A stretch of 64,000 bases of DNA, from the NCBI GenBank assembly GCA_963745835.1, contig CAVUZH010000018.1, positions 160,001 through 224,000 of the forward strand. Direction: 5' to 3'. The position numbers and the translations under genes are program-made. This DNA is from an uncultured delta proteobacterium (lineage in GTDB: Bacteria; Desulfobacterota; Binatia; UBA9968). Numbering within the stretch: position 1 is the first letter of the stretch; every line of letters begins with the position of its first letter. The notes under the pieces were generated by a model. It worked only from the letters and a program-made list of their open reading frames with translations, made no database searches and was not told the DNA's origin. Shown here piece after piece: positions 1 to 64,000 of this stretch.

Positions 1-675
1 CACTATGCCATCACCGCGAAGATCCTCTTCCTGCTTCACCAACCGATTGTCTTGATAGTAACCCCAGAGATCTGTTTTGCCGGTGTGCTTGCGGTCCAGC
101 TCTTTTCTGATCAACTGGCCGTTCTCGTAAAAAGCCAAGCTATCGGCCCTACCGTCGGCGTTCGTGTCCTCTTCGACCCGACTTATCTTACCATCGCGAA
201 AATAAACAGAGCGATTTACCGCGCCGGAAGAACTGTTCTGTTCTTCAGCCCGTAGCGGCTGACCGTCTTGATAGTAAACCCACAGGGTAGGTTTACCCGT
301 TCTGTTTGGATCTTGACCTTTGCGCTCGACTTTTCCATCTGGATCGAGAAGATACCAGAGGTCGATTCGTCCGTCGTTTTTACTAGCGACTTCTTGGCGC
401 CGGGGCTTGCCGTTCTCATAATAAACTAATGCATCCGGCTCGCCGTCGAAATTCACATCCTGTTCGATTCGTTCTATTTGTCCTTGTCCATTGTAATGAC
501 TCCAACGATCCATTTTGCCGTCACCGTTGGTGTCGCGCGCTTGACGGATCACATGTCCTTGGTCATCGTAGTAAAAGCTGGCTACGGGTTGCTGGGCATG
601 AAGGAGATCGGCGCTTGAAATTATCAGCACGAAGAGAAGTATGATTGGCGCGACTTTGATTAGCTGCCGCTTCAT
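1..675 (-). CDS. Secreted repeat protein with DxN(G/x)DGxxDxW/YYxxG repeats (3'-truncated by window edge)
   Basis: Not in the ORF track; hand-translated from ATG at 675: MKRQLIKVAPIILLFVLIISSADLLHAQQPVASFYYDDQGHVIRQARDTNGDGKMDRWSHYNGQG...EDTNADGRADSLAFYENG..., open to position 1; signal-peptide-like N-terminus. Confidence 0.8.
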   Translation of the reverse strand, partial: MKRQLIKVAPIILLFVLIISSADLLHAQQPVASFYYDDQGHVIRQARDTNGDGKMDRWSHYNGQGQIERIEQDVNFDGEPDALVYYENGKPRRQEVASKNDGRIDLWYLLDPDGKVERKGQDPNRTGKPTLWVYYQDGQPLRAEEQNSSSGAVNRSVYFRDGKISRVEEDTNADGRADSLAFYENGQLIRKELDRKHTGKTDLWGYYQDNRLVKQEEDLRGDGIV

Positions 676-695
676 CGCTCGAGTACTCCGGACTG

Positions 696-911
696 CTATG
701 GCACAAACCACAATCTCGCACCCTGGTTGAGTGGCGTTGGACTCTCGGATCTCTCAAGGATGCATTCGCCGGCGCCGATTATGGTTTTTTTTAAGCCACG
801 AATCGCTGTGCCCAGAGATTTTCCGAAATCAGGAAAGTTGGCAGGACCAAAGACCATGAGGGCGATCACCGAAACGATAACCAGCTCCGGCATTCCAATG
901 GCTTCAAACAT
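696..911 (-). CDS. tatA: Twin-arginine translocase TatA/TatE-family subunit
   Basis: IGMPELVIVSVIALMVFGP...PDFGKSLGTAIRGLKK matches the TatA TM plus amphipathic helix pattern. Confidence 0.8.
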   Translation of the reverse strand: MFEAIGMPELVIVSVIALMVFGPANFPDFGKSLGTAIRGLKKTIIGAGECILERSESPTPLNQGARLWFVP

Positions 912-960
912 AAGGCACCCCCCGTGACTAGGTGCAAGCTACGTCAGGCCGGGAGGCTTG

Positions 961-1122
961 TCAATCTGTGACCCAGTGACGAAGCTTATATCGAAGCTCG
1001 ATCAGTGTGCGAATTCGCGTCGTTTGATCCGCAGGCGATGGCTGCGTATCTTGCAATTCGGTGATTGTCGAGTAAACCTTATCGAACACTTCCTTCAGAT
1101 CATTTCTTGTGAGCGTTATCAC
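961..1122 (-). CDS. Small hypothetical helical protein (about 53 aa)
   Basis: GTG-start ORF fills the gap between tatA and arnT; amphipathic pattern only, no recognisable family. Confidence 0.3.
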   Translation of the reverse strand: MITLTRNDLKEVFDKVYSTITELQDTQPSPADQTTRIRTLIELRYKLRHWVTD

Positions 1123-1160
1123 GCAAACTTTAATCACTAGCGGCGTCGACTCCGAAAGCG

Positions 1161-2893
1161 TTGAGCCGCCATATCGCTGGTCTACTTTGGCTGTTGTTAG
1201 CTGTCTGCCTAACCTCTCTTTTTTACCAGCTTGGAACGGCCGGCTTGTTCGAACCGGATGAAGGTCGAAACGCGGAGAAAGCAAGGGAAATTCTACTGCT
1301 CAACGATTGGGTAACGCCGCATGAGGATTTCTTTCCGGTTCTCGATAAGCCAATGTTCTTTTACTGGCTGATTGCGATCTCTTACAAAGCCTTCGGTGTC
1401 AATGAATGGGCAGCCAGATTAGCTTCTGTCTTGGCTGCATTGGGCTGTTTCGCGCTGGTTTATAGATTCGCACTGATCCGATGGGGCCCATGGGAGGCGC
1501 TGTGGAGCGGGCTGATTCTGATCAGCGGCGTAGAGTTTTTCATTTTGTCTCGGATCGTCATCTTCGACATGAGCCTAACCTTGTGCATCACACTAGCACT
1601 CTATTCGTTTTACGAAGCGGCGCATGCCGATGAGACAATGCGGCGCAGGATTTACTGCGTCTTGATGTATGGAGCGCTTGGCAGCCGGTACTCTCATCAA
1701 AGGCCTTGTCGGATTGCTCATTCCCGGCTTGATCATTTTCTTTTACCTTTTGATCGACCAACCGATGGTCAATTCTGCGCGCTGTTTATCTTATTCCTGG
1801 TGCATTATTGTTTCTGGCGCTCGTTGCTCCTTGGTATCTTCTGGCCGAGGCACGAAACGCCGGGTTTCTTCGTTATTATTTGTGGGACGAGCACTTCGGC
1901 CGCTTTGCCACCGCGATCTTTGATCGAGAACAACCCTGGTATTTTTTTTTGGCGAGTTGCTCGTTGTTGGGTTTCTTCCCTGGAGTGTGCTGCTTCCGAG
2001 CGTTATTAAACGCTACTGGTCGCAATCGTTGGATGGCAGAAGAATTTTTTTGCTATCATGGAGCATCGTACCGTTAATTTTTTTTTCGCTCTCCAGTTCG
2101 AAAGTGGCGCACTATATTCTGCCGATCTTTCCTCCCTTATCGATTCTGACCGCAACCACGCTAACCGGCATGTTTCAGAACCGAGGTTATAACCTGAAAC
2201 GGCCACTTGCGTTTTTTTGGGTGCTACAAAGCCTTATCATTCTGTACCTTGGTCTGGGATTGATCTGGCCGTCAATTCTCCCCGCACAGATTCGCGATAG
2301 CCTCGCTCCGATGGCGTGGTCCATCGCTGGTTATGCAATGATCTGCCTTGCGATTTTGATAGCGCTAGCCTGGGATAAAGCAGCTAAATTCTGGCAGAGC
2401 CAGTCAACCGTCTTTGCCGTACATGCCATTGGAGCGTTTTTCTTCTTGATCCTTTTGGCGCAGATCATGGTGGCGATTTCACGGAATAGATCGGCCGAAA
2501 AAATCGCCGGTGCCGTTCCCGGCCGGGCGGATGCGGAGACCCAGGTTGTCCTGTATGACACTTATCTTATGGGAATGCCCTTTTATCTACGCGCGCAAAC
2601 ACCCCTTTGGGTGGTCACCCATGCTAACAAGAAAAAGACCGTGCTCGGCAACTTTTATGTGGCTACCAATCGCGCTTGGCCCGACACGCGTTGGGGAAAG
2701 GCGCTTTTTGACTTGGTTGAATTTCGTGAAGTATGGAGGAAAAAAAGATAGGCCTTTGCTTATTATCGTTAAACAGAAAAATATCCCTCGCATGGAGAAG
2801 GAGATCGGAGCTTCGCCGCGCAGGCTGACAACCATTGATGAGTACGTTTTAATGTCGAATGGTCACCTAACCGGTCATCCCGCGCATGACTAG
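1161..2893 (+). CDS. ArnT/GT39-like lipid-linked glycosyltransferase, split over several frames (probable indel errors)
   Basis: LFEPDEGRNAEKARE, DKPMFFYW, IFDMSLT, LIKGLVG, YILPIFPPL motifs spread across ORFs 1161, 1669, 1808, 1957, 2510; two shifts lie at homopolymer runs (T-run near 1942, A-run near 2740). Confidence 0.8.
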
Positions 2894-2950
2894 GAAAACC
2901 CTGCTGTCCGAGCTTTTCGCGCTGCGGCAACTAAACTAAGATAGGAATAC

Positions 2951-3775
2951 ATGGAAGGCTGGGGAGTTGCCGTAATTCTAGGCGTGGTGGAGGGGCTAAC
3001 CGAATTCATTCCGGTATCATCGACCGGGCACCTTATCATCGCCAGTCATCTTCTGGGCTTCGTCGGAGAAAAAGCCGCAAGCTTCCAAGTTGCCATTCAA
3101 TTTGGCGCTATTCTAGCCGTGCTGCTGCTCTATTGGCGTCGGTTTGCCGATTTGCTGCCGTTGGGGAAAAACGCCGTCCAATGTAAAAATTCAAACCTCG
3201 CCGGCTGGGCGGGGATTTGGCGGATAGCGGCGGCAACGTTGCCCGCCCTGGTGGTCGGCTACTTAACGAAAGACTTGATCAAAACCTATCTTTTTACACC
3301 ATGGGCGGTAACGGTCGCATTGGCCGGCGGCGGGGTAGTGATTTTGGTCGTGGAACGTTTCCTAAGGGGAAGAAAGTCGAGGCCGCTCGAAACTGTGACA
3401 ATGGTCCAGGCCATCGGAATGGGGCTATTTCAGGTTCTTGCCCTGTGGCCCGGCACTTCGCGGTCAGCTGCCACGATCGTCGGCGGCATGCTTCTGGGCC
3501 TTGACCGGAAGGGAGCCGCGGAATTTTCGTTTTTGATCGCAGTGCCGGTTATGCTTGCCGTTGAATGTTATGAGTTGATGAAAATGGGGACTATGTTTAG
3601 CGCCCAAGATGCGACAAATTTTATGATTGGCTTCCTTGTTTCCTTTATCGTTGCGGTGATGGCTGTGAAGACATTTATCCTGTTGCTGAGTAAATGGACA
3701 CTCGTACCGTTCGCCTGGTACCGGATTATCGTTGCTCCGATTTTTTTTCTTCTCACCCGTGAAACGAGGCTGTAG
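2951..3775 (+). CDS. uppP: Undecaprenyl-diphosphatase
   Basis: GVVEGLTEFIPVSSTGH and PGTSRSAATI signature motifs. Confidence 0.95.
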   Translation: MEGWGVAVILGVVEGLTEFIPVSSTGHLIIASHLLGFVGEKAASFQVAIQFGAILAVLLLYWRRFADLLPLGKNAVQCKNSNLAGWAGIWRIAAATLPALVVGYLTKDLIKTYLFTPWAVTVALAGGGVVILVVERFLRGRKSRPLETVTMVQAIGMGLFQVLALWPGTSRSAATIVGGMLLGLDRKGAAEFSFLIAVPVMLAVECYELMKMGTMFSAQDATNFMIGFLVSFIVAVMAVKTFILLLSKWTLVPFAWYRIIVAPIFFLLTRETRL

Positions 3776-3835
3776 CTTATCTGCAGTGCGGAAGCGGCTG
3801 CGGAGCAGTGTCTGGCAGCTGCAGGTTTGCAAGCT

Positions 3836-4564
3836 TTAGATTTCGTGGCGGTGCTTCATCCAGCTGAAAATGCGACCGCGATAAAGATACGCGATCAGCA
3901 AAATGGCCGCGGCAACCACGGCGAAAATGATCGCCGTATAGTACTCCTGATTTCGAATGCTGGCGCCTTGCATGGTCAGAAAGTAAGTCCCGGGGATTCT
4001 ACCAACGATCGTCACAAACAAAAAAGTCGCCAGCTTCATTCGGCTCAGGCCAAGCACATAGCAGAGATAGTCCTTCGGAAAACCCGGAAACAAAAATAAT
4101 AGGAAGCAGATCGCCGCCCCGGTATTGGTCGTTAAGAAGTCGAACCGATGCAAAACATCTTGTTTGACAAAGCGTTCGACAAACGGTCTCCCTAAAATGC
4201 TTGCCAACTCAAAAGCGACCCATGAACCCAGTGTCAGGCCTATAGTCGATAAAATGAAACCCAGAGTCTCGCCATAAACGTAACCGCCTGCCACTCCGGT
4301 CAACTCGCCTGGAAACGGTGCGGCAATGACTTGCGAGACCTGGAAGAGAACAAATACCGCCGGGGAATACGGGCCGAGTGAACGAAGAAAGTTACCTAAC
4401 TTGTCGCTGCTGGAATAGATCCCTTCGAAGTCATCAATCTCTTCACCAGGCGGAACCAAAGCGGAAAACGGTTGCGGTATATAGCGGCTAAAGAGAAACA
4501 ACAGACCGATCAGAACAATAAAAATCAAACCCCTTATCGCGAGCTGTCGGTGTTGACCCGTCAT
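3836..4564 (-). CDS. TVP38/TMEM64 (DedA/SNARE-associated) membrane protein
   Basis: APFPGELTGVAGGYVYG, LFPGFPKDYLCYVLGL, GRIPG; start placed at ATG 4564. Confidence 0.85.
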   Translation of the reverse strand: MTGQHRQLAIRGLIFIVLIGLLFLFSRYIPQPFSALVPPGEEIDDFEGIYSSSDKLGNFLRSLGPYSPAVFVLFQVSQVIAAPFPGELTGVAGGYVYGETLGFILSTIGLTLGSWVAFELASILGRPFVERFVKQDVLHRFDFLTTNTGAAICFLLFLFPGFPKDYLCYVLGLSRMKLATFLFVTIVGRIPGTYFLTMQGASIRNQEYYTAIIFAVVAAAILLIAYLYRGRIFSWMKHRHEI

Positions 4565-4790
4565 CGCGGCTTTATAACAACAAAATTCAAAAGAAACGAG
4601 GTCGAGAGCGCCGGCTTCCAAAGGCAAAGGACGGGTGAGTTGTGGCAGCAATAGTTCGCGGGTATTTCGATGCAGCAAATCTAAATGGAGCGATACCTGA
4701 TAGAGCCATATCTAGGATGATGATGTGCTGGGGGCGGACTCCACTCTGCCAACTCCTTTCTCAAAATTGCTAAATACGGTGTTCGCCTTA

Positions 4791-7478
4791 TTACCGGCGT
4801 TGCTGCATCTCACGTAACAGAGCCTCAAGCCTCTTTTGCTCCTCACCATAGCCGGCCCAATTTCCCTGCCGTAAAAATTCTTGGGAACGGGAAAAATGCT
4901 CCAGGGCCCGTTGGGCCAGAGTACTCTCGATCAGGGCTTCTTTAACGCTCGCCGGCATCGGCGACGGCTCGGCGCTTGCCTTTCCACCAAACACGCGTTG
5001 CAGGGATTGATCGAGGGTCTCTTCCATCGCGATTTGGTTGCCAAAGGCGACAATAACTCGCTTTAACTCCGGTAAAGAGCCCTTTTCTGCGGCCAGGAAT
5101 AGAGGTTGGACATAGAGCAGGGACTTTTCTATAGGGATGGCCAGTAAGCTTCCCCGGATCACCTGTCCCCTCTGTCCCCACAGACTCAATTGTTGCGAGA
5201 TAAAAGCGTCTTGTTCGATACGGGCGTCGATCTGTTTCGGGCCATAAACCAGTTTCGCCTTGGGAAAATCTAGGGCTATGAGCTTCCCATAATGCGGTGG
5301 ATCGCTGCGCGCCGCCAGCCATGCCCGCATATTGTCCCGGTTGTTCGGCGTGAAGGGCAGAAGCAGAACGAACTCCTCTTTCGTCTCGCCCGGTAGGCGC
5401 ATGATGGTATAGTAGGGCGCCATTTCCCGCTCGGTGCCACTTACGGTCTGCCGCGGGATGCTTAACAAATCCTCTTTGTTGTAAAAAACCTGCGGATCGC
5501 GCATGTGATAGGTTGCGTACATTTGAGACTGAATCGTGAAAAGATCCTCGGGATATCGTATGTGCGCGCGCAGATCCTCAGGCATTTTTTCGAGCGGCTT
5601 GAAAAGCTCCGGGAAAATCTTCTGATAGGATTGAACGATCGGGTCCTCGGGATCACTCATGTAAAAGTCAACCGTACCATTGTAGGCGTCAACCACTGCC
5701 TTGACGGAATTGCGGATGTAGTTCGTGCCTTGACGGCGTATGGGCGCCGAGTACGGGAATCGATCCGAGGTGGTGTAGCCGTCGATCATCCAGAACAGCC
5801 TGCCGCCTTGGGCAATGACCATGTAAGCGTCGCGATCAAACGTGACGAACGGCAGGACTTTTTTCACTCGCTCTTGAATCTGGCGTTGATAAAGGATTCG
5901 GCTCTCTTGAACAATATCCTCTGAGAGCACGATTCTTAACGTCGCAAAATGCGCCGAAAAGATAAGCTTGCGCCATAATGAGCCGATCGATACACCACCG
6001 CTGCCGCTGTACTGAGTGTAGATATTCTGGTCGCCTGCCGGATAATCCAGCTCTCGCGCGCCACTCTTGACAAATACATAATCATTGGCGAGCTCGCCGT
6101 AATAAATCTCCGGCCGCGTTACCTTGAGGCTGCCATCTGAGACCGGCGGTATATCCTTGATGAAAAACTCCGGCAGCCCTTCCGGCGTGACCTGATTTAC
6201 CGGCCCGAAGACGACCCCGTAACCATGCGTGTAGGTTAAATGTTCGTTGATCCAGATGCGGCTTGGCAGGTGTTGATGAGAAAGTTCACGGGCAGAAAGC
6301 ATGATCTGACGATAGGTGCCATCGATGTTGTATCGATCGTTGTCGACATCGACAAACTTGTAGTATGTCCGTATTTCCTGCAATTGTGCGTAGGTCGCCA
6401 GTAACGGCTGATGTTCCCAAAGGCGTATGTTTTTGATCGTCGCATCATTCCGTTGAAGGTCGGCGGCATTCAGGGTTTCGTCAGCCGGAAAGTCCTCGTT
6501 CTCGATTTTATCGAGGCCATAGGCGGTTCGGGTAAATTTAATGTTGTGTTCGATGAATGGACGTTCCGAATCCACCTCGTTCGGAACCACACGAAAGCGT
6601 TGAACCATCGCCGGCGCGGCGCTGAGTCCGATCACATGGACCAGAACCAATCCAGCTATGCCAACAAGCAGATAGGCAAACCCAGGGCGAGTGATCTGAA
6701 CGGCGGAGAGCGCAGCCGCGATCAAAGCAGCGACCGTCAAGATCCTCAAGGCCGGCAGGCTTACATAAACATCGGTATAGCCAGCACCAAAAGCCGCACC
6801 GCCGGAAGCGTACAGCAGATCGTACGAATCCAACACATAGCCCGCTGCTTTAACAGCTAATAAAGCTGCGATCAGAATCAACAGGTGGAATCTGGCCCGC
6901 GGCGCGAGAAAAATGCCGCGCGGACTATACTGCAGGCCTCGATAAAGTACATAAATGACCGCGGTCAATGCCAGAGAAAGCGCCAAAGCCGTCATCAGCC
7001 AATTGTAGAGCGTGCGCAGCGCCGGCAACTGAAACACGAAAAAGCCAAGATCTCGATTATATAAAGGGTCCTCGAGGCCGAAGGACGTCGGATTCAGCAA
7101 GAGCAGGAATGATTCCCAATGGCTGGCAGCCTGGGGCGCGGCAAAAAGCCCGAGAACTAACGCTGCAGGTAGAAGCAGTCGTTGGACTAAGGGATCGATT
7201 AGCTCAGGTCGCGGCAGATCAAGAAAATTCTCTTGGTCCAGGAAGCGAATTCCTCTGACCAACCGAGCCGCTATCCTGACATTAGCGTAGATCAGGAGCG
7301 CAAAAATACTTCCGCCAAGGACAGCCAGAACAGTCTTGAAAAACAGACTGATGGTAAAAACCTGCGTATAGCCCACTTCTTCAAACCAGAGCCAATCGAC
7401 ATAAAGCGAAATGAGTTGGCGAAGCGAAATCAGCACTAAAAAGATTACAAATAGAAATATCCCACCCAGTCCCTTCAT
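4791..7478 (-). CDS. UPF0182 family membrane protein
   Basis: YVDWLWFEEVGY, NIRLWEH, YTHGYG, NYIRNSVKAVVDAYNG, LLYVQPLFL; start placed at ATG 7478 (MKGLGG). Confidence 0.92.
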   Translation of the reverse strand: MKGLGGIFLFVIFLVLISLRQLISLYVDWLWFEEVGYTQVFTISLFFKTVLAVLGGSIFALLIYANVRIAARLVRGIRFLDQENFLDLPRPELIDPLVQRLLLPAALVLGLFAAPQAASHWESFLLLLNPTSFGLEDPLYNRDLGFFVFQLPALRTLYNWLMTALALSLALTAVIYVLYRGLQYSPRGIFLAPRARFHLLILIAALLAVKAAGYVLDSYDLLYASGGAAFGAGYTDVYVSLPALRILTVAALIAAALSAVQITRPGFAYLLVGIAGLVLVHVIGLSAAPAMVQRFRVVPNEVDSERPFIEHNIKFTRTAYGLDKIENEDFPADETLNAADLQRNDATIKNIRLWEHQPLLATYAQLQEIRTYYKFVDVDNDRYNIDGTYRQIMLSARELSHQHLPSRIWINEHLTYTHGYGVVFGPVNQVTPEGLPEFFIKDIPPVSDGSLKVTRPEIYYGELANDYVFVKSGARELDYPAGDQNIYTQYSGSGGVSIGSLWRKLIFSAHFATLRIVLSEDIVQESRILYQRQIQERVKKVLPFVTFDRDAYMVIAQGGRLFWMIDGYTTSDRFPYSAPIRRQGTNYIRNSVKAVVDAYNGTVDFYMSDPEDPIVQSYQKIFPELFKPLEKMPEDLRAHIRYPEDLFTIQSQMYATYHMRDPQVFYNKEDLLSIPRQTVSGTEREMAPYYTIMRLPGETKEEFVLLLPFTPNNRDNMRAWLAARSDPPHYGKLIALDFPKAKLVYGPKQIDARIEQDAFISQQLSLWGQRGQVIRGSLLAIPIEKSLLYVQPLFLAAEKGSLPELKRVIVAFGNQIAMEETLDQSLQRVFGGKASAEPSPMPASVKEALIESTLAQRALEHFSRSQEFLRQGNWAGYGEEQKRLEALLREMQQRR

Positions 7479-7600
7479 GAGATTGCCTTTGTTCAGCCTA
7501 GGATTTGGGAGATGCAGGTTAGAAAAGAAGTTCCGCAGGAATAACATCAAAAACGATGCTGAGATCTGACGATCGATTTGCGGAACGAAATGCCGGATGG

Positions 7601-7635
7601 AAAAGGTGGCTCCCGAATGTCGAGAGCCACCTTTT
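7601..7635. terminator. Intrinsic terminator-like hairpin downstream of ABC permease
   Basis: AAAAGGTGGCTC-loop-GAGCCACCTTTT perfect 12-bp inverted repeat with A/T tails. Confidence 0.7.
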
Positions 7636-7656
7636 GAGGGTACGCGATGAACTGCT

Positions 7657-8502
7657 TTAAGCGACAGCTCCAACCTTGGGACGCCACTTGTCAAACCGGG
7701 ATTCGAGTCGGGTCAGAAGCTCCATTGCAATCATTCCCGAGATCGCGAAGATGAGCACGCCGACGAATACCTTATCGGTTTGAAACGTGGCGCCCGCCAC
7801 CGTGATCATGAAGCCGATGCCGGCCGTGGCAGCATAAAGCTCGCCAACCATGACGCCGATTAGAGCCCGGCCCACCCCAAGTCTCAAGCCCGTAAGAATA
7901 AAAGGCAGAGTCGAAGGCAGCACGACGCTCCTGAAAATCTGCCATTCTGAAGCACCGAAGCTCCTTGCGGCGGTCAAAAGGTTATACGGCGTGGTTTTTA
8001 CGCCGTCGCGCGCATTGATCAAGATTGGAAAGACGGCCCCAAGAAATATGATTCCGACTTTGGACAAGATGCCGATCCCAAGCCAAATGATGACTAACGG
8101 CAACAACGCAACTCTAGGCGTTGCGTTCATGGCATTGATAAAGGGATCAAATATGTAGGCAAACTTCTTATACCAACCGCACGCGATGCCAAACGGCACG
8201 CCGACTACCACAGATAGCAAATAGCCCCAGCCGAATTCGAGGCCACTGACATACAAGTCATTATAAATTTCTCCCGATGAGAACATTTGAACCGCCGCTT
8301 TGAAGATCAATGACGGCGCGCTCATAAACATCGGATTGATAAGGCCGAGAGTATTTCCTACCAACTCCCAGGCCGATAAAAATATGATGACTGCCGAGGT
8401 GCCTAAAATCTTCTTTTCATTGTTCAGATAGAACTTATAGGCGCCTGATGCTTCGGCGACGCTAACGTCTAAAAGTTGCTCTTCTGCGGCTTGATCAGCC
8501 AT
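7657..8502 (-). CDS. ABC transporter permease, NitT/TauT (SsuC-like) family
   Basis: PRVALLPLVIIWLGIG, ARSFGAS (EAA loop), GELYAATAGIG. Confidence 0.9.
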   Translation of the reverse strand: MADQAAEEQLLDVSVAEASGAYKFYLNNEKKILGTSAVIIFLSAWELVGNTLGLINPMFMSAPSLIFKAAVQMFSSGEIYNDLYVSGLEFGWGYLLSVVVGVPFGIACGWYKKFAYIFDPFINAMNATPRVALLPLVIIWLGIGILSKVGIIFLGAVFPILINARDGVKTTPYNLLTAARSFGASEWQIFRSVVLPSTLPFILTGLRLGVGRALIGVMVGELYAATAGIGFMITVAGATFQTDKVFVGVLIFAISGMIAMELLTRLESRFDKWRPKVGAVA

Positions 8503-8554
8503 ATCTTTCCTCCTAGTGGTTTATAAAGTCACTCTGGGCCAGCAACGCGAACGT

Positions 8555-8598
8555 CTAACAAAAGGGTTAGTTCTTGTCAATACTAACCTGTTGGTTAG
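8555..8598. promoter_or_regulatory. Two palindromic operator-like sites CTAAC-N6-GTTAG flanking a minus-strand TTGACA
   Basis: CTAACAAAAGGGTTAG (8555-8570) and CTAACCTGTTGGTTAG (8583-8598); tgtcaa at 8575-8580. Confidence 0.55.
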
Positions 8599-8668
8599 GC
8601 CAACCTATTTTTTTACTGCGGTTTTTACTGCGCCAATGGAGGTCATGGCAAGCTGGAATTCTGCGATC

Positions 8669-8697
8669 TTGACAATTGTTTAGGTCTTAAATATTTT
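8669..8697 (+). promoter_or_regulatory. Sigma70-type promoter of the radical SAM cluster
   Basis: TTGACA-17 bp-TATTTT, about 40 bp upstream of GGAGA RBS and ATG 8739. Confidence 0.55.
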
Positions 8698-8738
8698 GGC
8701 CTGAACCATCGATTATCCTTCCGCTATCAGGGAGATAC

Positions 8739-10220
8739 ATGAAAATTCTTTTTATTACGCCGCCTATGGGAAATTGGGCTCCCTGGGGTGAGCGCCACGT
8801 GGCTGTCAATTCACTGCACGCCCAGCTTGCCGCCTTTGTCAGAGAACAGAATGCCGCTGAGGTGGAGGTGCTTGATTGCCGCGCGCTCGCACTCGATGAT
8901 GAAGGCATGCTCGATAAAATTAAACAAAGCCGCCCCGATGTGGTGTTTTTTGGCAACATGATTGCCGCCGCGGGGGGCGCCGCGCAGCTTAATCGCTTTC
9001 ATGCAGCCATGAAGCGAATCAAGGACGTGTTGCCGAGCACCATTACGGTCGGCGGCGGTCTGATGTACACCGCGGTTCCGCAGAAAATCATGGCCGAAAA
9101 TCCGCAACTGGACTTTGCGCTTGTCGGCGTGTTCGGCGATAACGAGTATGCCCTTTGCGAATTGTTGCAGACGTTGAAAATGCCGTCTGCAAAATTTGCA
9201 GCGATCAAAGGGCTGGCTTACCGTGAAAACGGAGAAGTCGCGCTCAATCCGCCGCGTCCGCTCATTTCCAACCTCGACGATTTGCCGCTACCGGCTTACG
9301 ACCTCTTCCCGATGGATCGATACTGTGGCTATTCGGTGATTCCAAATTACAACGAAACGGTAACCTCGAGAGGTTGCGAAGGCGCTTGCCATTTTTGTTA
9401 TGAGTGGTGGCTCGTCGATCAACGCAATCCTCGGGATTTCAGCTCGCACCGGACCAAAAGCGGCAGGAAGGTTGCCGAAGAAATGGAGCTCCTCAACCAC
9501 AAGTATGGCGTTAAAGCGCTTACCTTCATGGATGATGACTTCAACTCCGATCGACAAAAGATGGTCGACATGCTCGAAGAGCTGGAAAAGAAAAAGTTGG
9601 ACATGAGCTGGTTTATGCTTAGCAGAGCGCAGAACTTGATTCGTGATGCCGACCTGATTCCGCGTCTGAGAAAAGTCGGTCTGTATCAGGTGCTGATCGG
9701 TATCGATGGCGGAACCGATGAGGAAATCGCCGAAGCTCGCAAGGGACCGATGAAGGTTGGGGTCCAGGAACTGAAAGAGCTTATTCAGTTCCTGCGTAAG
9801 AACGACATCTCGACGATTTCGACTTATTTGAATGGGTTTTGGGAGGACGATGAGGCGAAGATTCGCCAACGCGCCAACGCTGTGGACGAAATTGATCCGG
9901 ATATTGTCATGATCCAATTGCTCAACCCGATTCCCGGATCACCGATCTACAAGAAAGCTGTCAAAGAAAATCTGATCGAGATCGATAATCTGAGCCTGTA
10001 CGATTTAGAGCATTGCGTGATGCCGACCAAGTATCTCTCGCGCCAACAACTCGGCGAACTGACCGGGTGGGCCTTTCAATCGTTCTACAGCAAACCGGGT
10101 CGAGTCGAGAGAATTTTGAACGGCTATACTTCTCCCTATGTAAGGATGAAGTTCCTTTCGTTCAAGAATAACGCGGCGAAGTATGAAAAGGGCGCGGCCG
10201 AAGATGCCATCGCCATATAG
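8739..10220 (+). CDS. Cobalamin-dependent radical SAM enzyme (class B methyltransferase/BchE-like architecture)
   Basis: N-terminal B12-binding Rossmann fold (MKILFITPP...VGGG), PAYDLFPM, TSRGCEGACHFC (CxxxCxxC), PIPGSPIY. Confidence 0.9.
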   Translation: MKILFITPPMGNWAPWGERHVAVNSLHAQLAAFVREQNAAEVEVLDCRALALDDEGMLDKIKQSRPDVVFFGNMIAAAGGAAQLNRFHAAMKRIKDVLPSTITVGGGLMYTAVPQKIMAENPQLDFALVGVFGDNEYALCELLQTLKMPSAKFAAIKGLAYRENGEVALNPPRPLISNLDDLPLPAYDLFPMDRYCGYSVIPNYNETVTSRGCEGACHFCYEWWLVDQRNPRDFSSHRTKSGRKVAEEMELLNHKYGVKALTFMDDDFNSDRQKMVDMLEELEKKKLDMSWFMLSRAQNLIRDADLIPRLRKVGLYQVLIGIDGGTDEEIAEARKGPMKVGVQELKELIQFLRKNDISTISTYLNGFWEDDEAKIRQRANAVDEIDPDIVMIQLLNPIPGSPIYKKAVKENLIEIDNLSLYDLEHCVMPTKYLSRQQLGELTGWAFQSFYSKPGRVERILNGYTSPYVRMKFLSFKNNAAKYEKGAAEDAIAI

Positions 10221-10237
10221 CTCCTGATTGCAGCTCC

Positions 10238-11011
10238 ATGCCCGGGAAAGAGAACCATCCGCAGCTTCGGGAAAAAGTCATTCTCGTCACCGGCGGGAGC
10301 CGTGGAATAGGCGCGGCGGCGGCGAAGCGGCTGGGCCAATCCGGCGCATGGGTGATCATCAATTATCATCAGAACCGGGAAGCCGCGGAAAAAGTTCTCG
10401 ATGAAATTCAGAGCGCGGGCGGCGAAGGCATGCTTTTTCAAGCTGACGTAACGCGCAAAGAACAAGTTGATCTTATGATCCAGGCCGCTCGGAAGAGGTA
10501 TCGGGCGATCGATGTCCTGGTGAACAACGCTTACTTTCCTTTTCAGGTCGCCCATCTGCACGAGTTGTCATGGGAAGATTTTCACCGCGCCATCGAACAT
10601 GAGCTTCTGGCTTTCTACAACTGCGTTCAGGCTTGCTTGCCGGATATGACTCAAAAGAAATCCGGTAAGATCATCGTGGTCAGCACGCGCCTGGCGCAAC
10701 AGCCGCTGCCCAGAATGGGCGCTTATTCGGCTGCGAAATCGGCGCTCGAATCGATGGCCAACACCATGGCGATAGAGTTGGGGCCGCTTGGAATCACCGT
10801 AAATGTCGTCACGCCGGCTTTTACACTGACCGATGCGTCCTTGATTATGCCCGAAGCGTTTAGAGAAAGAGTTCGGCAAACAAGGCCCTTGAAAAAACAT
10901 ATCTATCCCGAAGATGTGGCGGGGGCGATTGCTTTCCTGGCCGGCGATGAAGCGAATATGCTCACCGGCAGCCATATCCTGATTACCGGGGGCAGCCATC
11001 TTCAGCTCTGA
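10238..11011 (+). CDS. SDR family oxidoreductase (FabG-like)
   Basis: TGGSRGIG, VNNA, YSAAK. Confidence 0.92.
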   Translation: MPGKENHPQLREKVILVTGGSRGIGAAAAKRLGQSGAWVIINYHQNREAAEKVLDEIQSAGGEGMLFQADVTRKEQVDLMIQAARKRYRAIDVLVNNAYFPFQVAHLHELSWEDFHRAIEHELLAFYNCVQACLPDMTQKKSGKIIVVSTRLAQQPLPRMGAYSAAKSALESMANTMAIELGPLGITVNVVTPAFTLTDASLIMPEAFRERVRQTRPLKKHIYPEDVAGAIAFLAGDEANMLTGSHILITGGSHLQL

Positions 11012-11125
11012 GCCGCAATTTAGAAGTGTGCATTTGGAACAGGTACTTGCGTAGTCGCAACTCCTGCCCGCCGAATTCTCCCTCAACCTTGCGGTACCCT
11101 GATCACTAGTTTGGAAGTAAACAGA

Positions 11126-12610
11126 ATGCTCACTGTCGATGAGATCGTTGTCAGGCTTGGAGACATCGTCGGCCCGAGATTGGTCTCGACAAACCCGATC
11201 GACAAAATCAACTATCAGCACACGCTCGCTTATGGCGCCTACCGGGCATTGCCGGACGTGATTGTACGGATCGAATCGGACCCGCAAGGCAATCACCCGC
11301 TGGCGAAAATCCTCAGCTTTGCCAATGAGCATAAAATTCCCATCGTCGCCAAAGGCGGCGTGGGAATGGGAATCAGTTCACCCCTTAAGGGCGGCATTCT
11401 CCTCGATATGCTCGGCATGGACAAGATCCTCGAAGTGAACCCGACGATGCAGTACATCATCGCTGAAGGCGGTGCCAGCGTATATGCCATTCACCATGCA
11501 TTGCGGCAGCACGGCCTGATGCTTCCCAACTTTGGCACTTACGGCCCCGCAGTCGTAATCGGCGCGATGATCAATAAAGGCGGTATCGGCTACGGTATGA
11601 CGCGTTATGGTTGGATCGCCGATATGGTTCTCGGTTTGGAAGTTATCCTGCCCAACGGCGAAACCATCCGGCTCGGAGCACTCGCGAATCAGGGAACCAG
11701 TTTTGGCCCATTTCAGAAATGGATTCATTTGCCGGATTTGCTCGGTCTCTTTACTCTGGCCGCGGGTTCTATGGGAATGATTAGCAAAGTATGTCTCCGC
11801 GCCATTGAGGGAAAGCGCGAGTGGTTGCATGACTACTGCTACACATTTCGCCGTGACCAGCTGCTGAACGTTCAAGAAGCGCTCATGGCGCTAGTCAAGG
11901 GTGAAGTCGTTTACGATATCCATTTTACTGACCGTTGGCAGTATCACTGGCCGATGGAAGAGGGGCTCTATCAGAAGGGCCGAATTCCGGATGATGCCTG
12001 GTTTTTTCTGAAAACGATTCTCTTAGCGCGCGATGAAGAGGAGTTAGCGTTCAAAGAAAAGAGAATGCGGCGTATCTATGAGAGCGCGGGCGGCATCGAC
12101 GTCCCGGAAATCGCTGAAAAAGCCATGGGCGCCAAGGCGCAAGAGCACGGACTGCACGGCTGGCCGGACTACCATGTCATGGGACCGGACGGTTGGTGCG
12201 GCGCGGTCGTGCGCCACAGCGGCATGTTTGCGGTGACATCCAAAATGTATCCGCTGACGTTCTTAAATGAGATGTACGATCTCGACGAGGCGGCAAAGAG
12301 GGAATGCGGTATATGGGACGCCGAACATTCGCCGCAGCACGATAGCTATGTTACGCGCGATTTGGCAATCAAAGAAGAATACTTTGTCTTCTATAATCCA
12401 TACGATGACGAAGATGTCGCCAAACTGCGAAAGTGGATGGCTTTGGTGCAAGAGTTCAGCAATCAGCGCGGAGTGGTTTGGACCGCGCCGACGCTGAGTA
12501 CCAAAGGGCCGTTGCCTTATGAAAGATTGACTAACTTATACGACCTCGTGAAAGAGATAAAACAAGTGGTAGATCCTAATAACATTTTGAACCCGGGCGC
12601 GCTTTATTGA
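11126..12610 (+). CDS. FAD-binding oxidoreductase, VAO/PCMH/GlcD family
   Basis: IPIVAKGG, GILLDM, VLGLEVILPNGE, GSMGMISK, C-terminal IKQVVDPNNILNPG. Confidence 0.88.
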   Translation: MLTVDEIVVRLGDIVGPRLVSTNPIDKINYQHTLAYGAYRALPDVIVRIESDPQGNHPLAKILSFANEHKIPIVAKGGVGMGISSPLKGGILLDMLGMDKILEVNPTMQYIIAEGGASVYAIHHALRQHGLMLPNFGTYGPAVVIGAMINKGGIGYGMTRYGWIADMVLGLEVILPNGETIRLGALANQGTSFGPFQKWIHLPDLLGLFTLAAGSMGMISKVCLRAIEGKREWLHDYCYTFRRDQLLNVQEALMALVKGEVVYDIHFTDRWQYHWPMEEGLYQKGRIPDDAWFFLKTILLARDEEELAFKEKRMRRIYESAGGIDVPEIAEKAMGAKAQEHGLHGWPDYHVMGPDGWCGAVVRHSGMFAVTSKMYPLTFLNEMYDLDEAAKRECGIWDAEHSPQHDSYVTRDLAIKEEYFVFYNPYDDEDVAKLRKWMALVQEFSNQRGVVWTAPTLSTKGPLPYERLTNLYDLVKEIKQVVDPNNILNPGALY

Positions 12611-12627
12611 TTTTAAAGGAGAACGAT

Positions 12628-13425
12628 ATGTCGGAACTGCGCATTAAAGACTATTCGGGAAGCCGATTGTCGCCGCAAGAAGCCGATGTCGTCATCGGGG
12701 ATCTAAAAAAATATTTGATGGAGCTGGCGGACCGGTGGCTGTTCAAGGGCCGGTTTCATACAGACATGGGCGCCGGCACCTTGCCGATGGAGGCGATTAA
12801 AGTATTTTGGCAAAACTGGTACGGCTTTGTCGCAGAGATCAATAATTTTCATGGTGTCGCGTACCAACGCCAGCTGCCTTTTTTCAAACGCCACCCGGAG
12901 CTACAAAAACATTTCGCCAATCACGTCGCCGATGAAATGATCCATCCGACGCCGCCGGGTCATATTCAAATCGTTCTTGAACAGGGAAGAAACTTCGGTC
13001 TGACCAATGATCAGATGATCGAATACGAGATGCTCGCCGAATGCCGCGCCTTTCTTGAATACTATCGAGGTGTGCTTTACGAGGGTACCATGGCCGAATG
13101 GTGGGCTTCTTTCTGCGTCGAAGAAGCGGTCGGACACTGGGCCAGGTTTTTCGGCGGCGCGTTGCGCAAGAACTACAACCTAGCCGAAGAAAAAATCGTC
13201 TACTTTCGCGTCCACGCTCAAGCCGATCTGGAGGAACACCAGGGCGTCATGGCGCATGCCGAGCTCGATTGGACCGTCTTAAGAAAGCTGCTCGAGGAGG
13301 GACGCGCCGAGACTCGGCCCGGATTCAACCTGGCTTATTGTCTGCGTATGGGCACCGCTTACTTCGCCTGGTTTTTTGAAGGCGTTTACCAGCACATTAA
13401 AAAGGAAGGGCTGTACAAAACCTGA
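12628..13425 (+). CDS. Heme-oxygenase-like (PqqC/CADD/TenA fold) putative diiron redox enzyme
   Basis: ADEMIHPTPPGH, CVEE, YFRVHAQADLEEH resemble the E/H diiron ligand pattern of CADD-like proteins; AAGGAG RBS before ATG 12628. Confidence 0.75.
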   Translation: MSELRIKDYSGSRLSPQEADVVIGDLKKYLMELADRWLFKGRFHTDMGAGTLPMEAIKVFWQNWYGFVAEINNFHGVAYQRQLPFFKRHPELQKHFANHVADEMIHPTPPGHIQIVLEQGRNFGLTNDQMIEYEMLAECRAFLEYYRGVLYEGTMAEWWASFCVEEAVGHWARFFGGALRKNYNLAEEKIVYFRVHAQADLEEHQGVMAHAELDWTVLRKLLEEGRAETRPGFNLAYCLRMGTAYFAWFFEGVYQHIKKEGLYKT

Positions 13426-13427
13426 TC

Positions 13428-14462
13428 ATGGCTGAATCCCCGCTAACGCAGCCCGATCTCTCACCCCGCATCTTGATGCGGGTACTGGGTGATTTTGCCA
13501 ATAGCCAAATTCTTGATGCGTCAATCGAGTACGATTTTTTTACCTTGATCGGCAAGGGTTTTCAGACGGCTGACCAAGTTGCTTCTCAGGCCGGTACTGA
13601 TCCGCGGGCGACGCGTATCGTGCTCGACAGCTTGCTGGCTCTGGCGTTGGTCGAAAAGCGTGATAGCCGTTATTACCTGACGCCGGTCAGCGAAACCTTT
13701 TTAATGCGCGGTAAGCCCTCTTACGTCGGCGATTTCCGGCATGTTGCGCTGGCTTTGTGGGACGGAATGGCTCATCTCAAAGAATCCCTTAAAACCGGAA
13801 AACCCTTCAGCCGCATGGACACCAGCGCCGCGCTTCAGGTATGGGAAAAACTAGTTCTCGGGATCATTGTTATCGCCGAACCCGCCGCCAAAGCCCTGTG
13901 CGATCTTCTTAAGATCGGCACGGAGTGGAAAGCCATCAACGTGCTCGATGTCGCCGGGGGCTCCAGTATCTTCGGCATGACGATTCTGTCCCGGGACCCC
14001 TCCGCCAAAGTCACGCAATTGGATTGGCCAAACGTCAATGCGGTCGCGCGCAAGCTCAACCAGGAGCGCGGGCTGGAAGGCAAGATTCGCTTCATCGATG
14101 GCGAGCACCACTCCGCAAGATTTGAAAGTAGCCAGTACGAGCTGGTTCTCGCCAGTAATTTCTGCCGGTTCGAATCGCCAAAGCGAAACCAGGAGCTGTT
14201 CGCCAAGGCTTACAGCGCGCTAAAACCGGGGGGATACTTCATTGTCAATGATTTCGTGCCCAATGAAGAGAGAACCGAACCGCCCTTTGCCTTACGATTT
14301 TCGGTTTACACTTTGACCCACACTCCCGAGGGGGAATGCTGGACGCTATCCCAGTATGTCGAATGGATGAAAGCGGCGGGCTTTGAAGCGATCGAGACGC
14401 ATGGCGATATCCCAGGAACTTTGCCTGGGACTACGCTGATTCTAGCGAGAAGGCAAGCATAA
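13428..14462 (+). CDS. SAM-dependent methyltransferase, O-methyltransferase (Methyltransf_2) family with dimerisation domain
   Basis: N-terminal wHTH-like dimerisation region, VLDVAGGS, ALKPGGYFIVND. Confidence 0.9.
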   Translation: MAESPLTQPDLSPRILMRVLGDFANSQILDASIEYDFFTLIGKGFQTADQVASQAGTDPRATRIVLDSLLALALVEKRDSRYYLTPVSETFLMRGKPSYVGDFRHVALALWDGMAHLKESLKTGKPFSRMDTSAALQVWEKLVLGIIVIAEPAAKALCDLLKIGTEWKAINVLDVAGGSSIFGMTILSRDPSAKVTQLDWPNVNAVARKLNQERGLEGKIRFIDGEHHSARFESSQYELVLASNFCRFESPKRNQELFAKAYSALKPGGYFIVNDFVPNEERTEPPFALRFSVYTLTHTPEGECWTLSQYVEWMKAAGFEAIETHGDIPGTLPGTTLILARRQA

Positions 14463-14676
14463 CTCGGCGTTCACCCGGACCGGCAAACGACGGTGCGCGA
14501 TGCGACGGTTTAGTGCTGTTGTCGGTTCGATCTCACGCTATAGGAGCTTCCTGTCCTGGAGCAAAGGCCTGGATTCGCTCAGGGCTAAGTGCTAGAGTTT
14601 CCGCCGTGTTAACGAGCGTCTATACGTTCAACCTCGCCGGCTGCAAGCTTCCTCGATAGCTCCCCTCGTCGGGATC

Positions 14677-16072
14677 ATGCAATATCTAGCCATCTGCGAG
14701 GACGATCTTCTGTTTCAGTTTATGCGCGACGTCGCAACTGAACACGGCGAGGTGCGCTTTTTGGTTCAAGACGAGGCCGTGGCGCGGCGGATCAAAGCGT
14801 ATGGGCGGCAAGGCTTGGCATGGCGATCTTCTTAGAGAGGAGACTTACAAGAAGGTCAAATTACATCATATCGACCAAGCGGTTATTTTTCTCCGTGAGC
14901 CTGAATCTCAGGATCGGCTGTGCAAGTTGCTGCGAACCATGGACAAGGCGCTGCCCGTGGTTTTGCTCACGAACGATAAAAACGGCAAGAAAGACGAGAA
15001 TGACCCGCTCGTTCGCCAGATTCAGCTGACCCATACCTTCCGAGAGTTTTGGGCCGCACACCTCCTAGACACGCTTAATCGGAAAAAGGTCGAAAATATC
15101 AGAGCGCTTTTCGGCGAAGAAAAATTACATATCCTCTTGCAGCACGATCCCGACCCGGACGCCATCGGCAGCGCTCTAGCGTTGCGCGAGCTCCTGGGGA
15201 GAAACCGCGCAACCACGCCGATTGTCACCTTTGGCGGCGTCACCCGACCTGAAAACATCGCCATGATCCGGTTGCTGGATATTCAGATCGATCGGATCAG
15301 CTATGATGACTTGCACAAAGACGGGGCCAAGCTTGCAATGGTTGACGTGCAACCGCCTTACTTCGACAAACCTCTGGGGAAGGTTGACTTGGTAGTCGAT
15401 CATCATCCTAAACGAGCCAACTTCAAAGCCCGTTTTACCGATCTACGAACGCCGTACGGGGCTACTTCCACAATTTTCACCGAGTACCTGCGCGCTGCCG
15501 GCATCGAGCCATCGCAGCGCCTTGCCACTGCGCTGCTCTACGGTATCAAGACCGATACGTTGTTCCTGGAAAGGGGCAGCAACCTTGCCGATCTCAGCGC
15601 TTTTACCTATCTCTATCCCTTTGCCAATAAGGCGATGATCTCGCGTATCGAGCGCCCGGCTTTGCCGCGGGAAGACCTCGAAGCGCTTGGCCGCGCGCTC
15701 AGCCGTTTGCGGCTCGACAACGGCGTGGCCGTGATCCACATGGGAGAGATTAACCGGGAGGATGTTATCCCGCAGATGGCCGAGTTTTGCCTGCAGATCG
15801 AAGGCGTCGAATGGGGCGTCGTCTCGGGTCTCGTCAATGATCGGGTAGTCATCTCCGTTCGCAATGTCGGCTATGTCAAAAGCGCCGGCGAAATCTTGAA
15901 AAGACTTTATGACGACATCGGCAGCGCTGGCGGCCACCGAGCCATGGCTAAGGCGGTTATCCCGCTTGACCGTTTCAAGGAACGATACGGCGAGGTCAGC
16001 GACCGGGTGATCCGCGACGCGATGTTGCCGATGATTGTCGAGCGCGAAGTTGAACAAATCGCGCATGGCTGA
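14677..16072 (+). CDS. DHH family phosphoesterase (NrnA-like) with N-terminal extension; one frameshift near 14795
   Basis: HDPDPDAIGS, VVDHHP, GIKTDT, SAGGH; upstream frame from ATG 14677 joins on removing one A in atcaaagcgt. Confidence 0.85.
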
Positions 16073-16493
16073 GCCTCCTTCCAGTTTCAGGGAAATCGAA
16101 CACACCGCCGACCTCGGCGTTGAAGTCACCGCCGCTACTTTTCCTGCGCTCCTCGCCGCTTCAGGAGAGGCCTTGTTTGCCTTGATCGCAGACCCTCGAG
16201 ATATTGCCCTCCGAGAAGAGATCATCGTCTCCGCAAGCGGCGACGAGCCGGAAGAGCTGCTTCACGCCTGGTTGTGCGAGTTACTTGCTCGTTTCAATAT
16301 CGAAAGTTTTGTCGGTAGGAAATGTGCGATCGATCAGATCACAGCCGATCGAGTGGATGGAACAATCTGCGGAGAGAAACTAGACCTGAACCGTCACCGA
16401 TTTCGTACCGAAATCAAAGGCGTGACCTACCATGAGTTCAGGGTTTGGCAGGAAGATGGGTTGTGGCATGCGCGGGTCATCTTCGATGTCTGA
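16065..16493 (+). CDS. Archease
   Basis: EIEHTADLG and EIKGVTYH...VIFDV signatures; start overlaps DHH stop. Confidence 0.95.
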   Translation: MAEPPSSFREIEHTADLGVEVTAATFPALLAASGEALFALIADPRDIALREEIIVSASGDEPEELLHAWLCELLARFNIESFVGRKCAIDQITADRVDGTICGEKLDLNRHRFRTEIKGVTYHEFRVWQEDGLWHARVIFDV

Positions 16494-16496
16494 CGG

Positions 16497-16610
16497 GCTG
16501 CTCACAAGACTCATAGGCTGTTGCGCTCAATCGCCTCAGGTCAACGTACTGAAACATACGTCTTCGGTCATCGATTTATCGCGCGCCTCACCCCTGAGTC
16601 TTTGAGCAGC
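16497..16610. repeat. Palindromic MITE/REP-like element, copy 1
   Basis: GCTGCTCACAAGACTCA...TGAGTCTTTGAGCAGC ends; internally similar to 32663-32792. Confidence 0.65.
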
Positions 16611-16637
16611 GGTCGTCAGATTCTCAGCAGTCGCCAG

Positions 16638-16811
16638 CTAGTGTCATGTCGCCTCAACTTCGCTGAAGAATTCTGTCCGTCGTTTGGCGTCACACGAGCG
16701 AGGGCCGCTATCCAGGCGTCTTTGAAGTTCCTAGATTCCGGGTCGCGTAGCTTCTCACACTTGCCCGGAATGACGTTGGGTTAGTCAGTGAATTTTGCGA
16801 CACGACAATAG
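16638..16811. mobile_element. Putative MITE with imperfect terminal inverted repeats, enclosing a GTCATTCCGGG...CCGGAATC-type palindrome
   Basis: CTAGTGTCATGTCGC...TTCGCTGA at left versus TCAGTGAA...GCGACACGACAATAG at right. Confidence 0.5.
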
Positions 16812-16843
16812 AGATGCAATGTTTTATTGTCTAAGCTGAACCT

Positions 16844-18295
16844 ATGGCGTCAGACCAAATCGAGCTAACTCGTATCGAGGATTATCTTTGGGAGATCCCG
16901 CGCCAAGGCGGCATGAGAGTGCCGGGCCGGATCTACGCCAATGAAAAGCTCATCACCAGCCTCAAAGAGGACAACAGCTTAAGACAGGTCATGAACGTGG
17001 CGCATCTCCCCGGGATCGTCGGTTACTCACTGGCGATGCCGGATATCCATTGGGGTTACGGTTTTCCGATCGGCGGAGTCGCCGCAGTCAGCGCCGAGGA
17101 CGGAGTGATCTCTCCGGGAGGTGTTGGCTACGATATCAACTGAGGCGTTCGCCTCGTCAGGACCAGTTTGGTCCTCGAAGATGTTAGAAATAGGCTTGAA
17201 CGAATCGTCGATAGTCTTTTCTCGCTGATTCCTGCCGGCGTCGGTTCTGAAGGCGCCATTGCCAAACTCTCCAGGCAAGATGAGAAGCGACTCCTGAATG
17301 ATGGCGAGGCCTGGGCTGTATCCCGAGGCTATGGCCGTCAAGAAGATCTCTCGGTCACCGAAGAAGGAGGAAGGCTATCGAACGCGGATGCGGATTTGCT
17401 AAGTGATCGCGCGTTAGAGCGCGGCTTGAAACAAGTCGGCACGCTCGGCTCGGGAAATCATTTTCTCGAAATAGGCCGAGTGGAAGAAATTTATTCCGCG
17501 CCAGCAGCGGCTGCGCTGGGAATCTCGCCTGATCAGCTGGTGCTCTTAATTCATACCGGCTCGCGTGGCTTGGGCTACCAAGTCTGCGAGGACTCTCTCA
17601 AGGTGATGAGTAAGGCGATGGTGAGGTACGGCATCTCCTTGCCGGATCGCCAGCTTGCGTGCGCGCCAATCGATTCGCCTGAAGGCCAACATTACCTAGC
17701 GTCTATGGCGGCCGCGGCAAACTATGCCTGGGTCAATCGACAGGTGATCATGGGCCAGGCTGAAAAGGCTTTCATGAAAGCCCTCGATGTGAGCCCGAAA
17801 GATCTGGGTTTCTCGCTCGTCTATGACGTTTGCCACAATATTGCCAAGTTTGAAGAACATGCCGTGAATGGTGCGAAACGTCGGCTCTGCGTGCATCGTA
17901 AAGGAGCGACACGTGCCTTTGCGCCGGGACATGCGCAAGTTCCCGCAGCTTACCGAGACATCGGCCAACCTGTGATCATTCCCGGAGACATGGGGCGGTA
18001 CTCCTATTTGTTGGTCGGCACCGAGACGGCCATGGAGAAAACGTTCGGTAGCACTTGTCATGGCGCTGGGCGGGTCATGAGCCGGTCGCAATCCAAGAAA
18101 CACAGCCATAATATAAATATCGACCAAGAGATGGCGCGCAGGGGAGTCGTCGCTCGCTATCAAGGCCGCGGCACCATGGCCGAGGAGATGCCGCACGCGT
18201 ACAAAGATGTTGCCGACGTCGTCGAGACGATGGATTCTGCCGGAGTCTCTAAACGGGTGGCGCGCTTCCGTCCTGTTGGAGTTATCAAAGGATAG
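16844..18295 (+). CDS. rtcB: RNA ligase RtcB, 483 aa with in-frame UGA at codon 100 (putative selenocysteine)
   Basis: ORFs 16844-17143 and 17168-18295 are in the same frame, separated only by TGA 17141-17143 in GYDIN*GVR; PDIH, GSGNHF, HTGSRG, CHN, HRKGAT, HGAGR and VIKG all intact. Confidence 0.93.
17154..17178 (+). promoter_or_regulatory. Putative bacterial SECIS element
   Basis: Stem AGGACCA/TGGTCCT (17159-65/17169-75) with GTT loop, UC bulge and TCG/CGA lower pairs; loop G lies 23 nt after the UGA. Confidence 0.7.
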
Positions 18296-18421
18296 AATTC
18301 TCCGATTATTATCTACAACTAGATCTCACTTCGAACTTTTCGCACCCGCAGAAATTCCCTTTGCTTGACAAGATCATCGGCCGGGCATAAGGGTTGAATC
18401 AAATTCACGGAGGAGGAAGTC

Positions 18422-18814
18422 ATGCCTAAGCTTCGCCATTTAGCAATTCGAACCGAAGATACTGGAAAGCTTGCCACGTTCTACATGGATGTTTTCGAAA
18501 TGCAGGTGCTACACAAAGATAAAAATGAGGGAGGCGCCATTTATCTCACCGACGGGTATTTCAATCTGGCGATTCTGCCCAATCACGAGCAACAATCGCC
18601 CAACGGCTTGTATCATTTCGGCTTTGAGGTCGAGAATGGAGAAAAGATTGTCGAGAGATTGCAGAAATTCAATCCAAACAAGCTGCCTAAGCAGCGTCCG
18701 AACGGGCGACCTTATGCCGAAACCCGCACCTCTGACATTGACGGAAATTACTTCGACATATCCGAACATGGATTCCTGACGGTTGAACCGGTCGGCGAAA
18801 AGAAGCCGAACTAA
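18422..18814 (+). CDS. VOC/glyoxalase family protein, copy 1
   Basis: LRHLAI, LTDGYFNLAIL, GLYHFGFEV, DIDGNYFDIS. Confidence 0.9.
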   Translation: MPKLRHLAIRTEDTGKLATFYMDVFEMQVLHKDKNEGGAIYLTDGYFNLAILPNHEQQSPNGLYHFGFEVENGEKIVERLQKFNPNKLPKQRPNGRPYAETRTSDIDGNYFDISEHGFLTVEPVGEKKPN

Positions 18815-18847
18815 GATCCGTTTGACGGAGACGGGGGCAGCATCTCG

Positions 18848-19855
18848 ATGGACGTCTACCATCGGAGATTTCTTTTTATCTTTGCCTTGGCAGTTAGCTT
18901 CCTGCCGGCCCAGTCCTCCGCCCAAATTAAATCCAATTTTTCTTCGAGCATCACCAGCGAAAGCATGGCCGCGGTCTGGATCGCTCGAGACCGTGGCCTG
19001 TTCAAGAAGTACGGACTGGATGTTCAATATATTCTAATGCCGCGTTCGCCGCTCGCTGTTTCCGCGCTGGTTGCAGGCGAGATCGACATGGCGGTGATCG
19101 GGCCGGGACATCTGGTAAACGCCGCCGCCGGCGGCACCGATGTGATTGGCATAGCCAATTTCGCGCAGAAACTCGATTATCGTCTCAACACGAGACCCGA
19201 GATCAAGAAAAAGGAAGAGCTTCGCGGTAAACGAATCGCTATCAGCGGCCCCGGCTCTACATCTCATTTGGTTTCGTTACTGGCGTTGCAGCACTTAGGG
19301 CTCGATCCCAATGCAGCCAAGATCGCTTTTTTTACGATTTCGGGCACTGAGATCAACCGCCGACTGGCACTTGAAAGCGGTAGTATCGACGCGACGGCGC
19401 TGAACGGCTCGGTGGGCGACCTCTACGGTCAGAAGGGCTACCCGGTGCTGTTCAATTTCAAAGGCTCGGGGGTGACGATGCCGCAAACCATGCTCGTCAC
19501 CACACGCCGATTGGCATTGACTAAACCCCAGGTCGTCGACGCATACGCCAAGACCATCGTCGAAGCGATCGCGGTGATGTTCGATCCCGCCAACAAAGAA
19601 AGCGTCACACGCACCATCGCTTCCAACTTGCGCCTATCCAATGCAAGTGACGGCGAGGAAGCTTATCAGTCAGTTATTAATTCTTATGAACGCGTGCCCT
19701 ATCCCTCACCGGAAGGAATGCACCGATTGCACGGATTGCTCACCACCATCAATCCGAAGCTGGCCGGTGTGAAGATCGACACGGTGGTGGATGACTCGTT
19801 CATCAGCAAACTCGACAGCTCAGGTTTCGTCCAAAGCGTCTCCAAGAAGCGTTAA
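18848..19855 (+). CDS. ABC substrate-binding protein, NMT1/SsuA-like
   Basis: Signal peptide, GLFKKYGLDV, ELRGKRIAISGPGS. Confidence 0.88.
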   Translation: MDVYHRRFLFIFALAVSFLPAQSSAQIKSNFSSSITSESMAAVWIARDRGLFKKYGLDVQYILMPRSPLAVSALVAGEIDMAVIGPGHLVNAAAGGTDVIGIANFAQKLDYRLNTRPEIKKKEELRGKRIAISGPGSTSHLVSLLALQHLGLDPNAAKIAFFTISGTEINRRLALESGSIDATALNGSVGDLYGQKGYPVLFNFKGSGVTMPQTMLVTTRRLALTKPQVVDAYAKTIVEAIAVMFDPANKESVTRTIASNLRLSNASDGEEAYQSVINSYERVPYPSPEGMHRLHGLLTTINPKLAGVKIDTVVDDSFISKLDSSGFVQSVSKKR

Positions 19856-19899
19856 CTGAATTTATCAAAGCCAACTCGTCATCCGTTACAAACGTTCCT

Positions 19900-21369
19900 A
19901 TGACAAGTAAGCATGTCTCGGTGGTTGTCGTCGGCGGTGGCAGCGCAGCTTTTGAGGCGGCAGTCGCCGCCAAGCAGGCCGGTGCGCCATCGGTGATCAT
20001 GTTGGAAAAGGCGCCGGAGCCGGAATTCGGCGGCAATGCTCGCTTCTCTCACACGGGCTTCCGCTTTGTCTATTCAGGCGCCGATGAGATCCGCCTGTTT
20101 TTACCCGACATCGATGAGGCAAGTTTTAGAAATCTACAATTGCCCGGGTACCGTCCCGAGCATTTCACCGCCGATCTAATGCGAGTGACCCGGGGAAGGA
20201 TCAACAAAGATTTAGCCGAAGTGCTGGTAAACGAGTCCAACGGAGCGATCCACTGGATGCGCGAGCTCGGAATTCAGTGGGAGCCGGCCGGCTCAGTCGA
20301 GATCGACGGCAAACGTTACTTCGAACCCGGTATCGTGATTCACCCCACCGGCGGAGTCGGTGGTGGCGTCAGTCAACTCAATCAATGGCGCGCTATCGCC
20401 AGCCGCATGGGAATCGAAATTTATTTTGACTCTCGGGTGCGTGAACTTCTGGGCAATGACCGGCATATCGAAGGGGTCCGCGTGTCGGATTCCAGTGAAG
20501 AATACGAGCTGCGCGCCGGCGCCGTAATTCTCTGCGCCGGCGGGTTTCAAGCCAATCCGGAAATGCGCGCGCGCTATCTGGGCGCCAACGCTGATCTGAT
20601 GAAGGTGCGCGGCAGCCGCCATGACACGGGCGAGGTGTTGCAGATGGCGCTCGGTTTAGGCTGCAAGGCTTCGGGCCACTGGCAGGGGGCGCATGCCACA
20701 CCGATCGACGCGACCTTTCCGGACGTGGAACTTAGCAACAAAGCCAATCGTTACGGCTATACGTTCGGTATCACCGTGAACTCGTTGGGACAGCGTTTCT
20801 TCGATGAAGGCGAGGCGCATCACTCCTATACCTATGCTAAAACCGGGTGGGCGATTTTGGGCGAGCCCGGCGGAGTCACTTATCAAATTTACGATCGCAA
20901 AGGCGTCGCGCTGTGCGACAAGAGCTACTATGAGTTTGCCGCTCCTGTTGAAGCACCAACCATCTCGGAGCTCGCTCCGAAAATCGGCATCGATGCCGCG
21001 ATCCTGAGACACACGGTGGACGAGTTCAATCGAGCAGTGCGCGATGAAATCCCGTTCGATGCCACCCGTGCCGACGGCCGCTGCACCGAAGGAATCACAC
21101 CGCGCAAATCCAATTGGGCCCTGCGCATCGACGAGCCGCCATTCCACGCTTATCCCGTAACCGGTGGCATCACCTTCACCTTTGGCGGCCTCGAAGTAAA
21201 TCGGCAGGCGCAGGTGCTGAACACAGGCGGGCGGCCGATACGTGGCCTGTTTGCGTCCGGGGATATTCTCGGATTATTTTTCCACAATTATCCATCCTGC
21301 ACAGGTCAGACGCGGAACGTGGTCTTTTCACGCCTGGCCGGCAGGCACGCGGCGGCGCAAGGTTTGTGA
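19900..21369 (+). CDS. FAD-dependent oxidoreductase, TcuA/flavocytochrome-c (FAD_binding_2) family, copy 1
   Basis: VVVGGGSAA, GGNARFS, AGGFQANPEMRARYLG, VRGSRHDTGE, GITFTFGGL. Confidence 0.88.
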   Translation: MTSKHVSVVVVGGGSAAFEAAVAAKQAGAPSVIMLEKAPEPEFGGNARFSHTGFRFVYSGADEIRLFLPDIDEASFRNLQLPGYRPEHFTADLMRVTRGRINKDLAEVLVNESNGAIHWMRELGIQWEPAGSVEIDGKRYFEPGIVIHPTGGVGGGVSQLNQWRAIASRMGIEIYFDSRVRELLGNDRHIEGVRVSDSSEEYELRAGAVILCAGGFQANPEMRARYLGANADLMKVRGSRHDTGEVLQMALGLGCKASGHWQGAHATPIDATFPDVELSNKANRYGYTFGITVNSLGQRFFDEGEAHHSYTYAKTGWAILGEPGGVTYQIYDRKGVALCDKSYYEFAAPVEAPTISELAPKIGIDAAILRHTVDEFNRAVRDEIPFDATRADGRCTEGITPRKSNWALRIDEPPFHAYPVTGGITFTFGGLEVNRQAQVLNTGGRPIRGLFASGDILGLFFHNYPSCTGQTRNVVFSRLAGRHAAAQGL

Positions 21370-21419
21370 TCGGGCAGGAAGCTACTGATTCGCCATAGTA
21401 CATAAGGAGGATTGGAACC

Positions 21420-21818
21420 ATGCCGAAACTGAAACATCTTGCTATTCGCACGGAAGACACTGGCAAGCTCGCAACTTTTTATATGGACGTTTTTGAAATG
21501 CAGGTGCTGCACAAGGACAAGAACGAAGGCGGCGCGATCTTTCTCACCGACGGTTACTTCAATTTGGCGATATTACCGAATCACGAGCAGCAGGCGCCGA
21601 ACGGTCTTTATCATTTTGGTTTCGAAGTTGAGAGCGGTGAAAAGATCGTCGACAGACTGAAGAAGGTAAATCCCAACAAACTGCCAAAGCCGCGGCCCAA
21701 TGGTCGGCCATACGCAGAAACTCGCGGTTCCGATCCGGACGGCAACTACTTCGACATTTCCGAGCACGGCTTTTCCAATGTCGTTCCCCTGGGGGAAAAT
21801 AAGGACAAAGCTAGTTAA
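21420..21818 (+). CDS. VOC/glyoxalase family protein, copy 2
   Basis: Near-identical to 18422-18814. Confidence 0.9.
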   Translation: MPKLKHLAIRTEDTGKLATFYMDVFEMQVLHKDKNEGGAIFLTDGYFNLAILPNHEQQAPNGLYHFGFEVESGEKIVDRLKKVNPNKLPKPRPNGRPYAETRGSDPDGNYFDISEHGFSNVVPLGENKDKAS

Positions 21819-21904
21819 AGCGCCGTTTGGTTAGCGGATCGGATTCAAACCAGTAGTCGTCTTTTCCGCTATCACTTGGTTGGACTCATCTAACCTTGGA
21901 CTGA

Positions 21905-23371
21905 ATGAGAACTGAAACCGTACCGGTCGTTGTTGTCGGCGGCGGTAGCGCCGCTTTCGAAGCCGCGGTGGCGGCAAAACAGGCGGGCGCGCCTCGAGTC
22001 GTCATGTTGGAAAAAGCGCCCGAACCCGAGTTTGGCGGCAACGCGCGTTTTTCACATACCGGCTTTCGCTGGGTATTTTCCGGCGCCGATGAAGTGCGGC
22101 GATTCTTGCCGGAACTCGATGACCAGACGTTTCAGAAGCTGCACCTGCCTGCCTATTCCGCCGAGCAGTTCACCGCCGACTTGCAGCGGGTAACCCGCGG
22201 ACGAATCAATAAGGAGCTTGCCGACGTGATGGTGCAGCAGTCCAACGCCGCAATGCATTGGATGCGCGAGCTCGGAATCAAATGGGAGATCGACAGCCAT
22301 GTTATGATCGATGGCCGCTACTATTTTGAGCCGGGCTTGGTGATCCATCCGGTCGGTGGTGTTGGCGGCGGCTTGGGCCAACTGATGCAATGGCGCGAGA
22401 TTGCGACGCGGATGGAGATCGAGATTCGCTATGAGTCTCGGGTTAAACAGTTGCTTGGCAATGACAAGCGCATGGAAGGCGTCGCGGTGTCGAATGCCAA
22501 CGAAGAATACGACATTCGCACCGGTTCTCTGATACTTTGCGCAGGCGGATTTCAAGCCAACCCTGAAATGCGCGCGCGCTATCTCGGCGCCAACGCCGAT
22601 CTGATGAAAGTGCGCGGCAGCCGCCATGACACCGGCGAGGTGCTGATGATGGCGTTAGCCTTGGGGTGCAAGGCTTCGGGACACTGGCAAGGCGCCCACG
22701 CCACGCCCATCGACTCAACTTTTCCGGACGTGGAGATCGGCAGCAAGGCCAATCGCTACGGTTATCCTTACAGCATTACGGTGAATTCATTGGGACAGCG
22801 GTTTTTCGATGAAGGCGAGGCGCGCCACTCATACACCTATGCCAAGACGGGTTGGGCGGTGCTCGGCCAGCCAGGAGCGGTGGCGTATCAGATCTACGAT
22901 CAGAAAACCATTCCATTGCTCGGCACCAGATATGAGTTTTCCACACCCATCGTGGCAAACACGATTCACGAACTGGCGGGCAAGATCGGTGTTGAACGAG
23001 CCGTGCTCGATCACACGGTAAAAGAGTTCAATAACGCTGTGCGCAAGGATATTCCGTTTGATCCGACTAAGTTGGACGGCAAATGCACCGAAGGGATTAC
23101 ACCAAAGAAATCCAATTGGGCAAGTCCTCTCGATCAGCCCCCCTACTGGGCGTATTCAATCACCGGCGGTATTACCTTCACCTTTGGCGGCCTGCAGATC
23201 AACGAGAGCGCCCAGGTGCTCAATACTTCCGGCAACCCAATCCGCGGCCTCTACGCCTCGGGTGATATCGTCGGTCTGTTCTTTCACAACTATCCATCTT
23301 GCACCGGGCAGACACGTAATGTGGTTTTTTCCCGTTTGGCGGGACGCCATGCAGCAGCCCAGGGGCTGTGA
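21905..23371 (+). CDS. FAD-dependent oxidoreductase, TcuA-like family, copy 2
   Basis: Paralogue of 19900-21369 with long identical stretches. Confidence 0.88.
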   Translation: MRTETVPVVVVGGGSAAFEAAVAAKQAGAPRVVMLEKAPEPEFGGNARFSHTGFRWVFSGADEVRRFLPELDDQTFQKLHLPAYSAEQFTADLQRVTRGRINKELADVMVQQSNAAMHWMRELGIKWEIDSHVMIDGRYYFEPGLVIHPVGGVGGGLGQLMQWREIATRMEIEIRYESRVKQLLGNDKRMEGVAVSNANEEYDIRTGSLILCAGGFQANPEMRARYLGANADLMKVRGSRHDTGEVLMMALALGCKASGHWQGAHATPIDSTFPDVEIGSKANRYGYPYSITVNSLGQRFFDEGEARHSYTYAKTGWAVLGQPGAVAYQIYDQKTIPLLGTRYEFSTPIVANTIHELAGKIGVERAVLDHTVKEFNNAVRKDIPFDPTKLDGKCTEGITPKKSNWASPLDQPPYWAYSITGGITFTFGGLQINESAQVLNTSGNPIRGLYASGDIVGLFFHNYPSCTGQTRNVVFSRLAGRHAAAQGL

Positions 23372-23534
23372 TGACCCAAAGTCTTCGTTGTCATGCGCCC
23401 TGTTCGCAGCACGATTCCAGCCATCATCATTGCCAACGTTCAGCTTGAAATTCGATTATCGCCTGACATATATCAAAGCCTTCTGATTGGCCAACGCAGT
23501 CAGAGACGGCTGCTTCCGAGAAAAAAGGATTACT

Positions 23535-24623
23535 ATGAAACGAGTCGTGGATTGTTTGAAGCTGGCTCTCGTGGCGTGTGTCGTGTTGGCGCTGAGTTCG
23601 GTTGATTTTCTATACGCTGCCGCTGCGCAATCTCCGGAACAGCTATTTGCAGAACTTGCCAAGTTGAAGCCGGATCAGCGCATCAAACGCCTCGAAGAAG
23701 GATCTCGCAAGGAGGGAAAGCTCAACTTCATTCATACGTTCAGAGGCAAACTCGCGCGCGAGCATGTCCGTTTGTTCGAGAAGCGCTATCCGTTTATCAA
23801 AGTCGAGATGGCCGATATGGGTTCTCAAGATGCAGCGGAGCGCTTCATCGCCGAGGAAACCGCAGGACGCCATCTCACCGACAGTATCAGTCTTGCCGTT
23901 CCCGACCTGCCGGTCATTCTAAAACAGAACCTACTCGCCGATTATCCAACCCCGGCCACGAGCAGAATCGGCAAGCAATTTCAAGGTTTTCTGGATAAAC
24001 AAAACCGGTGGGTGCCGTATTACTGGAGCGAGCACGGCATTTCGTACAACACGAATATCATACCGCCGGACAAAGCGCCAAAGAGCTGGCAGGATCTTTG
24101 TAATCCGGCGTACAAAGGTCAGGTCTCCTTCGATCCTCCCGAGACCCGCTTCATGGTCGGACTCTATGTCTTGATGGGAGAGGAGAAATTTCAGGAGTGG
24201 CTTAAGTGCATGGGGCAAAATCAACCGATCATTCAGCGTGGTCACACGCAACGGATGAATCTGATGCTTTCGGGCGACCATGCAGTCCAGGGCGACAACT
24301 TCCTTTACGTCGGCGCGGAGGAAAAGAAAAAGGATCCCAAGACCCCTTACGCGATCGTTTATTCCGCGCCGATTCTGGCCTACGCCGGCGTGATGATCAT
24401 CAACAAGAATACTCAGAGCCCGCATGCGGCGGCGCTGTTCAGCGATTGGACGCTTTCCGAAGAAAGCCAAAAATATATCGCCGCTGAGTTTCGCGGCCCG
24501 CTAATCGGCAAGCATCCCTATCTGCCGGACAATATCAATGTCGTCACTTTCGGCTATGTCAGCGACGACATCGTCGATCGCTTGCACGGCTATTGGAACC
24601 AGCACATCGGAAAGAAAAAATAA
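23535..24623 (+). CDS. ABC extracellular solute-binding protein (Fe3+/thiamine/polyamine-type)
   Basis: Signal peptide, ISYNT, PKSWQDL, PHAAALFSDWTLSEESQ. Confidence 0.85.
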   Translation: MKRVVDCLKLALVACVVLALSSVDFLYAAAAQSPEQLFAELAKLKPDQRIKRLEEGSRKEGKLNFIHTFRGKLAREHVRLFEKRYPFIKVEMADMGSQDAAERFIAEETAGRHLTDSISLAVPDLPVILKQNLLADYPTPATSRIGKQFQGFLDKQNRWVPYYWSEHGISYNTNIIPPDKAPKSWQDLCNPAYKGQVSFDPPETRFMVGLYVLMGEEKFQEWLKCMGQNQPIIQRGHTQRMNLMLSGDHAVQGDNFLYVGAEEKKKDPKTPYAIVYSAPILAYAGVMIINKNTQSPHAAALFSDWTLSEESQKYIAAEFRGPLIGKHPYLPDNINVVTFGYVSDDIVDRLHGYWNQHIGKKK

Positions 24624-24664
24624 ACCTGCCATCGACTATCGGTTGATATGGGACCGGCTCGTCA

Positions 24665-26383
24665 GTGATGGTGCGGCGGCTTTCGTTAGACAGCGGCAAG
24701 CTGGCGTTGGCACTCATTGTTGGCATCCTGATTTATCAGGTCGTCATTCCGTTGCTGATGGTGGTTTGGACCAGTCTCAAGGTCGAACGTCCTGGGGAGA
24801 CGGGATTCTTTGAGCTGAGTTTCTCGCTGGCCAATTATGCTCGCGCGTTCGGTTCAGGAGATTTTTGGCAGGCGACCTGGAACACCCTCTACTTCGCTCT
24901 CGCTTCCACTGGTGCTTCATTCGCCTTCGGAACTTTTCTCGCTTGGGTAGTGCATCGGACCAATACTCCTTTGGCCCGGCTGATCGGTGTCATCACCCTC
25001 GGGCGAATTATTATTCCCGGCATCTTGATCACCGTATCCTGGATCCTCTTGGCGAGCCCAAGTATCGGCGTTCTGAATCACGCCTTAGCGGGAATCACCG
25101 GCACTAAAGGGATACTGAACGTATACTCTTTCTGGGGAATGGTTTGGGTCCATTCGCTGGAGATGACCCCGCTTGCCTATCTGCTTCTCTCCGCCGCACT
25201 CCAATCCATGGACCCGCGTCTCGAAGAGGCGTCAGGCGCGGCCGGCGCGGGTCATTGGTCGACGCTCAGAAGAATCTCTCTGCCATTGATGCTGCCGGCG
25301 GTGGGCGCAGCGGTCATGCTGCTGATGATCTATACCATCGAGACTTTCGAAGTGCCGCTGTTACTCGGCGGGCGCGCCCAGGTCAGAGTCTATACTACTG
25401 AAATTTATTTCAACACTTCCAGAACGCCGACGGATTGGGGGCTCTCCGGCGCTTATTCCATCGCGATCCTGTTTTTGTGCGCGGTTTTCCTGGCTATTTA
25501 CTTTCGTCTTGTGCGCCATGGCGAGCGCTACCAGACGGTGACCGGCAAAGACTTCCGGCCGCGTCGCATCGATTTGGGGCGCTGGCGCTATGTTACCTGC
25601 GCGCTGAGCCTGTTACTGGTTTTTCTGATCACCGGGCTGCCGTTTCTGGTGATGCTCTACGCCTCGCTGTTGCGGCGCTATCAGCCGCCTTCCCTCGCGG
25701 TGTTGCAGAATTTGAGTCTTAACAACTATCACGAGATCCTTCGCGATCCCGTCTATTCGTTGGACCCGATGTGGAACAGCACTCTGGTGGGACTGGCCTC
25801 GGCGACGGCGGTCATGCTTCTGGTTTCGATCATGAGTTATTTTGTCCACAAGACGCGCCTACGCGGCCGAAAGCTGATCGACTTTTTCGGTTTTGCACCG
25901 GTTGCCATTCCGAGCGTGGTACTGGGCACGGCTTTTTTGTGGTTTTACTTGCTGGTTCCATTGCCCGTCCTTGGCACGCTCACCATCATCTGTCTCGCCT
26001 ATGTCACCCGGTATATGGCGGTGGCGCTGCGCTTCGTGTCGACATCGATGCTGCAGATTCATAGCGAGCTGGAAGAGGCCGCGGCAGTAGCCGGAGGAAC
26101 CTGGTGGAGCAATTTTCGGCGGATTTATCTGCCGCTGCTTCGCCCGGGATTGATGGCCGGCTGGTTTTGGGTGATGGTGCACGCCTACCGCGAGCTCACG
26201 ATCGCGCTGATGCTGGCGCGATCGACCAACCGAACAGCGGCAGTCGTCATCTACGATCTCTGGGAAAACGGTTCGTTTCCACAGCTCAGCGCGTTCGGTG
26301 TGCTGATCTTTGGCTTATTGATCGTTCTCGTTTTGTTAGGACAGACCGTCGGCAAACGGTTCGGTGTCCAAGAGCAGGTGTAA
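24665..26383 (+). CDS. ABC permease with two fused TM domains (FbpB-like)
   Basis: Two EAA motifs (LEEASGAAGA, LEEAAAVAGG). Confidence 0.9.
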   Translation: MMVRRLSLDSGKLALALIVGILIYQVVIPLLMVVWTSLKVERPGETGFFELSFSLANYARAFGSGDFWQATWNTLYFALASTGASFAFGTFLAWVVHRTNTPLARLIGVITLGRIIIPGILITVSWILLASPSIGVLNHALAGITGTKGILNVYSFWGMVWVHSLEMTPLAYLLLSAALQSMDPRLEEASGAAGAGHWSTLRRISLPLMLPAVGAAVMLLMIYTIETFEVPLLLGGRAQVRVYTTEIYFNTSRTPTDWGLSGAYSIAILFLCAVFLAIYFRLVRHGERYQTVTGKDFRPRRIDLGRWRYVTCALSLLLVFLITGLPFLVMLYASLLRRYQPPSLAVLQNLSLNNYHEILRDPVYSLDPMWNSTLVGLASATAVMLLVSIMSYFVHKTRLRGRKLIDFFGFAPVAIPSVVLGTAFLWFYLLVPLPVLGTLTIICLAYVTRYMAVALRFVSTSMLQIHSELEEAAAVAGGTWWSNFRRIYLPLLRPGLMAGWFWVMVHAYRELTIALMLARSTNRTAAVVIYDLWENGSFPQLSAFGVLIFGLLIVLVLLGQTVGKRFGVQEQV

Positions 26384-26492
26384 GGCGAATCCAGAGGCCG
26401 TGTTCGTATTACTCGGAATTCTCCATCACGTTTTCACGGACATGAGCACGAGGATCCGCTTGGCCGCTGAGTCGTTTTACCATCGGAAACTG

Positions 26493-27353
26493 CTAGAGAG
26501 CTTCGTTCTTCTCAAAATACTCTCTCGCCCATGCGGCGATATCGCCGCGCCGGGCAAACCAGACATCTTTATGCCTTTTGGCGTAAGCGATGATCTGTTC
26601 GAAAGTATCGATGACGGGAATGCGCGAGCTCAAATAAGCGTGAGAGATGACGTTCATCATCGTCGGATTGTCCGCGCCGATTTCGTAGCGGTAATCGAAT
26701 TCGTCTTTGAACTTATCAAAGAATTCGTGTCGCGTCCCTTCTTCCTCCATGCGGTGATCGTTGATGGTGTACTGGTGCGGGATCATCACCAGCGATTTAT
26801 CGCCGATCCGCCTGGGATAAGGCATCTCGTCATCGTGATAATCGCAATTGTATAGGAGACCCGCCTCGACATTGAGCTCGAGCGTGTTGTCGGTTGAACG
26901 AACGCCAGGAGATGACCAACCCGATGGTCGTTCCCCCGTCAACCTGGTAATCGCCTCCACGGTTTTGACAATGTTGTCTTGCTCCTGTTCGCGGGTCAGC
27001 ATGTAGAGGTACTCGCCCTGATCCCAGCCGTGGGCAATCATCTCATGGCCGCGCTGGTGCGCCTCCTTGACCAGCTCCGGGTAATACTCGCAAGTCAATC
27101 CGTTGATCGGCATGCTGACTTTGAGATCGTAGCGATCGCAGATATCGAGCAGCCGCCGCAAACCCACTTTGGCGCCGAACTCGCGAAACGTTTCCGTGGA
27201 GTAATCGCGCCTGCAGACCGCGTTGGCGGGGATCGAGCCCCGTTGCAATCCTCGACCTGTAGTCGGCTTACTTCGGTCCCAGGCTTCAAATGCGATGCCG
27301 AGCACAAAGGCGAGCCGGGCTTTGTTCGGCCACGTGAAGGGCTGCTGCGCCAT
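26493..27353 (-). CDS. Polysaccharide deacetylase family (PuuE-like) protein
   Basis: WPNKARLA, EFGAKVGLRRLL, HEMIAHG, PSGWSSPG, DDEMPY. Confidence 0.87.
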   Translation of the reverse strand: MAQQPFTWPNKARLAFVLGIAFEAWDRSKPTTGRGLQRGSIPANAVCRRDYSTETFREFGAKVGLRRLLDICDRYDLKVSMPINGLTCEYYPELVKEAHQRGHEMIAHGWDQGEYLYMLTREQEQDNIVKTVEAITRLTGERPSGWSSPGVRSTDNTLELNVEAGLLYNCDYHDDEMPYPRRIGDKSLVMIPHQYTINDHRMEEEGTRHEFFDKFKDEFDYRYEIGADNPTMMNVISHAYLSSRIPVIDTFEQIIAYAKRHKDVWFARRGDIAAWAREYFEKNEAL

Positions 27354-27620
27354 TTGAATATTCTCCGATCTTAGAGGCGGCAATTCGATACGACGGCCTT
27401 ATAGCCAAAGTTTTGAAACTCGGCAAGTAGGGAAGCACATGGAGCTGGAGCTTGTTCTTGGTTCGAGCGATCAGAAAGCTAAATCACTGAGATAGAGTAT
27501 GGTTTGCCGTAGCTGCAGTGAAGCACGATTCCGCTTGACCCATCGGATAGGCTGTTGTACTAGAGCGCCAAATATAAAACCTACGGCTGGCCCGCGGGCA
27601 AGAACATAGAGAGGAGATTC

Positions 27621-28679
27621 GTGATGCGACATCGCTCTCGACTAAATCGCGCCGTACTCGGGTTAATTGGCTGTATCGCCGTATTCATCTTTGCTCTCCC
27701 GATCGCCTTGGCCGGTAGCGCTCCGTCCGCAAGCGCTAAAGTCGAATCCCTCGACCAATTATACGAGAAGGCAAAAAAAGAAGGCCACGTGGTGGTCTAT
27801 ATGGCTACGTCGGCAAAAACAGAGGAGGTGGTATTTCCGGCTTTCGAAAAACGTTTTCCCGGCATTAAGGTCAATCATGTAAATGCTACCGCCGATCAAC
27901 TTGTGACGCGTGCCGTGGCCGAGGCTCGGGGAGGCAGGATCATCGCTGATGTCATCAGCGGCACACAAAACTACATTACCCAGCTACGGGAGCAAGATAT
28001 GCTGCTCGATATCGCCTTGCCCGAGGGCGCATCGTATCCTGCGGTCTTGAAAGGCAGCTATTGGGTGGCCACCGACACGGAGTTTTTTATCGCCGCCTGG
28101 AATTCGAGCCGCTTAAAGAAAGAAGACGAGCCGAAGACCTTTGAAGATTTCGCGGATCCGAAATGGGCTAAGCGACTCATCGCCGAACCGAGGGACTTTC
28201 AGCTATTGCTGGGTCTAGCGAAATACAAATACGGCAGCGACGAAAAGGCTGTCGCCTTATTCAAAAAGATTGCCGCCAATAAACCTGAATTCTTCAAAGG
28301 CCACTCGCAGCTTGCAGAGCTTTTAGCGGCGGGACAGGCAGACGTTTGCATGACCTGTTACGCGCATCATATCCCACCGATGGCGAAAAAAGGCGCTCCG
28401 TTGCAGATCATGTTGGATGAAGGCGTCGGCCGCATCGGCGGCACCGTGACCATTGTCAGGGGAGCGCCCCATCCCAATGCCGGGCTACTCTGGGCACGTT
28501 GGCTCATCAGCGAAGAGGGGCAAAGGGCATTCGCGCAGGCGGGCGAAACCCCGGCTCATCCGAAGGTAGAGCCTATGGAGAAAATTATCCCGGCCAAAAC
28601 TTATATGCTTACTGCCGACGACACCAAGGAGTTTCCCAAGTATCAAAAACTCTGGAACGAGATCTTCCAGCTACGCTGA
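27621..28679 (+). CDS. ABC extracellular solute-binding protein
   Basis: Signal peptide, FEKRFPGIKV, APHPNAGLLWARWLISEEGQ. Confidence 0.85.
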   Translation: MMRHRSRLNRAVLGLIGCIAVFIFALPIALAGSAPSASAKVESLDQLYEKAKKEGHVVVYMATSAKTEEVVFPAFEKRFPGIKVNHVNATADQLVTRAVAEARGGRIIADVISGTQNYITQLREQDMLLDIALPEGASYPAVLKGSYWVATDTEFFIAAWNSSRLKKEDEPKTFEDFADPKWAKRLIAEPRDFQLLLGLAKYKYGSDEKAVALFKKIAANKPEFFKGHSQLAELLAAGQADVCMTCYAHHIPPMAKKGAPLQIMLDEGVGRIGGTVTIVRGAPHPNAGLLWARWLISEEGQRAFAQAGETPAHPKVEPMEKIIPAKTYMLTADDTKEFPKYQKLWNEIFQLR

Positions 28680-28799
28680 AAGCCGGCGCAAGGCAAAGCA
28701 AGCCTGCGAGTCAGCTTATCTCCTCGATCACAGACCAAAACATCTCTGTGCATCTTCCCCGCTTGACCGATCCCATGAGTTCGATTACAAGCCGGAGCT

Positions 28800-29282
28800 A
28801 TGGCTGACGATATACTGATAGAGTGCGGCGATGATTATGCGAATGCCGCCGTGCGTTCGGCTCTGGAGAACTACCTGCCGGCTGACGTGCTCAGCGCGTT
28901 TGATGGCCGGTTGGCTTTGGTCTCGACCGGGAATGTGGATGGGATTCGCTTGACGAAGAGCTTCTGCAGGGACCGTGATGTCATCGTGCTGTCGGAGCGC
29001 ATCCTACCGGTGAAATCCGGAGACGAGGAGTTTCACCCTGGCTATCGTTACTTCATCTTCGTGGTTCTTCGTGAGATCGCGCACGCTTGCAAGGACCACC
29101 TCTCGCCCTTATCGGATGATCTAGCGGCGGCGCAGGTGGAGAGTCAGACGCGCGAGGCTGACGAGCTCGCGTTGAAATGGTTCAACGAGCACGCCTCGAC
29201 GACTCTGTTCCAGCCGCCGATGTCGATTGCTGAGGTTGAGGAGCTCAGTGAGAAGGCCAGCGCGGGCCGCGACAAAAAATAA
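28800..29282 (+). CDS. Hypothetical protein with degenerate zincin-like motif
   Basis: GGAG RBS; VVLREIAH ... READELA. Confidence 0.6.
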   Translation: MADDILIECGDDYANAAVRSALENYLPADVLSAFDGRLALVSTGNVDGIRLTKSFCRDRDVIVLSERILPVKSGDEEFHPGYRYFIFVVLREIAHACKDHLSPLSDDLAAAQVESQTREADELALKWFNEHASTTLFQPPMSIAEVEELSEKASAGRDKK

Positions 29283-29508
29283 ACGATAAGCGTCACCTGA
29301 TATAGAGTTGATATCGAAGTCGTTGCATTCACGATCAGGGTTCCATCGTGCCGACACTCCGGAAATGCCGTTCAACAGTTCAACCGATCCAACATTCGCA
29401 AACTGAACCATCAAACTCCTTAAGGCCTCCCGTAGTGGTTCCAAACCGAGAGCCGAAGTATAATCGACAGGATGGTACCGGTCGAAAAGCCAAGAGGTCT
29501 CCTTAATT

Positions 29509-30300
29509 GTGCCGGCGCTCGTTTATAACGGCTCTCTTCGCTGTCTTAGGCGACAGTCCCGGAGGATTGCCAAGCCGGGGAAGGGCGCTATGCTCCGCTG
29601 GTGTATTGTCGCCATCGGAGCTTGGTTCGCGCTTAACTGGATCTATCAGGTGGTTCGCAAGCCGGGGGAGATCCTGGCGCCGGTCAGTGACTCATTAGCT
29701 AAGTCGCCGGAGTCGACGTGGCGGAGTTATGGATCGCTGTTCGAGAAGCATTCTACCAGGATCATCTCTCCTGAGTTTCTTGCCGCGCTGGCTCAAGTGG
29801 AAGGCAGCGGCAATCCGATCGCTAGCACCTATTGGCGCTGGCGCTGGTCTTGGAACCCTTTCGAAATTTATCGTCCGGCTTCCAGCGCGGTCGGCATGTT
29901 TCAAATCACCGATGGCACGTTCGCCGAAGCGCGAAAATACTGTATCCGGGATCATCAAGTCGTTACCGATGGACCGTGGCATGACGTCCGTTCCTGCTGG
30001 TTCAACAGCTTCTATAGCCGGACCGTGCCGAGCCATTCAATTCAACTAACCGCCGCATATCTCCACCGGACTGTGGCCAGCACGTTGGCCGCTCGGCCCA
30101 ATGTTAGAAGCACACCGGCGCAACAGCAAAGGTTGGCTGCCGTGATTCACCTGTGCGGATCGAAGCGGGGGGAGGTCTTCGCGCGGCGGGGCTTCAAATT
30201 AGCGCCCGGCGAGCGCTGTGGAAGTCACAATCTGGCCCGCTATCTCGCTCGATTGGATCACATGAAGCGACGCTTCGCTGAATTGAGAATGTCAGGCTAG
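29509..30300 (+). CDS. Lytic transglycosylase SLT-domain protein
   Basis: AALAQVEGSGNP and SSAVGMFQIT motifs after a TM segment; start uncertain (ATG 29590 alternative). Confidence 0.75.
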   Translation: MPALVYNGSLRCLRRQSRRIAKPGKGAMLRWCIVAIGAWFALNWIYQVVRKPGEILAPVSDSLAKSPESTWRSYGSLFEKHSTRIISPEFLAALAQVEGSGNPIASTYWRWRWSWNPFEIYRPASSAVGMFQITDGTFAEARKYCIRDHQVVTDGPWHDVRSCWFNSFYSRTVPSHSIQLTAAYLHRTVASTLAARPNVRSTPAQQQRLAAVIHLCGSKRGEVFARRGFKLAPGERCGSHNLARYLARLDHMKRRFAELRMSG

Positions 30301-30454
30301 CCGATCAACCGATCAGAACGTAGTCTATGCCTGCTTATCTTGACAACCCCGCAACTTTCCAATAGAAATTTTTAAGTACCTCTAGCATTTTGTTCTACTG
30401 AATCCATACCTCTGGAGACGGTTAGGTATGGATTTTTTTAGGTAGCTATCATTC

Positions 30455-30811
30455 ATGGATCATTCTTATTTTCCTCTGGTCGTTCTATTTGCGCTGGCGG
30501 GATTCGTGGTTCTGGCTCTGCTCTTTATCGCCCAAAAGATCGGCCCAAAATCCAGCAATCCAGCAAAGATGGAGCCGTTTGAGTCGGGCAATCCGCCCAA
30601 AGGCGATGCGCGTATTCGTTTCTCGGTGCGGTTTTACTTAGTCGCTATGCTGTTTTTGATCTTCGATCTGGAAGTTGTGTTTCTTTATCCGTGGGCGATC
30701 TATTTTCGACAGCTGGGACTATTTGGATTAGTTCAAATGGGAATTTTCCTCACCATTCTTACTATCGGTTATGTGTACGTTTGGAAAAAGGGCGCGCTGG
30801 AATGGGACTGA
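30455..30811 (+). CDS. nuoA: NADH-quinone oxidoreductase subunit A
   Basis: PFESG, FYLVAMLFLIFDLE, KGALEWD. Confidence 0.95.
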   Translation: MDHSYFPLVVLFALAGFVVLALLFIAQKIGPKSSNPAKMEPFESGNPPKGDARIRFSVRFYLVAMLFLIFDLEVVFLYPWAIYFRQLGLFGLVQMGIFLTILTIGYVYVWKKGALEWD

Positions 30812-30817
30812 TCGCCG

Positions 30818-31381
30818 ATGCCTGAGACCAGCCCAAGCCTCCAGGACATCCAGGACAAGCTCGGCGCCAAGGTTCTAGAGATTAGCCAGTTCCGCGGCGA
30901 CGACATCATCGTTCTTGACCCGGTGGATTTGAGAGAGAGTTTTCGTATACTGAAAGAAGATCCCAGGCTCCGCTTTGACTTTCTTTCTGACATCACTGCC
31001 GTTGACTACTGGAAAAAGAAAGAACCACGCTTCGAACTGGTTTACCAATTGCTCTGTTTGCAAAGCGGCAAACGATTGCGGGTGCGGGTGCCTGTGTCCG
31101 AGGAGAATGCCGCGATAGAATCGCTGACGCCGCTTTGGCGCGGCGCCAATTTTCTGGAGCGCGAAATTTGGGACTTGTTTGGCATTAAGTTTATCGATCA
31201 TCCGGATCTGCGGCGGATATTGCTGTTTGATGAATTCAAGGGTCATCCATTGCGCAAGGACTACCCGATCAATCAACAACAGCATCGGGTTCCGGAGCGG
31301 AAGGTCGAGGGAACTTTCGTCGACGAACGTTCACACAACAAGCTTTTGCGGTTGAAGAAAACTCTCGGGAGCAAAGATTAA
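30818..31381 (+). CDS. nuoC: NADH-quinone oxidoreductase subunit C
   Basis: ANFLEREIWDLFGI, HPDLRRIL, GHPLRKDYP. Confidence 0.95.
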   Translation: MPETSPSLQDIQDKLGAKVLEISQFRGDDIIVLDPVDLRESFRILKEDPRLRFDFLSDITAVDYWKKKEPRFELVYQLLCLQSGKRLRVRVPVSEENAAIESLTPLWRGANFLEREIWDLFGIKFIDHPDLRRILLFDEFKGHPLRKDYPINQQQHRVPERKVEGTFVDERSHNKLLRLKKTLGSKD

Positions 31382-31382
31382 T

Positions 31383-32589
31383 ATGTCAGTGCCGGAAACG
31401 CACGACAGCGAAAATCTGCCGACGGAAGTCATGGAACTGCAGATGGGTCCATCCCATCCGGCAACCCATGGCACGATCAAATTCAATCTCAAGCTGGAAG
31501 GTGAGAAGGTCCTCGACTGCGATGTCGAAGTCGGTTATCTCCATCGCGGGTTTGCCAAAAGCTGCGAGAACGTGACCTGGACTCAGGTGATTCCTTATAC
31601 GGACCGGCTGAACTATGCGTCGCCGTTAATCAACAATGTCGGTTATGCCCTGGCGGTAGAAAAGCTGATCGGCGTCGAGACGCCGCCGCGGTGTCAGTAT
31701 ATTCGCGTAATCGTCAGCGAGCTGTCGCGTATCTTCGATCATCTTACCTGCTGTGGCATGTGTTGCTCCGAGCTCGGCGCGATCACCGTCGGCTTCTACA
31801 TGATCGAAGCCCGCGAAATGATAACGCGAATAGTTGAGGCCCTCACCGGGGCCCGCTTAACAGTCACTTACGTCCGCGTTGGCGGGGTCAAGCACGACCT
31901 GCCGGCTGGATTTTGCCGAGGAAGGGTCGAGCGCACCTTTAAGATCATTCGCAGGCTGTTGGAGGATTGCGACGGACTCCTGTCGCGCAACCGTATCTTT
32001 ATCGATCGGATGTCCAATATAGGTGTGATTTCGCGGGAGACCGCCATCAGCTATAGCCTGACCGGTCCGATCTTGCGCGCCAGCGGCGTCAACTATGATG
32101 TCCGCAAAACCAATCCCGTATCTGGTTTACGATCAGCTCGATTTTATCGTGCCGCTGGGGACCAAAGGCGACAACTACGATCGCTTCGTCTGCCGCATTC
32201 AAGAAATCGAACAGAGCATGAAGATCGTCGAGCAGGCGCTGAAAAGTCTGCCCGTCGGCCCCGTGTGGATTGAAGATCCGCGCTTCGTGCTGCCGGAGAA
32301 AGAGAAGGTCTACAACAGCATCGAAGGTTTGATGCACCATTTTAAGATCATCATGGAAGGAATCAAGGTGCCGCCCGGAGAAACTTACTTTGCGGTGGAA
32401 GGCGGCAACGGTGAATTGGGCTTTTATCTGGTCAGCGACGGCGCCGGGACGGCCGTATCGCGTGCGAGTGCGCCCGCCCTGTTTCTCGCCATGGGCGCTT
32501 TTCATGAGATGATCAAGGGATACATGATAGCCGACATCGTGCCGACTTTCGGCATGGTCAATATGATCGGTGGGGAATGTGACCGGTAG
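31383..32589 (+). CDS. nuoD: NADH-quinone oxidoreductase subunit D (frameshift near 32118, probable sequencing error)
   Basis: MGPSHPATHG, GYLHRG, DRLNY, GELGFY, GECDR. Confidence 0.92.
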
Positions 32590-32629
32590 AGTCAAAGTAG
32601 AATCGTGTCATCGCGATCTTTCGCGGAAA

Positions 32630-32665
32630 ATGGTCAATATGATCGGTGGAGAATGCGACCGGTAG
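32630..32665 (+). repeat. 36-bp duplicate of the nuoD 3' end
   Basis: Matches 32554-32589 with two synonymous changes (GGG/GGA, TGT/TGC). Confidence 0.9.
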
Positions 32666-32817
32666 CAGCTGCTGAAAAAGACTCATATGCTTCGTTGCGC
32701 TCGTTCGCCTCGCTTCAACGTCTGAAGCGTACGCCTCAGCTCATCGAAGTTCGCGCGCCTCGCCTCTGAGATCTTTTTGAGCAGCCTGCTAGCAGACTTT
32801 TTCAGACAGCGCGTTAG
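32663..32817. mobile_element. Palindromic MITE/REP-like element, copy 2
   Basis: GCTGCTGAAAAAG...CTTTTTGAGCAGCC with a second outer TTTTTCAG end; similar to 16497-16610. Confidence 0.65.
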
Positions 32818-32846
32818 GAGTTGTTTTAATAGAGAAGAATAATCGA

Positions 32847-33324
32847 ATGGCAGTGGAATTTTCTCCGGAAACGCTCGAAAAATTTGAAGAGACGGTGAGC
32901 CGCTACCCAAAGAAAGAGGCGGCGATGCTTGCCAGTCTTGTATCTTGCTCAGCAAGAGTTCGGTTACCTGGGTGCCGAGGCGATTGACTACGTTGCCAGG
33001 CTGATGGGCCAATCGCCTGCCCGGGTGCACGGCGTGGTGAGCTTCTATACCATGTACAACATGAAGCCCATCGGCCGGCACCATATTCAGGTGTGCCGCA
33101 CGTTGTCGTGCGCATTAGGCGGCGCGGAGAAAATCACTGAGCTTCATCAAGACGAAAACTTGGCTATCGAACTCGGGCAGACGACTGCTGACGGGCGATT
33201 CACGTTATCGGAAGTGGAATGCCTGGCCTCGTGCGGAACCGCGCCGATGATGCAAATCAACGATGATTATTACGAAAACTTGAATGAAGAAAAGGTGGCC
33301 GAGATCCTCGATTCTTTGAAATAA
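32847..33324 (+). CDS. nuoE: NADH-quinone oxidoreductase subunit E (frameshift near 32930)
   Basis: MAVEFSPE...RYPKKEAAML joins PVLYLAQ; VCRTLSC, ECLASCGTAP. Confidence 0.92.
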
Positions 33325-33341
33325 TTTCATTCCTGAGAGCT

Positions 33342-34680
33342 ATGGAAAAAATTTTGCTTCGTAACATCGATGCCGCCGATTCGCACACCCTGGCGGCTTA
33401 CCAAGCGCGCGGCGGTTATCGCGCCTGGGAAAAGGTCGTCCGCAGCATGAAGCCGGAGCAGTTGATCGATGAAGTGAAGGCGTCAGGACTCAGAGGCCGG
33501 GGCGGTGCCGGATTTCCCACCGGTATGAAGTGGAGTTTCGTCCCCAAAGACAATCCCAAGCCCAAGTATCTGGTTTGTAACGCCGACGAAAGCGAACCCG
33601 GCACATTCAAGGATCGATTGCTGATCGAGAAAGATCCACACGCGATCATCGAGGGGACGCTGATCGCAGCGTTCGGAATTCAATCGCATACCGCCTTTAT
33701 TTACATCCGCGGCGAAATGGCATTTGGCACTCGGGTGCTGGAACAGGCGGCAGAAGAGGTCAAGCGCGCTGGCTTCATCGGCAAGAATATTTTCGGCTCG
33801 GGCTATGACGTGGATTTGATTGTTCATCGTGGCGCAGGCGCTTATATCTGTGGCGAAGAAACCGCTATGCTTTCGTCGCTCGAAGGCGGGCGCGGCTGGC
33901 CCAAGGTTAAACCGCCGTTCCCGGCAACCCATGGCCTGTTTGGCTGTCCGACCGTGGTCAATAACGTCGAGACCCTGGCGGCGCTGCCGTGGATCATCGA
34001 TCGGGGTGCGGCGGCTTATGCGGCGATGGGCACAGAGAAGAGCAAAGGCACGAAACTCTTTAGCGTCAGCGGGCACATCAGCAAGCCGGGCGTTTACGAA
34101 GTCGAGATGGGATATCCGTTCAAGAAGTTTCTCGAAGAGGATTGCGGCGGCGTGCCCAACGGTAGAAAACTCAAGGGGGTGATTCCCGGCGGCGGTTCGA
34201 TGCCGGTTTTGCGGCCGGAAGAAATCGAAAACGTGAATCTCGACTATGAGTCGGTTCAGGCGGCAGGCAGTTTGCTCGGCTCCGGCGGCGTCATCGTCAT
34301 GGACGACTCCACTTGCATGGTCCGCGCGGCGTGGAACATTGCGCGTTTTTTCGCGCATGAATCGTGCGGGCAATGCAGTCCCTGCCGCGAGGGTTGCCAC
34401 TGGATGGAGAAAATTTTCCATCGCATCGAGCAGGGAGATGGCGACAAAGAGCGATATGGATCTCATTCTCAACGTCAGCGGCAACATTATGGGTAATACG
34501 ATCTGTCCGTTTGGCGATGCCGCCGCCATGCCGGCCGCAGCCTTTATAAAAAAATATCGGGATGAATTTGAGCAGCACATTGTCGACAGAGGCTGCACCG
34601 TAAGAAACGTTCAAGGAAGCATTGGAAGTGTTAGTGTCAGCTCCAATGCTCCACCAAGCTTAAGGCGAAGTTTATCTTTT
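33342..34680 (+). CDS. nuoF: NADH-quinone oxidoreductase subunit F (frameshift near 34448; exact 3' end uncertain)
   Basis: GLRGRGGAGFP, NADESEPG, GAGAYICGEE, ESCGQCSPCREG, NTICPFGDA. Confidence 0.92.
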
Positions 34681-36271
34681 ATGGATCCAGTAAAACTTAT
34701 TATCGACGGCCAAGAGGTCAGCACCGTCAAAGGCAAGACCGTCATTCAGGCGGCGGCCGAGGTGGGGATCGCGATTCCGCATTACTGCTATCATCCCAAG
34801 CTTTCGATCGCCGGCAATTGCCGCATGTGCTTGATCGAAATCGAGAAGATGCCCAAGCTGCAGATCGCCTGCAACACCCAGGTGGCCGAGGGCATGACGG
34901 TGTTGACCCAGAGTCCCAAGGTGTTATCGGTGCGCAAGGCGGTGATGGAATTTCTTCTGATCAATCATCCGGTCGATTGCCCGATTTGCGATCAGGCGGG
35001 TGAGTGCTGGCTGCAGGACTATTACATGAAGCATGACCTGCAGGACAGCCGTTTCAGGAGCGAAAAGAGCATGACCGCAAGCGCGAGATTTTCGGTCCCA
35101 ACGTCGTTTTCGACGGCGAGCGCTGCATCAAGTGCACGCGCTGCGTGCGCTTTCTTGAGGAAATCACTCATACCGGGTGAACTGACCGTCGATAATCGCA
35201 GCGATCATTCGACGATCGCGCTATTTCCCGGCGCGGTTCTCGACAACCCACTGTCGGCCAATGTCGTCGATATCTGTCCCGTCGGCGCGCTGACCGATCG
35301 CGATTTCCGTTTCAAGGTCCGGGTCTGGTATCTGGAAAAAACACCGTCCATTTGTCCCGGTTGCAGCACCGGTTGCAATATCAGCGTTGAAGCCTATCAG
35401 AACCGCATCGCTCGTTTTAAGCCACGGGTTAATGAAGCGGTGAACAGCCACTGGCTGTGCGATGAGGGCCGATACTGTTTCTACGATTTGACCGGCGGTG
35501 AGCGTTTGACTACACCCATGATTCGCCAGGAGGGCGGGCTTGTTCCGACTACCTGGGAGATAGCCCTGCGCGCGGTGGTCAGCGGCCTGCGCTCGGCGGG
35601 TTCGCTGGCGGGAATACTCTCCGGCAGAAACACCAATGAAGAAGCCTTTTTATTCGCCAAGCTGATGAAGAAGCTTTCACCCGCTGCCGGATCTGGAAGT
35701 GTTCTATCAAGAGCGCGAGCTGACCGAAGTGGAAAAGATCCTTATGAGCCCGGATCGTTCGCCTAATTTCCGCGGCGCCGCCGAGATGGGCGTCAGCTCC
35801 AATGGCGGCTTCGAACCTTTGATGCAGAAGCTGGTCGCGGGAAATTATGGCGGCGCCTACGTAGTCGGCGAAGATCTAACGGCCGCAAACGACAATCAAT
35901 CGGAGCTGCGCGCCGCCTTGGGCAAATTATCTTTTCTGGTGGTGCAGGATATCCGCCTTACGGAAACCGCCAAGGCCGCCCATGTGGTTTTGCCTTCAAC
36001 CCACTTCGGTGAAAAAGAAGGAACTTACACCAATCGGAAAGGGCGCGTGCAAAAGCTTAACGCCGCGCTGGTCGCGCCGGAAGGCGCGCTGCAAGATTGC
36101 GAAATCTTCATCCGCTTGCTGGAGTCGGCCGGTGAGAGAGCATCTTACTCGACAGCAGAAGAGATCTTTCAGGCCTTGTCACAGGAAATTCCCTCCTATC
36201 GAGGACTCAATTACGATGTCATCGGCGATCAGGGGATTCAGTTGGGGAGTGGTGGTGCGGACCCGTCATGA
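34681..36271 (+). CDS. nuoG: NADH-quinone oxidoreductase subunit G, short form (several frameshifts)
   Basis: IPHYCYHP, GNCRMC, NHPVDCPICDQAGEC, DICPVGAL, CPGCSTGC, EGTYTNRKGRVQ. Confidence 0.9.
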
Positions 36272-37407
36272 TCGTTGATATCGGCATCGTCGCGATCAAA
36301 GCCTTCCTGGTGCTTTTCATGGTGCTCAATCTGGCCGGAGTGCTCGGTTGGGTCGAGCGCAAGGGCAGCGCGCTTATCCAAGATCGCATCGGCGCTAATC
36401 GGGCGTCGATATTCGGCTTTGCCGGAATGGGGCTTATCAATACGCTTGTTGCCGATCCACTAAAATTTCTAACCAAAGAAGACTTTATTCCGCCGGCTGG
36501 CGACAGGTTCCTGCATACCCTTGCGCCTTGCCTAGCTTTATTTCCTGCTCTAGTAACTTTTGCGGTCATTCCCTTCGGCGACGTTCTTCAGATTGGCGAG
36601 CGCGTGATCAATCTTCAGGTTGCCAATCTCAACGTCGGCATCCTTTATATTTTCGCCATGACCTCTTTGGGCGTTTACGGCCTCGTGATCGGCGCCTGGG
36701 CATCGAACAACAAATTTTCTCTCTTGGGCGGCGTGCGCGGTTCGGCGCAAATGATTTCCTACGAAGTGGCGCTGGGTCTTTCGGTGATCGGTATTCTTAT
36801 GGTTTACGGGACCCTGGACCTTCAGGAGATCGCACGCGGCCAAGGCACTCTGATCAGAGATTTGCTGCCGGATTCGTGGGGGTTTCTAAAAGTCGCTGTG
36901 GGTTGGCTGCCGGCCTGGGGGATCTTCCTGCAGCCGCTGGCGTTCTTACTGTTCTTTACCGCCGCTATTGCTGAAACCAGGCGGATACCGTTCGATTTAC
37001 CCGAAGCGGAGTCCGAATTAGTGGCCGGCTCTCACGTTGAATATTCCGGCGGCAAGTTCCTGATGTTCTTTGCCGCTGAATTTGCGGAGATCGTCACCGT
37101 TGCCGCATTGGTAACGACGCTCTTCTTCGGCGGCTGGCAGGTGCCCTACCTGATGCGCGATGGTTTTCATTTTCCCTGGGGCGGTACCCTACTTCTGCCC
37201 CATTTGGCGGTTGTCCTGCTGCAGGTCGGCGCGTTTACATTCAAAGTGATCCTTTTCTGCTGGCTGCAGATTCTGCTGCGTTGGAGCGTTCCTAGATTTC
37301 GTTACGACCAGGTGATGCGGTTGGGCTGGAAGATGCTCTTGCCGGCGGCGCTGGTGAACGTGATGATCACCGCATTTGTGATTCTATTCATGCAACGCAT
37401 CCCGTAA
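36268..37407 (+). CDS. nuoH: NADH-quinone oxidoreductase subunit H
   Basis: ERK...QDRIGANR, AQMISYE, PFDLPEAESELVAG, PRFRYDQ. Confidence 0.96.
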   Translation: MIVDIGIVAIKAFLVLFMVLNLAGVLGWVERKGSALIQDRIGANRASIFGFAGMGLINTLVADPLKFLTKEDFIPPAGDRFLHTLAPCLALFPALVTFAVIPFGDVLQIGERVINLQVANLNVGILYIFAMTSLGVYGLVIGAWASNNKFSLLGGVRGSAQMISYEVALGLSVIGILMVYGTLDLQEIARGQGTLIRDLLPDSWGFLKVAVGWLPAWGIFLQPLAFLLFFTAAIAETRRIPFDLPEAESELVAGSHVEYSGGKFLMFFAAEFAEIVTVAALVTTLFFGGWQVPYLMRDGFHFPWGGTLLLPHLAVVLLQVGAFTFKVILFCWLQILLRWSVPRFRYDQVMRLGWKMLLPAALVNVMITAFVILFMQRIP

Positions 37408-37411
37408 GGCT

Positions 37412-37906
37412 ATGAGTGGTTCACATATCATTTTTTTCATCGTTGCGGGTTTGCTGATCGTATCATCGGTGTTGGTGGTATTTCAGCGCAACGTGGTTCA
37501 TAGCGCGGTGGCGCTGGTGGCAGCGTTGTTCCTGATTGCTGTTTTGTTCCTGAGCCTGCACGCGCCGATGGTGGGCGTGTTGCAGATCCTGGTCTATGCC
37601 GGCGCCATCATGGTGCTCTTTCTCTTCGTAATAATGCTTTTGAATCCTGTCGGGCTGGAACAGCGCCGCAATCTTTGGTGGGTTGCCGGCAGCGTTTCAG
37701 GCTTGCTTCTGGTCGCGGCATTGGCTCCGATGCTGTTCAATCTCGAGCCCGCCCAGGATCCAATGGTCACCACCGAGCTTTTTGGCAGCCCGGAAGAACT
37801 GGCCAGGAGCCTCTTTACCGACTTTGTTCTTCCGTTTGAAATCGCCTCGGTCTTGCTGCTGGTGGCAATCATTGGCGCCGTGGTTCTGGCGAATAAGGAG
37901 CCGTAA
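37412..37906 (+). CDS. nuoJ: NADH-quinone oxidoreductase subunit J
   Basis: QILVYAGAIMVLFLFVIMLL, PFEIASVLLLVAIIGAV. Confidence 0.95.
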   Translation: MSGSHIIFFIVAGLLIVSSVLVVFQRNVVHSAVALVAALFLIAVLFLSLHAPMVGVLQILVYAGAIMVLFLFVIMLLNPVGLEQRRNLWWVAGSVSGLLLVAALAPMLFNLEPAQDPMVTTELFGSPEELARSLFTDFVLPFEIASVLLLVAIIGAVVLANKEP

Positions 37907-37912
37907 GCGTCC

Positions 37913-38215
37913 ATGGTGCCGCTGGATTACTATCTGGTTCTGAGCGCGATCATATTCGCCATCGGCGTTGTCGGCGTTCTCATCCGCCGCAACCTGATTG
38001 TTGTGTTGATGTCGATCGAGCTTATGCTCAACGCGGTAAATCTCACGTTTGTCGCTTTTTCCAACTCGCTGGGTTCCATGGACGGACAGGTGATTGTTTT
38101 TTTTGTCATGGCCGTGGCTGCCGCCGAAGCAGTAGTGGGACTGGCCATCATTATTTCGGTGTTTCGCCATCGCCAATCGCTCGACCCCCAGGAGATGCAG
38201 CTTCTTAAATGGTAG
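37913..38215 (+). CDS. nuoK: NADH-quinone oxidoreductase subunit K
   Basis: [23 protein letters not shown]. Confidence 0.96.
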
Positions 38216-40134
38216 CCTCGACCGCCACTGTTGCCGCTTTGGATGTGCTGCGCTGGATTCCGTTGATCCCGCTGAGCGCCGGCCTGCTCAATGTCTTTTT
38301 CGGGCGAAGGCTGGGCAGCAAGACAGCCGGCGGTATCGCTACAGCTGCGGTCGGCGTTTCTTTCGGCCTGGCGCTTTATGTCTTTTGGCGGCTCCCAGCC
38401 ACAGGTATTTTCCGCGATCTTTGGTACACCTGGATCGAATCAGGTTCCTTCCAGGTCAATATCGCCTTTCAAGTCGACGCCCTGTCCGCAGTAATGCTTC
38501 TAATCGTCACCGGCGTCGGTTTCCTTATTCATATCTATTCCCTGGGTTACATGGCCCATGACGACGGCGTGGCGCGCTTTTTCATTTATTTAAACCTGTT
38601 CATTTTTTTCATGTTGCTGTTGGTGATGGCTGACAATCTGCTTCTGCTGTTTGTCGGTTGGGAAGGCGTGGGTCTGTGCTCCTATCTGCTGATCGGTTTT
38701 TGGTACCAAGATCCGAAAAACGTTATAGCCGGCAATAAAGCGTTCATCGTTAATCGCATCGGCGATTTCGGTTTCATATTGGGCATTTTTCTCCTGGTCA
38801 CGGAATTAGGCAGGCAGGGGATTTGGACTCTCGATTTTACCGAGCTGCAAAAGCATGTTCAGATGATTACGCCGGCGAAGATCACTCTGATCACTCTGCT
38901 TCTGTCCGTCGGAGCAGCCGGCAAATCGGCGCAGATCCCACTATTTGTTTGGTTACCCGATGCCATGGCCGGCCCGACTCCGGTTAGCGCGCTGATCCAT
39001 GCGGCGACCATGGTAACCGCCGGGGTCTATATGGTCGCTCGCCTGCACTTCTTGTTTATCATGGCGCCGTATACCCTGCCGATCATTGCGGTGGTTGGCG
39101 CAGCCACCGCCTTCTTCGCCGCAACCGTGGCGCTCGCTCAAAATGACATCAAAAAAGTTCTCGCCTATTCCACGGTCAGTCAACTCGGTTATATGTTTTT
39201 GGCGGTGGGCATAGGCGCATTTAGCGCGGCAATTTTCCATTTGTTCACCCACGCCTTCTTCAAAGCCTGTCTGTTTTTAGGTTCCGGCAGTGTGATTCAT
39301 GCGCTGCACGGTGAACAAGACATGCGCAAGATGGGCGGTTTGAAAAGCGCCTTGCCGCAAACTTACTGGACCTATCTGATCGCGACCCTGGCGATTGCGG
39401 GGATACCGTTTACGGCCGGTTTTTTTTCCAAGGACCTGATTCTCTGGAAGGCATTCGAAGATGAATCGTACGGTTTATGGTCCATCGGCATCATCACTGC
39501 CGGCTTGACCGCTTTCTATATGTTCCGGCAACTGTTCATGGTTTTCCATGGCAGTTTAAGAGCCGACGATCATACCAAAGCGCATCTTCATGAATCGCCG
39601 CCGCTCATGACCGTGCCTCTGGTGATCCTCGCCGTGGGCTCGATCTTCAGCGGCTGGTTGGGCGCGCCGGAATATTTATGGGGCAGCGTCTGGGATCAAT
39701 GGCTGCAACCGGTTTTCGGCGGCAGCCATTCGGCGGAGCATGCCCCGGTTACCACGGAACTCCTGGTTACGGCGATAACCCTAGCGGTCGTTGCGCTCGG
39801 CATCTATCTGGCGTACGCCAGGTACGGCCGCGCCGAAGCAGCCGTGCCCGCTACTGCGGATGGCACAGGGCTCTACCGGCTGCTGCTCGACAGTTACCAC
39901 ATCGATGACGCTTATGATCGGCTGGTTGTGCGGCCGTTTACAGCCGCTTCGGATTGGGCGGCTCGAGTTTTTGATCCTGGCGTGATCGATGGCTTGGTCA
40001 ACGGCGTGGCGAAATTGATAAGAGGCTTTAGCCTTATCTGGCGTGAATCTCAGACCGGCAATATCCAGCACTATCTAATCGGCTTTCTCGCTGGAACTTT
40101 GGCCCTACTTTTTTATTATCTACGACAGCAATAG
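38209..40134 (+). CDS. nuoL: NADH-quinone oxidoreductase subunit L
   Basis: [41 protein letters not shown]. Confidence 0.96.
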
Positions 40135-40136
40135 TT

Positions 40137-41684
40137 ATGTTTCGATTGCCGGGCGATATTAGTCTACTCCTCCTACTGCCTCTGATGGGCGCCTTGGTGC
40201 TACTGCTGGTTCCGCGGCAGCAGCGGCAAACGCTGTTAACTCTAGCTCTGCTTGCGAGCATCGCCGCCTTTGTCTGGTCGTTGCGCCTGTTTCAGGCTTT
40301 CGACCCCGGCGCGGGCGAAATGCAGTTCGTCGAAAGAATCCCCTGGATGCCGGCCTTCGGCATCGGCTATATCGTCGGCATCGACGGCATCAGTCTGTTT
40401 CTAGTTTTGCTGACGACGTTTCTCATGCCCTTGGCGATTGTCGCCTCCTGGACGGTGCAGGACAGAATCAAGGAGTATCTTTTCTTCATGCTGGTCTTGG
40501 AAACCGGCATGCTCGGCGCATTCGTAGCGCTCGATCTTTTTCTTTTTTACGTATTTTGGGAAGTGATGCTGGTGCCGATGTACTTTCTCATCGGCGTATG
40601 GGGCGGCACCCGGCGGATTTACGCCGCGCTGAAGTTTGTCGTTTACACCATGGCCGGCAGCTTGCCCATGCTGGTGGCGATTATTTATCTGGCCAGCCGT
40701 TATGCTCATGTGAATCAGGTCATGACTTTCGACTTGTTGCAGCTCTACAATTTGCGCTTGCCTGTCAACGAGCAAATCTGGCTCTTCCTGGCCTTTGGTT
40801 TGTCCTTCGCCATCAAAGTGCCGCTCTTTCCGTTTCACACCTGGTTGCCCGATGCTCACGTCGAGGCGCCCACGGCCGGGTCGGTGATCCTCGCGGGGGT
40901 CCTGCTGAAGATGGGCACCTACGGGTTTTTGCGTTTTGCGATGCCGTTATTCCCCGACGCGGCGCTGATCCTGACCCCGATGATCATCGCGCTGGCGGTA
41001 ATCGGCATCATCTACGGCGCCGGCGTGGCGATGATGCAACCGGATTTGAAGAAACTAGTGGCTTACTCTTCGGTCAGCCACCTGGGTTTTGTCATGTTGG
41101 GGCTGTTCGCTCTCAATATCCAAGGCATTCAGGGCGGGATCTATCAGATGGTCAGTCACGGCCTCTCCACCGGAGCGTTGTTTCTTTTGGTCGGCATGCT
41201 CTACGATCGGCGTCATACGCGCATGATCGCCGACTTCGGCGGGTTGTGGCACCAACTGCCGGTATTTTCCGTGTTATTTCTGATTGTCACATTCGCATCC
41301 ATCGGCTTACCCGGGTTGAACGGCTTCATCGGCGAATTTTTAATCCTACTGGGAGCTTTTAGCGTCAAACCGGGATGGACCGCCGCTGCGGCGAGCGGCG
41401 TCATTCTCGGCGCCATCTATATGCTCTGGATGTTTCGGCGGGTGTTTTTCGGACCGATGACCCATCCTGAAAACCAGAAGCTTAGCGATCTGAATCGCCG
41501 TGAGCTGCTCATTCTCGCTCCGGTTATCGCGCTGATCATCATCATGGGAATTTATCCGCAACCTTTTCTGAGCCGGATGAAGCCTTCTGTCGATGTTACC
41601 TTGCAAAGAATCCTTGGCTCGCAAACTGCGCCTGTCGCTACCAATCATGCAACCAGCGGAGAGATAAGCAGCGATGGACGTTAA
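40137..41684 (+). CDS. nuoM: NADH-quinone oxidoreductase subunit M
   Basis: FWEVMLVPM, PFHTWLPDAHVEAPT, LVAYSSVSH. Confidence 0.96.
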   Translation: MFRLPGDISLLLLLPLMGALVLLLVPRQQRQTLLTLALLASIAAFVWSLRLFQAFDPGAGEMQFVERIPWMPAFGIGYIVGIDGISLFLVLLTTFLMPLAIVASWTVQDRIKEYLFFMLVLETGMLGAFVALDLFLFYVFWEVMLVPMYFLIGVWGGTRRIYAALKFVVYTMAGSLPMLVAIIYLASRYAHVNQVMTFDLLQLYNLRLPVNEQIWLFLAFGLSFAIKVPLFPFHTWLPDAHVEAPTAGSVILAGVLLKMGTYGFLRFAMPLFPDAALILTPMIIALAVIGIIYGAGVAMMQPDLKKLVAYSSVSHLGFVMLGLFALNIQGIQGGIYQMVSHGLSTGALFLLVGMLYDRRHTRMIADFGGLWHQLPVFSVLFLIVTFASIGLPGLNGFIGEFLILLGAFSVKPGWTAAAASGVILGAIYMLWMFRRVFFGPMTHPENQKLSDLNRRELLILAPVIALIIIMGIYPQPFLSRMKPSVDVTLQRILGSQTAPVATNHATSGEISSDGR

Positions 41685-43113
41685 TCTCGTACCGCTTTTG
41701 CCGGCAGCGCAAGTCTTGCTGGCAGCTTTGGTGGTCATGCTGCTTGACCTATTTTTCGCCGAGCACGAAAAGCCGCTTCTAGCCTGGATCAGTATTTTCG
41801 GCTTGGCGCTGTGCGCGGTAGACGCCGTGCTGCTCTGGGGCAGCCGCGAAGGAGCATTCGCAGACACATTTCTCTTGGACAACTTCAGCTTGTTTTTTAC
41901 CCAACTATTTGTCGGCGCCGCGATTTTGACGGTTCTCTCCTCGGTTCGATACGTCAGGGAGGCCGGCATTCACGAAGGCGAATATTACTCGCTGATTCTG
42001 TTTGCTACCGCCGGTATGATCGTCATGGCGGCGGCCAATGATCTGATCGTTTTCTTTCTGGGCCTGGAAACCATGTCGGTTGCGGTGTACGTGCTGACCG
42101 GGATCTGGCGCAGCAGCGCTCGTTCAAGCGAAGCAGCCATGAAGTATTTTCTGATGGGCTCCTTCGCTACCGGCTTTTTGCTTTATGGCATTGCCTTGAT
42201 CTATGGCGCCACCGGAACGACCAATCTGACCGAAATTGCCGCCTATCTATTGGAGCCGCAAGAACAGTGGCCGCGATATCTTTCGGTGGGCGGTTTGCTG
42301 CTTCTGGTCGGTTTCGCGTTCAAAGTGGGCGCGGTGCCGTTTCATTTCTGGATACCCGATGTCTACGAGGGAGCGCCCACCCCGGTAACCGGCTTTATGT
42401 CGGTGGCCGTGAAAGCGGCGGCGTTTGCCGCCTGGGCGCGCATTCTGATGCACCAGCTATCACCCTTGGACAGCGACTGGGCTTATGCTGTGCGCGTGCT
42501 TGCCATTGCGACGATGACTCTCGGCAATCTATTGGCGATCTCGCAATCGAGCGTCAAGCGCATGCTGGCTTATTCCAGCATCGCCCACGCGGGTTATATA
42601 CTGATCGGCATTGTCGCCGGTGAGGAGTGGGGTAGCACATCCGTTTTATTTTATCTCGCCACTTATGTGCCGGTGACTTTTGGCGCGTTTGCCGTGATCA
42701 CGGCATTGACTGAAAGGGACCGACCCAAGGAAGAGTACGGACACTTTGCTGGTTTAGGTTTTAAGCGGCCGTTCTTAGCAATGGCGATGACCTTCTTCAT
42801 GCTCTCGCTGGCGGGCTTTCCGCCGCTCGCGGGATTCACCGGCAAGTTTCACATTTTTCGTTCAGCCATCGCCGCCGGCTACACGGATCTTGCGATTATC
42901 GGTGTGCTCAACAGTTTGCTGTCGCTGATCTATTATTTGCGGGTTATCGTGATGATGTACATGAGCGAGGGCGGGGTGCAGGGAAAATCTCTCGCCGAGT
43001 CTCCCTCTCTCTATGTCGCGGTCGTGCTGGCGACAGTAGCAACGATCTATCTCGGGATTCTACCGACGCGGGCTGTGGAATGGAGCCGAATCGCATATTC
43101 CACGCTGTTCTAA
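41674..43113 (+). CDS. nuoN: NADH-quinone oxidoreductase subunit N
   Basis: EAAMKYF, PFHFWIPDVYEGAPT, KRMLAYSSIAH. Confidence 0.96.
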   Translation: MDVNLVPLLPAAQVLLAALVVMLLDLFFAEHEKPLLAWISIFGLALCAVDAVLLWGSREGAFADTFLLDNFSLFFTQLFVGAAILTVLSSVRYVREAGIHEGEYYSLILFATAGMIVMAAANDLIVFFLGLETMSVAVYVLTGIWRSSARSSEAAMKYFLMGSFATGFLLYGIALIYGATGTTNLTEIAAYLLEPQEQWPRYLSVGGLLLLVGFAFKVGAVPFHFWIPDVYEGAPTPVTGFMSVAVKAAAFAAWARILMHQLSPLDSDWAYAVRVLAIATMTLGNLLAISQSSVKRMLAYSSIAHAGYILIGIVAGEEWGSTSVLFYLATYVPVTFGAFAVITALTERDRPKEEYGHFAGLGFKRPFLAMAMTFFMLSLAGFPPLAGFTGKFHIFRSAIAAGYTDLAIIGVLNSLLSLIYYLRVIVMMYMSEGGVQGKSLAESPSLYVAVVLATVATIYLGILPTRAVEWSRIAYSTLF

Positions 43114-43949
43114 TTGCCGGTTTTGAAGAAGCCGATCACGACCGGTACCTCTGAGGTGCCGCTGATAAACTCTTCATGGCTCCTGGTCTTGATGTAAAGC
43201 TGAGCTGATCCGCCGCCGTCTAGATTCAACAATTCCGTCGTCTCCAGTTGCCATTCCGGTCGGGAAAACAGTTCTTGCAGTTCGGCAAAACTCAACCCGC
43301 CAAGAACGGTATCGGTAACGCCGACGATAAGACGCTGCTGCTTGTCCATGCCGATTACCGCGCGCCGGCTGTATCGGCCCGCGCCCGGGATACTTGGCAC
43401 GGCCGCCCCCTGCTTCAATAGCAGCGGTCCGCTCTGAATCCCTTCCTGCGCATCGGTGAGTTGAAACTCGTCACGATGGACAATGAACGGCGTCGAATCC
43501 TGCACGCCAAAGACGCCGGTATAGAGAGCGTGTTTAGAAACGCTGCGATTGATCTCCTGGTTCGCCGTCTTCAGGAAGGCCAGAGGCTTGCCTTTCTCGT
43601 CGAAGTAGTTGGCGTTGATGGTGGCCACGGCCCCGCTTCGCTGGGCCAGCGTTTTCGCATCGGCGCTCTTTAGCTGAAATTGGGCACTGCTGATGATGCG
43701 CGCTAAAACCCGCTGACGGCCAAAGCGGACAAGGTTTAAATCAAACGAATAGCTCGGGTCAGAACGCTCGAGGGTCATTTTGCGGTGTTCAATGCCGGAG
43801 TCGAGAAGTTTCCAATCGCCGGGCTTGCGCACCGCCAGGGTGGAGCTCACCTTCGGTTTGGCTGCCGGCGCGGGTGCTTGTGCGGAAGTGAAAGTTGCAG
43901 CCAGCGTGAGCGACGAGAGCATCAGCAAGGAAAACGAGCGAAGCATCAC
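43110..43949 (-). CDS. Phosphodiester glycosidase (NAGPA-like) family secreted protein
   Basis: INANYF, QSGPLLL, RAVIG, LNLDGGGS; signal peptide. Confidence 0.87.
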   Translation of the reverse strand: MMLRSFSLLMLSSLTLAATFTSAQAPAPAAKPKVSSTLAVRKPGDWKLLDSGIEHRKMTLERSDPSYSFDLNLVRFGRQRVLARIISSAQFQLKSADAKTLAQRSGAVATINANYFDEKGKPLAFLKTANQEINRSVSKHALYTGVFGVQDSTPFIVHRDEFQLTDAQEGIQSGPLLLKQGAAVPSIPGAGRYSRRAVIGMDKQQRLIVGVTDTVLGGLSFAELQELFSRPEWQLETTELLNLDGGGSAQLYIKTRSHEEFISGTSEVPVVIGFFKTGN

Positions 43950-44069
43950 GTTCCGTCGAGTGTAGCAGAACCAATACGGTGAGGAAAGCGAAGAATATCG
44001 AGTTGCGGCTCGGCGAATTTTTCTGCTAAGTAACTCGACTATCCTAGCAACGAAAGAAGGACCAACAAT

Positions 44070-44288
44070 ATGCGAACGGCGTTAATCACCGGGATGGTGC
44101 TCGCCCTTGGAATCGGACTATCCGCTTGCGGCAAAGATGATAAGGACAGTGCAACGCGCGACGCAGAAATTAAGAAGGCGCTTCAGGAAGGATCGCAACG
44201 AGAGAAACAGATGTATGAAGGAATGCAGAAAGGTGTCGAAAATCTGGAGAAGCAGTCGTCACCGCAAAAGCAAGAGAAGACTCAATAA
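44070..44288 (+). CDS. Small lipoprotein
   Basis: Lipobox LSAC, AAGGA RBS. Confidence 0.75.
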   Translation: MRTALITGMVLALGIGLSACGKDDKDSATRDAEIKKALQEGSQREKQMYEGMQKGVENLEKQSSPQKQEKTQ

Positions 44289-44496
44289 CTAGGCTTGCTG
44301 ATCATTCGCCTTCGGTTTCTTGCGTTTTGCTGCGACGGGACATCCTTAAAATATCGTCAGTAAAACGTCGAAATGGAATGTCACCGAGCAGGTACGGAAG
44401 AGTCTCTGATTGCAATTGCAGGGAATATTTCAAAGGGCCAGCACGATTTGCATCAGTTGAGCGGAAACTTGCAACAAGATACGCTAACGGGCTGGA

Positions 44497-45612
44497 ATGA
44501 ACGCCCTCCGATACTCTCTGATCATCTCCGTCTCAGCACATGCATTTCTCTTAATCTGGCTAACCTTCACAGTCCCTCCAAGGAACAACCGAGTTTCGCA
44601 CCTAGAGGTCGCGCTGATGTCGCCGCCGCCAAGCCTCTCAAAAAGCGAGGGCAGTTCCCCGGTGCAAACTCGACAGCTGGTCAACAGGAATCAACCTGCA
44701 GTCAGCAGACGGCCGCTTACCTCCCGTAACACGGGGGCACCGCCAGAAAGTCTCGAAAATTTAGCGCAGTCTGCTGAGCCTCTAGCTGTGGACGGCGGCA
44801 CCGCCCCATTCAGTGCGTCGGACGCCTCCGCCCTAGGTGATCAAGCGGGCGATATCGCTATAGGCTCTGGAAGCGCGGTTTCGGTGCCAGAAGACGGGAT
44901 CGCAGGCACAAAAGGAGCAACTTCGAGACGAGACGGATCATCCCGCGAGAGCGCCAGCGCACCAGCCGGATCATCCAGGAAAAGCTCCACGCCGTCGGAT
45001 ATCGACTCGGCTTCTGGCGCAGTGATCCCCGGCTACGTCATCGATGCTGCTGGTTATCGGCCTCCGGATGCTGGAGCCATATATCCAGAAGTCGATAAAT
45101 ACGTGCTCTACAGCGCTGACAAGCGGACCGCCATTAACGTACTTGGTACGGAAGTTTGTACTGAGGGCGAGTTTCTACGCAGCAAAGAAGCCGCGATGAT
45201 TTCCGAAATCAAAACCGACTATTCCAAATGCCGTTATCTGGATTTCGGAGATGAGTCAGTGTCAGTAACGTGCCCCCCCGAAGCACAGACCAAGATCATT
45301 CACCATAATTCGTATTTATCCTCGCCTCTCGTCTACAGTGTTCGTACTTGCCTCGAATACGACACGTCAAATTGTTACCTGACAACTGATCAGGAAACTG
45401 AACGAGAAATGTGCCGCATAGATTTCGAATATGAAGGTCTCTGGGGCGAAGGCACTAAATTCTTTTATCGATGTTCTAAGTCAGAATCGCGGAGCTATCG
45501 ACAGCCTCTGGAATACAACATTCGATGGTTTATGGAAGTCTATATAGAGGAGCGCGGTTTGAGGCGACGTGAAGTTCTTCGGGAAACCAGAGCGGTTCCT
45601 AGATGTGCGTAG
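44497..45612 (+). CDS. Membrane-anchored hypothetical protein (TonB-like anchor, S/A/P-rich linker, Cys-rich C-terminal domain)
   Basis: SVSAHAFLL TM anchor; low-complexity linker; 8 Cys in the C-terminal half. Confidence 0.7.
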   Translation: MNALRYSLIISVSAHAFLLIWLTFTVPPRNNRVSHLEVALMSPPPSLSKSEGSSPVQTRQLVNRNQPAVSRRPLTSRNTGAPPESLENLAQSAEPLAVDGGTAPFSASDASALGDQAGDIAIGSGSAVSVPEDGIAGTKGATSRRDGSSRESASAPAGSSRKSSTPSDIDSASGAVIPGYVIDAAGYRPPDAGAIYPEVDKYVLYSADKRTAINVLGTEVCTEGEFLRSKEAAMISEIKTDYSKCRYLDFGDESVSVTCPPEAQTKIIHHNSYLSSPLVYSVRTCLEYDTSNCYLTTDQETEREMCRIDFEYEGLWGEGTKFFYRCSKSESRSYRQPLEYNIRWFMEVYIEERGLRRREVLRETRAVPRCA

Positions 45613-45818
45613 GTCCCTAAGTAGAACGTTAATGAAAGGATTTATGATAAGCGCCAGAAGCAGGGTGCCATCGACCCAAATTAGGAACGATTGCGACCGT
45701 TGGCTAAATTCCAAACCCACAGCCACCTGCTTAAACATCAGTTTAGTGGGCAACAATTGTGCGCGGGCAGTTTGAGGAGGATTAGGATGTTGGCAGGGGT
45801 TAAAACCTTGGCTCTTCG

Positions 45819-46712
45819 ATGATGACCACGGACCTGCAAACCGGCATGGCCTATGCTTTGTTGGCCGGTACCCTCTGGGGCATGGGTCCGCTCGCGCTCA
45901 AGCGCGCCTTGAAGCACACCAGTGTAGGAACGGCGACCTTGACCGAGCAATATCTATCGGTCTTGCTTCTTGGAGTGCTGGCGGCGTATCACGGCGAACT
46001 CGCTTATCTGGACTTTACCAGCCGCGCTTTCTGGGCGTTTTTTCTTGCCGGCGCCATCGGCGCCAGCTTCGGCAAGATTTTCTATTATAAGGGAATCGAT
46101 CGAGTCGGCGCGTCGAAAGCAACATCGGTGAAGAACAGTTCACCGATTCTGACGACCTTTCTTGCAGTCATTTTCCTTGGCGAAGAGATGTCCTGGTTGA
46201 TCCTGGCAGGAGTCCTGTTAATCGTCGCCGGCATCGCCGCTCTTACTCGCACCGAGAAAACCTCGACGGGAGGCCCCAATCGTCTCGAATATTTTTTGTT
46301 TCCGCTTCTCGCGGCGATTTGTTTCGGCATCAACCCAATATTCAAGAAGATCGGCATCAACGCGGTGAGCCTGCCGATACTCGGCGCTTTCATTACCCAA
46401 GCCACGGCATTGCTGGTGATGCTCACCCTCGGTCGGTTTTTTTCGGTCAAAGCAAAATGGGAGCCCATGCCGTTGAAGGCACTGGGGTTGGTGACCATTT
46501 CGAGCCTGACTGAAGCTCTCGGATCATTGTTCACGTTTTTCGCATTGATTCACGCGCCGGCGGTACTGGTTTCGCCGATGTGGCGCATCTCTCCGTTAGT
46601 CACGTTCGCGCTGGTGCGCTTTACCTTAAGAGGCATTGAAGTGGTGACATTACGCGACGGCCTGGCGGCGGGGCTCATTGTTGGTGGAGTCTTCGTTTTA
46701 ACTCGCGGCTAA
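45819..46712 (+). CDS. DMT/EamA family transporter
   Basis: About ten TM segments, two repeats, FLGEE motif. Confidence 0.88.
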   Translation: MMTTDLQTGMAYALLAGTLWGMGPLALKRALKHTSVGTATLTEQYLSVLLLGVLAAYHGELAYLDFTSRAFWAFFLAGAIGASFGKIFYYKGIDRVGASKATSVKNSSPILTTFLAVIFLGEEMSWLILAGVLLIVAGIAALTRTEKTSTGGPNRLEYFLFPLLAAICFGINPIFKKIGINAVSLPILGAFITQATALLVMLTLGRFFSVKAKWEPMPLKALGLVTISSLTEALGSLFTFFALIHAPAVLVSPMWRISPLVTFALVRFTLRGIEVVTLRDGLAAGLIVGGVFVLTRG

Positions 46713-46722
46713 CGCCGCGAGT
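46701..46722. terminator. Perfect 9-bp hairpin spanning the DMT stop codon
   Basis: ACTCGCGGC-TAAC-GCCGCGAGT; no U-tract. Confidence 0.4.
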
Positions 46723-46723
46723 A

Positions 46724-46873
46724 GTTCCAACCGTTCCAACTGTTCCAAACGTTCCAGCAGTTAAATACCAGGAGTACGGATCTTTGATTCACTCCGAAAA
46801 CGATTGGAACCATTGGAACATCTGGAACTGTTGGAACATCTTAGATCGGTGGAACCATTGGAACTGTTGGAAC
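46724..46873. repeat. Inverted arrays of 9-bp GTTCCA/TGGAAC units between convergent genes
   Basis: Four GTTCCAnnn units, then seven nnTGGAACn units in opposite orientation. Confidence 0.85.
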
Positions 46874-46877
46874 GACG

Positions 46878-47195
46878 TCAGGAGTTCGGAGTTATCTCAA
46901 AAACCACTCGCTCCATGAGTGGCGGCGAATCTCGCAGCGAAAGAATCTCGCGGCGCAGTTTGTCGTCGGTGACTTGCCTGGCGGTGCAGGAAAGTTTTTT
47001 ACCCTTGACGTTTAGTTCTACCGCCGGGGTCTTGAGCATGTTCTGGCACCAGTGCTTGCCCTTTACTTTGCTCGAGGACGCGTAATAGCTGCCGTTGTGA
47101 TAAACCAAGCGTAATTCTACGGTCCTTGGCTGGCCGGTTTTTCGTCCGATTGTTGTCAGATCCGCTATCAAAGTCGATCCATTCTTGAAATCCAT
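46878..47195 (-). CDS. Nitroreductase-family deazaflavin (F420)-dependent oxidoreductase-like protein
   Basis: LTTIGRKTGQPRTVEL, WCQNM..TPAV, RVVFEITP. Confidence 0.8.
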   Translation of the reverse strand: MDFKNGSTLIADLTTIGRKTGQPRTVELRLVYHNGSYYASSSKVKGKHWCQNMLKTPAVELNVKGKKLSCTARQVTDDKLRREILSLRDSPPLMERVVFEITPNS

Positions 47196-47324
47196 TGTCG
47201 AAAATATAAGCGGCTGCGAGTGACGGAGCAAGCGCAGCGTGCCGCATCTTGACGCTGTCACTGCTGCGAGGCTAAGCTTTCAGCATTTATTCAGTTCCAA
47301 TTAATTCAACACTTGGGAGGTATC

Positions 47325-48149
47325 ATGGCACGGCAACAAGCAACGGGAATTTCACCAATGACGATCCGCTTCGGCAAGAGTGTCGGCGCTGTACGGGCGC
47401 TGCCGAAGGCCAAGGGTAAACGGCCTGGAGTGATCATTCTCCATGAACGCTACGGCATCGATCAACACACCAAAGACTTAACCGTGAAACTTGCTCAAGC
47501 CGGTTTCGTCGGCTTGGCCCCCGATCTCTTCCATCGCTTTGACGGCGACCGAAAGGCTCTTCTTCGCGGCGAGCAAAGAGTCGACCTTACGGACGATGGC
47601 GCTCTGGAGGACTTGAACGGGGCGGTGGAATACCTCAAGCGCTCGCCCAATGTCGATGCAGCGCGCATCGGCATCATCGGCGTATGCCAGACCGGCCGCC
47701 AGCCGCTCCTTGTTGCGGCAAAGCGCAGTGACATCGCCGCTGCGGTGGTTCTTTATGGCGCGATCGGCGGTAAGGAATGGCTCTCCAATGAACTGAGACC
47801 GACAGCGGTGGAAGATCTGCTGGCGCAGGTCAATTGCCCGATGTTGGGTATCTTCGGCGAGGCCGATCACATCATTTCGGTCGAGGATGTGACTAGATTT
47901 CGCAATGCTCTGGAGAAAGCGAAGAAGGATTATCATATCCGGATTTACCGAGACGCTCCGCACGGTTGGTTAAACGACACGATGCCTGGACGTTACCGCA
48001 AAGAGCCGGCCAAAGACGCTTGGAATCTCATGATGTCATTCTTGAAAAAATGCTTCGCGAACGGTTGGGATCCAGACCGAATTTCATGGACTTTTGAAAG
48101 CGACTTTTCAAAGCAGTACGATTTCACCAAGAACGTCCGAATGGAATGA
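47325..48149 (+). CDS. Dienelactone hydrolase family protein
   Basis: VIILHERYG, APDLF, GVCQTG nucleophile, APHGW. Confidence 0.9.
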   Translation: MARQQATGISPMTIRFGKSVGAVRALPKAKGKRPGVIILHERYGIDQHTKDLTVKLAQAGFVGLAPDLFHRFDGDRKALLRGEQRVDLTDDGALEDLNGAVEYLKRSPNVDAARIGIIGVCQTGRQPLLVAAKRSDIAAAVVLYGAIGGKEWLSNELRPTAVEDLLAQVNCPMLGIFGEADHIISVEDVTRFRNALEKAKKDYHIRIYRDAPHGWLNDTMPGRYRKEPAKDAWNLMMSFLKKCFANGWDPDRISWTFESDFSKQYDFTKNVRME

Positions 48150-48817
48150 AGCAAAAGATGATGCGATCAGGACAAACCATTAAAACTTGTCGCGCGAGCG
48201 AGCAGCGGGAAGATACAAGAACTATCCGTTCCGGGGAGAAGCTGCCGCGCTCATTTTATGAACAACCGACATTGGATGTCGCCAAACAGTTGTTGGGCAA
48301 GTATCTCGTGCGCAAGCATCCGCAGGGAGTGACTGTCGGCCGGATCGTTGAAACCGAAGCCTACGTTGGACCGCACGATCTCGCCTGCCATGCATCGCAT
48401 GGTCGAACGCCGCGCACCGAAGTCATGTTTGGATTGGCCGGGCACGCCTATGTTTATTTTGTTTACGGCGTTCACTACATGCTCAATTTGGTCACCGAGG
48501 CGTTCAATCACCCCGCGGCAGTTTTGATCCGCGCCTTGGAACCTATCGATGGAATCGAATTGATGGAGACTCGACGAGGGACCGAGAAGCGCCGCAACTT
48601 ATGTAGCGGGCCGGGCAAGCTCTGCCAGGCCTTTGCTATCGACCGATCATTGAACGCTGCCGACCTTTGCGGCGATATCATTCATATCGAAGATAGCGGC
48701 GAGCCGATACCGAAGTTTTTGGCGAGACCCCGGATCGGGGTCGAATATGCCGGCAAATGGAAAGATAAACCGTTTCGTTTCTTAGTTCGCGGCAATGAAT
48801 TCATTTCTCGCCCGTGA
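48146..48817 (+). CDS. DNA-3-methyladenine glycosylase (MPG/AAG family)
   Basis: GRIVETEAY, YVYFVYG, VLIRALEP, GPGKLCQA, RIGV; start may be later. Confidence 0.93.
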   Translation: MKQKMMRSGQTIKTCRASEQREDTRTIRSGEKLPRSFYEQPTLDVAKQLLGKYLVRKHPQGVTVGRIVETEAYVGPHDLACHASHGRTPRTEVMFGLAGHAYVYFVYGVHYMLNLVTEAFNHPAAVLIRALEPIDGIELMETRRGTEKRRNLCSGPGKLCQAFAIDRSLNAADLCGDIIHIEDSGEPIPKFLARPRIGVEYAGKWKDKPFRFLVRGNEFISRP

Positions 48818-48861
48818 TACTCACAGGAGCAAATCACGTTTAATTTTTGTCTCGTTAACCA

Positions 48862-49356
48862 GTGAATGAGCCAGTATCAAACCTGATGTCAGGCCGGCAA
48901 TATACGATTTCTATCAACCTGGCGCCAGAGCGTTTGCTCTACGCCGGTCCGCTCATCCCCGGCGCCTGGAGGCGTACGCGAGACGAAGAAGAGGTCGGCT
49001 CGGTAGGTGGAGAGATATTGATAGACACTGGCGCGTTCGGCGCGATGATCGATGATGATGTCGCCGATCATTTGCGCCTGCCGATACGCGGCACAAAGGA
49101 AATTCATGGAATTCACGGCTACGGCACAGTTCGCTGCTATCAAGCAAAACTTGTGCTTCCGGCACAGGATCCGATCGGAGAAGACTGTGAATTCACAACA
49201 ATTATTGAATGCATAGGCGTGCCTTCCTTGGCAGAGAAGAACCGAGAGCACGGCGTCAACGTTATCGGGATCATTGGCAGGCAGTTTTTGCAAAATGTCC
49301 ATCTGGAGATCGACGGCGCAACCGGCAGACTCAAGCTACTCATCAGTGATCGATAA
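48862..49356 (+). CDS. Retropepsin-like aspartic protease
   Basis: ILIDTGA catalytic motif and GIIGRQFL. Confidence 0.78.
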   Translation: MNEPVSNLMSGRQYTISINLAPERLLYAGPLIPGAWRRTRDEEEVGSVGGEILIDTGAFGAMIDDDVADHLRLPIRGTKEIHGIHGYGTVRCYQAKLVLPAQDPIGEDCEFTTIIECIGVPSLAEKNREHGVNVIGIIGRQFLQNVHLEIDGATGRLKLLISDR

Positions 49357-49369
49357 GTAGATAATCCAC

Positions 49370-50128
49370 ATGGCAGAACGACAACAAGACGAAGTTGAAA
49401 AGCTGATTGCGGATAAGCTGCGTGATGCCGGAATTAAATTTGTCACGCAGCAGGCGATCGCGGGATTGGCGCCGGATTTCATCGTTTATGCTCCCGATGG
49501 CCGGCAGTTTATTGTTGAAGCTAAAAACTGGGACTTTCCAGGACTTAAAGCCGAGGCAAGCCGGCAAGCACAGCATTACCAGGATGCGGCGAAATCTGAC
49601 GGCGCCTTCATCGTGATTCCCTCGTTGAAGCGAGGCTCGCCCGACAAGGGCGTAGTAACCGTCGACGGCCTGGTGCCGGCGCTCAAGGCAGAGTTCGAAA
49701 ACAGCAAGGCACGCACGCACCCTACCGAAGCAACCAAGGTCAGCCGGATCGTTTTTGCGGCGATGCCGTTTGCGCCTCAGTATGAGGATGTATTTTTTAT
49801 CGCTATGCGCCAGGCCGCCGAGCAGGTGAGAGCAGTGTGCGAACGAGTCGATCGGCGCGAATTTCAAGGCAGCGTCGTCGATGAAATTCAGCGGCTGATT
49901 CGTCAATCGGTAGCGGTGATTGTCGATCTTTCCGAGGCCAAGCCGAACGTCCTCTATGAAGCCGGCTATGCTCATGCATTGAACAAGCCGTGCATCCATA
50001 TCTGTTCAACCTCGACCGAAAAACTCCCTTTCGATGTCAGCCACTGGAAGACGACGATGTATCATCCGGGCCAGACGCACAAATTGGCCAAAGAGCTGGC
50101 GCAGCGGCTCAAGGCGGTGCTCGATTGA
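49370..50128 (+). CDS. PD-(D/E)XK nuclease-like domain fused to nucleoside 2-deoxyribosyltransferase-like domain
   Basis: PDFIV...IVEAK; VFAAMPF, IVDLS..KPNVLYEAGYAHALNKP, LPFDV. Confidence 0.75.
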   Translation: MAERQQDEVEKLIADKLRDAGIKFVTQQAIAGLAPDFIVYAPDGRQFIVEAKNWDFPGLKAEASRQAQHYQDAAKSDGAFIVIPSLKRGSPDKGVVTVDGLVPALKAEFENSKARTHPTEATKVSRIVFAAMPFAPQYEDVFFIAMRQAAEQVRAVCERVDRREFQGSVVDEIQRLIRQSVAVIVDLSEAKPNVLYEAGYAHALNKPCIHICSTSTEKLPFDVSHWKTTMYHPGQTHKLAKELAQRLKAVLD

Positions 50129-50183
50129 TTGGAACGTAATTAAGAAAACATGACGCAGTGACAATTGTGTTCATGGTGCGGCG

Positions 50184-50312
50184 GGCACGGCGGCACTTGT
50201 TTGCCAGGGAGACCTGGGGGCGAAGCTCAAGCGGCGAGATTATCCTGAAGAGGCGATCGGCAAAATCCTGCGCGGCAACTTACAACGGATCCTGCGTTAG
50301 GTATTGCCATAG
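50184..50312 (+). pseudogene. 3' remnant of a membrane dipeptidase (M19)-like gene, copy 1
   Basis: KLKRRDYPEEAIGKILRGNLQRILR*VLP*. Confidence 0.6.
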
Positions 50313-50522
50313 TGATTTGCTTATGCCCGATTATAGGAGTACCGATTTCGATTTACGAGACCGAACAACCAAAGGTACCGACCTGACGGTGACGCTTGCG
50401 CTCAGCACATCGCCGTAGTGACTCGCCCATTCGCTGCGCCTTCAATTCACGGGGCAATCAGTAAGCTTCGCGCATGATTGGCCGAATCTTGAACAGCCAC
50501 ACAGCACTGATGTGTTGAGTTT

Positions 50523-50553
50523 ATGACCTAAAAATGGTTATGATCTAGTCATG
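50523..50553. promoter_or_regulatory. Putative TA operator inverted repeats
   Basis: ATGACC-N7-GGTTAT and ATGATCTAGTCAT directly upstream of and over the antitoxin start. Confidence 0.4.
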
Positions 50554-50802
50554 AATATAGTTAATGTGGCCATCCTGAAAGAAAAGCTGAGTTACTACCT
50601 TAACTTGGTCAAGTCGGGCGAAGAAGTCGTTGTGACCTCTCACCGGCACCAGGTCGCGCGTATTCTCCCTGTGACCACTCCTTCGGCTGAAATCATAGAA
50701 CCTACTCGTCCGGTCAAAGACTTACGAAAAGTAAAAGGTGTCAAGCTTCGTCGAACGGTCTCCGGCGTGAAATCACTTGTGGACGACCGTCGGCGCCGAT
50801 GA
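50551..50802 (+). CDS. Phd/YefM family antitoxin
   Basis: VNVAILKEKLSYYLNLVKSGEEVVVT...VARILP. Confidence 0.9.
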   Translation: MNIVNVAILKEKLSYYLNLVKSGEEVVVTSHRHQVARILPVTTPSAEIIEPTRPVKDLRKVKGVKLRRTVSGVKSLVDDRRRR

Positions 50803-51218
50803 TTGTATATGTCGACACTTCCGTTGTCTTGCGCGTTCTCTTACACGAGTCAAACCCGGTCGGGATTTGGGGCCAATGGAACAAAGCCTATAGTAGTGCG
50901 TTGTGGCGTGTTGAGGCGTTGAGAACTGTGGACCGGCTCCGGTTAACTCACGAAATCTCCGATACCGAAGTCGCGGAGCTGGTGCGCGATATACAAATTA
51001 CCCATGAAACCTTCGCCATCCACCCCATCACGAACCAGGTTCTTCAGCGAGCAAGTGAAACCTTTCCGACGGTGGTTGGAACCTTGGACGCTATGCATCT
51101 CGCCACGGCGCTGTCGATACGCGAAGTCGAAAGCTTGGATTTATTGTTGACCCACGATTCTCAGCTCTCCACCGCCGCCAGAAGTCTCGGGTTCGAGGTT
51201 ATGGGAATCGATCAGTAA
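50799..51218 (+). CDS. vapC: VapC/PIN domain toxin
   Basis: YVDTSV, TLDAMHLATA, THD..L; ATGA overlap with antitoxin. Confidence 0.9.
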   Translation: MIVYVDTSVVLRVLLHESNPVGIWGQWNKAYSSALWRVEALRTVDRLRLTHEISDTEVAELVRDIQITHETFAIHPITNQVLQRASETFPTVVGTLDAMHLATALSIREVESLDLLLTHDSQLSTAARSLGFEVMGIDQ

Positions 51219-51264
51219 TAAGGAGAACAAAATCGCACCCAGCCCTGAGATCATATCAAATGGC

Positions 51265-51620
51265 ATCTTTCCCAGGCCAAGCCGAATGTCCTCTATGAAG
51301 CCGGCTATGCTCATGCATTGAACAAGCCATGCATCCATATCTGTTCAACCTCGACCGAGAAACTTCCTTTCGATGTCAGCCATTGGAAAACGACAATGTA
51401 TCATCTGGGGCAGACACACAACTTAGCCAAAGAGCTGGCGCAGCGGCTCAAGGCGGTGCTCGATTGATTTGGAACGTAGCTGAGAAACGCGATTGGAGCG
51501 ATGATTGTGTTTGCCGGCGCTCTGGCATCGGCGCCAACTTGCGCGCTGGAGAAAATCTGGCGGCGCAGCTCAAGCAAAGAAATTATCCTGAAGCAGCCAT
51601 CGGCCTAATCCTCGGTGGCA
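51265..51620 (+). repeat. Diverged direct repeat of 49926-50280 (3' end of nuclease-NDT gene plus dipeptidase remnant copy 2)
   Basis: Codon-by-codon alignment: 10 synonymous and 3 non-synonymous differences in the coding part. Confidence 0.92.
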
Positions 51621-51768
51621 CCCATTTGAAATTTAGCATTTGCACCAAGCCAACGTGCAAACCTGCAACGACTCCGCGCCACTGAAAGAAATTTTGCATT
51701 TTCTCAGATGTCCAGGTAAAAGAACCTCGGCACATTCTAGTAAACCAACCGTCCTACTGGAGGTAGCT

Positions 51769-53307
51769 ATGTTCTGGAGCATTCGTCTTGCTCTATTATC
51801 GATATTCGTGGTGCTGGCGATCGCGCACGCGCCCGGCCATGCGCAGTCGCCGGCCGCGCTGCTCCGGCAGTCGGCCAACGCCATGGGCGGGTTAGCAGCG
51901 CTGAGCGCGCTAAAGAGCGAGGTGATTGAAAGCGAAGGCAAACAGTTCGATTCTTCTTCGACGGCGCAGCCGCTCGGTCCGACCCGGCAGATCACCACGT
52001 TTCGCTACACCCTCACACGCGATCTCATCCGACCCCGATTGCGGCTTGTGTGGGAATGGCAAAGCCTGGGCAGCAAGCAAGCCGGCCGCTTCGTTGAAAC
52101 CATCGACGGCTCGATTGGAATGCTGCAGCAAGGAGGAGACGGCGCCAAGCAAACCCGCCTGCATCCCGGCCGTTTGGCAACCCGCCTGCGCGAGGAGCAC
52201 CGCAATCCCGCAAGACTCGTCCTGGCTGCCTTGAACAACAAGAGTTTGCGCAACCGCGGTGATGTCCAGCTCGACGGCAAACGCCATACGGTGTTGTCCT
52301 TTAGTGAAAAGGACGATGAGTTTCGCATCTACATCGATGCGCAAACGCGGCTGCCGGCACAAACCGAAATTCTCGAGGACGATCCGCTCGAAGGCGACAG
52401 CAGCTACACGCTACGGTACGGCGACTGGCGCAAAGTCGACCGCGTGATGCTGCCGTTTAGTTTGCGCTATGAGCTGAACGGTAAAGTGCTGCAGGAGGAG
52501 CAGATCAGATCGATTCGCCACAACCTGGCGCTCGGCGGCGACGTCTTTGCCATCCCCGAGTCCGTGCGGAATGAAAAAACCGACGCTACGCCGATTGCAT
52601 CCCAATGGATTCTGCGCCGTATCGCGGGCAACGTCAGTTATCAAGACATGGGCCGCGCGCCCGCGGTCCAGTGGGTGGAACTCGCGCCCGGCGTGCACAA
52701 GATTCAAGGTAGTTCCCATGCGACGATCTTAGTCGAGATGGGTGATCATCTGGTCGCCGTTGAGGGTCCGCTGTACGAAGCCCGCACGGCGCCGGTGGTC
52801 AAGTCGATAAAGGAGCGATTCCCCGGAAAGCCGATCCGCTATGCGATCCCGACCCACCACCATCTGGATCACGCCGGCGGGATTCGCGCGTTTATGGCGG
52901 AAGGCGCGGCGATAGTCGTACCCTTCAACGCCCGGGCATTCTATGAGAAAGTCGCGCGTGCGCCGCACACGCGCAATCCTGACAGTCTGGAGCGCAGCAA
53001 ACGACCCGTGGTCATCGAAGCGTTCGGCGGCGGCCACAGAGTTCTCACCGATGGCGCGCGTCGGGTCGAGGTTCATCCGCTTCCGACCTCCCACGCGACA
53101 GACCTGGTCGTGGTATATCTGCCCAGGGAAAAATTGCTTATCGAAGCCGACCACATCAGCCCGCGAAACGGCGAGGTGCCGCCGGGCCCTCGGGTCAAGG
53201 AATTTGTCCAAGAGCTCGACAAGCTCAATCTCGATGTCGCGACGATCGTTGGCATCCATGGCGACCAGGCGAGTCTGGAGACCACCCGAACAGCAGCCAA
53301 GAAGTAG
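51769..53307 (+). CDS. Secreted metallo-beta-lactamase-fold hydrolase with N-terminal beta-rich domain
   Basis: THHHLDHAGG, HATD, EAD, GIHG; GGAGG RBS before ATG 51769; signal peptide. Confidence 0.87.
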   Translation: MFWSIRLALLSIFVVLAIAHAPGHAQSPAALLRQSANAMGGLAALSALKSEVIESEGKQFDSSSTAQPLGPTRQITTFRYTLTRDLIRPRLRLVWEWQSLGSKQAGRFVETIDGSIGMLQQGGDGAKQTRLHPGRLATRLREEHRNPARLVLAALNNKSLRNRGDVQLDGKRHTVLSFSEKDDEFRIYIDAQTRLPAQTEILEDDPLEGDSSYTLRYGDWRKVDRVMLPFSLRYELNGKVLQEEQIRSIRHNLALGGDVFAIPESVRNEKTDATPIASQWILRRIAGNVSYQDMGRAPAVQWVELAPGVHKIQGSSHATILVEMGDHLVAVEGPLYEARTAPVVKSIKERFPGKPIRYAIPTHHHLDHAGGIRAFMAEGAAIVVPFNARAFYEKVARAPHTRNPDSLERSKRPVVIEAFGGGHRVLTDGARRVEVHPLPTSHATDLVVVYLPREKLLIEADHISPRNGEVPPGPRVKEFVQELDKLNLDVATIVGIHGDQASLETTRTAAKK

Positions 53308-53399
53308 GTGCGCCATCGCAGCCTAGGCGGGCAGGAAGAGAAGGGGTCGAGTCCGTTACCGGATACGGCATATCAGTCGGTCTATAACTGCGGCTGGCC

Positions 53400-53746
53400 A
53401 AAAGCAGTTTAGGCAACGTATTACTAATAGCGCACACGATCAGGAGCAGAGACGATGAAGAAGTCACGCGGATCATCAGTGCGCGGTGCGAGCCGGAAAG
53501 AACGAAAAGTATGAAACCGAAGAAAGTTGACTTCTCGGATATTCCCGAGCTTTCCGACGAGCAACGTTCTTCTATGCGTCGGGTGGGTAGACCGACCGTG
53601 GGGCGACGAGCCGAGAAAACTGATCGCGATCCGATTGAACGCGAAGGTATTGGGTTGGCTACGTAAGACAGCCAAGAAAAAAAGGACTGCGGTATCAGTC
53701 GTTAGTCAACGAGATCCTTGCCCGCGAGATGCGGAAGGCGAGTTAG
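53400..53746 (+). pseudogene. Degraded BrnT/BrnA-like toxin-antitoxin pair
   Basis: ...IAHT...TRIISAR.ASRKER, then MKPKKVDFSDIPELSDE...IAIRL...YQSLVNEIL across frames; toxin 5' part missing. Confidence 0.7.
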
Positions 53747-53885
53747 CGACTGGAATAGATCCAACATTCATGTCGCGAAAGATGGCCGGTCCTGGGTGTG
53801 GGGGCGAATATAATAGTGACCGCCGGTATCTAACGACATCAAGAGCGGAATGTGTCACTGCAAAGCTAGCGGTTCGATGTCAATC

Positions 53886-54016
53886 GGCATCGGTGCCAAC
53901 TTGCTCGCTGCAGAAAATCGGAGGCGGAGCTCAAGCAAAGACATTATCCTGAATAGGCCATCAGCAAAATTCTCGGCGGCAATTTACTGCGGGTCCTGCG
54001 CCAGGTCCTCCCATGA
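53886..54016 (+). pseudogene. 3' remnant of membrane dipeptidase-like gene, copy 3
   Basis: ELKQRHYPE*AISKILGGNLLRVLRQVLP*. Confidence 0.65.
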
Positions 54017-54298
54017 TCATTTGTTCCTGCCTGATGATCGAGAGTAATGATCCAGACCTACGCGCACGTCAACTGGCGATATGGATCGATGCGGCCGCTC
54101 CGCTTCGGGCGCCGGGACGAGCCTCGAAATCGGTTTTGTCTTCCGGTTGACTGCCATCACTTCGGTCAACTTTGCTGTCGCCTCAGTGCCTATGACCCGG
54201 AAGAATAGTCGATACGAAAGCCATCCGCTAAGCCGCCGCCCCGTCTTCACCGAAGATTTGAATCCGCCACGCCTGGACCGTTTTCGTTTAGGCCCGAT

Positions 54299-55310
54299 TC
54301 AAATCAGTGATAATCGCTTATGGGCCTTAGTCAGTTCACTTGCCATTCTCTTTTCAGGATCAAAATGATGTCCGGATGCAAATGGGAACCAGATTCCACT
54401 GTAGTGGCGGCAGTAGGTGATCACGTAGGTAAATAGATTAAACAGCCTAAGCATTCCAACCAACCGAATCCCTTGCCTTTGAGCCACAACAATATGTCCG
54501 TTGGTCACCGGTACTCCTAATCGAACTTCTTCGTATAAGATTGGTCTTGGATCCGTCGAAAAGAAGCGCTCCGTATCTCCCTTGCTGTAACGAATGTAAT
54601 TCCGAATATCGTCAAAGTCCTCACGCAGCACAAATTCTTTTCCGAGAACAAACGCCAGATAGTTAAAAGCAATCTTACAAAGGGCTCTGAAAATCGGCCT
54701 GTCAATCTTCAGGTCGCCTAAGATGGCGACTCTCGACCCAATTTTTACAGATTCCGGCCACTCTAACTCGCCTTTCACCTCCGTTTTCAAGCCTTTCGCT
54801 TCGAGGTTTCTAAGGAGGCCGGGTAATTCCCTATCGTTGGGAACAAACATGTGGATTTCCTGTACCTCAAATCCCATATCGATTAGGACTGCTTTTTCTG
54901 GTATTTCATCAGCTTTGAAATACACGTATTTGCCAGTTTCTTTTTTTCGAAAGCCAACCTGTGGAAGCGGTTCATGTGAAATATTACCACCGCGGGTCTC
55001 CGGCATTGGCCTAACATGCATGCCCGCTAATTCTTCACCTTCGGCAATTCGAAAACTAACACGGCGATGCCTAGGATCTGTTTTGGGCTTTATGTCGAAC
55101 TTGTACCTGTAAACGCCTTCAGCTGTATCTCTGCTTAAAAGAAGTTCCAGATTGTCGCCGAAATATTTGTTGCAATCGCTGCAAACAGTCCCTCGAAGAA
55201 CAAGATTATTCTGAAACCTACCTAACGCCTCAGGTATAACGTGCTCTCGATTTGAAATCCGTCCTAGGCTTGACTTGGGAGCAGTAAATGCACTTAAAAC
55301 AGCTACTCAT
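54299..55310 (-). CDS. HNH endonuclease domain protein (frameshift near 55252)
   Basis: Hand translation: MSSCFKCIYC...NREHVIPEALG...VCSDCNKYFG, continuing into ORF 54299-55021; more AT-rich than flanks. Confidence 0.82.
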
Positions 55311-55445
55311 TGAAACCAGTCTACATCGAAACAGTGCGATTTAGAAAGTTGCTGTTGGAATCGGGGACGCTGGAGTTGAGACCAAGGTTCATCACCGGAA
55401 TTTAACAGGTAGCCGGCTGAAGAGAATCTCGTAAAAGGCTCAGTT

Positions 55446-55950
55446 ATGGTGAGGCCGCTCCGGCTAGAATTTGCCTGGTGCCATCTATCAGCTGACAAGC
55501 GCGGCAACGCACGCCAGAAAGTGTTTTCAGCGATGACGATCAAGAGCTGTTTCTGAATACTTCATCTAGGGTCGTCAAAAGGCTATGGTTATATCTGCTG
55601 ATTGAGACACCGAAGGCCAATCTCTCAATCGGCATGCGCCAGCTCAGCCGAATCTATAAGCAAAGCTTTTAATCGCCGGCACAACAGGGTCGGGCATTTG
55701 TATCAAGATCGATTGAAGGCGATTCTGGTGGAAAGGGAATCCCACCTCCTGGAGCTGTGCCGCTTATATCGTGCTCATCCGCTACGGGTTAAAAGCAGTG
55801 TCAGGTCACAGACCTGGAAGTGGAGCAGTTACCGGGCAACAGTTGGACTGGCTGCAGTGCCAGAGTTTCTAAGCACCGATTGATAGTCGCGCAATTCCGC
55901 AAGAAACACGACTCAAGCGCAGAAGCAGTACCGGGAATTGTCAGGGTATC
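55446..55950 (+). pseudogene. Degraded REP-associated/IS200-like HUH tyrosine transposase
   Basis: MVRPLRLEF, RGNARQ, LLIETP.ANLS.GM, FNRRHNRVGHLYQDR.KA, WKWSSYRA with stops and deletions. Confidence 0.8.
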
Positions 55951-56002
55951 TTCGTGAGAAGGATTGGAGCTTGGCTTTGAATGGCGTCGTGCACACGATA
56001 TC

Positions 56003-56902
56003 TCAAGTTTGCCCCACCCAGTCGGAACCGGCAATTTCGCGCCAGCGACTGCGAACGTTTTCAAAGACTTCGACGGGCAATGTTCCGGCCTCCAAGGCCA
56101 GCGCATTTTCCGAAAACCTCTCAGACTTGGTTGTGCCGACAATCGCCGTATGAACACCTGAGACGGTAAGCACAAAGCGTAGCGCTGTTGCCACGGAGTC
56201 GTGCAGATCGCCGCGCAGAAAATCGTACTTGAGTTTCTGCAGTCGCTCCCAATAAGGATAGCCATAATCGTTCCGGGCAGGCCGGTCGCCATCGGCCCAA
56301 GCGACGTTTGCCACCGGCCGCTTCGCAATCACCCCCATGTTTCGTTTCTTTGCCAGAGGCAATGTTAGATCGAGCGCTTCCTGATCAGCAATGTTGATAG
56401 ACGTTTGCAACGAATCGAACTGGCCGCTGTTAACCGCATACAGTGCTGCTTGGCTGTCCCCGCTGTACCCGATGAAGCGGGTGTAGCCACGCTCGCGTGC
56501 TCGCTTGAGAAACTCGATCACTTCACCTTTACGCAGCTCGTCTTCCGAACAGCTGTGGAGCTGTAGCAAGTCGACATGATCCGTCTTCAGCCGTCTAAGG
56601 CTTCTCTCGATAGATTTCCAAAGCGAAGACGGGCGCCAATCCGGATAACTCCATCCTCGTTCATGGCCGCATTTGGTAAAGAGATAGTAATCGCCTCGTC
56701 GAGCGCTGATCGCGTTTCCGATCAATTCCTCACTGGTGACGTAACACTCGGCCGTATCGATGACGTTGACCCCGGCGTCGAGAGCACGATTCAACAATTT
56801 GCTCACAGAGGCGAGTGATGCTCGCTCATAGCCGATCTCCGAGCCGCCGAAGCCGAGAACACTAACATTCATATCGGTTTTGCCAAACCGGCGCTTTTCC
56901 AT
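56003..56902 (-). CDS. Aldo/keto reductase
   Basis: VSVLGFG, IDTAECY, SLRRLKTDHVDLLQLH. Confidence 0.93.
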   Translation of the reverse strand: MEKRRFGKTDMNVSVLGFGGSEIGYERASLASVSKLLNRALDAGVNVIDTAECYVTSEELIGNAISARRGDYYLFTKCGHERGWSYPDWRPSSLWKSIERSLRRLKTDHVDLLQLHSCSEDELRKGEVIEFLKRARERGYTRFIGYSGDSQAALYAVNSGQFDSLQTSINIADQEALDLTLPLAKKRNMGVIAKRPVANVAWADGDRPARNDYGYPYWERLQKLKYDFLRGDLHDSVATALRFVLTVSGVHTAIVGTTKSERFSENALALEAGTLPVEVFENVRSRWREIAGSDWVGQT

Positions 56903-56930
56903 TTTTTACCTTAAAGGACAGTGCCCAGCG

Positions 56931-57115
56931 ACAGTGGGTCACGTCTTGCAACGACACATTTGCAGCTCTCCAGACGCTCGCCGATCACCCAACTTTCTTG
57001 CTCGCGCTGACCGAATGCAATTCACTCAAATTTCGGTTTCTCTTTTAGATAATACTTCGAGAGCAGCGGTCGGTAACGCTCCATGAGTTCCTTATTGAGA
57101 TATGTCGGCGGCTTT
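56931..57115 (-). repeat. Diverged direct repeat of 61245-61440 (3' end of amidohydrolase and its downstream region)
   Basis: Encodes KPPTYLNKELMERYRPLLSKYYLKEKPKFE* identically, with three synonymous base changes. Confidence 0.93.
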
Positions 57116-57188
57116 GGCCTGGGATCACTTCCGCCATACGTGCCAAGGTATGCGGTGGATACCTCATGCCTCGAAGCGGCGTTCCCAA

Positions 57189-57809
57189 TTATTTTTTCGG
57201 AAACAGATTTTGCGCGGCGAGCGCTTTCGTGATCGTTTGCACATAGGACCTTATAGCCGCTTGCACGTTTGTCGGCTCCTTCGTTTTGAGGGTGCCGGTC
57301 CATACCAATTCGTTCTTGGCGACATCATAGAGCGCAGTCTCCGAGGTGTATTCGTTGTAACGGTAAGGGCCGGATGTCCCGGGAATTCCAGACCAAGCAG
57401 CGCCGGCATTTGAGCCGAAGATCCCGAACGAAATTTCCGGTCCTACTGTAGGGTAGTTGGTCTTCTCTTCCACCTTGACTGATCGCATAAAGAGCAAGCC
57501 GTCGGCCCGGGCTTTTTGCGCGGCCTGTTTGAGGTTGTTTTCATTCGTCTCATCATTCTCCGGCATGTACCGATAGCTCGGCGATGCGTTGACGCCCACT
57601 GCCGCTAGTTGAGTCACGAACTCGTCTTCGAAATTGCGCCGCACGCTGACATCCCCGCTTGGACCTCCAATCATCAGTCGCTGCAAGGAGCCCGAAGTCT
57701 GCGCGGGATTACGCCATTCACTGACGATTGGGGTAGCGGTCGAACAACCGTTGAGAGTGAGGGTGATGAAAAGAATTTCCACAATGCCTAAGAGCAACGT
57801 CTGCTTCAT
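57189..57809 (-). CDS. Lipoprotein of unknown function
   Basis: Lipobox LNGC; RRNFEDEF, ETALYDV...LVWTG. Confidence 0.78.
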   Translation of the reverse strand: MKQTLLLGIVEILFITLTLNGCSTATPIVSEWRNPAQTSGSLQRLMIGGPSGDVSVRRNFEDEFVTQLAAVGVNASPSYRYMPENDETNENNLKQAAQKARADGLLFMRSVKVEEKTNYPTVGPEISFGIFGSNAGAAWSGIPGTSGPYRYNEYTSETALYDVAKNELVWTGTLKTKEPTNVQAAIRSYVQTITKALAAQNLFPKK

Positions 57810-57935
57810 GGCCGGATGTTCGCACTAAATCAACAGTCGTTACAAGACTCTCCTTAAAAAGGTCCGGTTGCGGAAATTCACCAAGCACACGCGAAGATCA
57901 AGCACCGGTTCTTTGAGGTAGCGAACAAGCGCAAA

Positions 57936-58163
57936 ATGGCCACGATCTTTCACGAGGAGGTCTGGGCCAGCAAAGGAAGCCTAACGGCATGCGGACATAA
58001 GTACTATGAAATGGGCCGGCGGGCCCGCGGATCTATGCCAAAAATCGTTAGCGGCGTGCATTCTAAGGACCTAGCGTGGCGCACGCAATTAAATTTGACC
58101 TGGCCACTAATCTTAGAAACCGCAGCAGAGATTGCGCCGGAACTATTGAAGAAGGGCCGATAA
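57936..58163 (+). pseudogene. C-terminal remnant of an ABC substrate-binding protein
   Basis: KGSLTACG..YYEMGRRA...SGVHSKDL...ETAAEI.PELLKK resembles the ABC_sub_bind C-terminus, with frameshifts. Confidence 0.5.
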
Positions 58164-58369
58164 GGTTATTCGATAGCTAATTGAATACGTCTCAGCCGGT
58201 GTTCTACGCTGTTCTACGTTCCCGCGCTTTCGGGCTGAGCTAGTGCAGCGTGCAGCATTACTGCATCCGACTGTTGCCTTCGCTTGATCGATGATGACTC
58301 GTTCGATCCTTTCTACGAAATCTGATGAGACTGGTTTATAGATAGTTGCAAAAATAACGTCAGCACCAA

Positions 58370-59440
58370 TTACGGCATGCTAACGTACCCTTCATTAACC
58401 AGATAATTTTTAATTGCCTCGGCGACAGCAAGATGACCTGCAGGTTCCCAATGCCCGCTCGATCTGAAAGCTTCTCCTTTTGCTCTTCTTTCAGCAAAGT
58501 GGGGTCTCGTAGAAAAACATCTGGCTTTTTCATTTAGCCGGCACAAGGTGAGCATGTACGCCTCACCTCGGGTCACGGCGACGTCCATGGCGATTTCTCT
58601 TGCTCGCGGGAGATATGCCAGTATTGGAATTGCATGGACGCTGTCGACTAACTTTATCATCGCGGTCAATATGGCGCTCGTAATGTCCTCCATTTCTTTC
58701 TCTCGAAGCCCTAATAAGCTTTTTACTCTGTAGTGTATTAATGAAGATATATCGGCAATCCTCGGTCTGCTCCAATCCCGTTGGAGGATGTCCTGGGGAC
58801 GTGGAACCGGCGTGCCTGTCAACTTAAGCTCACCTCCCTTTAGGACAAAGCGAGGTTTCGCAAAGTCTCTGAATTCGAGTAGATTTCTAGACATATCTAG
58901 CGGCAGAAAACCTAAGATAACGATATCCGGCTGGTATCTGACTCCTTCTTCTCGAAGAAGAATCAACATCTGATCATGGCCGTAGCCGTGTACGCCCATG
59001 TTGATGATTTCTGTATGCGGCAGCATTTGTTGAAGATAGTAACAATATGTTTCGTCATCGCTCACTTCATCACCGAAAGTAAACGAATCTCCGAGTACCA
59101 ATATTCGTTGTTTGTTTTTGGTATAGGGGAAGTTCTTCTTGCCTCTAAGACCTTTAGAATTCGTGTTTAAAATCTTATTGTCGAATACTCTTACGTCTTT
59201 GAGATCGGGCTTGGGTCGCCATCCTTTGGAAGGATCATAGATGTCAAATGTGTAGTAGGCTTCCGTACTAGAATATTGATGTCTCTGAACCCAATTGCGA
59301 CGGTGCGTATAATCCTCATTTGCCTGGAGACGTTGAGCAACTTGAGGTATTGAAAAAGCCAGCCTAGCAAAGCCCTCAAATAAGAAGGCTAAGAAACCGA
59401 CATATCCAAGAACCAAAAAAAATTTCCGCGTCCTGCTCAT
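58370..59440 (-). CDS. SGNH/GDSL hydrolase family membrane-anchored protein
   Basis: NSKGLRG, ILVLGDSFTFG, INMGVHGYG, GHWEPAGH. Confidence 0.87.
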   Translation of the reverse strand: MSRTRKFFLVLGYVGFLAFLFEGFARLAFSIPQVAQRLQANEDYTHRRNWVQRHQYSSTEAYYTFDIYDPSKGWRPKPDLKDVRVFDNKILNTNSKGLRGKKNFPYTKNKQRILVLGDSFTFGDEVSDDETYCYYLQQMLPHTEIINMGVHGYGHDQMLILLREEGVRYQPDIVILGFLPLDMSRNLLEFRDFAKPRFVLKGGELKLTGTPVPRPQDILQRDWSRPRIADISSLIHYRVKSLLGLREKEMEDITSAILTAMIKLVDSVHAIPILAYLPRAREIAMDVAVTRGEAYMLTLCRLNEKARCFSTRPHFAERRAKGEAFRSSGHWEPAGHLAVAEAIKNYLVNEGYVSMP

Positions 59441-59602
59441 TTTGCATCAATTGGTTGCTGGTCCGGAACCTTCACCTTAGATCACCATCAAAACTCCACC
59501 GAGCCCGAATGGGAGCGCGAATGCTTTTTTGACGCCGGGCGGATGCGTGCAGCCTCTTTAGGTTCACGCGATTTTTCGAGTGGCGCAGGCTGGTGGCCGT
59601 TA

Positions 59603-60500
59603 CTACAACATTGCCCTCCAGACTCGATAGAAACGGTATTTCAGAAAAAATGGTCGAAGAATAATCGCTTCCCTTATCGCTTCCAGAGCTCTGTTCCTTT
59701 CACCAATTTTCCAGCGCCATTTCGCGAGTCTATAAAAACGGTGGGCCTTGCGCCTGTTGATATGGTGGCGACCGAGAATTTTGATGGACTCGGGGAACTC
59801 CTGAACTAGTTTGTCGATAACCTTTAGGTTCTCTAATTGTCTAAGCTCCTCGTTACCCCCGATGCTTCCTTGATGCCGGCGATAAAAAAACACTACCTTA
59901 TCCAGATAAGCAACCGGGAAGCGAATGAAAACCCTAAAAGCCAAATCCAAATCCATGGCGATTCGTAATGTCTCATCGAGTCCGCCAATGGTCAAAAGAA
60001 CCTGCCTGGAAAGAAGCGTTGCCTGCAGACGAAGGATACTCACGTCGAAAAGATCCACCAGCTTCACTCCGTCTTGGGCCAGCCGCTTAGATTTCTCCAA
60101 GGGAATGATAGTCTTTGTTTTTGGACCTCCAACATAACCGCCATTGGCGAAAACCATGCCGAGTTCATTGCTTTTTTTCACAATGCCGTAGAGACTTTCC
60201 AGATGATTTCGCCGCACAGATATCGTCGGAATCCTGAATAGAGATCCAATTCGCGCGAGCATTCTGGATGCCGACATTTCTTGCCGCAGAGGGGCCGCGG
60301 TTCTCCTGACGGATATAGCGCAGAATATGACCATATGACTTCACCAGCGCTTCGGTCTCATCGGTTGAACCGTCGTCCACCACGATAATCTCGAAATCGC
60401 GAAATGTCTGCGTCACGATGCTATCGAGCGTTTCTCTTAGCAAACTTGCTCGATTGTACGTCGCTATAACTACTGAGATGAGTGGGGTTCTAATAGGCAT
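59603..60500 (-). CDS. Glycosyltransferase family 2 (frameshift near 60210)
   Basis: ISVVIATYN, VVDDGSTD, GPSAARN, QDSDD, GGLDE, MDLDL. Confidence 0.87.
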
Positions 60501-60994
60501 CGAAGATAGTAATTTTCTCAACCGATTCTTCTACCCTCTGTTCTGAGTAGCGAAGATTCGGTCTTGTGCTCTGGGGTATGGCAGGCGCTCCCATGGAAAA
60601 CCAGCGGCGCGATCGGCCCAATGCTTTTAGAAGCTTACCACTCGGTGGCATAACAAAAACAGGAGTGACAAGAACGAGGATCACCGGGATCTCTGCACCT
60701 TCTCTTCGTCTAATTCGCTCTCGATATCGGTGCAAGTGACTGCAGCTGACGACCTCGCTTTCGTATCTTCTCGTTGGAATTTCGCTCGGCCCCTCTCTTG
60801 TGGGCATGATCCAATTAGAGCCTTCCAACTGCCTGACTCTTGGAAATAGCAACTGAAGTCCCGGTAGTCATTTCGCTTTATGGGACTGAAGGTCCATTAC
60901 CGCCTTCAGACGAAGCAATACAAGCCGGTGGATAGACGATTCACTCACCCGTGTGAGGATGGGGAGAGAATGTCTGGTCGGAAGCGAGCCCGCT

Positions 60995-61246
60995 CGGCAA
61001 TTCGAATTTGTGGATCCGAAAGTGGAGATGCCGGCTCTTTTGCCTTTCAAGTGCAAGGGCTGCTTAATCTCCGCGGCGCGCCATCAAATGAAACGGCGAT
61101 ACGTTGCCGCTTGCTGCGATGATAACCACTTCGCTGCCGGCGGCGGTTGCTGCAATTGCCGCTATAGCGCCGGGAATAATCGGCGCGCTACCTGCCAACA
61201 TGGCGGCCACCATCCGCGTGCTGCCACCGATGCGAACCAATTCCAC
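60995..61246 (-). pseudogene. Internal fragment of an NMT1-like ABC substrate-binding protein
   Basis: ELVRIGGSTRMVAAMLAG...VVIIAA, then LKGKRAGISTFGS in another frame. Confidence 0.6.
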
Positions 61247-61346
61247 AGTGGGTCACGACGGTGGGTCAGCTTGCAATGACACATTTGCAACTTTCCAGGC
61301 GCGCGCCTATCGCCCAACTTTCTTGCTCGTTCTGGTCGAATGCAAT

Positions 61347-62871
61347 TCACTCGAATTTCGGTTTCTCTTTTAGATAATACTTAGAGAGCAGCGGTCGGTA
61401 ACGCTCCATGAGTTCCTTATTGAGATAAGTCGGCGGCTTTTGATCCGGCGGTAGAAACGACTTGTACTGAAATCCAGCCGTCTCCTTCTTGAACGTAGTC
61501 TTTGCCTCTTCTACCAGCTTCGGATCCGTCAGGAAATCGACGACGGAGGCGGCGAGGACTTTGGCGCCGGCCACGGCTCCCTTGTGCGCGATCGAAGTGG
61601 CGGGGGCTACTCCGGCGGCCCAGTGGTGATTGGGAATATTCGGGATGTTGCTGGGAAAAGTCACTCGGCCCGTCGGCACGATCCACGTCACCTCTCCGGC
61701 ATCGTTAGACGAGGCGCCCTGGCGCGATTCGCGCAGCGGCGAGATCTCTTTGTGCAGCCCCTCTTCCTTGCTCTTGAGGTTGCGCTGGAGCGCTTTGGCT
61801 AGGTTATGTTCCTCCTCGGTCCATTTGGGCATGCCGACCAAATCCACGTTTTTCTGGGTCACTTCCGCCATGGTCCGATTGCCGCGCGTTGGCCAGATCG
61901 CGCTGAACACCTGAACGCTGTATTCCGTATCCGTCATGGTCGCCGCGCCCTGCGCGACTTTCTTGGCCTTCTCGAAATTTATCTGCGCCTTATCGATGCT
62001 GGACTCCCGGAAGAACCACCAGATCTTCGCCAGGCCGGGGATGACGTTGGGCTGATCGCCGCCGTAGTTGATCACGCGATGGCTTCGGTGCGTCGGCTCC
62101 AGGTGTTCGCGCAGTTTGTCGAAGCCCATGCTCATCAGCTCCACCGCATCGAGGGCGTCGCGGCCCTGCCACGGCGCTGAGGCGGAGTGAGCGCTCTGAC
62201 CCTTGAAAGTAAACTCCGCGGAGATCAAAGCATACTGGCGGAGGCCGTATTCCGTTCTGAGCTCTTCGCCGATGTGGGTGTGAAAGGCGACGTCGACGTC
62301 TTTGAAAAATCCGTCGCGCACGAAGTAGGGCCGCGGAAGCAAAAGCTCTTCGGCCGGCGCGCCGAAGACTTTGAGCGTGCCCGGCAGCTTGTATTCGTCC
62401 ATAGCCTTTTTCACGGCGAAAGCCGCGCCGACCATCACCGCCGCGTTGACGTTGTGGCCTTCGGCGTGTCCGGGAGCGCCCTCGACGAGCGGCTTATGCT
62501 CCGGCACTCCGGGCGTCTGGGAATTTCCCGGCGTGGTGTCGTATTCGGTGTGAATCGCGATTACCGGATGACCGGAGCCGTAGGTCGCCATGAACGCAGT
62601 GGGCATGCCTGAAATCCCCCGTTGCACCTTGAAGCCGGCATCCTCGAGAATCTGCGTCATCAGCTTCGCGGTCTCGAACTCCTGCATGCCGAGCTCGGCG
62701 AAGTAGTAGATGTTGTCGCCTAACAGGGCGATGGCCTTGCTGTTGCGCTCCACGACTTTGAAGATGAATTCCTTTTCCTTACTTGGAGTGGGTTTCTCCG
62801 CCGTGTCGGGCGGCGGATGCCAGAAGCAGCAAGGCGGCGAATGAGAATACAAGTGACTTTTTCAAGTACAT
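61347..62871 (-). CDS. M20 amidohydrolase (AbgB-like), secreted; frameshift after signal peptide
   Basis: FAELGMQE, EYD, GHAEGHN, GAPAEE, GQSAHS, GRDALDA, SNDAG; MYLKKSLVFSFAALLLLA from ATG 62871 in adjacent frame. Confidence 0.9.
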
Positions 62872-63245
62872 GAATCGGGCCTCCTCAATTGCGGCATGTA
62901 ACATTGACGAACAGGAAAAACGCTACACCGCTCAGCTCTACGTAGTCAAGAAAACAACCTGAGAATAAGCTGACATTGGCAGTCCGGAGCAAACAACTTA
63001 CGTTTGCTACGCATCTTAGCGCCGCTTACGCTGTTGAGTGTCATCCGTAGCGAGTCTACCGACCAGCTTCTTTTGAGCCCTGGCGGATGCATCGGCGGCG
63101 CCTCGAGATGCTCCTGTTGCCTTCAACGTTGGACATGTACCGGATAAGAAGAAGGAGAGTAAACTGGGTTTGAGTCATAGTCCAGGATGCTGATAAATTC
63201 ACGAGAAACTCGGGTCTAATTGTATTTGACAACTGGAGGTTCTAC

Positions 63246-64000
63246 ATGGCTGGTTATGCCCTCGTAATCATTTTTCTTTTTCTTCCTATCGGGTTGCTTA
63301 GCGCGCAGACTCTTAAGACAGTCCGAATGATGACGCCGACGATTGGGGTCAATGTCCTGGTATATGAAGCTGCCAATCGGTTTGGCTTCTACCGTCAGGA
63401 AGGATTTACGATCGAGCTCATCCGCGCGCCGTTGGGCACGTCGATTCAGGCGGTCTTAGGAGGAAGCGCAGATTACGTGCGGCATGGATCGGCGGTTGGT
63501 GCGATTTTGGGGGGCGTACCCTTCAGGGCCTTGGCGGTGGATACCGACAGATCGCCGCATTACATCATCGGCAAGCGCGAACTTGCCAATGTGCAAGATC
63601 TGGCCGGCAAAACCGTAGCCATCGACGATCTCGCCGGCTCTGCGTATTGGGCGACCAGGGAAACTCTCAGTAAGAACGGTATCAACCCCGATAAGGTTAA
63701 CTTTCGACGCATGGGCGGACCGGAATTACGCCTGCAAGCCCTTCTCGCCGGCGTTGTCGACGCCGCGCCTCTTAACTTTGTCCTCAGTGGACGGGCCCAA
63801 GAAAATAATTTCAAAGTGCTTGCCTATACGGGAGATTTTGTCAGCGATGTTCAATTGATGGTTGCCGCGCCCACAGACAAAATAAAGAGATCACCGGAGG
63901 AAGTGTATAAATTTATCAAAGCGACCCTCAAAGCTAGAAAATTTCAATTCGAGAATGAACCGGAGGCCTATAAATTTTACTTGGAACTCGAGCGGCTAAG
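63246..64000 (+). CDS. ABC substrate-binding protein, NMT1/SsuA-like (3'-truncated by window edge)
   Basis: Not in ORF track; GGAGG RBS, MAGYALVIIFLF..., GFYRQEG, DLAGKTVAI, RLQALLAGVVDA. Confidence 0.85.
   Translation, partial: MAGYALVIIFLFLPIGLLSAQTLKTVRMMTPTIGVNVLVYEAANRFGFYRQEGFTIELIRAPLGTSIQAVLGGSADYVRHGSAVGAILGGVPFRALAVDTDRSPHYIIGKRELANVQDLAGKTVAIDDLAGSAYWATRETLSKNGINPDKVNFRRMGGPELRLQALLAGVVDAAPLNFVLSGRAQENNFKVLAYTGDFVSDVQLMVAAPTDKIKRSPEEVYKFIKATLKARKFQFENEPEAYKFYLELERL

Follow-up and report, generated by a model that had tools for sequence, protein, structure and literature searches.

In the window, the 64,000-nucleotide stretch of DNA from an uncultured delta proteobacterium (Desulfobacterota, Binatia) that was analysed here, the gene at positions 16844-18295 of the plus strand very probably encodes a complete RNA ligase of the RtcB type (3'-phosphate/5'-OH), in which the UGA at codon 100 is translated as selenocysteine (Sec). 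RtcB is the universal 3'-phosphate RNA ligase; in a reaction that depends on GTP and Mn, such enzymes seal 3'-phosphate or 2',3'-cyclic phosphate ends to 5'-OH ends. Its active-site Cys is a known weak point of the enzyme. A reading of this DNA made from the sequence alone had already proposed a probable Sec-containing RtcB, and as far as the comparison of genomes can tell the assignment of Sec to the TGA is strongly supported and almost certainly correct. The evidence consists of a Sec/Cys pair among the homologues, a conserved stem-loop 3' of the UGA, the presence of the sel genes, purifying selection on the gene and the recovery of the TGA in independent assemblies. We infer that selenium is actually inserted at residue 100.

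The interrupted frame and its active-site codon

The rtcB coding sequence consists of 483 codons and a stop codon and contains a single in-frame UGA. Under translation table 11 it was represented by two open reading frames in the same frame, 16844-17143 (99 aa) and 17168-18295 (375 aa), with the TGA at 17141-17143 as their sole separator. The 483-aa product obtained by reading through this codon matched the RtcB family profile PF01139 end to end (profile positions 1-426 of 426, E = 7e-170), and with 566.2 bits against a cut-off of 27 it belongs to the RtcB family. The motifs PDIH, GNHF, HTGSRG, CHN and HGAGR as well as the terminal KG were all found in the translation. Both the description of the two ORFs as one frame broken by TGA and the claim that the remaining active-site motifs are intact, as given in the sequence-only reading, were therefore borne out by the ORF list, the full-length profile match and the location of each motif. 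An intein-containing RtcB (NCBIfam NF038162) was considered and rejected, since the gene scored 721.5 bits, below the cut-off of 1150, and is without an intein; the match comprised the extein parts only, with residues 99-483 falling on model positions 578-961. A profile search of the whole genome identified this gene as its only PF01139 match.

Comparison with solved RtcB structures (E = 3e-170 to 1e-132) aligned residue 100 with the Cys in the motif DINCG, which corresponds to Cys98 of Pyrococcus horikoshii RtcB. The P. horikoshii numbering was obtained through the 20-residue offset of chain 7lfq_A, and by the same offset D97, H206, H237, H331 and H406 correspond to Asp95, His203, His234, His329 and His404. 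According to PMC10630183, which like the other papers cited here by PMC number was available to us in excerpts, the metal ligands of RtcB are Asp95, Cys98, His203, His234 and His329, with Cys98 as the ligand common to both Mn ions, and His404 is the guanylylated residue. The ligand set is present in the window's rtcB except for position 98, where it is complete only if the UGA is decoded as Sec or Cys; the structure alignment and this paper together uphold the earlier placement of the UGA at the metal-bridging Cys. The excerpts also report that Ala at this Cys kills E. coli and human RtcB and that the Cys was found oxidised in enzyme purified aerobically (PMC10630183), while human RTCB is subject to metal-induced oxidative inactivation and has dedicated protection by PYROXD1 and thioredoxin (PMC12263435, PMC10653391).

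If translation ended at the UGA, the enzyme would be made in two pieces or as a C-terminal protein starting from the TTG at 17168, and a TTG-initiated ORF of 375 aa does exist and is what the databases annotate. However, the pieces would be without the residue whose substitution by Ala kills the E. coli and human enzymes in the excerpts of PMC10630183. Of the 21 relatives in the alignment, 10 have CTG in place of the TTG (column 28), so that the start is not conserved, and the TTG is located inside the conserved hairpin described below. Moreover, no alignment column beyond position 100 co-varied with the presence of Sec or Cys, as a re-engineered split enzyme might show. A protein made in separate pieces or in truncated form is thus extremely improbable.

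Among 61 related genomes, 29 orthologue rows of at least 73% identity were obtained, 16 with one TGA and 13 with none. When the codon was read at the loci of 30 relatives it was TGA in 16 and TGC or TGT in 14, all 16 TGAs being at the position of codon 100, and the UGA was retained at 74-95% protein identity. A search for homologues with TGA at this codon had been proposed as a check, and both close and distant ones carry it at exactly this position while others have Cys. When codons 1-99 and codons 101-483 were compared with those of 11 Sec relatives, dN/dS could be calculated in 16 of 22 cases, with values of 0.036-0.119, and dS was saturated in the remaining 6. Downstream of the UGA (codons 101-483) the values were 0.05-0.12, indicating purifying selection. 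Contigs from runs of three other DNA studies covered 17141-17143 without change, and on the question raised earlier, whether the TGA is real, these independent assemblies speak in its favour.

A contig from an RNA library (X15, record 4; 866 nt) also spans the TGA region. Its 67 differences indicate that it derives from a relative; such libraries can contain DNA, and no conclusion on transcription or on its codon is drawn from this contig.

These data bear directly on the possibility that rtcB is a pseudogene, with a TGA that arose by nonsense mutation or through a mistake in sequencing or assembly. Gene callers do treat the gene as broken, and public protein sets hold TGA forms only as the 375-aa C-terminal piece (P0106 and four 99%-identical calls). 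In the database protein set, Cys is present in every one of the 116 proteins whose motif could be recognised (115 hits from databases and our own read-through, P0001), and the contamination of the genome bin is 9.3%. Against an error or a decayed gene stands the occurrence of TGA at the same codon in the 16 related genomes and at least 120 further genome stretches. The TGA orthologues are mutually 74-95% identical and so are not copies of one misassembly. The dN/dS is 0.04-0.12 on either side of the TGA, with synonymous sites near saturation, the TGA is kept in the contigs of all three other studies, and the gene is the genome's only RtcB and has an intact archease partner. On the conservation seen across these genomes the pseudogene explanation can be regarded as already refuted, its probability being close to nil.

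The gene for archease, the RtcB activator, was identified on the plus strand at 16035-16493 (PF01951, E = 6e-36) and ends 350 nt upstream of rtcB; an archease homologue on the same strand and at most 1 kb upstream was present in 71 of 96 TGA-rtcB loci. A DHH/DHHA1 phosphoesterase-family gene at 14801-16072 (plus strand; PF01368 and PF02272, both just over their cut-offs) shares 38 nt with the beginning of the archease gene. Its co-transcription is possible, and whether it belongs to the RtcB system is uncertain. When 14500-18600 was scanned for promoters and terminators, the counts did not exceed those in shuffles.

The downstream hairpin and the selenocysteine machinery

A putative SECIS-type hairpin was located at 17157-17178 of the plus strand, with its 5' arm at 17157-17165, the loop GUU at 17166-17168 and its 3' arm at 17169-17178. 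The hairpin lies 14 nt downstream of the UGA. Its core of 7 bp pairs 17159-17165 with 17169-17175; the fold adds U17157-A17178 and C17158-G17177 to the stem and leaves C17176 as a bulge on the 3' side. The distance from the A of the UGA to the loop G downstream is 23 nt. The sequence-only reading was right about the existence of the hairpin and the distance of the loop G, but had taken the bulged nucleotide for a U. The folding energy is unexceptional (z = -1.5; equalled or bettered by 17 of 200 shuffles), and the hairpin is significant because it is conserved, not because of its energy.

Across 21 relatives, 95.2% of cells were paired, compared to 27-60% when the partners were slid, and compensatory changes were observed at two pairs of alignment columns, 20-34 (AU/GU/GC) and 21-33 (GC/AU). 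Codons 106-110 each had an invariant third position when 15 Sec forms were compared, whereas only 6.6% of such positions were invariant in the gene as a whole, and this region represents the whole-gene maximum of a 7-codon window for third-position invariance. Conservation of the hairpin in homologues, also suggested beforehand as a check, was hence found in the form of compensatory changes as well as frozen synonymous sites. In the all-Cys sub-clade no more than 2-7 of the 8 hairpin pairs survive. Several Cys forms retain the hairpin sequence, so part of the conservation could reflect the encoded peptide or recent ancestry. A smaller hairpin that includes the UGA itself (17141-17156) was rejected as part of the signal, as alignment columns 6 and 15 of the relatives break its pairs. 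An Rfam scan of 12000-22000 with E up to 1 gave no matches, and Rfam thus appears to be without a model that detects the hairpin.

In bacterial SECIS models the loop is positioned roughly 16-37 nt after the UGA, and its G and U contact SelB. Like the bacterial fdhF/selD-type elements, the rtcB hairpin is situated in coding sequence shortly 3' of the UGA, with a G and then a U opening the small loop at its apex. An identical A-GUU-U loop is found in selD of this genome, and the loop of the genome's fdhA (CC-GGUCU-GG) is of a form that is also present in some rtcB relatives. The rtcB hairpin presumably binds SelB.

The Sec machinery, for which a search had been recommended, proved to be present throughout: in profile searches of the genome selA (608.6 bits), selB (394.3 bits), selD (383.4 bits) and tRNA-Sec (74.2 bits, anticodon tca) all scored above curated cut-offs, and selD carries one TGA itself, within AAG*AAK. 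The contig of the window also bears an fdhA of the Sec type (1212.9 bits; ...HQARL*HSSSVAGL), which makes the Sec assignment independent of the binning. Within the order, selB was found in 55 of 61 genomes, including 14 of the 16 with TGA-rtcB and 10 of the 13 with Cys only; being almost universal, it does not discriminate between TGA and Cys forms. The two TGA-rtcB genomes in which selB was not found are 84% (G001) and 96% (G007) complete. For TGA-rtcB genomes from other lineages, selB scored above the cut-off in four of five, with G463 as the exception.

Distribution and evolution of the UGA-containing gene

Beyond the relatives, a scan for the TGA-containing pattern yielded the at least 120 further genome stretches mentioned above. 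The 16 relatives and the pattern matches listed provided 93 distinct flanks with three hairpin designs, two of which exhibited compensatory base changes among these matches. The design that includes the window has a short stem and a GUU, GUC or GGUCU loop 21-22 nt after the UGA, in another a short stem with a bulge carries a loop of GGUC or GGUU, and the design found in records labelled Nitrospirota has a 16-bp stem and a purine-rich loop of 9 nt that begins 27 nt after the UGA. Six compensatory pairs were counted in the long-stem design, a score reached by none of 500 shuffles. The commonest design (52 sequences among the matches listed) was conserved without compensatory change.

When the phylum was sampled with 401 genomes, 150 RtcB matches were listed, of which 33 have one TGA, counted at any position. 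The final tree of 107 rows requires at least 13 Sec/Cys changes, 8 of which are forced by well-supported branches. A first tree with coarse Cys representatives had grouped all 64 Sec forms with 5 changes, as a single origin of Sec-RtcB would predict; this origin was dropped because the addition of 20 Cys forms from the phylum sample raised the minimum from 5 to 13. Both are unrooted FastTree trees in which several long branches meet, and the direction of the Sec/Cys changes is taken from the argument of relic hairpins only.

Frequent interchange of this kind (at least 13 changes, 8 forced) would also suit a UGA that is read through as a residue other than Sec, either by a near-cognate Trp or Cys tRNA or by Cys carried on tRNA-Sec under selenium scarcity. 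The Sec reading itself rests on sequence comparison, and Cys at this position gives a working enzyme in all characterised RtcBs covered by the excerpts of PMC10630183. On the other hand, a conserved SECIS-type hairpin is present at the right distance in genomes with complete Sec machinery, and Trp could not ligate metals. TGA is furthermore the commonest terminator in the genome, ending 1425 of 3436 frames of at least 300 codons, and is thus not a reassigned sense codon. Decoding as a residue other than Sec is very unlikely.

Proposed mechanism, related enzymes and significance

With the UGA read as Sec, the hairpin at 17157-17178 would act as a bacterial SECIS that recruits SelB-GTP-Sec-tRNA(Sec) to the ribosome, and through this recruitment the UGA would be decoded instead of terminating translation. 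A selenolate would then replace the Cys thiolate that bridges the two Mn(II) at the GTP-binding/guanylylation site. Together with archease, His406 would be guanylylated, the GMP passed to the RNA 3'-phosphate and the end sealed to a 5'-OH.

The predicted protein resembles the canonical Cys-type enzymes (P. horikoshii PH1602, T. thermophilus TTHA1785, E. coli RtcB and human RTCB) in its full-length family match, its metal-ligand and guanylyl-histidine residues and the adjoining archease. In contrast to these, the ligand common to both Mn is encoded by UGA and not by a Cys codon, and a SECIS-type hairpin lies within codons 105-112. Mn(II) is a hard metal, for which a selenolate is a chemically unusual ligand.

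Sec at exactly the same active-site position, with the same flanking DIN-U-G, is known from the engineered P. horikoshii RtcB U98, for which Sec was introduced via a UAG codon and an EF-Tu-based system and in which spontaneous cleavage occurred at a nearby peptide bond (excerpts of Haruna et al., Nucleic Acids Res 2014, PMC4150793). This self-cleavage indicates that Sec at the site is not automatically tolerated. The natural genes, unlike the engineered one, rely on UGA plus a SECIS, and since purifying selection acts on them their product is presumably a stable enzyme; this raises the puzzle that the engineered U98 enzyme fell apart while natural Sec forms are conserved.

Sec takes the place of Cys as a direct metal ligand also in the alpha subunit of formate dehydrogenase and in [NiFeSe] hydrogenases, of which Cys orthologues likewise exist, and there it has been suggested to guard the site against over-oxidation (excerpts of PMC13188914). 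Those are redox enzymes with Mo/W or Ni, whereas RtcB uses Mn(II) and is a ligase that works by GTP-dependent nucleotidyl transfer. It had been remarked from the sequence that a non-redox selenoprotein is unusual; this is a fair statement, though not without exceptions, since the PMC13188914 table includes further families that are not oxidoreductases, such as SelD, methyltransferases and an amidotransferase. As to why Sec is used, we favour, as a speculation, protection of a metal-ligand residue that Cys-RtcB loses to oxidation; a changed metal preference is the alternative and is speculative as well.

No description of a natural Sec-RtcB was found in open-licence PMC papers and bioRxiv, in which only the engineered U98 enzyme appeared. 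The whole of the selenoprotein Table 1 in PMC13188914 (119 families, May 2026) is without an RtcB or ligase entry, and the words 'ligase' and 'splicing' do not occur in the passages searched of PMC12013277 and PMC13326102, although Table S2 of each could hold an entry. Supplementary tables apart, the searchable literature is consistent with the earlier suspicion that Sec-RtcB is uncatalogued. Sec-RtcB appears to be a real and widespread variant in many soil and sediment bacteria that has apparently not been catalogued.

A possible, though as a whole somewhat doubtful, joint reading is that Sec-RtcB constitutes a widespread uncatalogued family in which Se replaces the S bridging the di-Mn centre of a non-redox RNA ligase, with resistance to oxidative loss as the likely benefit, many Sec/Cys interconversions and at least three SECIS designs. 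With the natural Sec-RtcBs, Se can readily be compared with S in a non-redox site that binds two metals, as regards oxidation resistance and metal preference. Since TGA-rtcB genes are annotated as 375-aa fragments, RtcB is under-counted and selenoproteomes are under-estimated; both shortfalls concern Thermodesulfobacteriota, Acidobacteriota, Nitrospirota and Binatia-type genomes. If the joint reading is true, soil and sediment bacteria would have met the oxidative loss of RtcB by recoding one codon, where animals use PYROXD1 and thioredoxin, and their RNA repair capacity would be tied to the supply of selenium.

The rtcB frame and its surroundings

The rtcB gene (16844-18295, forward strand) forms a single frame of 483 codons when UGA is read through, and, as had been proposed from the sequence alone, its sole interruption is the TGA at 17141-17143 (context [12 protein letters not shown]). 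Under translation table 11 the gene is split into a 99-aa ORF and a 375-aa ORF, the latter opening at TTG 17168. The read-through protein matched the whole Pfam RtcB profile (positions 1-426 of 426, E 7e-170) as well as solved RtcB structures (E 3e-170 to 1e-132). In the alignment to chain 7lfq_A, whose numbering carries 20 additional N-terminal residues relative to P. horikoshii RtcB, residue 100 corresponded to Cys98 of the P. horikoshii enzyme (Cys in DINCG), and D97, H206, H237, H331 and H406 aligned to Asp95, His203, His234, His329 and His404. According to excerpts of PMC10630183, Mn site 1 is formed by Cys98, His234 and His329 and Mn site 2 by Asp95, Cys98 and His203, His404 is the GMP attachment residue, and Ala at the equivalent Cys abolishes E. 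coli and human RtcB. Since Cys98 is a ligand in both sites, the UGA falls on the sole residue common to the two metal sites, the bridging position to which the sequence-only reading had assigned it. The window's copy was the only RtcB gene (PF01139) detected in its genome.

The NCBIfam intein-RtcB model matched residues 99-483 as a C-terminal extein, and two match stretches, the second beginning at query residue 98-99, were seen in many distantly related RtcB representatives 820-1020 aa long. The known intein insertion point therefore directly precedes the Sec residue (residues 98-100, about 17135-17143).

Encoded 5' of rtcB on the same strand are the RtcB activator archease (16035-16493; PF01951, E 6e-36) and, 5' of it, a DHH/DHHA1-family gene (14801-16072). 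The latter and the TTG-initiated archease ORF share 38 nt (16035-16072), and the real archease start may lie farther downstream than this TTG. Of 96 TGA-containing rtcB loci, 71 have an archease homologue no more than 1 kb upstream in the same orientation; 20 lacked any archease match, just 7 of these having at least 700 nt of upstream flank. The gene call for one close relative (P0070; 80% identity, 583 aa) has archease (PF01951) and RtcB (PF01139) domains in one polypeptide, which is either a fusion or two genes joined in calling. The 32 nt between archease and rtcB at 16520-16551 are a dispersed short repeat with 12 copies in the genome (up to 5 mismatches). Short contigs from all four compared sequencing runs matched this repeat alone, with unlike sequence on both flanks, and it may belong to a REP- or MITE-like class.

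The hairpin 3' of the UGA

A putative SECIS hairpin begins 14 nt after the UGA, with 17157-17165 paired to 17169-17178 on the forward strand, a GUU loop at 17166-17168 and C17176 bulged. The sequence-only reading had placed it correctly, including the 23-nt spacing, and had named the bulged base wrongly as U. The fold energy of this region alone was unremarkable (z = -1.5; 17 of 200 shuffles were equally stable), and the functional argument comes from related sequences. When 21 distinct sequences with the window's type of hairpin were aligned, 95.2% of the cells of the 8-pair stem were paired, compared with 27-60% when the 3' partners were slid, and compensatory change was observed at pairs 20-34 (AU/GU/GC) and 21-33 (GC/AU). 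Among 15 full-length Sec forms (TGA at codon 100), just 6.6% of third codon positions were invariant gene-wide and, of the 264 codons whose degenerate amino acid never varied, just 9 kept the third base. Third positions of hairpin codons 106-110 were all invariant, and the best 7-codon window of the entire gene fell there. By pairing, compensatory change and these frozen third positions, the hairpin proved to be conserved. Ten of the 21 sequences in the alignment have CTG where the 375-aa ORF opens with TTG, which is therefore not conserved as a start codon. The genome's selD hairpin has the same A-GUU-U apical loop, 33 nt past the selD UGA, and its formate dehydrogenase alpha gene (fdhA) is able to form a CC-GGUCU-GG hairpin, a loop that recurs in several rtcB relatives.

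Contigs from run X2 differed at 17174 (C or T) in the 3' arm, changing a stem G-C to G-U with pairing kept, and contigs from three independent runs stopped at 17173, beside this polymorphism, which looks like strain variation.

Selenocysteine machinery and codon state in relatives

The genome containing the window (7.28 Mb, 25 contigs, 97.1% complete, 9.3% contamination) was found to encode selA, selB and selD consecutively on another contig, each above its curated cut-off, as well as tRNA-Sec (74.2 bits, anticodon tca), and selD itself carries a TGA at its AAG*AAK site. An fdhA with the canonical Sec codon (...HQARL*HSSSVAGL; 1212.9 bits) resides on rtcB's own contig, so the organism is a Sec user regardless of bin quality. 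The same fdhA (417030-419831 of this contig, L171, outside the window) has a second in-frame TGA (...KTFKTNQ*EGRVVN...) 46 codons 5' of the canonical one, which may encode another Sec or represent a lesion or an error. A reassigned genetic code was ruled out because long open frames end most often in TGA (1425 of 3436 with at least 300 codons).

Searching 61 related genomes in six frames returned 29 orthologue rows (73-100% identity) with exactly one TGA in 16 and none in 13. Read directly in 30 fetched loci, codon 100 was TGA in those 16, two of which (L031 and L034) come from genomes marked unpublished, and TGC/TGT in the other 14 (Cys forms). Assembled Logan contigs from three other DNA studies span 17141-17143 with the TGA unchanged (X2, record 13, and X3, record 21, 0 differences each; X8, record 26, six differences, fully listed and outside the TGA). 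Compared with 11 Sec-type relatives, dN/dS ranged from 0.036 to 0.119 for codons 1-99 and 101-483, values computable in 16 of 22 comparisons with synonymous sites often saturated. Such strong purifying selection on both gene halves excludes a pseudogene. An additional RtcB-like copy of greater divergence (51% identity) in one relative (G016, C686:1772-3260) gave two separate matches, one of them with a TGA.

In a maximum likelihood tree of the window's group (43 sequences, quick search, unrooted), Cys forms were nested among Sec forms. Cys forms sister to Sec forms kept 8 of 8 stem pairs, and an older all-Cys sub-clade just 2-7 of 8. Replacement of Sec by Cys followed by decay of the useless SECIS would leave this pattern; the direction is one that we infer, as the tree is unrooted. 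A broader FastTree of 107 sequences, including 20 Cys forms from a 401-genome sample of the phylum, contained at least 13 Sec/Cys interchanges, of which well-supported branches force 8, and some Cys forms adjoining Sec forms still carry the hairpin sequence. The Sec machinery, Sec/Cys pairing, hairpin conservation and purifying selection support the selenoprotein assignment of the sequence-only reading, and very probably the UGA truly encodes selenocysteine and the RtcB is functional.

Distribution, annotation and possible role

RtcB matches at E 1e-100 or better were present in 326 of the 401 evenly sampled genomes of the window's phylum, and 33 of the 150 match rows listed had one TGA, counted wherever in the match. 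A degenerate DNA pattern for GYDIN-TGA-GVR retrieved at least 120 stretches from one-genome-per-species contigs. Record titles of the 80 stretches listed included Thermodesulfobacteriota/Deltaproteobacteria, Acidobacteriota (including Vicinamibacterales), Nitrospirota (Thermodesulfovibrionia, Candidatus Magnetobacterium), Candidatus Binatia and a few others. These 80 and the 16 relatives all lay in an RtcB frame that continues without a stop before and after the TGA to the contig limits, and their 93 distinct flanks followed three hairpin designs. The window's type (21 sequences) has a short stem and a GUU, GUC or GGUCU loop 21-22 nt past the UGA (95.2% paired, two compensatory pairs). A bulged short stem with a GGUC or GGUU loop 21 nt past the UGA (52 sequences) was 86.3% paired versus 26-47% when slid, with no compensatory change. 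Nitrospirota-labelled records (20 sequences) have a 16-bp stem and a 9-nt loop from 27 nt past the UGA (85.6% paired, six compensatory pairs, score reached by 0 of 500 shuffles). Four of five genomes chosen from other TGA-rtcB lineages encoded selB above the cut-off.

Public gene calls for Sec forms are 375-aa C-terminal fragments from an internal TTG or CTG (17168-18295 in the window; proteins P0106, P0108, P0110, P0111 and P0116), a systematic mis-annotation of Sec-type RtcBs. Cys was recorded in 116 of 116 proteins with a recognisable motif (115 database hits and the window's read-through, counted there). A full-text search of open-licence papers found only an engineered enzyme and unrelated work, and no description of a natural Sec-RtcB, of which a report elsewhere is possible. 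The complete Table 1 of a May 2026 review (PMC13188914) has no RtcB or ligase entry among 119 prokaryotic selenoprotein families, the words "ligase" and "splicing" are absent from the main text of the deep-Sep and BSepDB papers, and none of the four matching NCBIfam release 20.0 models is selenoprotein-specific. Enzyme and recoding mechanism are each textbook; it is the pairing of the two that appears to have gone uncatalogued, widely distributed though it is.

We infer that the hairpin would bind SelB and thereby recruit Sec-tRNA(Sec), with the UGA decoded as selenocysteine; a selenolate in place of the thiolate would then bridge both Mn ions of an otherwise normal RtcB acting together with archease. 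In excerpts of the literature, the active-site Cys is prone to oxidative inactivation (PMC10630183; PMC12263435, PMC10653391), animals guard it with PYROXD1 and thioredoxin (PMC12263435, PMC10653391), and Sec has been suggested to shield the metal sites of formate dehydrogenase and [NiFeSe] hydrogenase against over-oxidation (PMC13188914). By analogy, the simplest if speculative hypothesis is that Sec may protect RtcB from oxidation; the alternative, also speculative, is an altered metal preference. Engineered P. horikoshii RtcB U98 self-cleaves near the Sec site (excerpt of PMC4150793), which counts against a benefit of Sec at this position. Natural Sec-RtcBs have the same flanking residues as this engineered enzyme, and among the aligned Sec and Cys forms no residue other than position 100 was found to track Sec versus Cys. 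Sec-RtcB introduces no new principle; it is notable, widespread and experimentally tractable, its genes need an annotation fix, and it is of direct relevance to RtcB's known susceptibility to oxidation.

Follow-up and report, generated by a model that had tools for sequence, protein, structure and literature searches.

Orphan gene ends behind inserted DNA in a soil bacterium: probable scars of recombination between diverged alleles

Several genes of a soil bacterium have inserted DNA behind them and, behind this, a spare copy of their own last codons, apparently from a related strain. We wanted to know how these orphan 3' ends arose and whether they testify to a new kind of mobile element. A stretch of 64,000 nt (the window) of genome G000 was compared with other contigs of the same genome (C2, C3 and C13), with related genomes (the G001-G010 series), with metagenome contigs and loci (the L series, here L009 and L034-L039; the suffix _B marks the orphan copy) and with short-read contigs from other studies (records of X1, X5 and X8). 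X without a number stands for the nuclease-NDT gene. The features are collected in Table 1.

Table 1. Features of the loci with duplicated gene ends (positions in the window)
Feature	Position	Strand	Basis or remark
nuoD tail in use (last 11 codons and stop)	32554-32589	+	repeat alignment
Spacer between nuoD tails, 40 nt	32590-32629	+	alignment, relatives compared
Orphan nuoD tail with stop codon	32630-32665	+	repeat alignment
REP/MITE-like repeat, ~140 nt, directly 3' of nuoD orphan	32663-32805	+	
Gene X: REase-like N-terminal part, NDT/TIR-like C-terminal part	49370-50128	+	weak family matches
Duplicated tail of gene X, intact copy	49926-50128	+	repeat alignment
R1: decayed 3' remnant of M19 dipeptidase gene and native downstream DNA	~50157-50341	+	
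Cargo: Phd/YefM-like antitoxin (50551-50802), PIN toxin (50799-51218)	50551-51218	+	
Spacer, PIN stop codon to orphan X tail	51222-51264	+	
Orphan X tail with stop codon	51265-51467	+	repeat alignment
R2: dipeptidase remnant, 3' side cut short by next gene	~51482-51620	+	
Metallo-beta-lactamase (MBL)-fold hydrolase, 555 aa, between R2 and R3	51640-53307	+	
Degraded or frameshifted toxin-antitoxin pair, presumably BrnT/BrnA-like	53389-53750	+	~77% DNA match in relatives
R3: dipeptidase remnant up to stop codon and native downstream DNA	~53883-54046	+	
Degraded Y1 (IS200/IS605 or RAYT type) transposase gene	55434-55940	+	tblastx
Orphan M20 tail (57022-57115) and ~90 nt downstream DNA	56929-57115	-	alignment
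Cargo, 4.1 kb: DUF4136 protein, GDSL-like hydrolase, frameshifted GT2 glycosyltransferase, small ORFs	57116-61255	-	
Tail and downstream DNA of intact M20 gene	61256-61440	-	alignment
Intact M20 amidohydrolase gene	61347-62852	-	Pfam M20; TIGR01891, 190.7 bits

Duplicated gene ends and their divergence

A sequence-only reading of the window had described four sets of gene-end repeats. Three of these, at nuoD, gene X and the M20 amidohydrolase gene, are exactly as described, and the fourth, formed by dipeptidase remnants, is not (see below). At the three loci the order is indeed intact gene, cargo or spacer, orphan, and chance matching was excluded for all three repeats. The nuoD tails span 36 nt and differ at two positions, both synonymous, with the stop codon kept. 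Over 66 codons the X tails differ at 13 positions, of which 10 are synonymous and 3 non-synonymous; there is no indel, the stop codon is conserved, and weaker similarity extends beyond them to 50277 and 51620, respectively. Within 30 codons, the M20 tails have three synonymous and no non-synonymous differences, and the non-coding part behind the stop codon has 12 mismatches in 91 columns.

Pooled over nuoD, X and M20, synonymous changes make up 15 of the 18 differences (P = 4.5e-8 for neutral evolution of the pair, and ~2e-5 for neutral decay of one copy), and the dN/dS of the X tail is ~0.09. The divergence of the non-coding DNA behind the stop codon is close to dS (0.24 vs 0.23 for X; 0.13 vs 0.155 for M20). 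Moreover, comparing orphans between strains again gives mainly synonymous changes, with synonymous to non-synonymous counts of 16:5 for G000_B against L034_B and 15:4 against L035_B. These results bear out the earlier proposal that both copies were functional alleles from different strains, and they support the conclusion that each pair of tails accumulated its differences mostly inside functional genes of different lineages. We consider it probable that homologous recombination, acting between diverged alleles from related soil lineages, has left the orphan 3' ends behind as scars.

The orphans do decay: L036_B carries 2 synonymous and 11 non-synonymous unique changes as well as indels, and L038_B1 contains a 27-nt insertion. 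Selection on the orphan tails themselves, as small proteins, RNA or regulatory elements, would account for the synonymous bias persisting in several of them and for the 93-codon ORF (57022-57303) that ends with the M20 orphan. This is extremely unlikely, given the indels in L035/L037, L036, L038 and L039, and given that the X frame of the orphan has no start codon giving an ORF of at least 60 codons. In addition, the nuoD orphan has M>R and G>R changes in G004 and has lost its stop codon in G005, and so decays in other species.

Filled, empty and variant loci in related strains

At nuoD, the spacer plus one tail copy constitute a 76-nt insertion. It is present in G000, G001 and G004 (G005 has the orphan at a contig start) and absent from five relatives of the genus (G002, G003, G007, G008 and G010). 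The orphan shares a GGA codon with G002 and G007 where the copy in use has GGG; the copy in use therefore looks newer and incoming, and from this comparison the orphan looks like the native tail. The adjoining REP/MITE-like repeat matches positions 16497-16610 of the window, has counterparts at more than 150 places in G000 and its relatives, and lies directly 3' of the nuoD stop codon in G002, G007 and G010.

Gene X itself has weak matches to Nuc_deoxyrib_tr (E 1.8e-5) and pPIWI_RE_REase (E 1.4e-3), both below the Pfam cut-off, and to a TIR effector in PADLOC (E 2.4e-6, also weak). Its entire arrangement of gene, cargo and orphan recurs in L034, an independent metagenome contig of 3427 nt that is colinear with positions 49071-52496 (94.8%). 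The junction 51264/51265 is common to G000, L034, L036, L038 and L039; it is supported by these long contigs, and the short-read pieces listed do not include it. In L035 and L037, the same cargo has another junction and the orphan begins at about X position 49725, so the history of the X locus is more complex than one event. L038 contains two tandem units with the same right end, consisting of the PIN tail, the spacer and the X tail. The spacer is possibly a heavily deleted remnant of sequence upstream in X.

Empty sites were found in contigs from three runs in three studies, which join 50094 to 51489 and thus contain X, the linker, R2 and the MBL-fold gene. These contigs are without the cargo and carry a third X allele, and hence are not a product of this strain. 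The repeats are allelic, and filled, empty and variant forms of the locus exist in nature. G000 and L034 differ by only ~1.7% in a block at ~49892-51270 (~23 differences in 1,379 nt), against ~8% in the X upstream region and ~17% in the orphan and R2; judged by its sequence, the X insert has its own history.

For M20, short-read contigs of other studies span the side from the cargo to the intact tail, with three differences over 60222-61397 (X1 record 5) and none over 60944-61307 (X5 record 14). Independent contig support is confined to this side, and no M20 empty site was found in the relatives compared.

These comparisons also bear on whether the repeats are an assembly artefact, a single contig put together from two strains of a mixed population. 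The assembly comes from metagenome binning, has 9.33% contamination and measures 7.28 Mb, compared with 3.9-5.5 Mb in the genus; its nuoD and nuoE genes have single-base indels relative to two relatives, and several alleles co-occur in the same samples. Nevertheless, we regard an artefact as very unlikely, because L034 contains the whole X structure, four further contigs have the same junction, the nuoD duplication is present in three other assemblies, and the window sequence from the X tail through R1 to the toxin-antitoxin pair recurs unchanged in short-read contigs of other studies (X1 record 3, X8 record 25).

The cargo in the window consists for a large part of toxin-antitoxin modules. 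The module next to X (~50512-51222) was found in unrelated flanks at 74 of 80 metagenome loci, 68 of these 74 without flanking repeats, indicating that cargo also moves without tail duplication. The pair at 53389-53750 is named BrnT/BrnA from the look of its sequences and not by a tool; its frames are broken in the window and can be read intact in L009. The MBL-fold hydrolase scored 44.8 vs 200 bits, far under every beta-lactamase cut-off, and is therefore not called a resistance gene.

Dipeptidase remnants and local duplication

The dipeptidase remnants had been thought to fit the same pattern. They do not: there is no intact gene and their differences are mostly non-synonymous, with synonymous to non-synonymous counts of 10:23 between R2 and R3 and 21:31 between R1 and R2, and they carry frame breaks. 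In a tblastn search of the genome, the only match besides the three remnants was a paralogue with 25% identity; an intact orthologue was not found. The intact gene in G007, G002 and G003 shares 84.6-87.5% identity with R2 (87.5% in G003). R1 and R2 are part of a duplicated unit composed of X tail, linker and remnant.

Another explanation is one old local duplication of any kind, with the synonymous-only pattern resulting from later allelic replacement of the intact gene or the orphan. The derived changes common to R2 and R3 are those expected for duplication in place. The nuoD duplication is old, as it occurs in four species, and an orphan of a DAHP-synthase gene with its cargo is common to G000 and G006. 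Both spacers, at nuoD and at X, may once have been the upstream part of a longer orphan and have since decayed (similarity weak). Furthermore, the left edge of the orphan is a natural homology end for DNA from empty-site strains, which would explain the sharp right-hand boundary of the G000/L034 block. Still, we find this account unlikely. It largely overlaps with recombination between alleles, from which only the first step distinguishes it, and this first step leaves the cargo between copies with an intact gene unexplained. In addition, the 63% identity between R1 and R2 is the distance of two separate descendants, each ~79% identical to the intact gene, for which two lineages fit better.

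Recombinase search, joining routes and known systems

The window contains no integrase, tRNA or tmRNA; earlier statements that the loci are integrase-free and lack a tRNA att site hold for it, although a degraded Y1 transposase gene is present. Pfam searches of 60 of its ORFs (31 + 29) found no integrase or transposase, and the nearest Phage_integrase match on the contig is ~160 kb away. The Y1 copy is 45-85% identical at the amino-acid level (tblastx) to C2:19002-19553 and C13:581220-581600, both of which match PF01797; the copy in the window has no Pfam match.

Genome-wide, 21 orphan tails, 6 heads and no internal fragments were detected in a crude survey based on ORF gene calls from an assembly with many single-base indels, in which at least one row was counted on both strands. 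The pooled dN/dS is ~0.22; 16 of the 21 tails lie downstream of the intact gene and the other five upstream. Upstream orphan tails are not produced by the recombination-scar model. No integrase or transposase was found among 78 ORFs scanned at 10 of the orphan-tail loci. One repeat, C3:1161151/1174115 with 100% identity over 44 nt, has integrase fragments next to it (C3:1160476-1160865 and 1161381-1161536).

This last case would suit remnants of site-specific integrative elements that target protein-gene 3' ends and bring a replacement tail, their integrase having been lost or acting in trans. Cis-mobilisable elements left by integrative conjugative elements are a parallel for such integrase-less remnants. 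Gene, cargo and orphan tail form the classic attL/attR picture; integrase-borne islands at the 3' ends of tRNA and protein genes, and their integrase-less derivatives, have the same order, and also accrete in tandem, as the L038 units with their common right end do, and supply the replacement tail. The G000/L034 block begins and ends near the ends of the insert, starting within ~35 nt of the repeat boundary. Since a plain single crossover predicts exchange anywhere in the 203-nt tail, this is more like a fixed site; however, the X upstream region is a fine mosaic, so one strain pair proves little on the exchange point. We consider site-specific integration improbable. Apart from the missing integrase and tRNA or tmRNA, the repeats in the window are long and diverged throughout, an identical core plus arms is not obvious, and the same cargo has two different junctions. 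Moreover, the X repeat reaches ~150 nt past the stop codon into shared non-coding DNA, a neutrally evolving pseudogene remnant in both copies, which is allelic homology and not an att core.

Under recombination between alleles, the inserts would be strain-variable islets. Incoming DNA would carry a gene tail, the DNA downstream of it and cargo, and would join the chromosome through the tail, either by a Campbell-type single crossover of a circle or by one homologous crossover and an illegitimate join. In both cases the gene would keep a working end and the other tail copy would be displaced behind the cargo. The orphan and its downstream DNA would still be homologous to the locus in insertion-free strains, so that a functional allele could later overwrite the orphan and keep it resembling a fresh allele until its final decay. 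The mechanism is what we infer from these patterns. The allelic origin proposed earlier stands; integration of small circles by single crossover is plausible, and one-ended recombination with an illegitimate join, or later overwriting of an older orphan by functional alleles, fits as well. No circles, excision products or hybrid tails were observed.

The suggestion that this is an undescribed gene-acquisition route is not supported, since PMC3240628 and PMC5361080 give precedents; the mechanism is already known, and the structures do not clearly point to a novel type of mobile element. In PMC3240628, 56 of 60 E. coli clones had gained duplications of 109-950 bp when a circle with a gene end on it integrated by single crossover. 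As in the window, direct repeats of the homologous segment flank a Campbell-type insert, and the gene is regenerated if the segment holds its end; that precedent concerns laboratory plasmids, whereas the window case would be natural and recurrent, its donor would be chromosomal DNA of related strains, and no circle was seen. The small H47 island of E. coli likewise has no recombinase of its own and excises between direct repeats, but these are short and the process is RecA-independent and of unknown nature (PMC5426353). The other close system is displacement of C-terminal ends at T6SS effector-immunity and Rhs loci, grouped with homology-facilitated illegitimate recombination. PMC5361080 proposes one-ended recombination that displaces 3' ends downstream at these loci, citing de Vries & Wackernagel 2002, Prudhomme et al. 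2002 and Jackson et al. 2009. There too, an upstream homologous anchor shifts the old 3' part downstream without an integrase. However, the displaced T6SS and Rhs ends encode different toxins with their immunity genes and their displacement is thought to be adaptive, whereas the two tails in the window belong to ordinary genes (nuoD, amidohydrolase) and specify almost identical peptides, and their cargo is unrelated to the gene.

Duplicated gene tails in the window

Repeat finding and a self-BLAST of the window returned the same pairs of duplicated 3' tails, which belong to nuoD, the nuclease-NDT gene (gene X) and an M20 amidohydrolase gene (M20), together with a fourth repeated sequence (see Table). 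In all three pairs, the orphan, that is, the tail copy detached from an intact gene, has kept its stop codon. The similarity at X continues more weakly up to 50277/51620 (83% over 361 columns), running through a linker into a dipeptidase remnant, and the M20 repeat runs about 90 nt past the stop codon. A codon-by-codon recount gave the same substitution numbers for the three tails as the sequence-only reading, whose gene names were borne out as well: gene X has nuclease-like and NDT/TIR-like matches, which are weak and below the curated cut-offs, and M20 encodes an amidohydrolase of the M20 family (TIGR01891, 190.7 bits). The weak matches of gene X divide into a restriction-endonuclease-like N-terminal part and an NDT/TIR-like C-terminal part; the gene lies amid toxin-antitoxin modules and may be a defence effector.

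Table. Coordinates of the repeated tails and of other features in the window; synonymous and non-synonymous (S/N) differences are from the codon-by-codon count.
Feature	Position	Description	Codons	S/N
nuoD tail pair	32554-32589; 32630-32665	36 nt, 2 mismatches	11	2/0
Gene X tail pair	49926-50130; 51265-51469	94% identity	66	10/3
M20 tail pair	56929-57115; 61256-61440	90% identity	30	3/0
Fourth repeat	near 50216, 51559 and 53920	three copies		
Gene X	49370-50128	nuclease-NDT gene		
X cargo	50551-51218	antitoxin and PIN toxin		
M20	61347-62852	amidohydrolase gene, minus strand		
R1, R2, R3	~50157-50341; ~51482-51620; ~53883-54046	dipeptidase 3' remnants		
BrnT/BrnA-like pair	53389-53750	degraded toxin-antitoxin pair		
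Y1 transposase gene	~55434-55940	degraded, IS200/IS605 or RAYT type		
REP/MITE-like element	32663-32805; 16497-16610	~140 nt, inverted ends		
Single-base indels	32117, 32449, 32481, 32931, 33140, 33158-33159	in nuoD and nuoE		
Split RtcB gene	16844-17143 / 17168-18295			
Split GT2 gene	60165-60521 / 59603-60334			
Segment with 371-codon ORF	44309-45817	1.5 kb, no known family		
Tandem paralogue pair	18409-21370; 21406-23372	glyoxalase-fold gene and FAD-binding oxidoreductase, 71-75% identity		

The three loci together have 69.6 synonymous and 251.4 non-synonymous sites, and 15 of their 18 differences are synonymous. Such a pattern has a probability of 4.5e-8 under neutrality, and of about 2e-5 under neutral decay of one copy with selection maintained on the other. 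For the X tail pair, dS is 0.23 and dN is 0.019, and past the stop codon 34 of 144 non-coding columns are mismatched (0.24), in addition to gaps; the M20 pair has a dS of 0.155, with 12 mismatches in 91 non-coding columns (0.13). Because dS is close to the non-coding divergence, the coding and non-coding parts point to one and the same time of divergence, and both coding copies were under purifying selection. The sequence-only reading had taken the copies for two functional alleles, which is sound in view of the synonymous bias and of a non-coding divergence similar to dS: each tail pair consists of two alleles, both of them functional in separate lineages for most of the time since they diverged. 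Four synonymous and two non-synonymous changes in the X orphan are absent from all other sequences, and the sequence suggests that this orphan has been a pseudogene for a short time only.

The source genome comprises 7.28 Mb in 25 contigs (the window is C18:160001-224000), and the bin has a completeness of 97.1% and a contamination of 9.33%. Its closest relatives in a search with the M20 peptidase are soil MAGs, mostly titled Candidatus Binatia, and window DNA was found in soil and rhizosphere metagenomes from nine studies. Both nuoD and nuoE are split into two frames by single-base indels. Since two relatives (G001 and G004) agree with each other against the source genome at these positions, many split ORFs in this assembly are probably consensus errors of long-read assembly. 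The RtcB gene and a GT2 gene are split in the same manner. The duplications were also considered as a possible assembly artefact. Against this, the X structure is present in independent metagenome contigs (L034, L036, L038 and L039), and the nuoD duplication recurs in G001 and G004, its orphan also being present in G005.

The tail loci in relatives and other strains

At nuoD, the insertion consists of 76 nt (one tail copy and a 40-nt spacer). It is absent from five relatives (G002, G003, G007, G008 and G010), and in G005 the orphan lies at the contig start. From this distribution, the event is therefore old and inherited. The orphan carries GGA, as do G002 and G007, and the tail in use carries GGG, so that it is the orphan that looks native. 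Orphan decay is visible in G004, with two amino-acid-changing codons, and in G005, where the stop codon is lost. The REP/MITE-like element has more than 150 matching places in the source genome and its relatives, and is located directly 3' of the nuoD stop codon in several species.

Using the PIN toxin of the X cargo as query, we retrieved 80 metagenome loci. L034 (3427 nt) is colinear with window positions 49071-52496 (94.8%), containing X, R1, the toxin-antitoxin pair, the orphan, R2 and the next gene. The same junction, in which the PIN stop codon is followed by 46 nt and then by X from 49926, is present in L036, L038 and L039. L035 and L037 have another junction, with about 50 other nt after the PIN stop codon and then X from ~49725. 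Short-read contigs from two public runs (X1 record 3, 50087-51083; X8 record 25, 50101-50654) are identical to the window. Among the short-read matches listed, no piece bridges the cargo-to-orphan junction (51264/51265), which is not evidence of absence. An empty site was found in three runs from three studies, as a contig joining 50094 to 51489 with 31 other letters in between; it consists of X, linker, R2 and the next gene, and carries a third X allele with 13-15 differences. Tail duplication was rejected as a signature of this toxin-antitoxin module, as 74 of the 80 loci share only the module and 68 of these 74 lack a flanking direct repeat.

Between the source genome and L034, there are about 8 mismatches per 100 nt in X upstream of ~49890 (range 1-13 per 100-nt bin), 0-5 from ~49892 to 51270 (new tail, R1, toxin-antitoxin pair and spacer), 8-26 in the orphan and R2, and 2-6 in the next gene. 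Because mismatch density is lower across the insert, its ancestor in these two strains is much more recent than that of the flanks. This pattern fits horizontal spread of the insert, and also an old insertion followed by replacement of the flanks through allelic recombination. The right boundary of the shared block is expected under either view, because it is the edge of homology for DNA from empty-site strains. The left boundary lies at most ~35 nt from the repeat edge, in one strain pair in which X upstream is a fine mosaic.

The X locus is an accretion hotspot. L037 and L038 are 99.3% identical from X to a few bases past the PIN stop codon, and then wholly different. L038 continues with a decayed orphan, a second addiction module, a 52-nt PIN tail fragment, a spacer and a second orphan. 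In L036, the same second module is flanked by an X tail and R1, and another gene follows R2. This module (L038:3218-3781 and L036:571-825) contains a TIGR02574 antitoxin, and its toxin had no family match. Among the X orphans of the source genome, L034, L035 and L039, most pairwise differences are synonymous (ratios of 8:2 to 16:5); the orphans of L036 and L038 have indels and numerous non-synonymous changes. The orphans thus include both old ones and ones that arose recently from functional alleles.

The sequence-only reading had also assigned three remnants of a dipeptidase 3' end to the same pattern, which holds only in part. The three remnants (R1-R3) do exist, and derive from an M19-type dipeptidase gene that is intact in G002 (352 aa) and G007 (344 aa), and whose ORF runs off the contig end in G003. 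However, tblastn of the source genome yielded only the remnants and one 25%-identical paralogue, and no intact orthologue. Moreover, most differences among R1-R3 are non-synonymous, and frame breaks and an internal stop interrupt their coding sequence; all three are fragments of a pseudogene in decay. The first two, R1 and R2, are parts of a duplicated unit made up of the X tail, a linker of ~20 nt and the remnant. Between R2 and R3 sits a second cargo, an MBL-fold hydrolase and the BrnT/BrnA-like pair. As the first dipeptidase copy there (R2) lacks the gene's end, the second-cargo event did not regenerate the dipeptidase gene. The BrnT/BrnA-like pair is broken by frameshifts and has ~77% DNA identity to many relatives, in which it is intact (L009). 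A tmRNA or other RNA gene was considered for this conserved stretch (53389-53749) and rejected, since ARAGORN and Rfam returned nothing and the stretch is the degraded pair.

At M20, independent contigs (X1 record 5 and X5 record 14) span only the side next to the intact gene, and no empty site was found, no relative having either downstream arrangement. One run (X5) contains joints near M20 (60702>61278 and 56854>62024), which at a depth of 3-4 are too weak to read.

Orphan tails across the genome

In the source genome, 1337 direct and 55 inverted repeat pairs are located within 30 kb of each other, and many of the direct pairs are paralogue arrays. Orphans were surveyed using crude ORF-based gene calls, at an identity of at least 80%, a length of 30-700 nt and at most three copies, filters outside which the nuoD and M20 pairs of the window fall. 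The survey returned 21 tails (16 downstream and 5 upstream of the intact gene), with one locus entered on both strands and one row without a conserved stop codon, six heads and no internal fragments. Pooled, the 21 tails contain 147 synonymous and 108 non-synonymous differences (dN/dS ~0.22). No integrase or transposase was detected with Pfam among 78 of the 134 ORFs, in 10 of the 14 stretches (all except L116, L121, L126 and L127). Cargo at these loci includes a HEPN/nucleotidyltransferase pair and a HigB-like toxin. A DAHP-synthase orphan with its cargo is common to the source genome and G006, and was not found in G002, G003, G005, G007 and G008. The 44-nt exact repeat C3:1161151/1174115 belongs to an ordinary integrative element, because integrase fragments adjoin it.

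On contig C13, we also observed a cluster of ~20 repeats of 38-61 nt (86-97% identity) over 35 kb (11300-46000), and five copies of a ~740-nt element (681041-696041). Two of these five copies contain a PF01797 (Y1-transposase) match (681352-681687 and 691002-691337), and a third match is weak (695616-695792).

Candidate mechanisms and their meaning

Integrase-mediated integrative elements have a tyrosine or serine recombinase gene in or beside them and target the 3' end of a tRNA or tmRNA gene, neither of which was found in the window: there was no PF00589 (tyrosine recombinase) match, Pfam identified neither a recombinase nor a transposase in the 60 window ORFs searched, ARAGORN found no tRNA or tmRNA gene, and Rfam gave no match. 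Integron cassette arrays depend on an IntI integrase and attC sites, whereas the window lacks a tyrosine recombinase, and the repeats that separate the cargo units consist of gene tails and the dipeptidase remnant instead of attC-like hairpins. In polymorphic toxins (Rhs, CDI, T6SS), the displaced ends encode different domains along with immunity genes; here, the tails are 94-97% identical and the peptides almost the same. The degraded Y1 transposase gene is homologous, by tblastx only, to intact copies at C2:19002-19553 and C13:581220-581600. The idea of a RAYT gene at 55602-55883 found no match in the window, whether with Pfam, with NCBIfam or in a six-frame PF01797 search. Nothing ties this gene to the tail repeats, and it may be related to the REP-like repeats.

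With respect to the Campbell criteria, the inserted DNA at the tail loci is flanked by direct repeats of a chromosomal segment, and these repeats are homologous (allelic) over their full length, non-coding DNA included. Under a single crossover, the exchange point could lie anywhere in the homology, and reciprocal hybrid repeats would result; in the one informative pair (the source genome and L034), the shared block starts close to the repeat edge. A circle with one repeat and the cargo would have the same junction as the chromosome, and would therefore look like it in the assembled contigs of public runs that the analysis covered. Because the X repeat enters a shared, neutrally evolving pseudogene remnant, it represents allelic homology and not an att core, which argues for homologous recombination. 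On these sequence grounds, we favour single-crossover or one-ended homologous recombination, and not a recombinase. Two routes are conceivable. In the first, a circle bearing tail and cargo would integrate by a single crossover; in E. coli, this process accounted for 56 of 60 clones, which had duplications of 109-950 bp, and was far commoner than one-ended events (PMC3240628). In the second, one homologous crossover would be combined with a join by illegitimate recombination; such a model has been proposed for the orphan arrays of T6SS and Rhs loci (PMC5361080). This second route predicts one homologous anchor and an illegitimate junction with microhomology; at junctions 51264/51265 and ~57116, at most 1-2 nt are shared with the intact copy. 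Orphans would later be overwritten by recombination with functional alleles, which would explain why several look fresh. Selection for intact genes would account for the lack of internal fragments, and heads are probably rarer than tails because promoters must be kept.

The separate pieces are known, namely Campbell-type insertion-duplication, homology-facilitated illegitimate recombination, C-terminal displacement and integrase-free islands between direct repeats (the last in PMC5426353). In the part of the literature covered, we found no description of cargo that lacks an integrase and lies between allelic 3' tails of ordinary genes. The present case adds that the pattern recurs within a single genome from an uncultured lineage of soil bacteria, that its allelic signature is clear, and that filled, empty and variant alleles all occur in nature. 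At this stage, it amounts to a known mechanism documented for a new lineage.

A bolder reading, which we consider unlikely, is that the tail-plus-cargo units are mobile in their own right and spread as self-renewing circles without any recombinase. Recombination between the tail copies would free a circle of tail and cargo, which could enter related strains and reinsert at the same gene by a single crossover; the target gene would stay intact throughout, and cells losing the insert would be penalised by its toxin-antitoxin cargo. Its basis is the ~98% identity of the insert in two strains (the source genome and L034) whose flanks differ by 8-17%, the one contig (L038) with tandem units sharing the right end, and the natural occurrence of empty sites. 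If true, gene gain would follow a route that is guided by homology, needs no integrase and recurs across the genome.

Accessory genes of uncultured soil bacteria lie mostly in small islets without visible mobile-element genes, and how they arrived there is largely a matter of inference. Orphan tails that still resemble working alleles offer a datable and countable footprint of recombination-driven gene gain, which reveals the side joined through homology, a donor from a related lineage and a target gene kept intact. If the pattern holds in many genomes, it could be used to gauge how often homologous recombination, and not dedicated recombinases, installs cargo of the toxin-antitoxin type.

Two other features of the window were noted. 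A contig from one run connects 44308 directly with 45818 (depth 5.8; its shorter side has 36 letters), so the segment with the 371-codon ORF is missing in some strain. The tandem paralogue pair is, unlike the tail repeats, an ordinary old tandem duplication.
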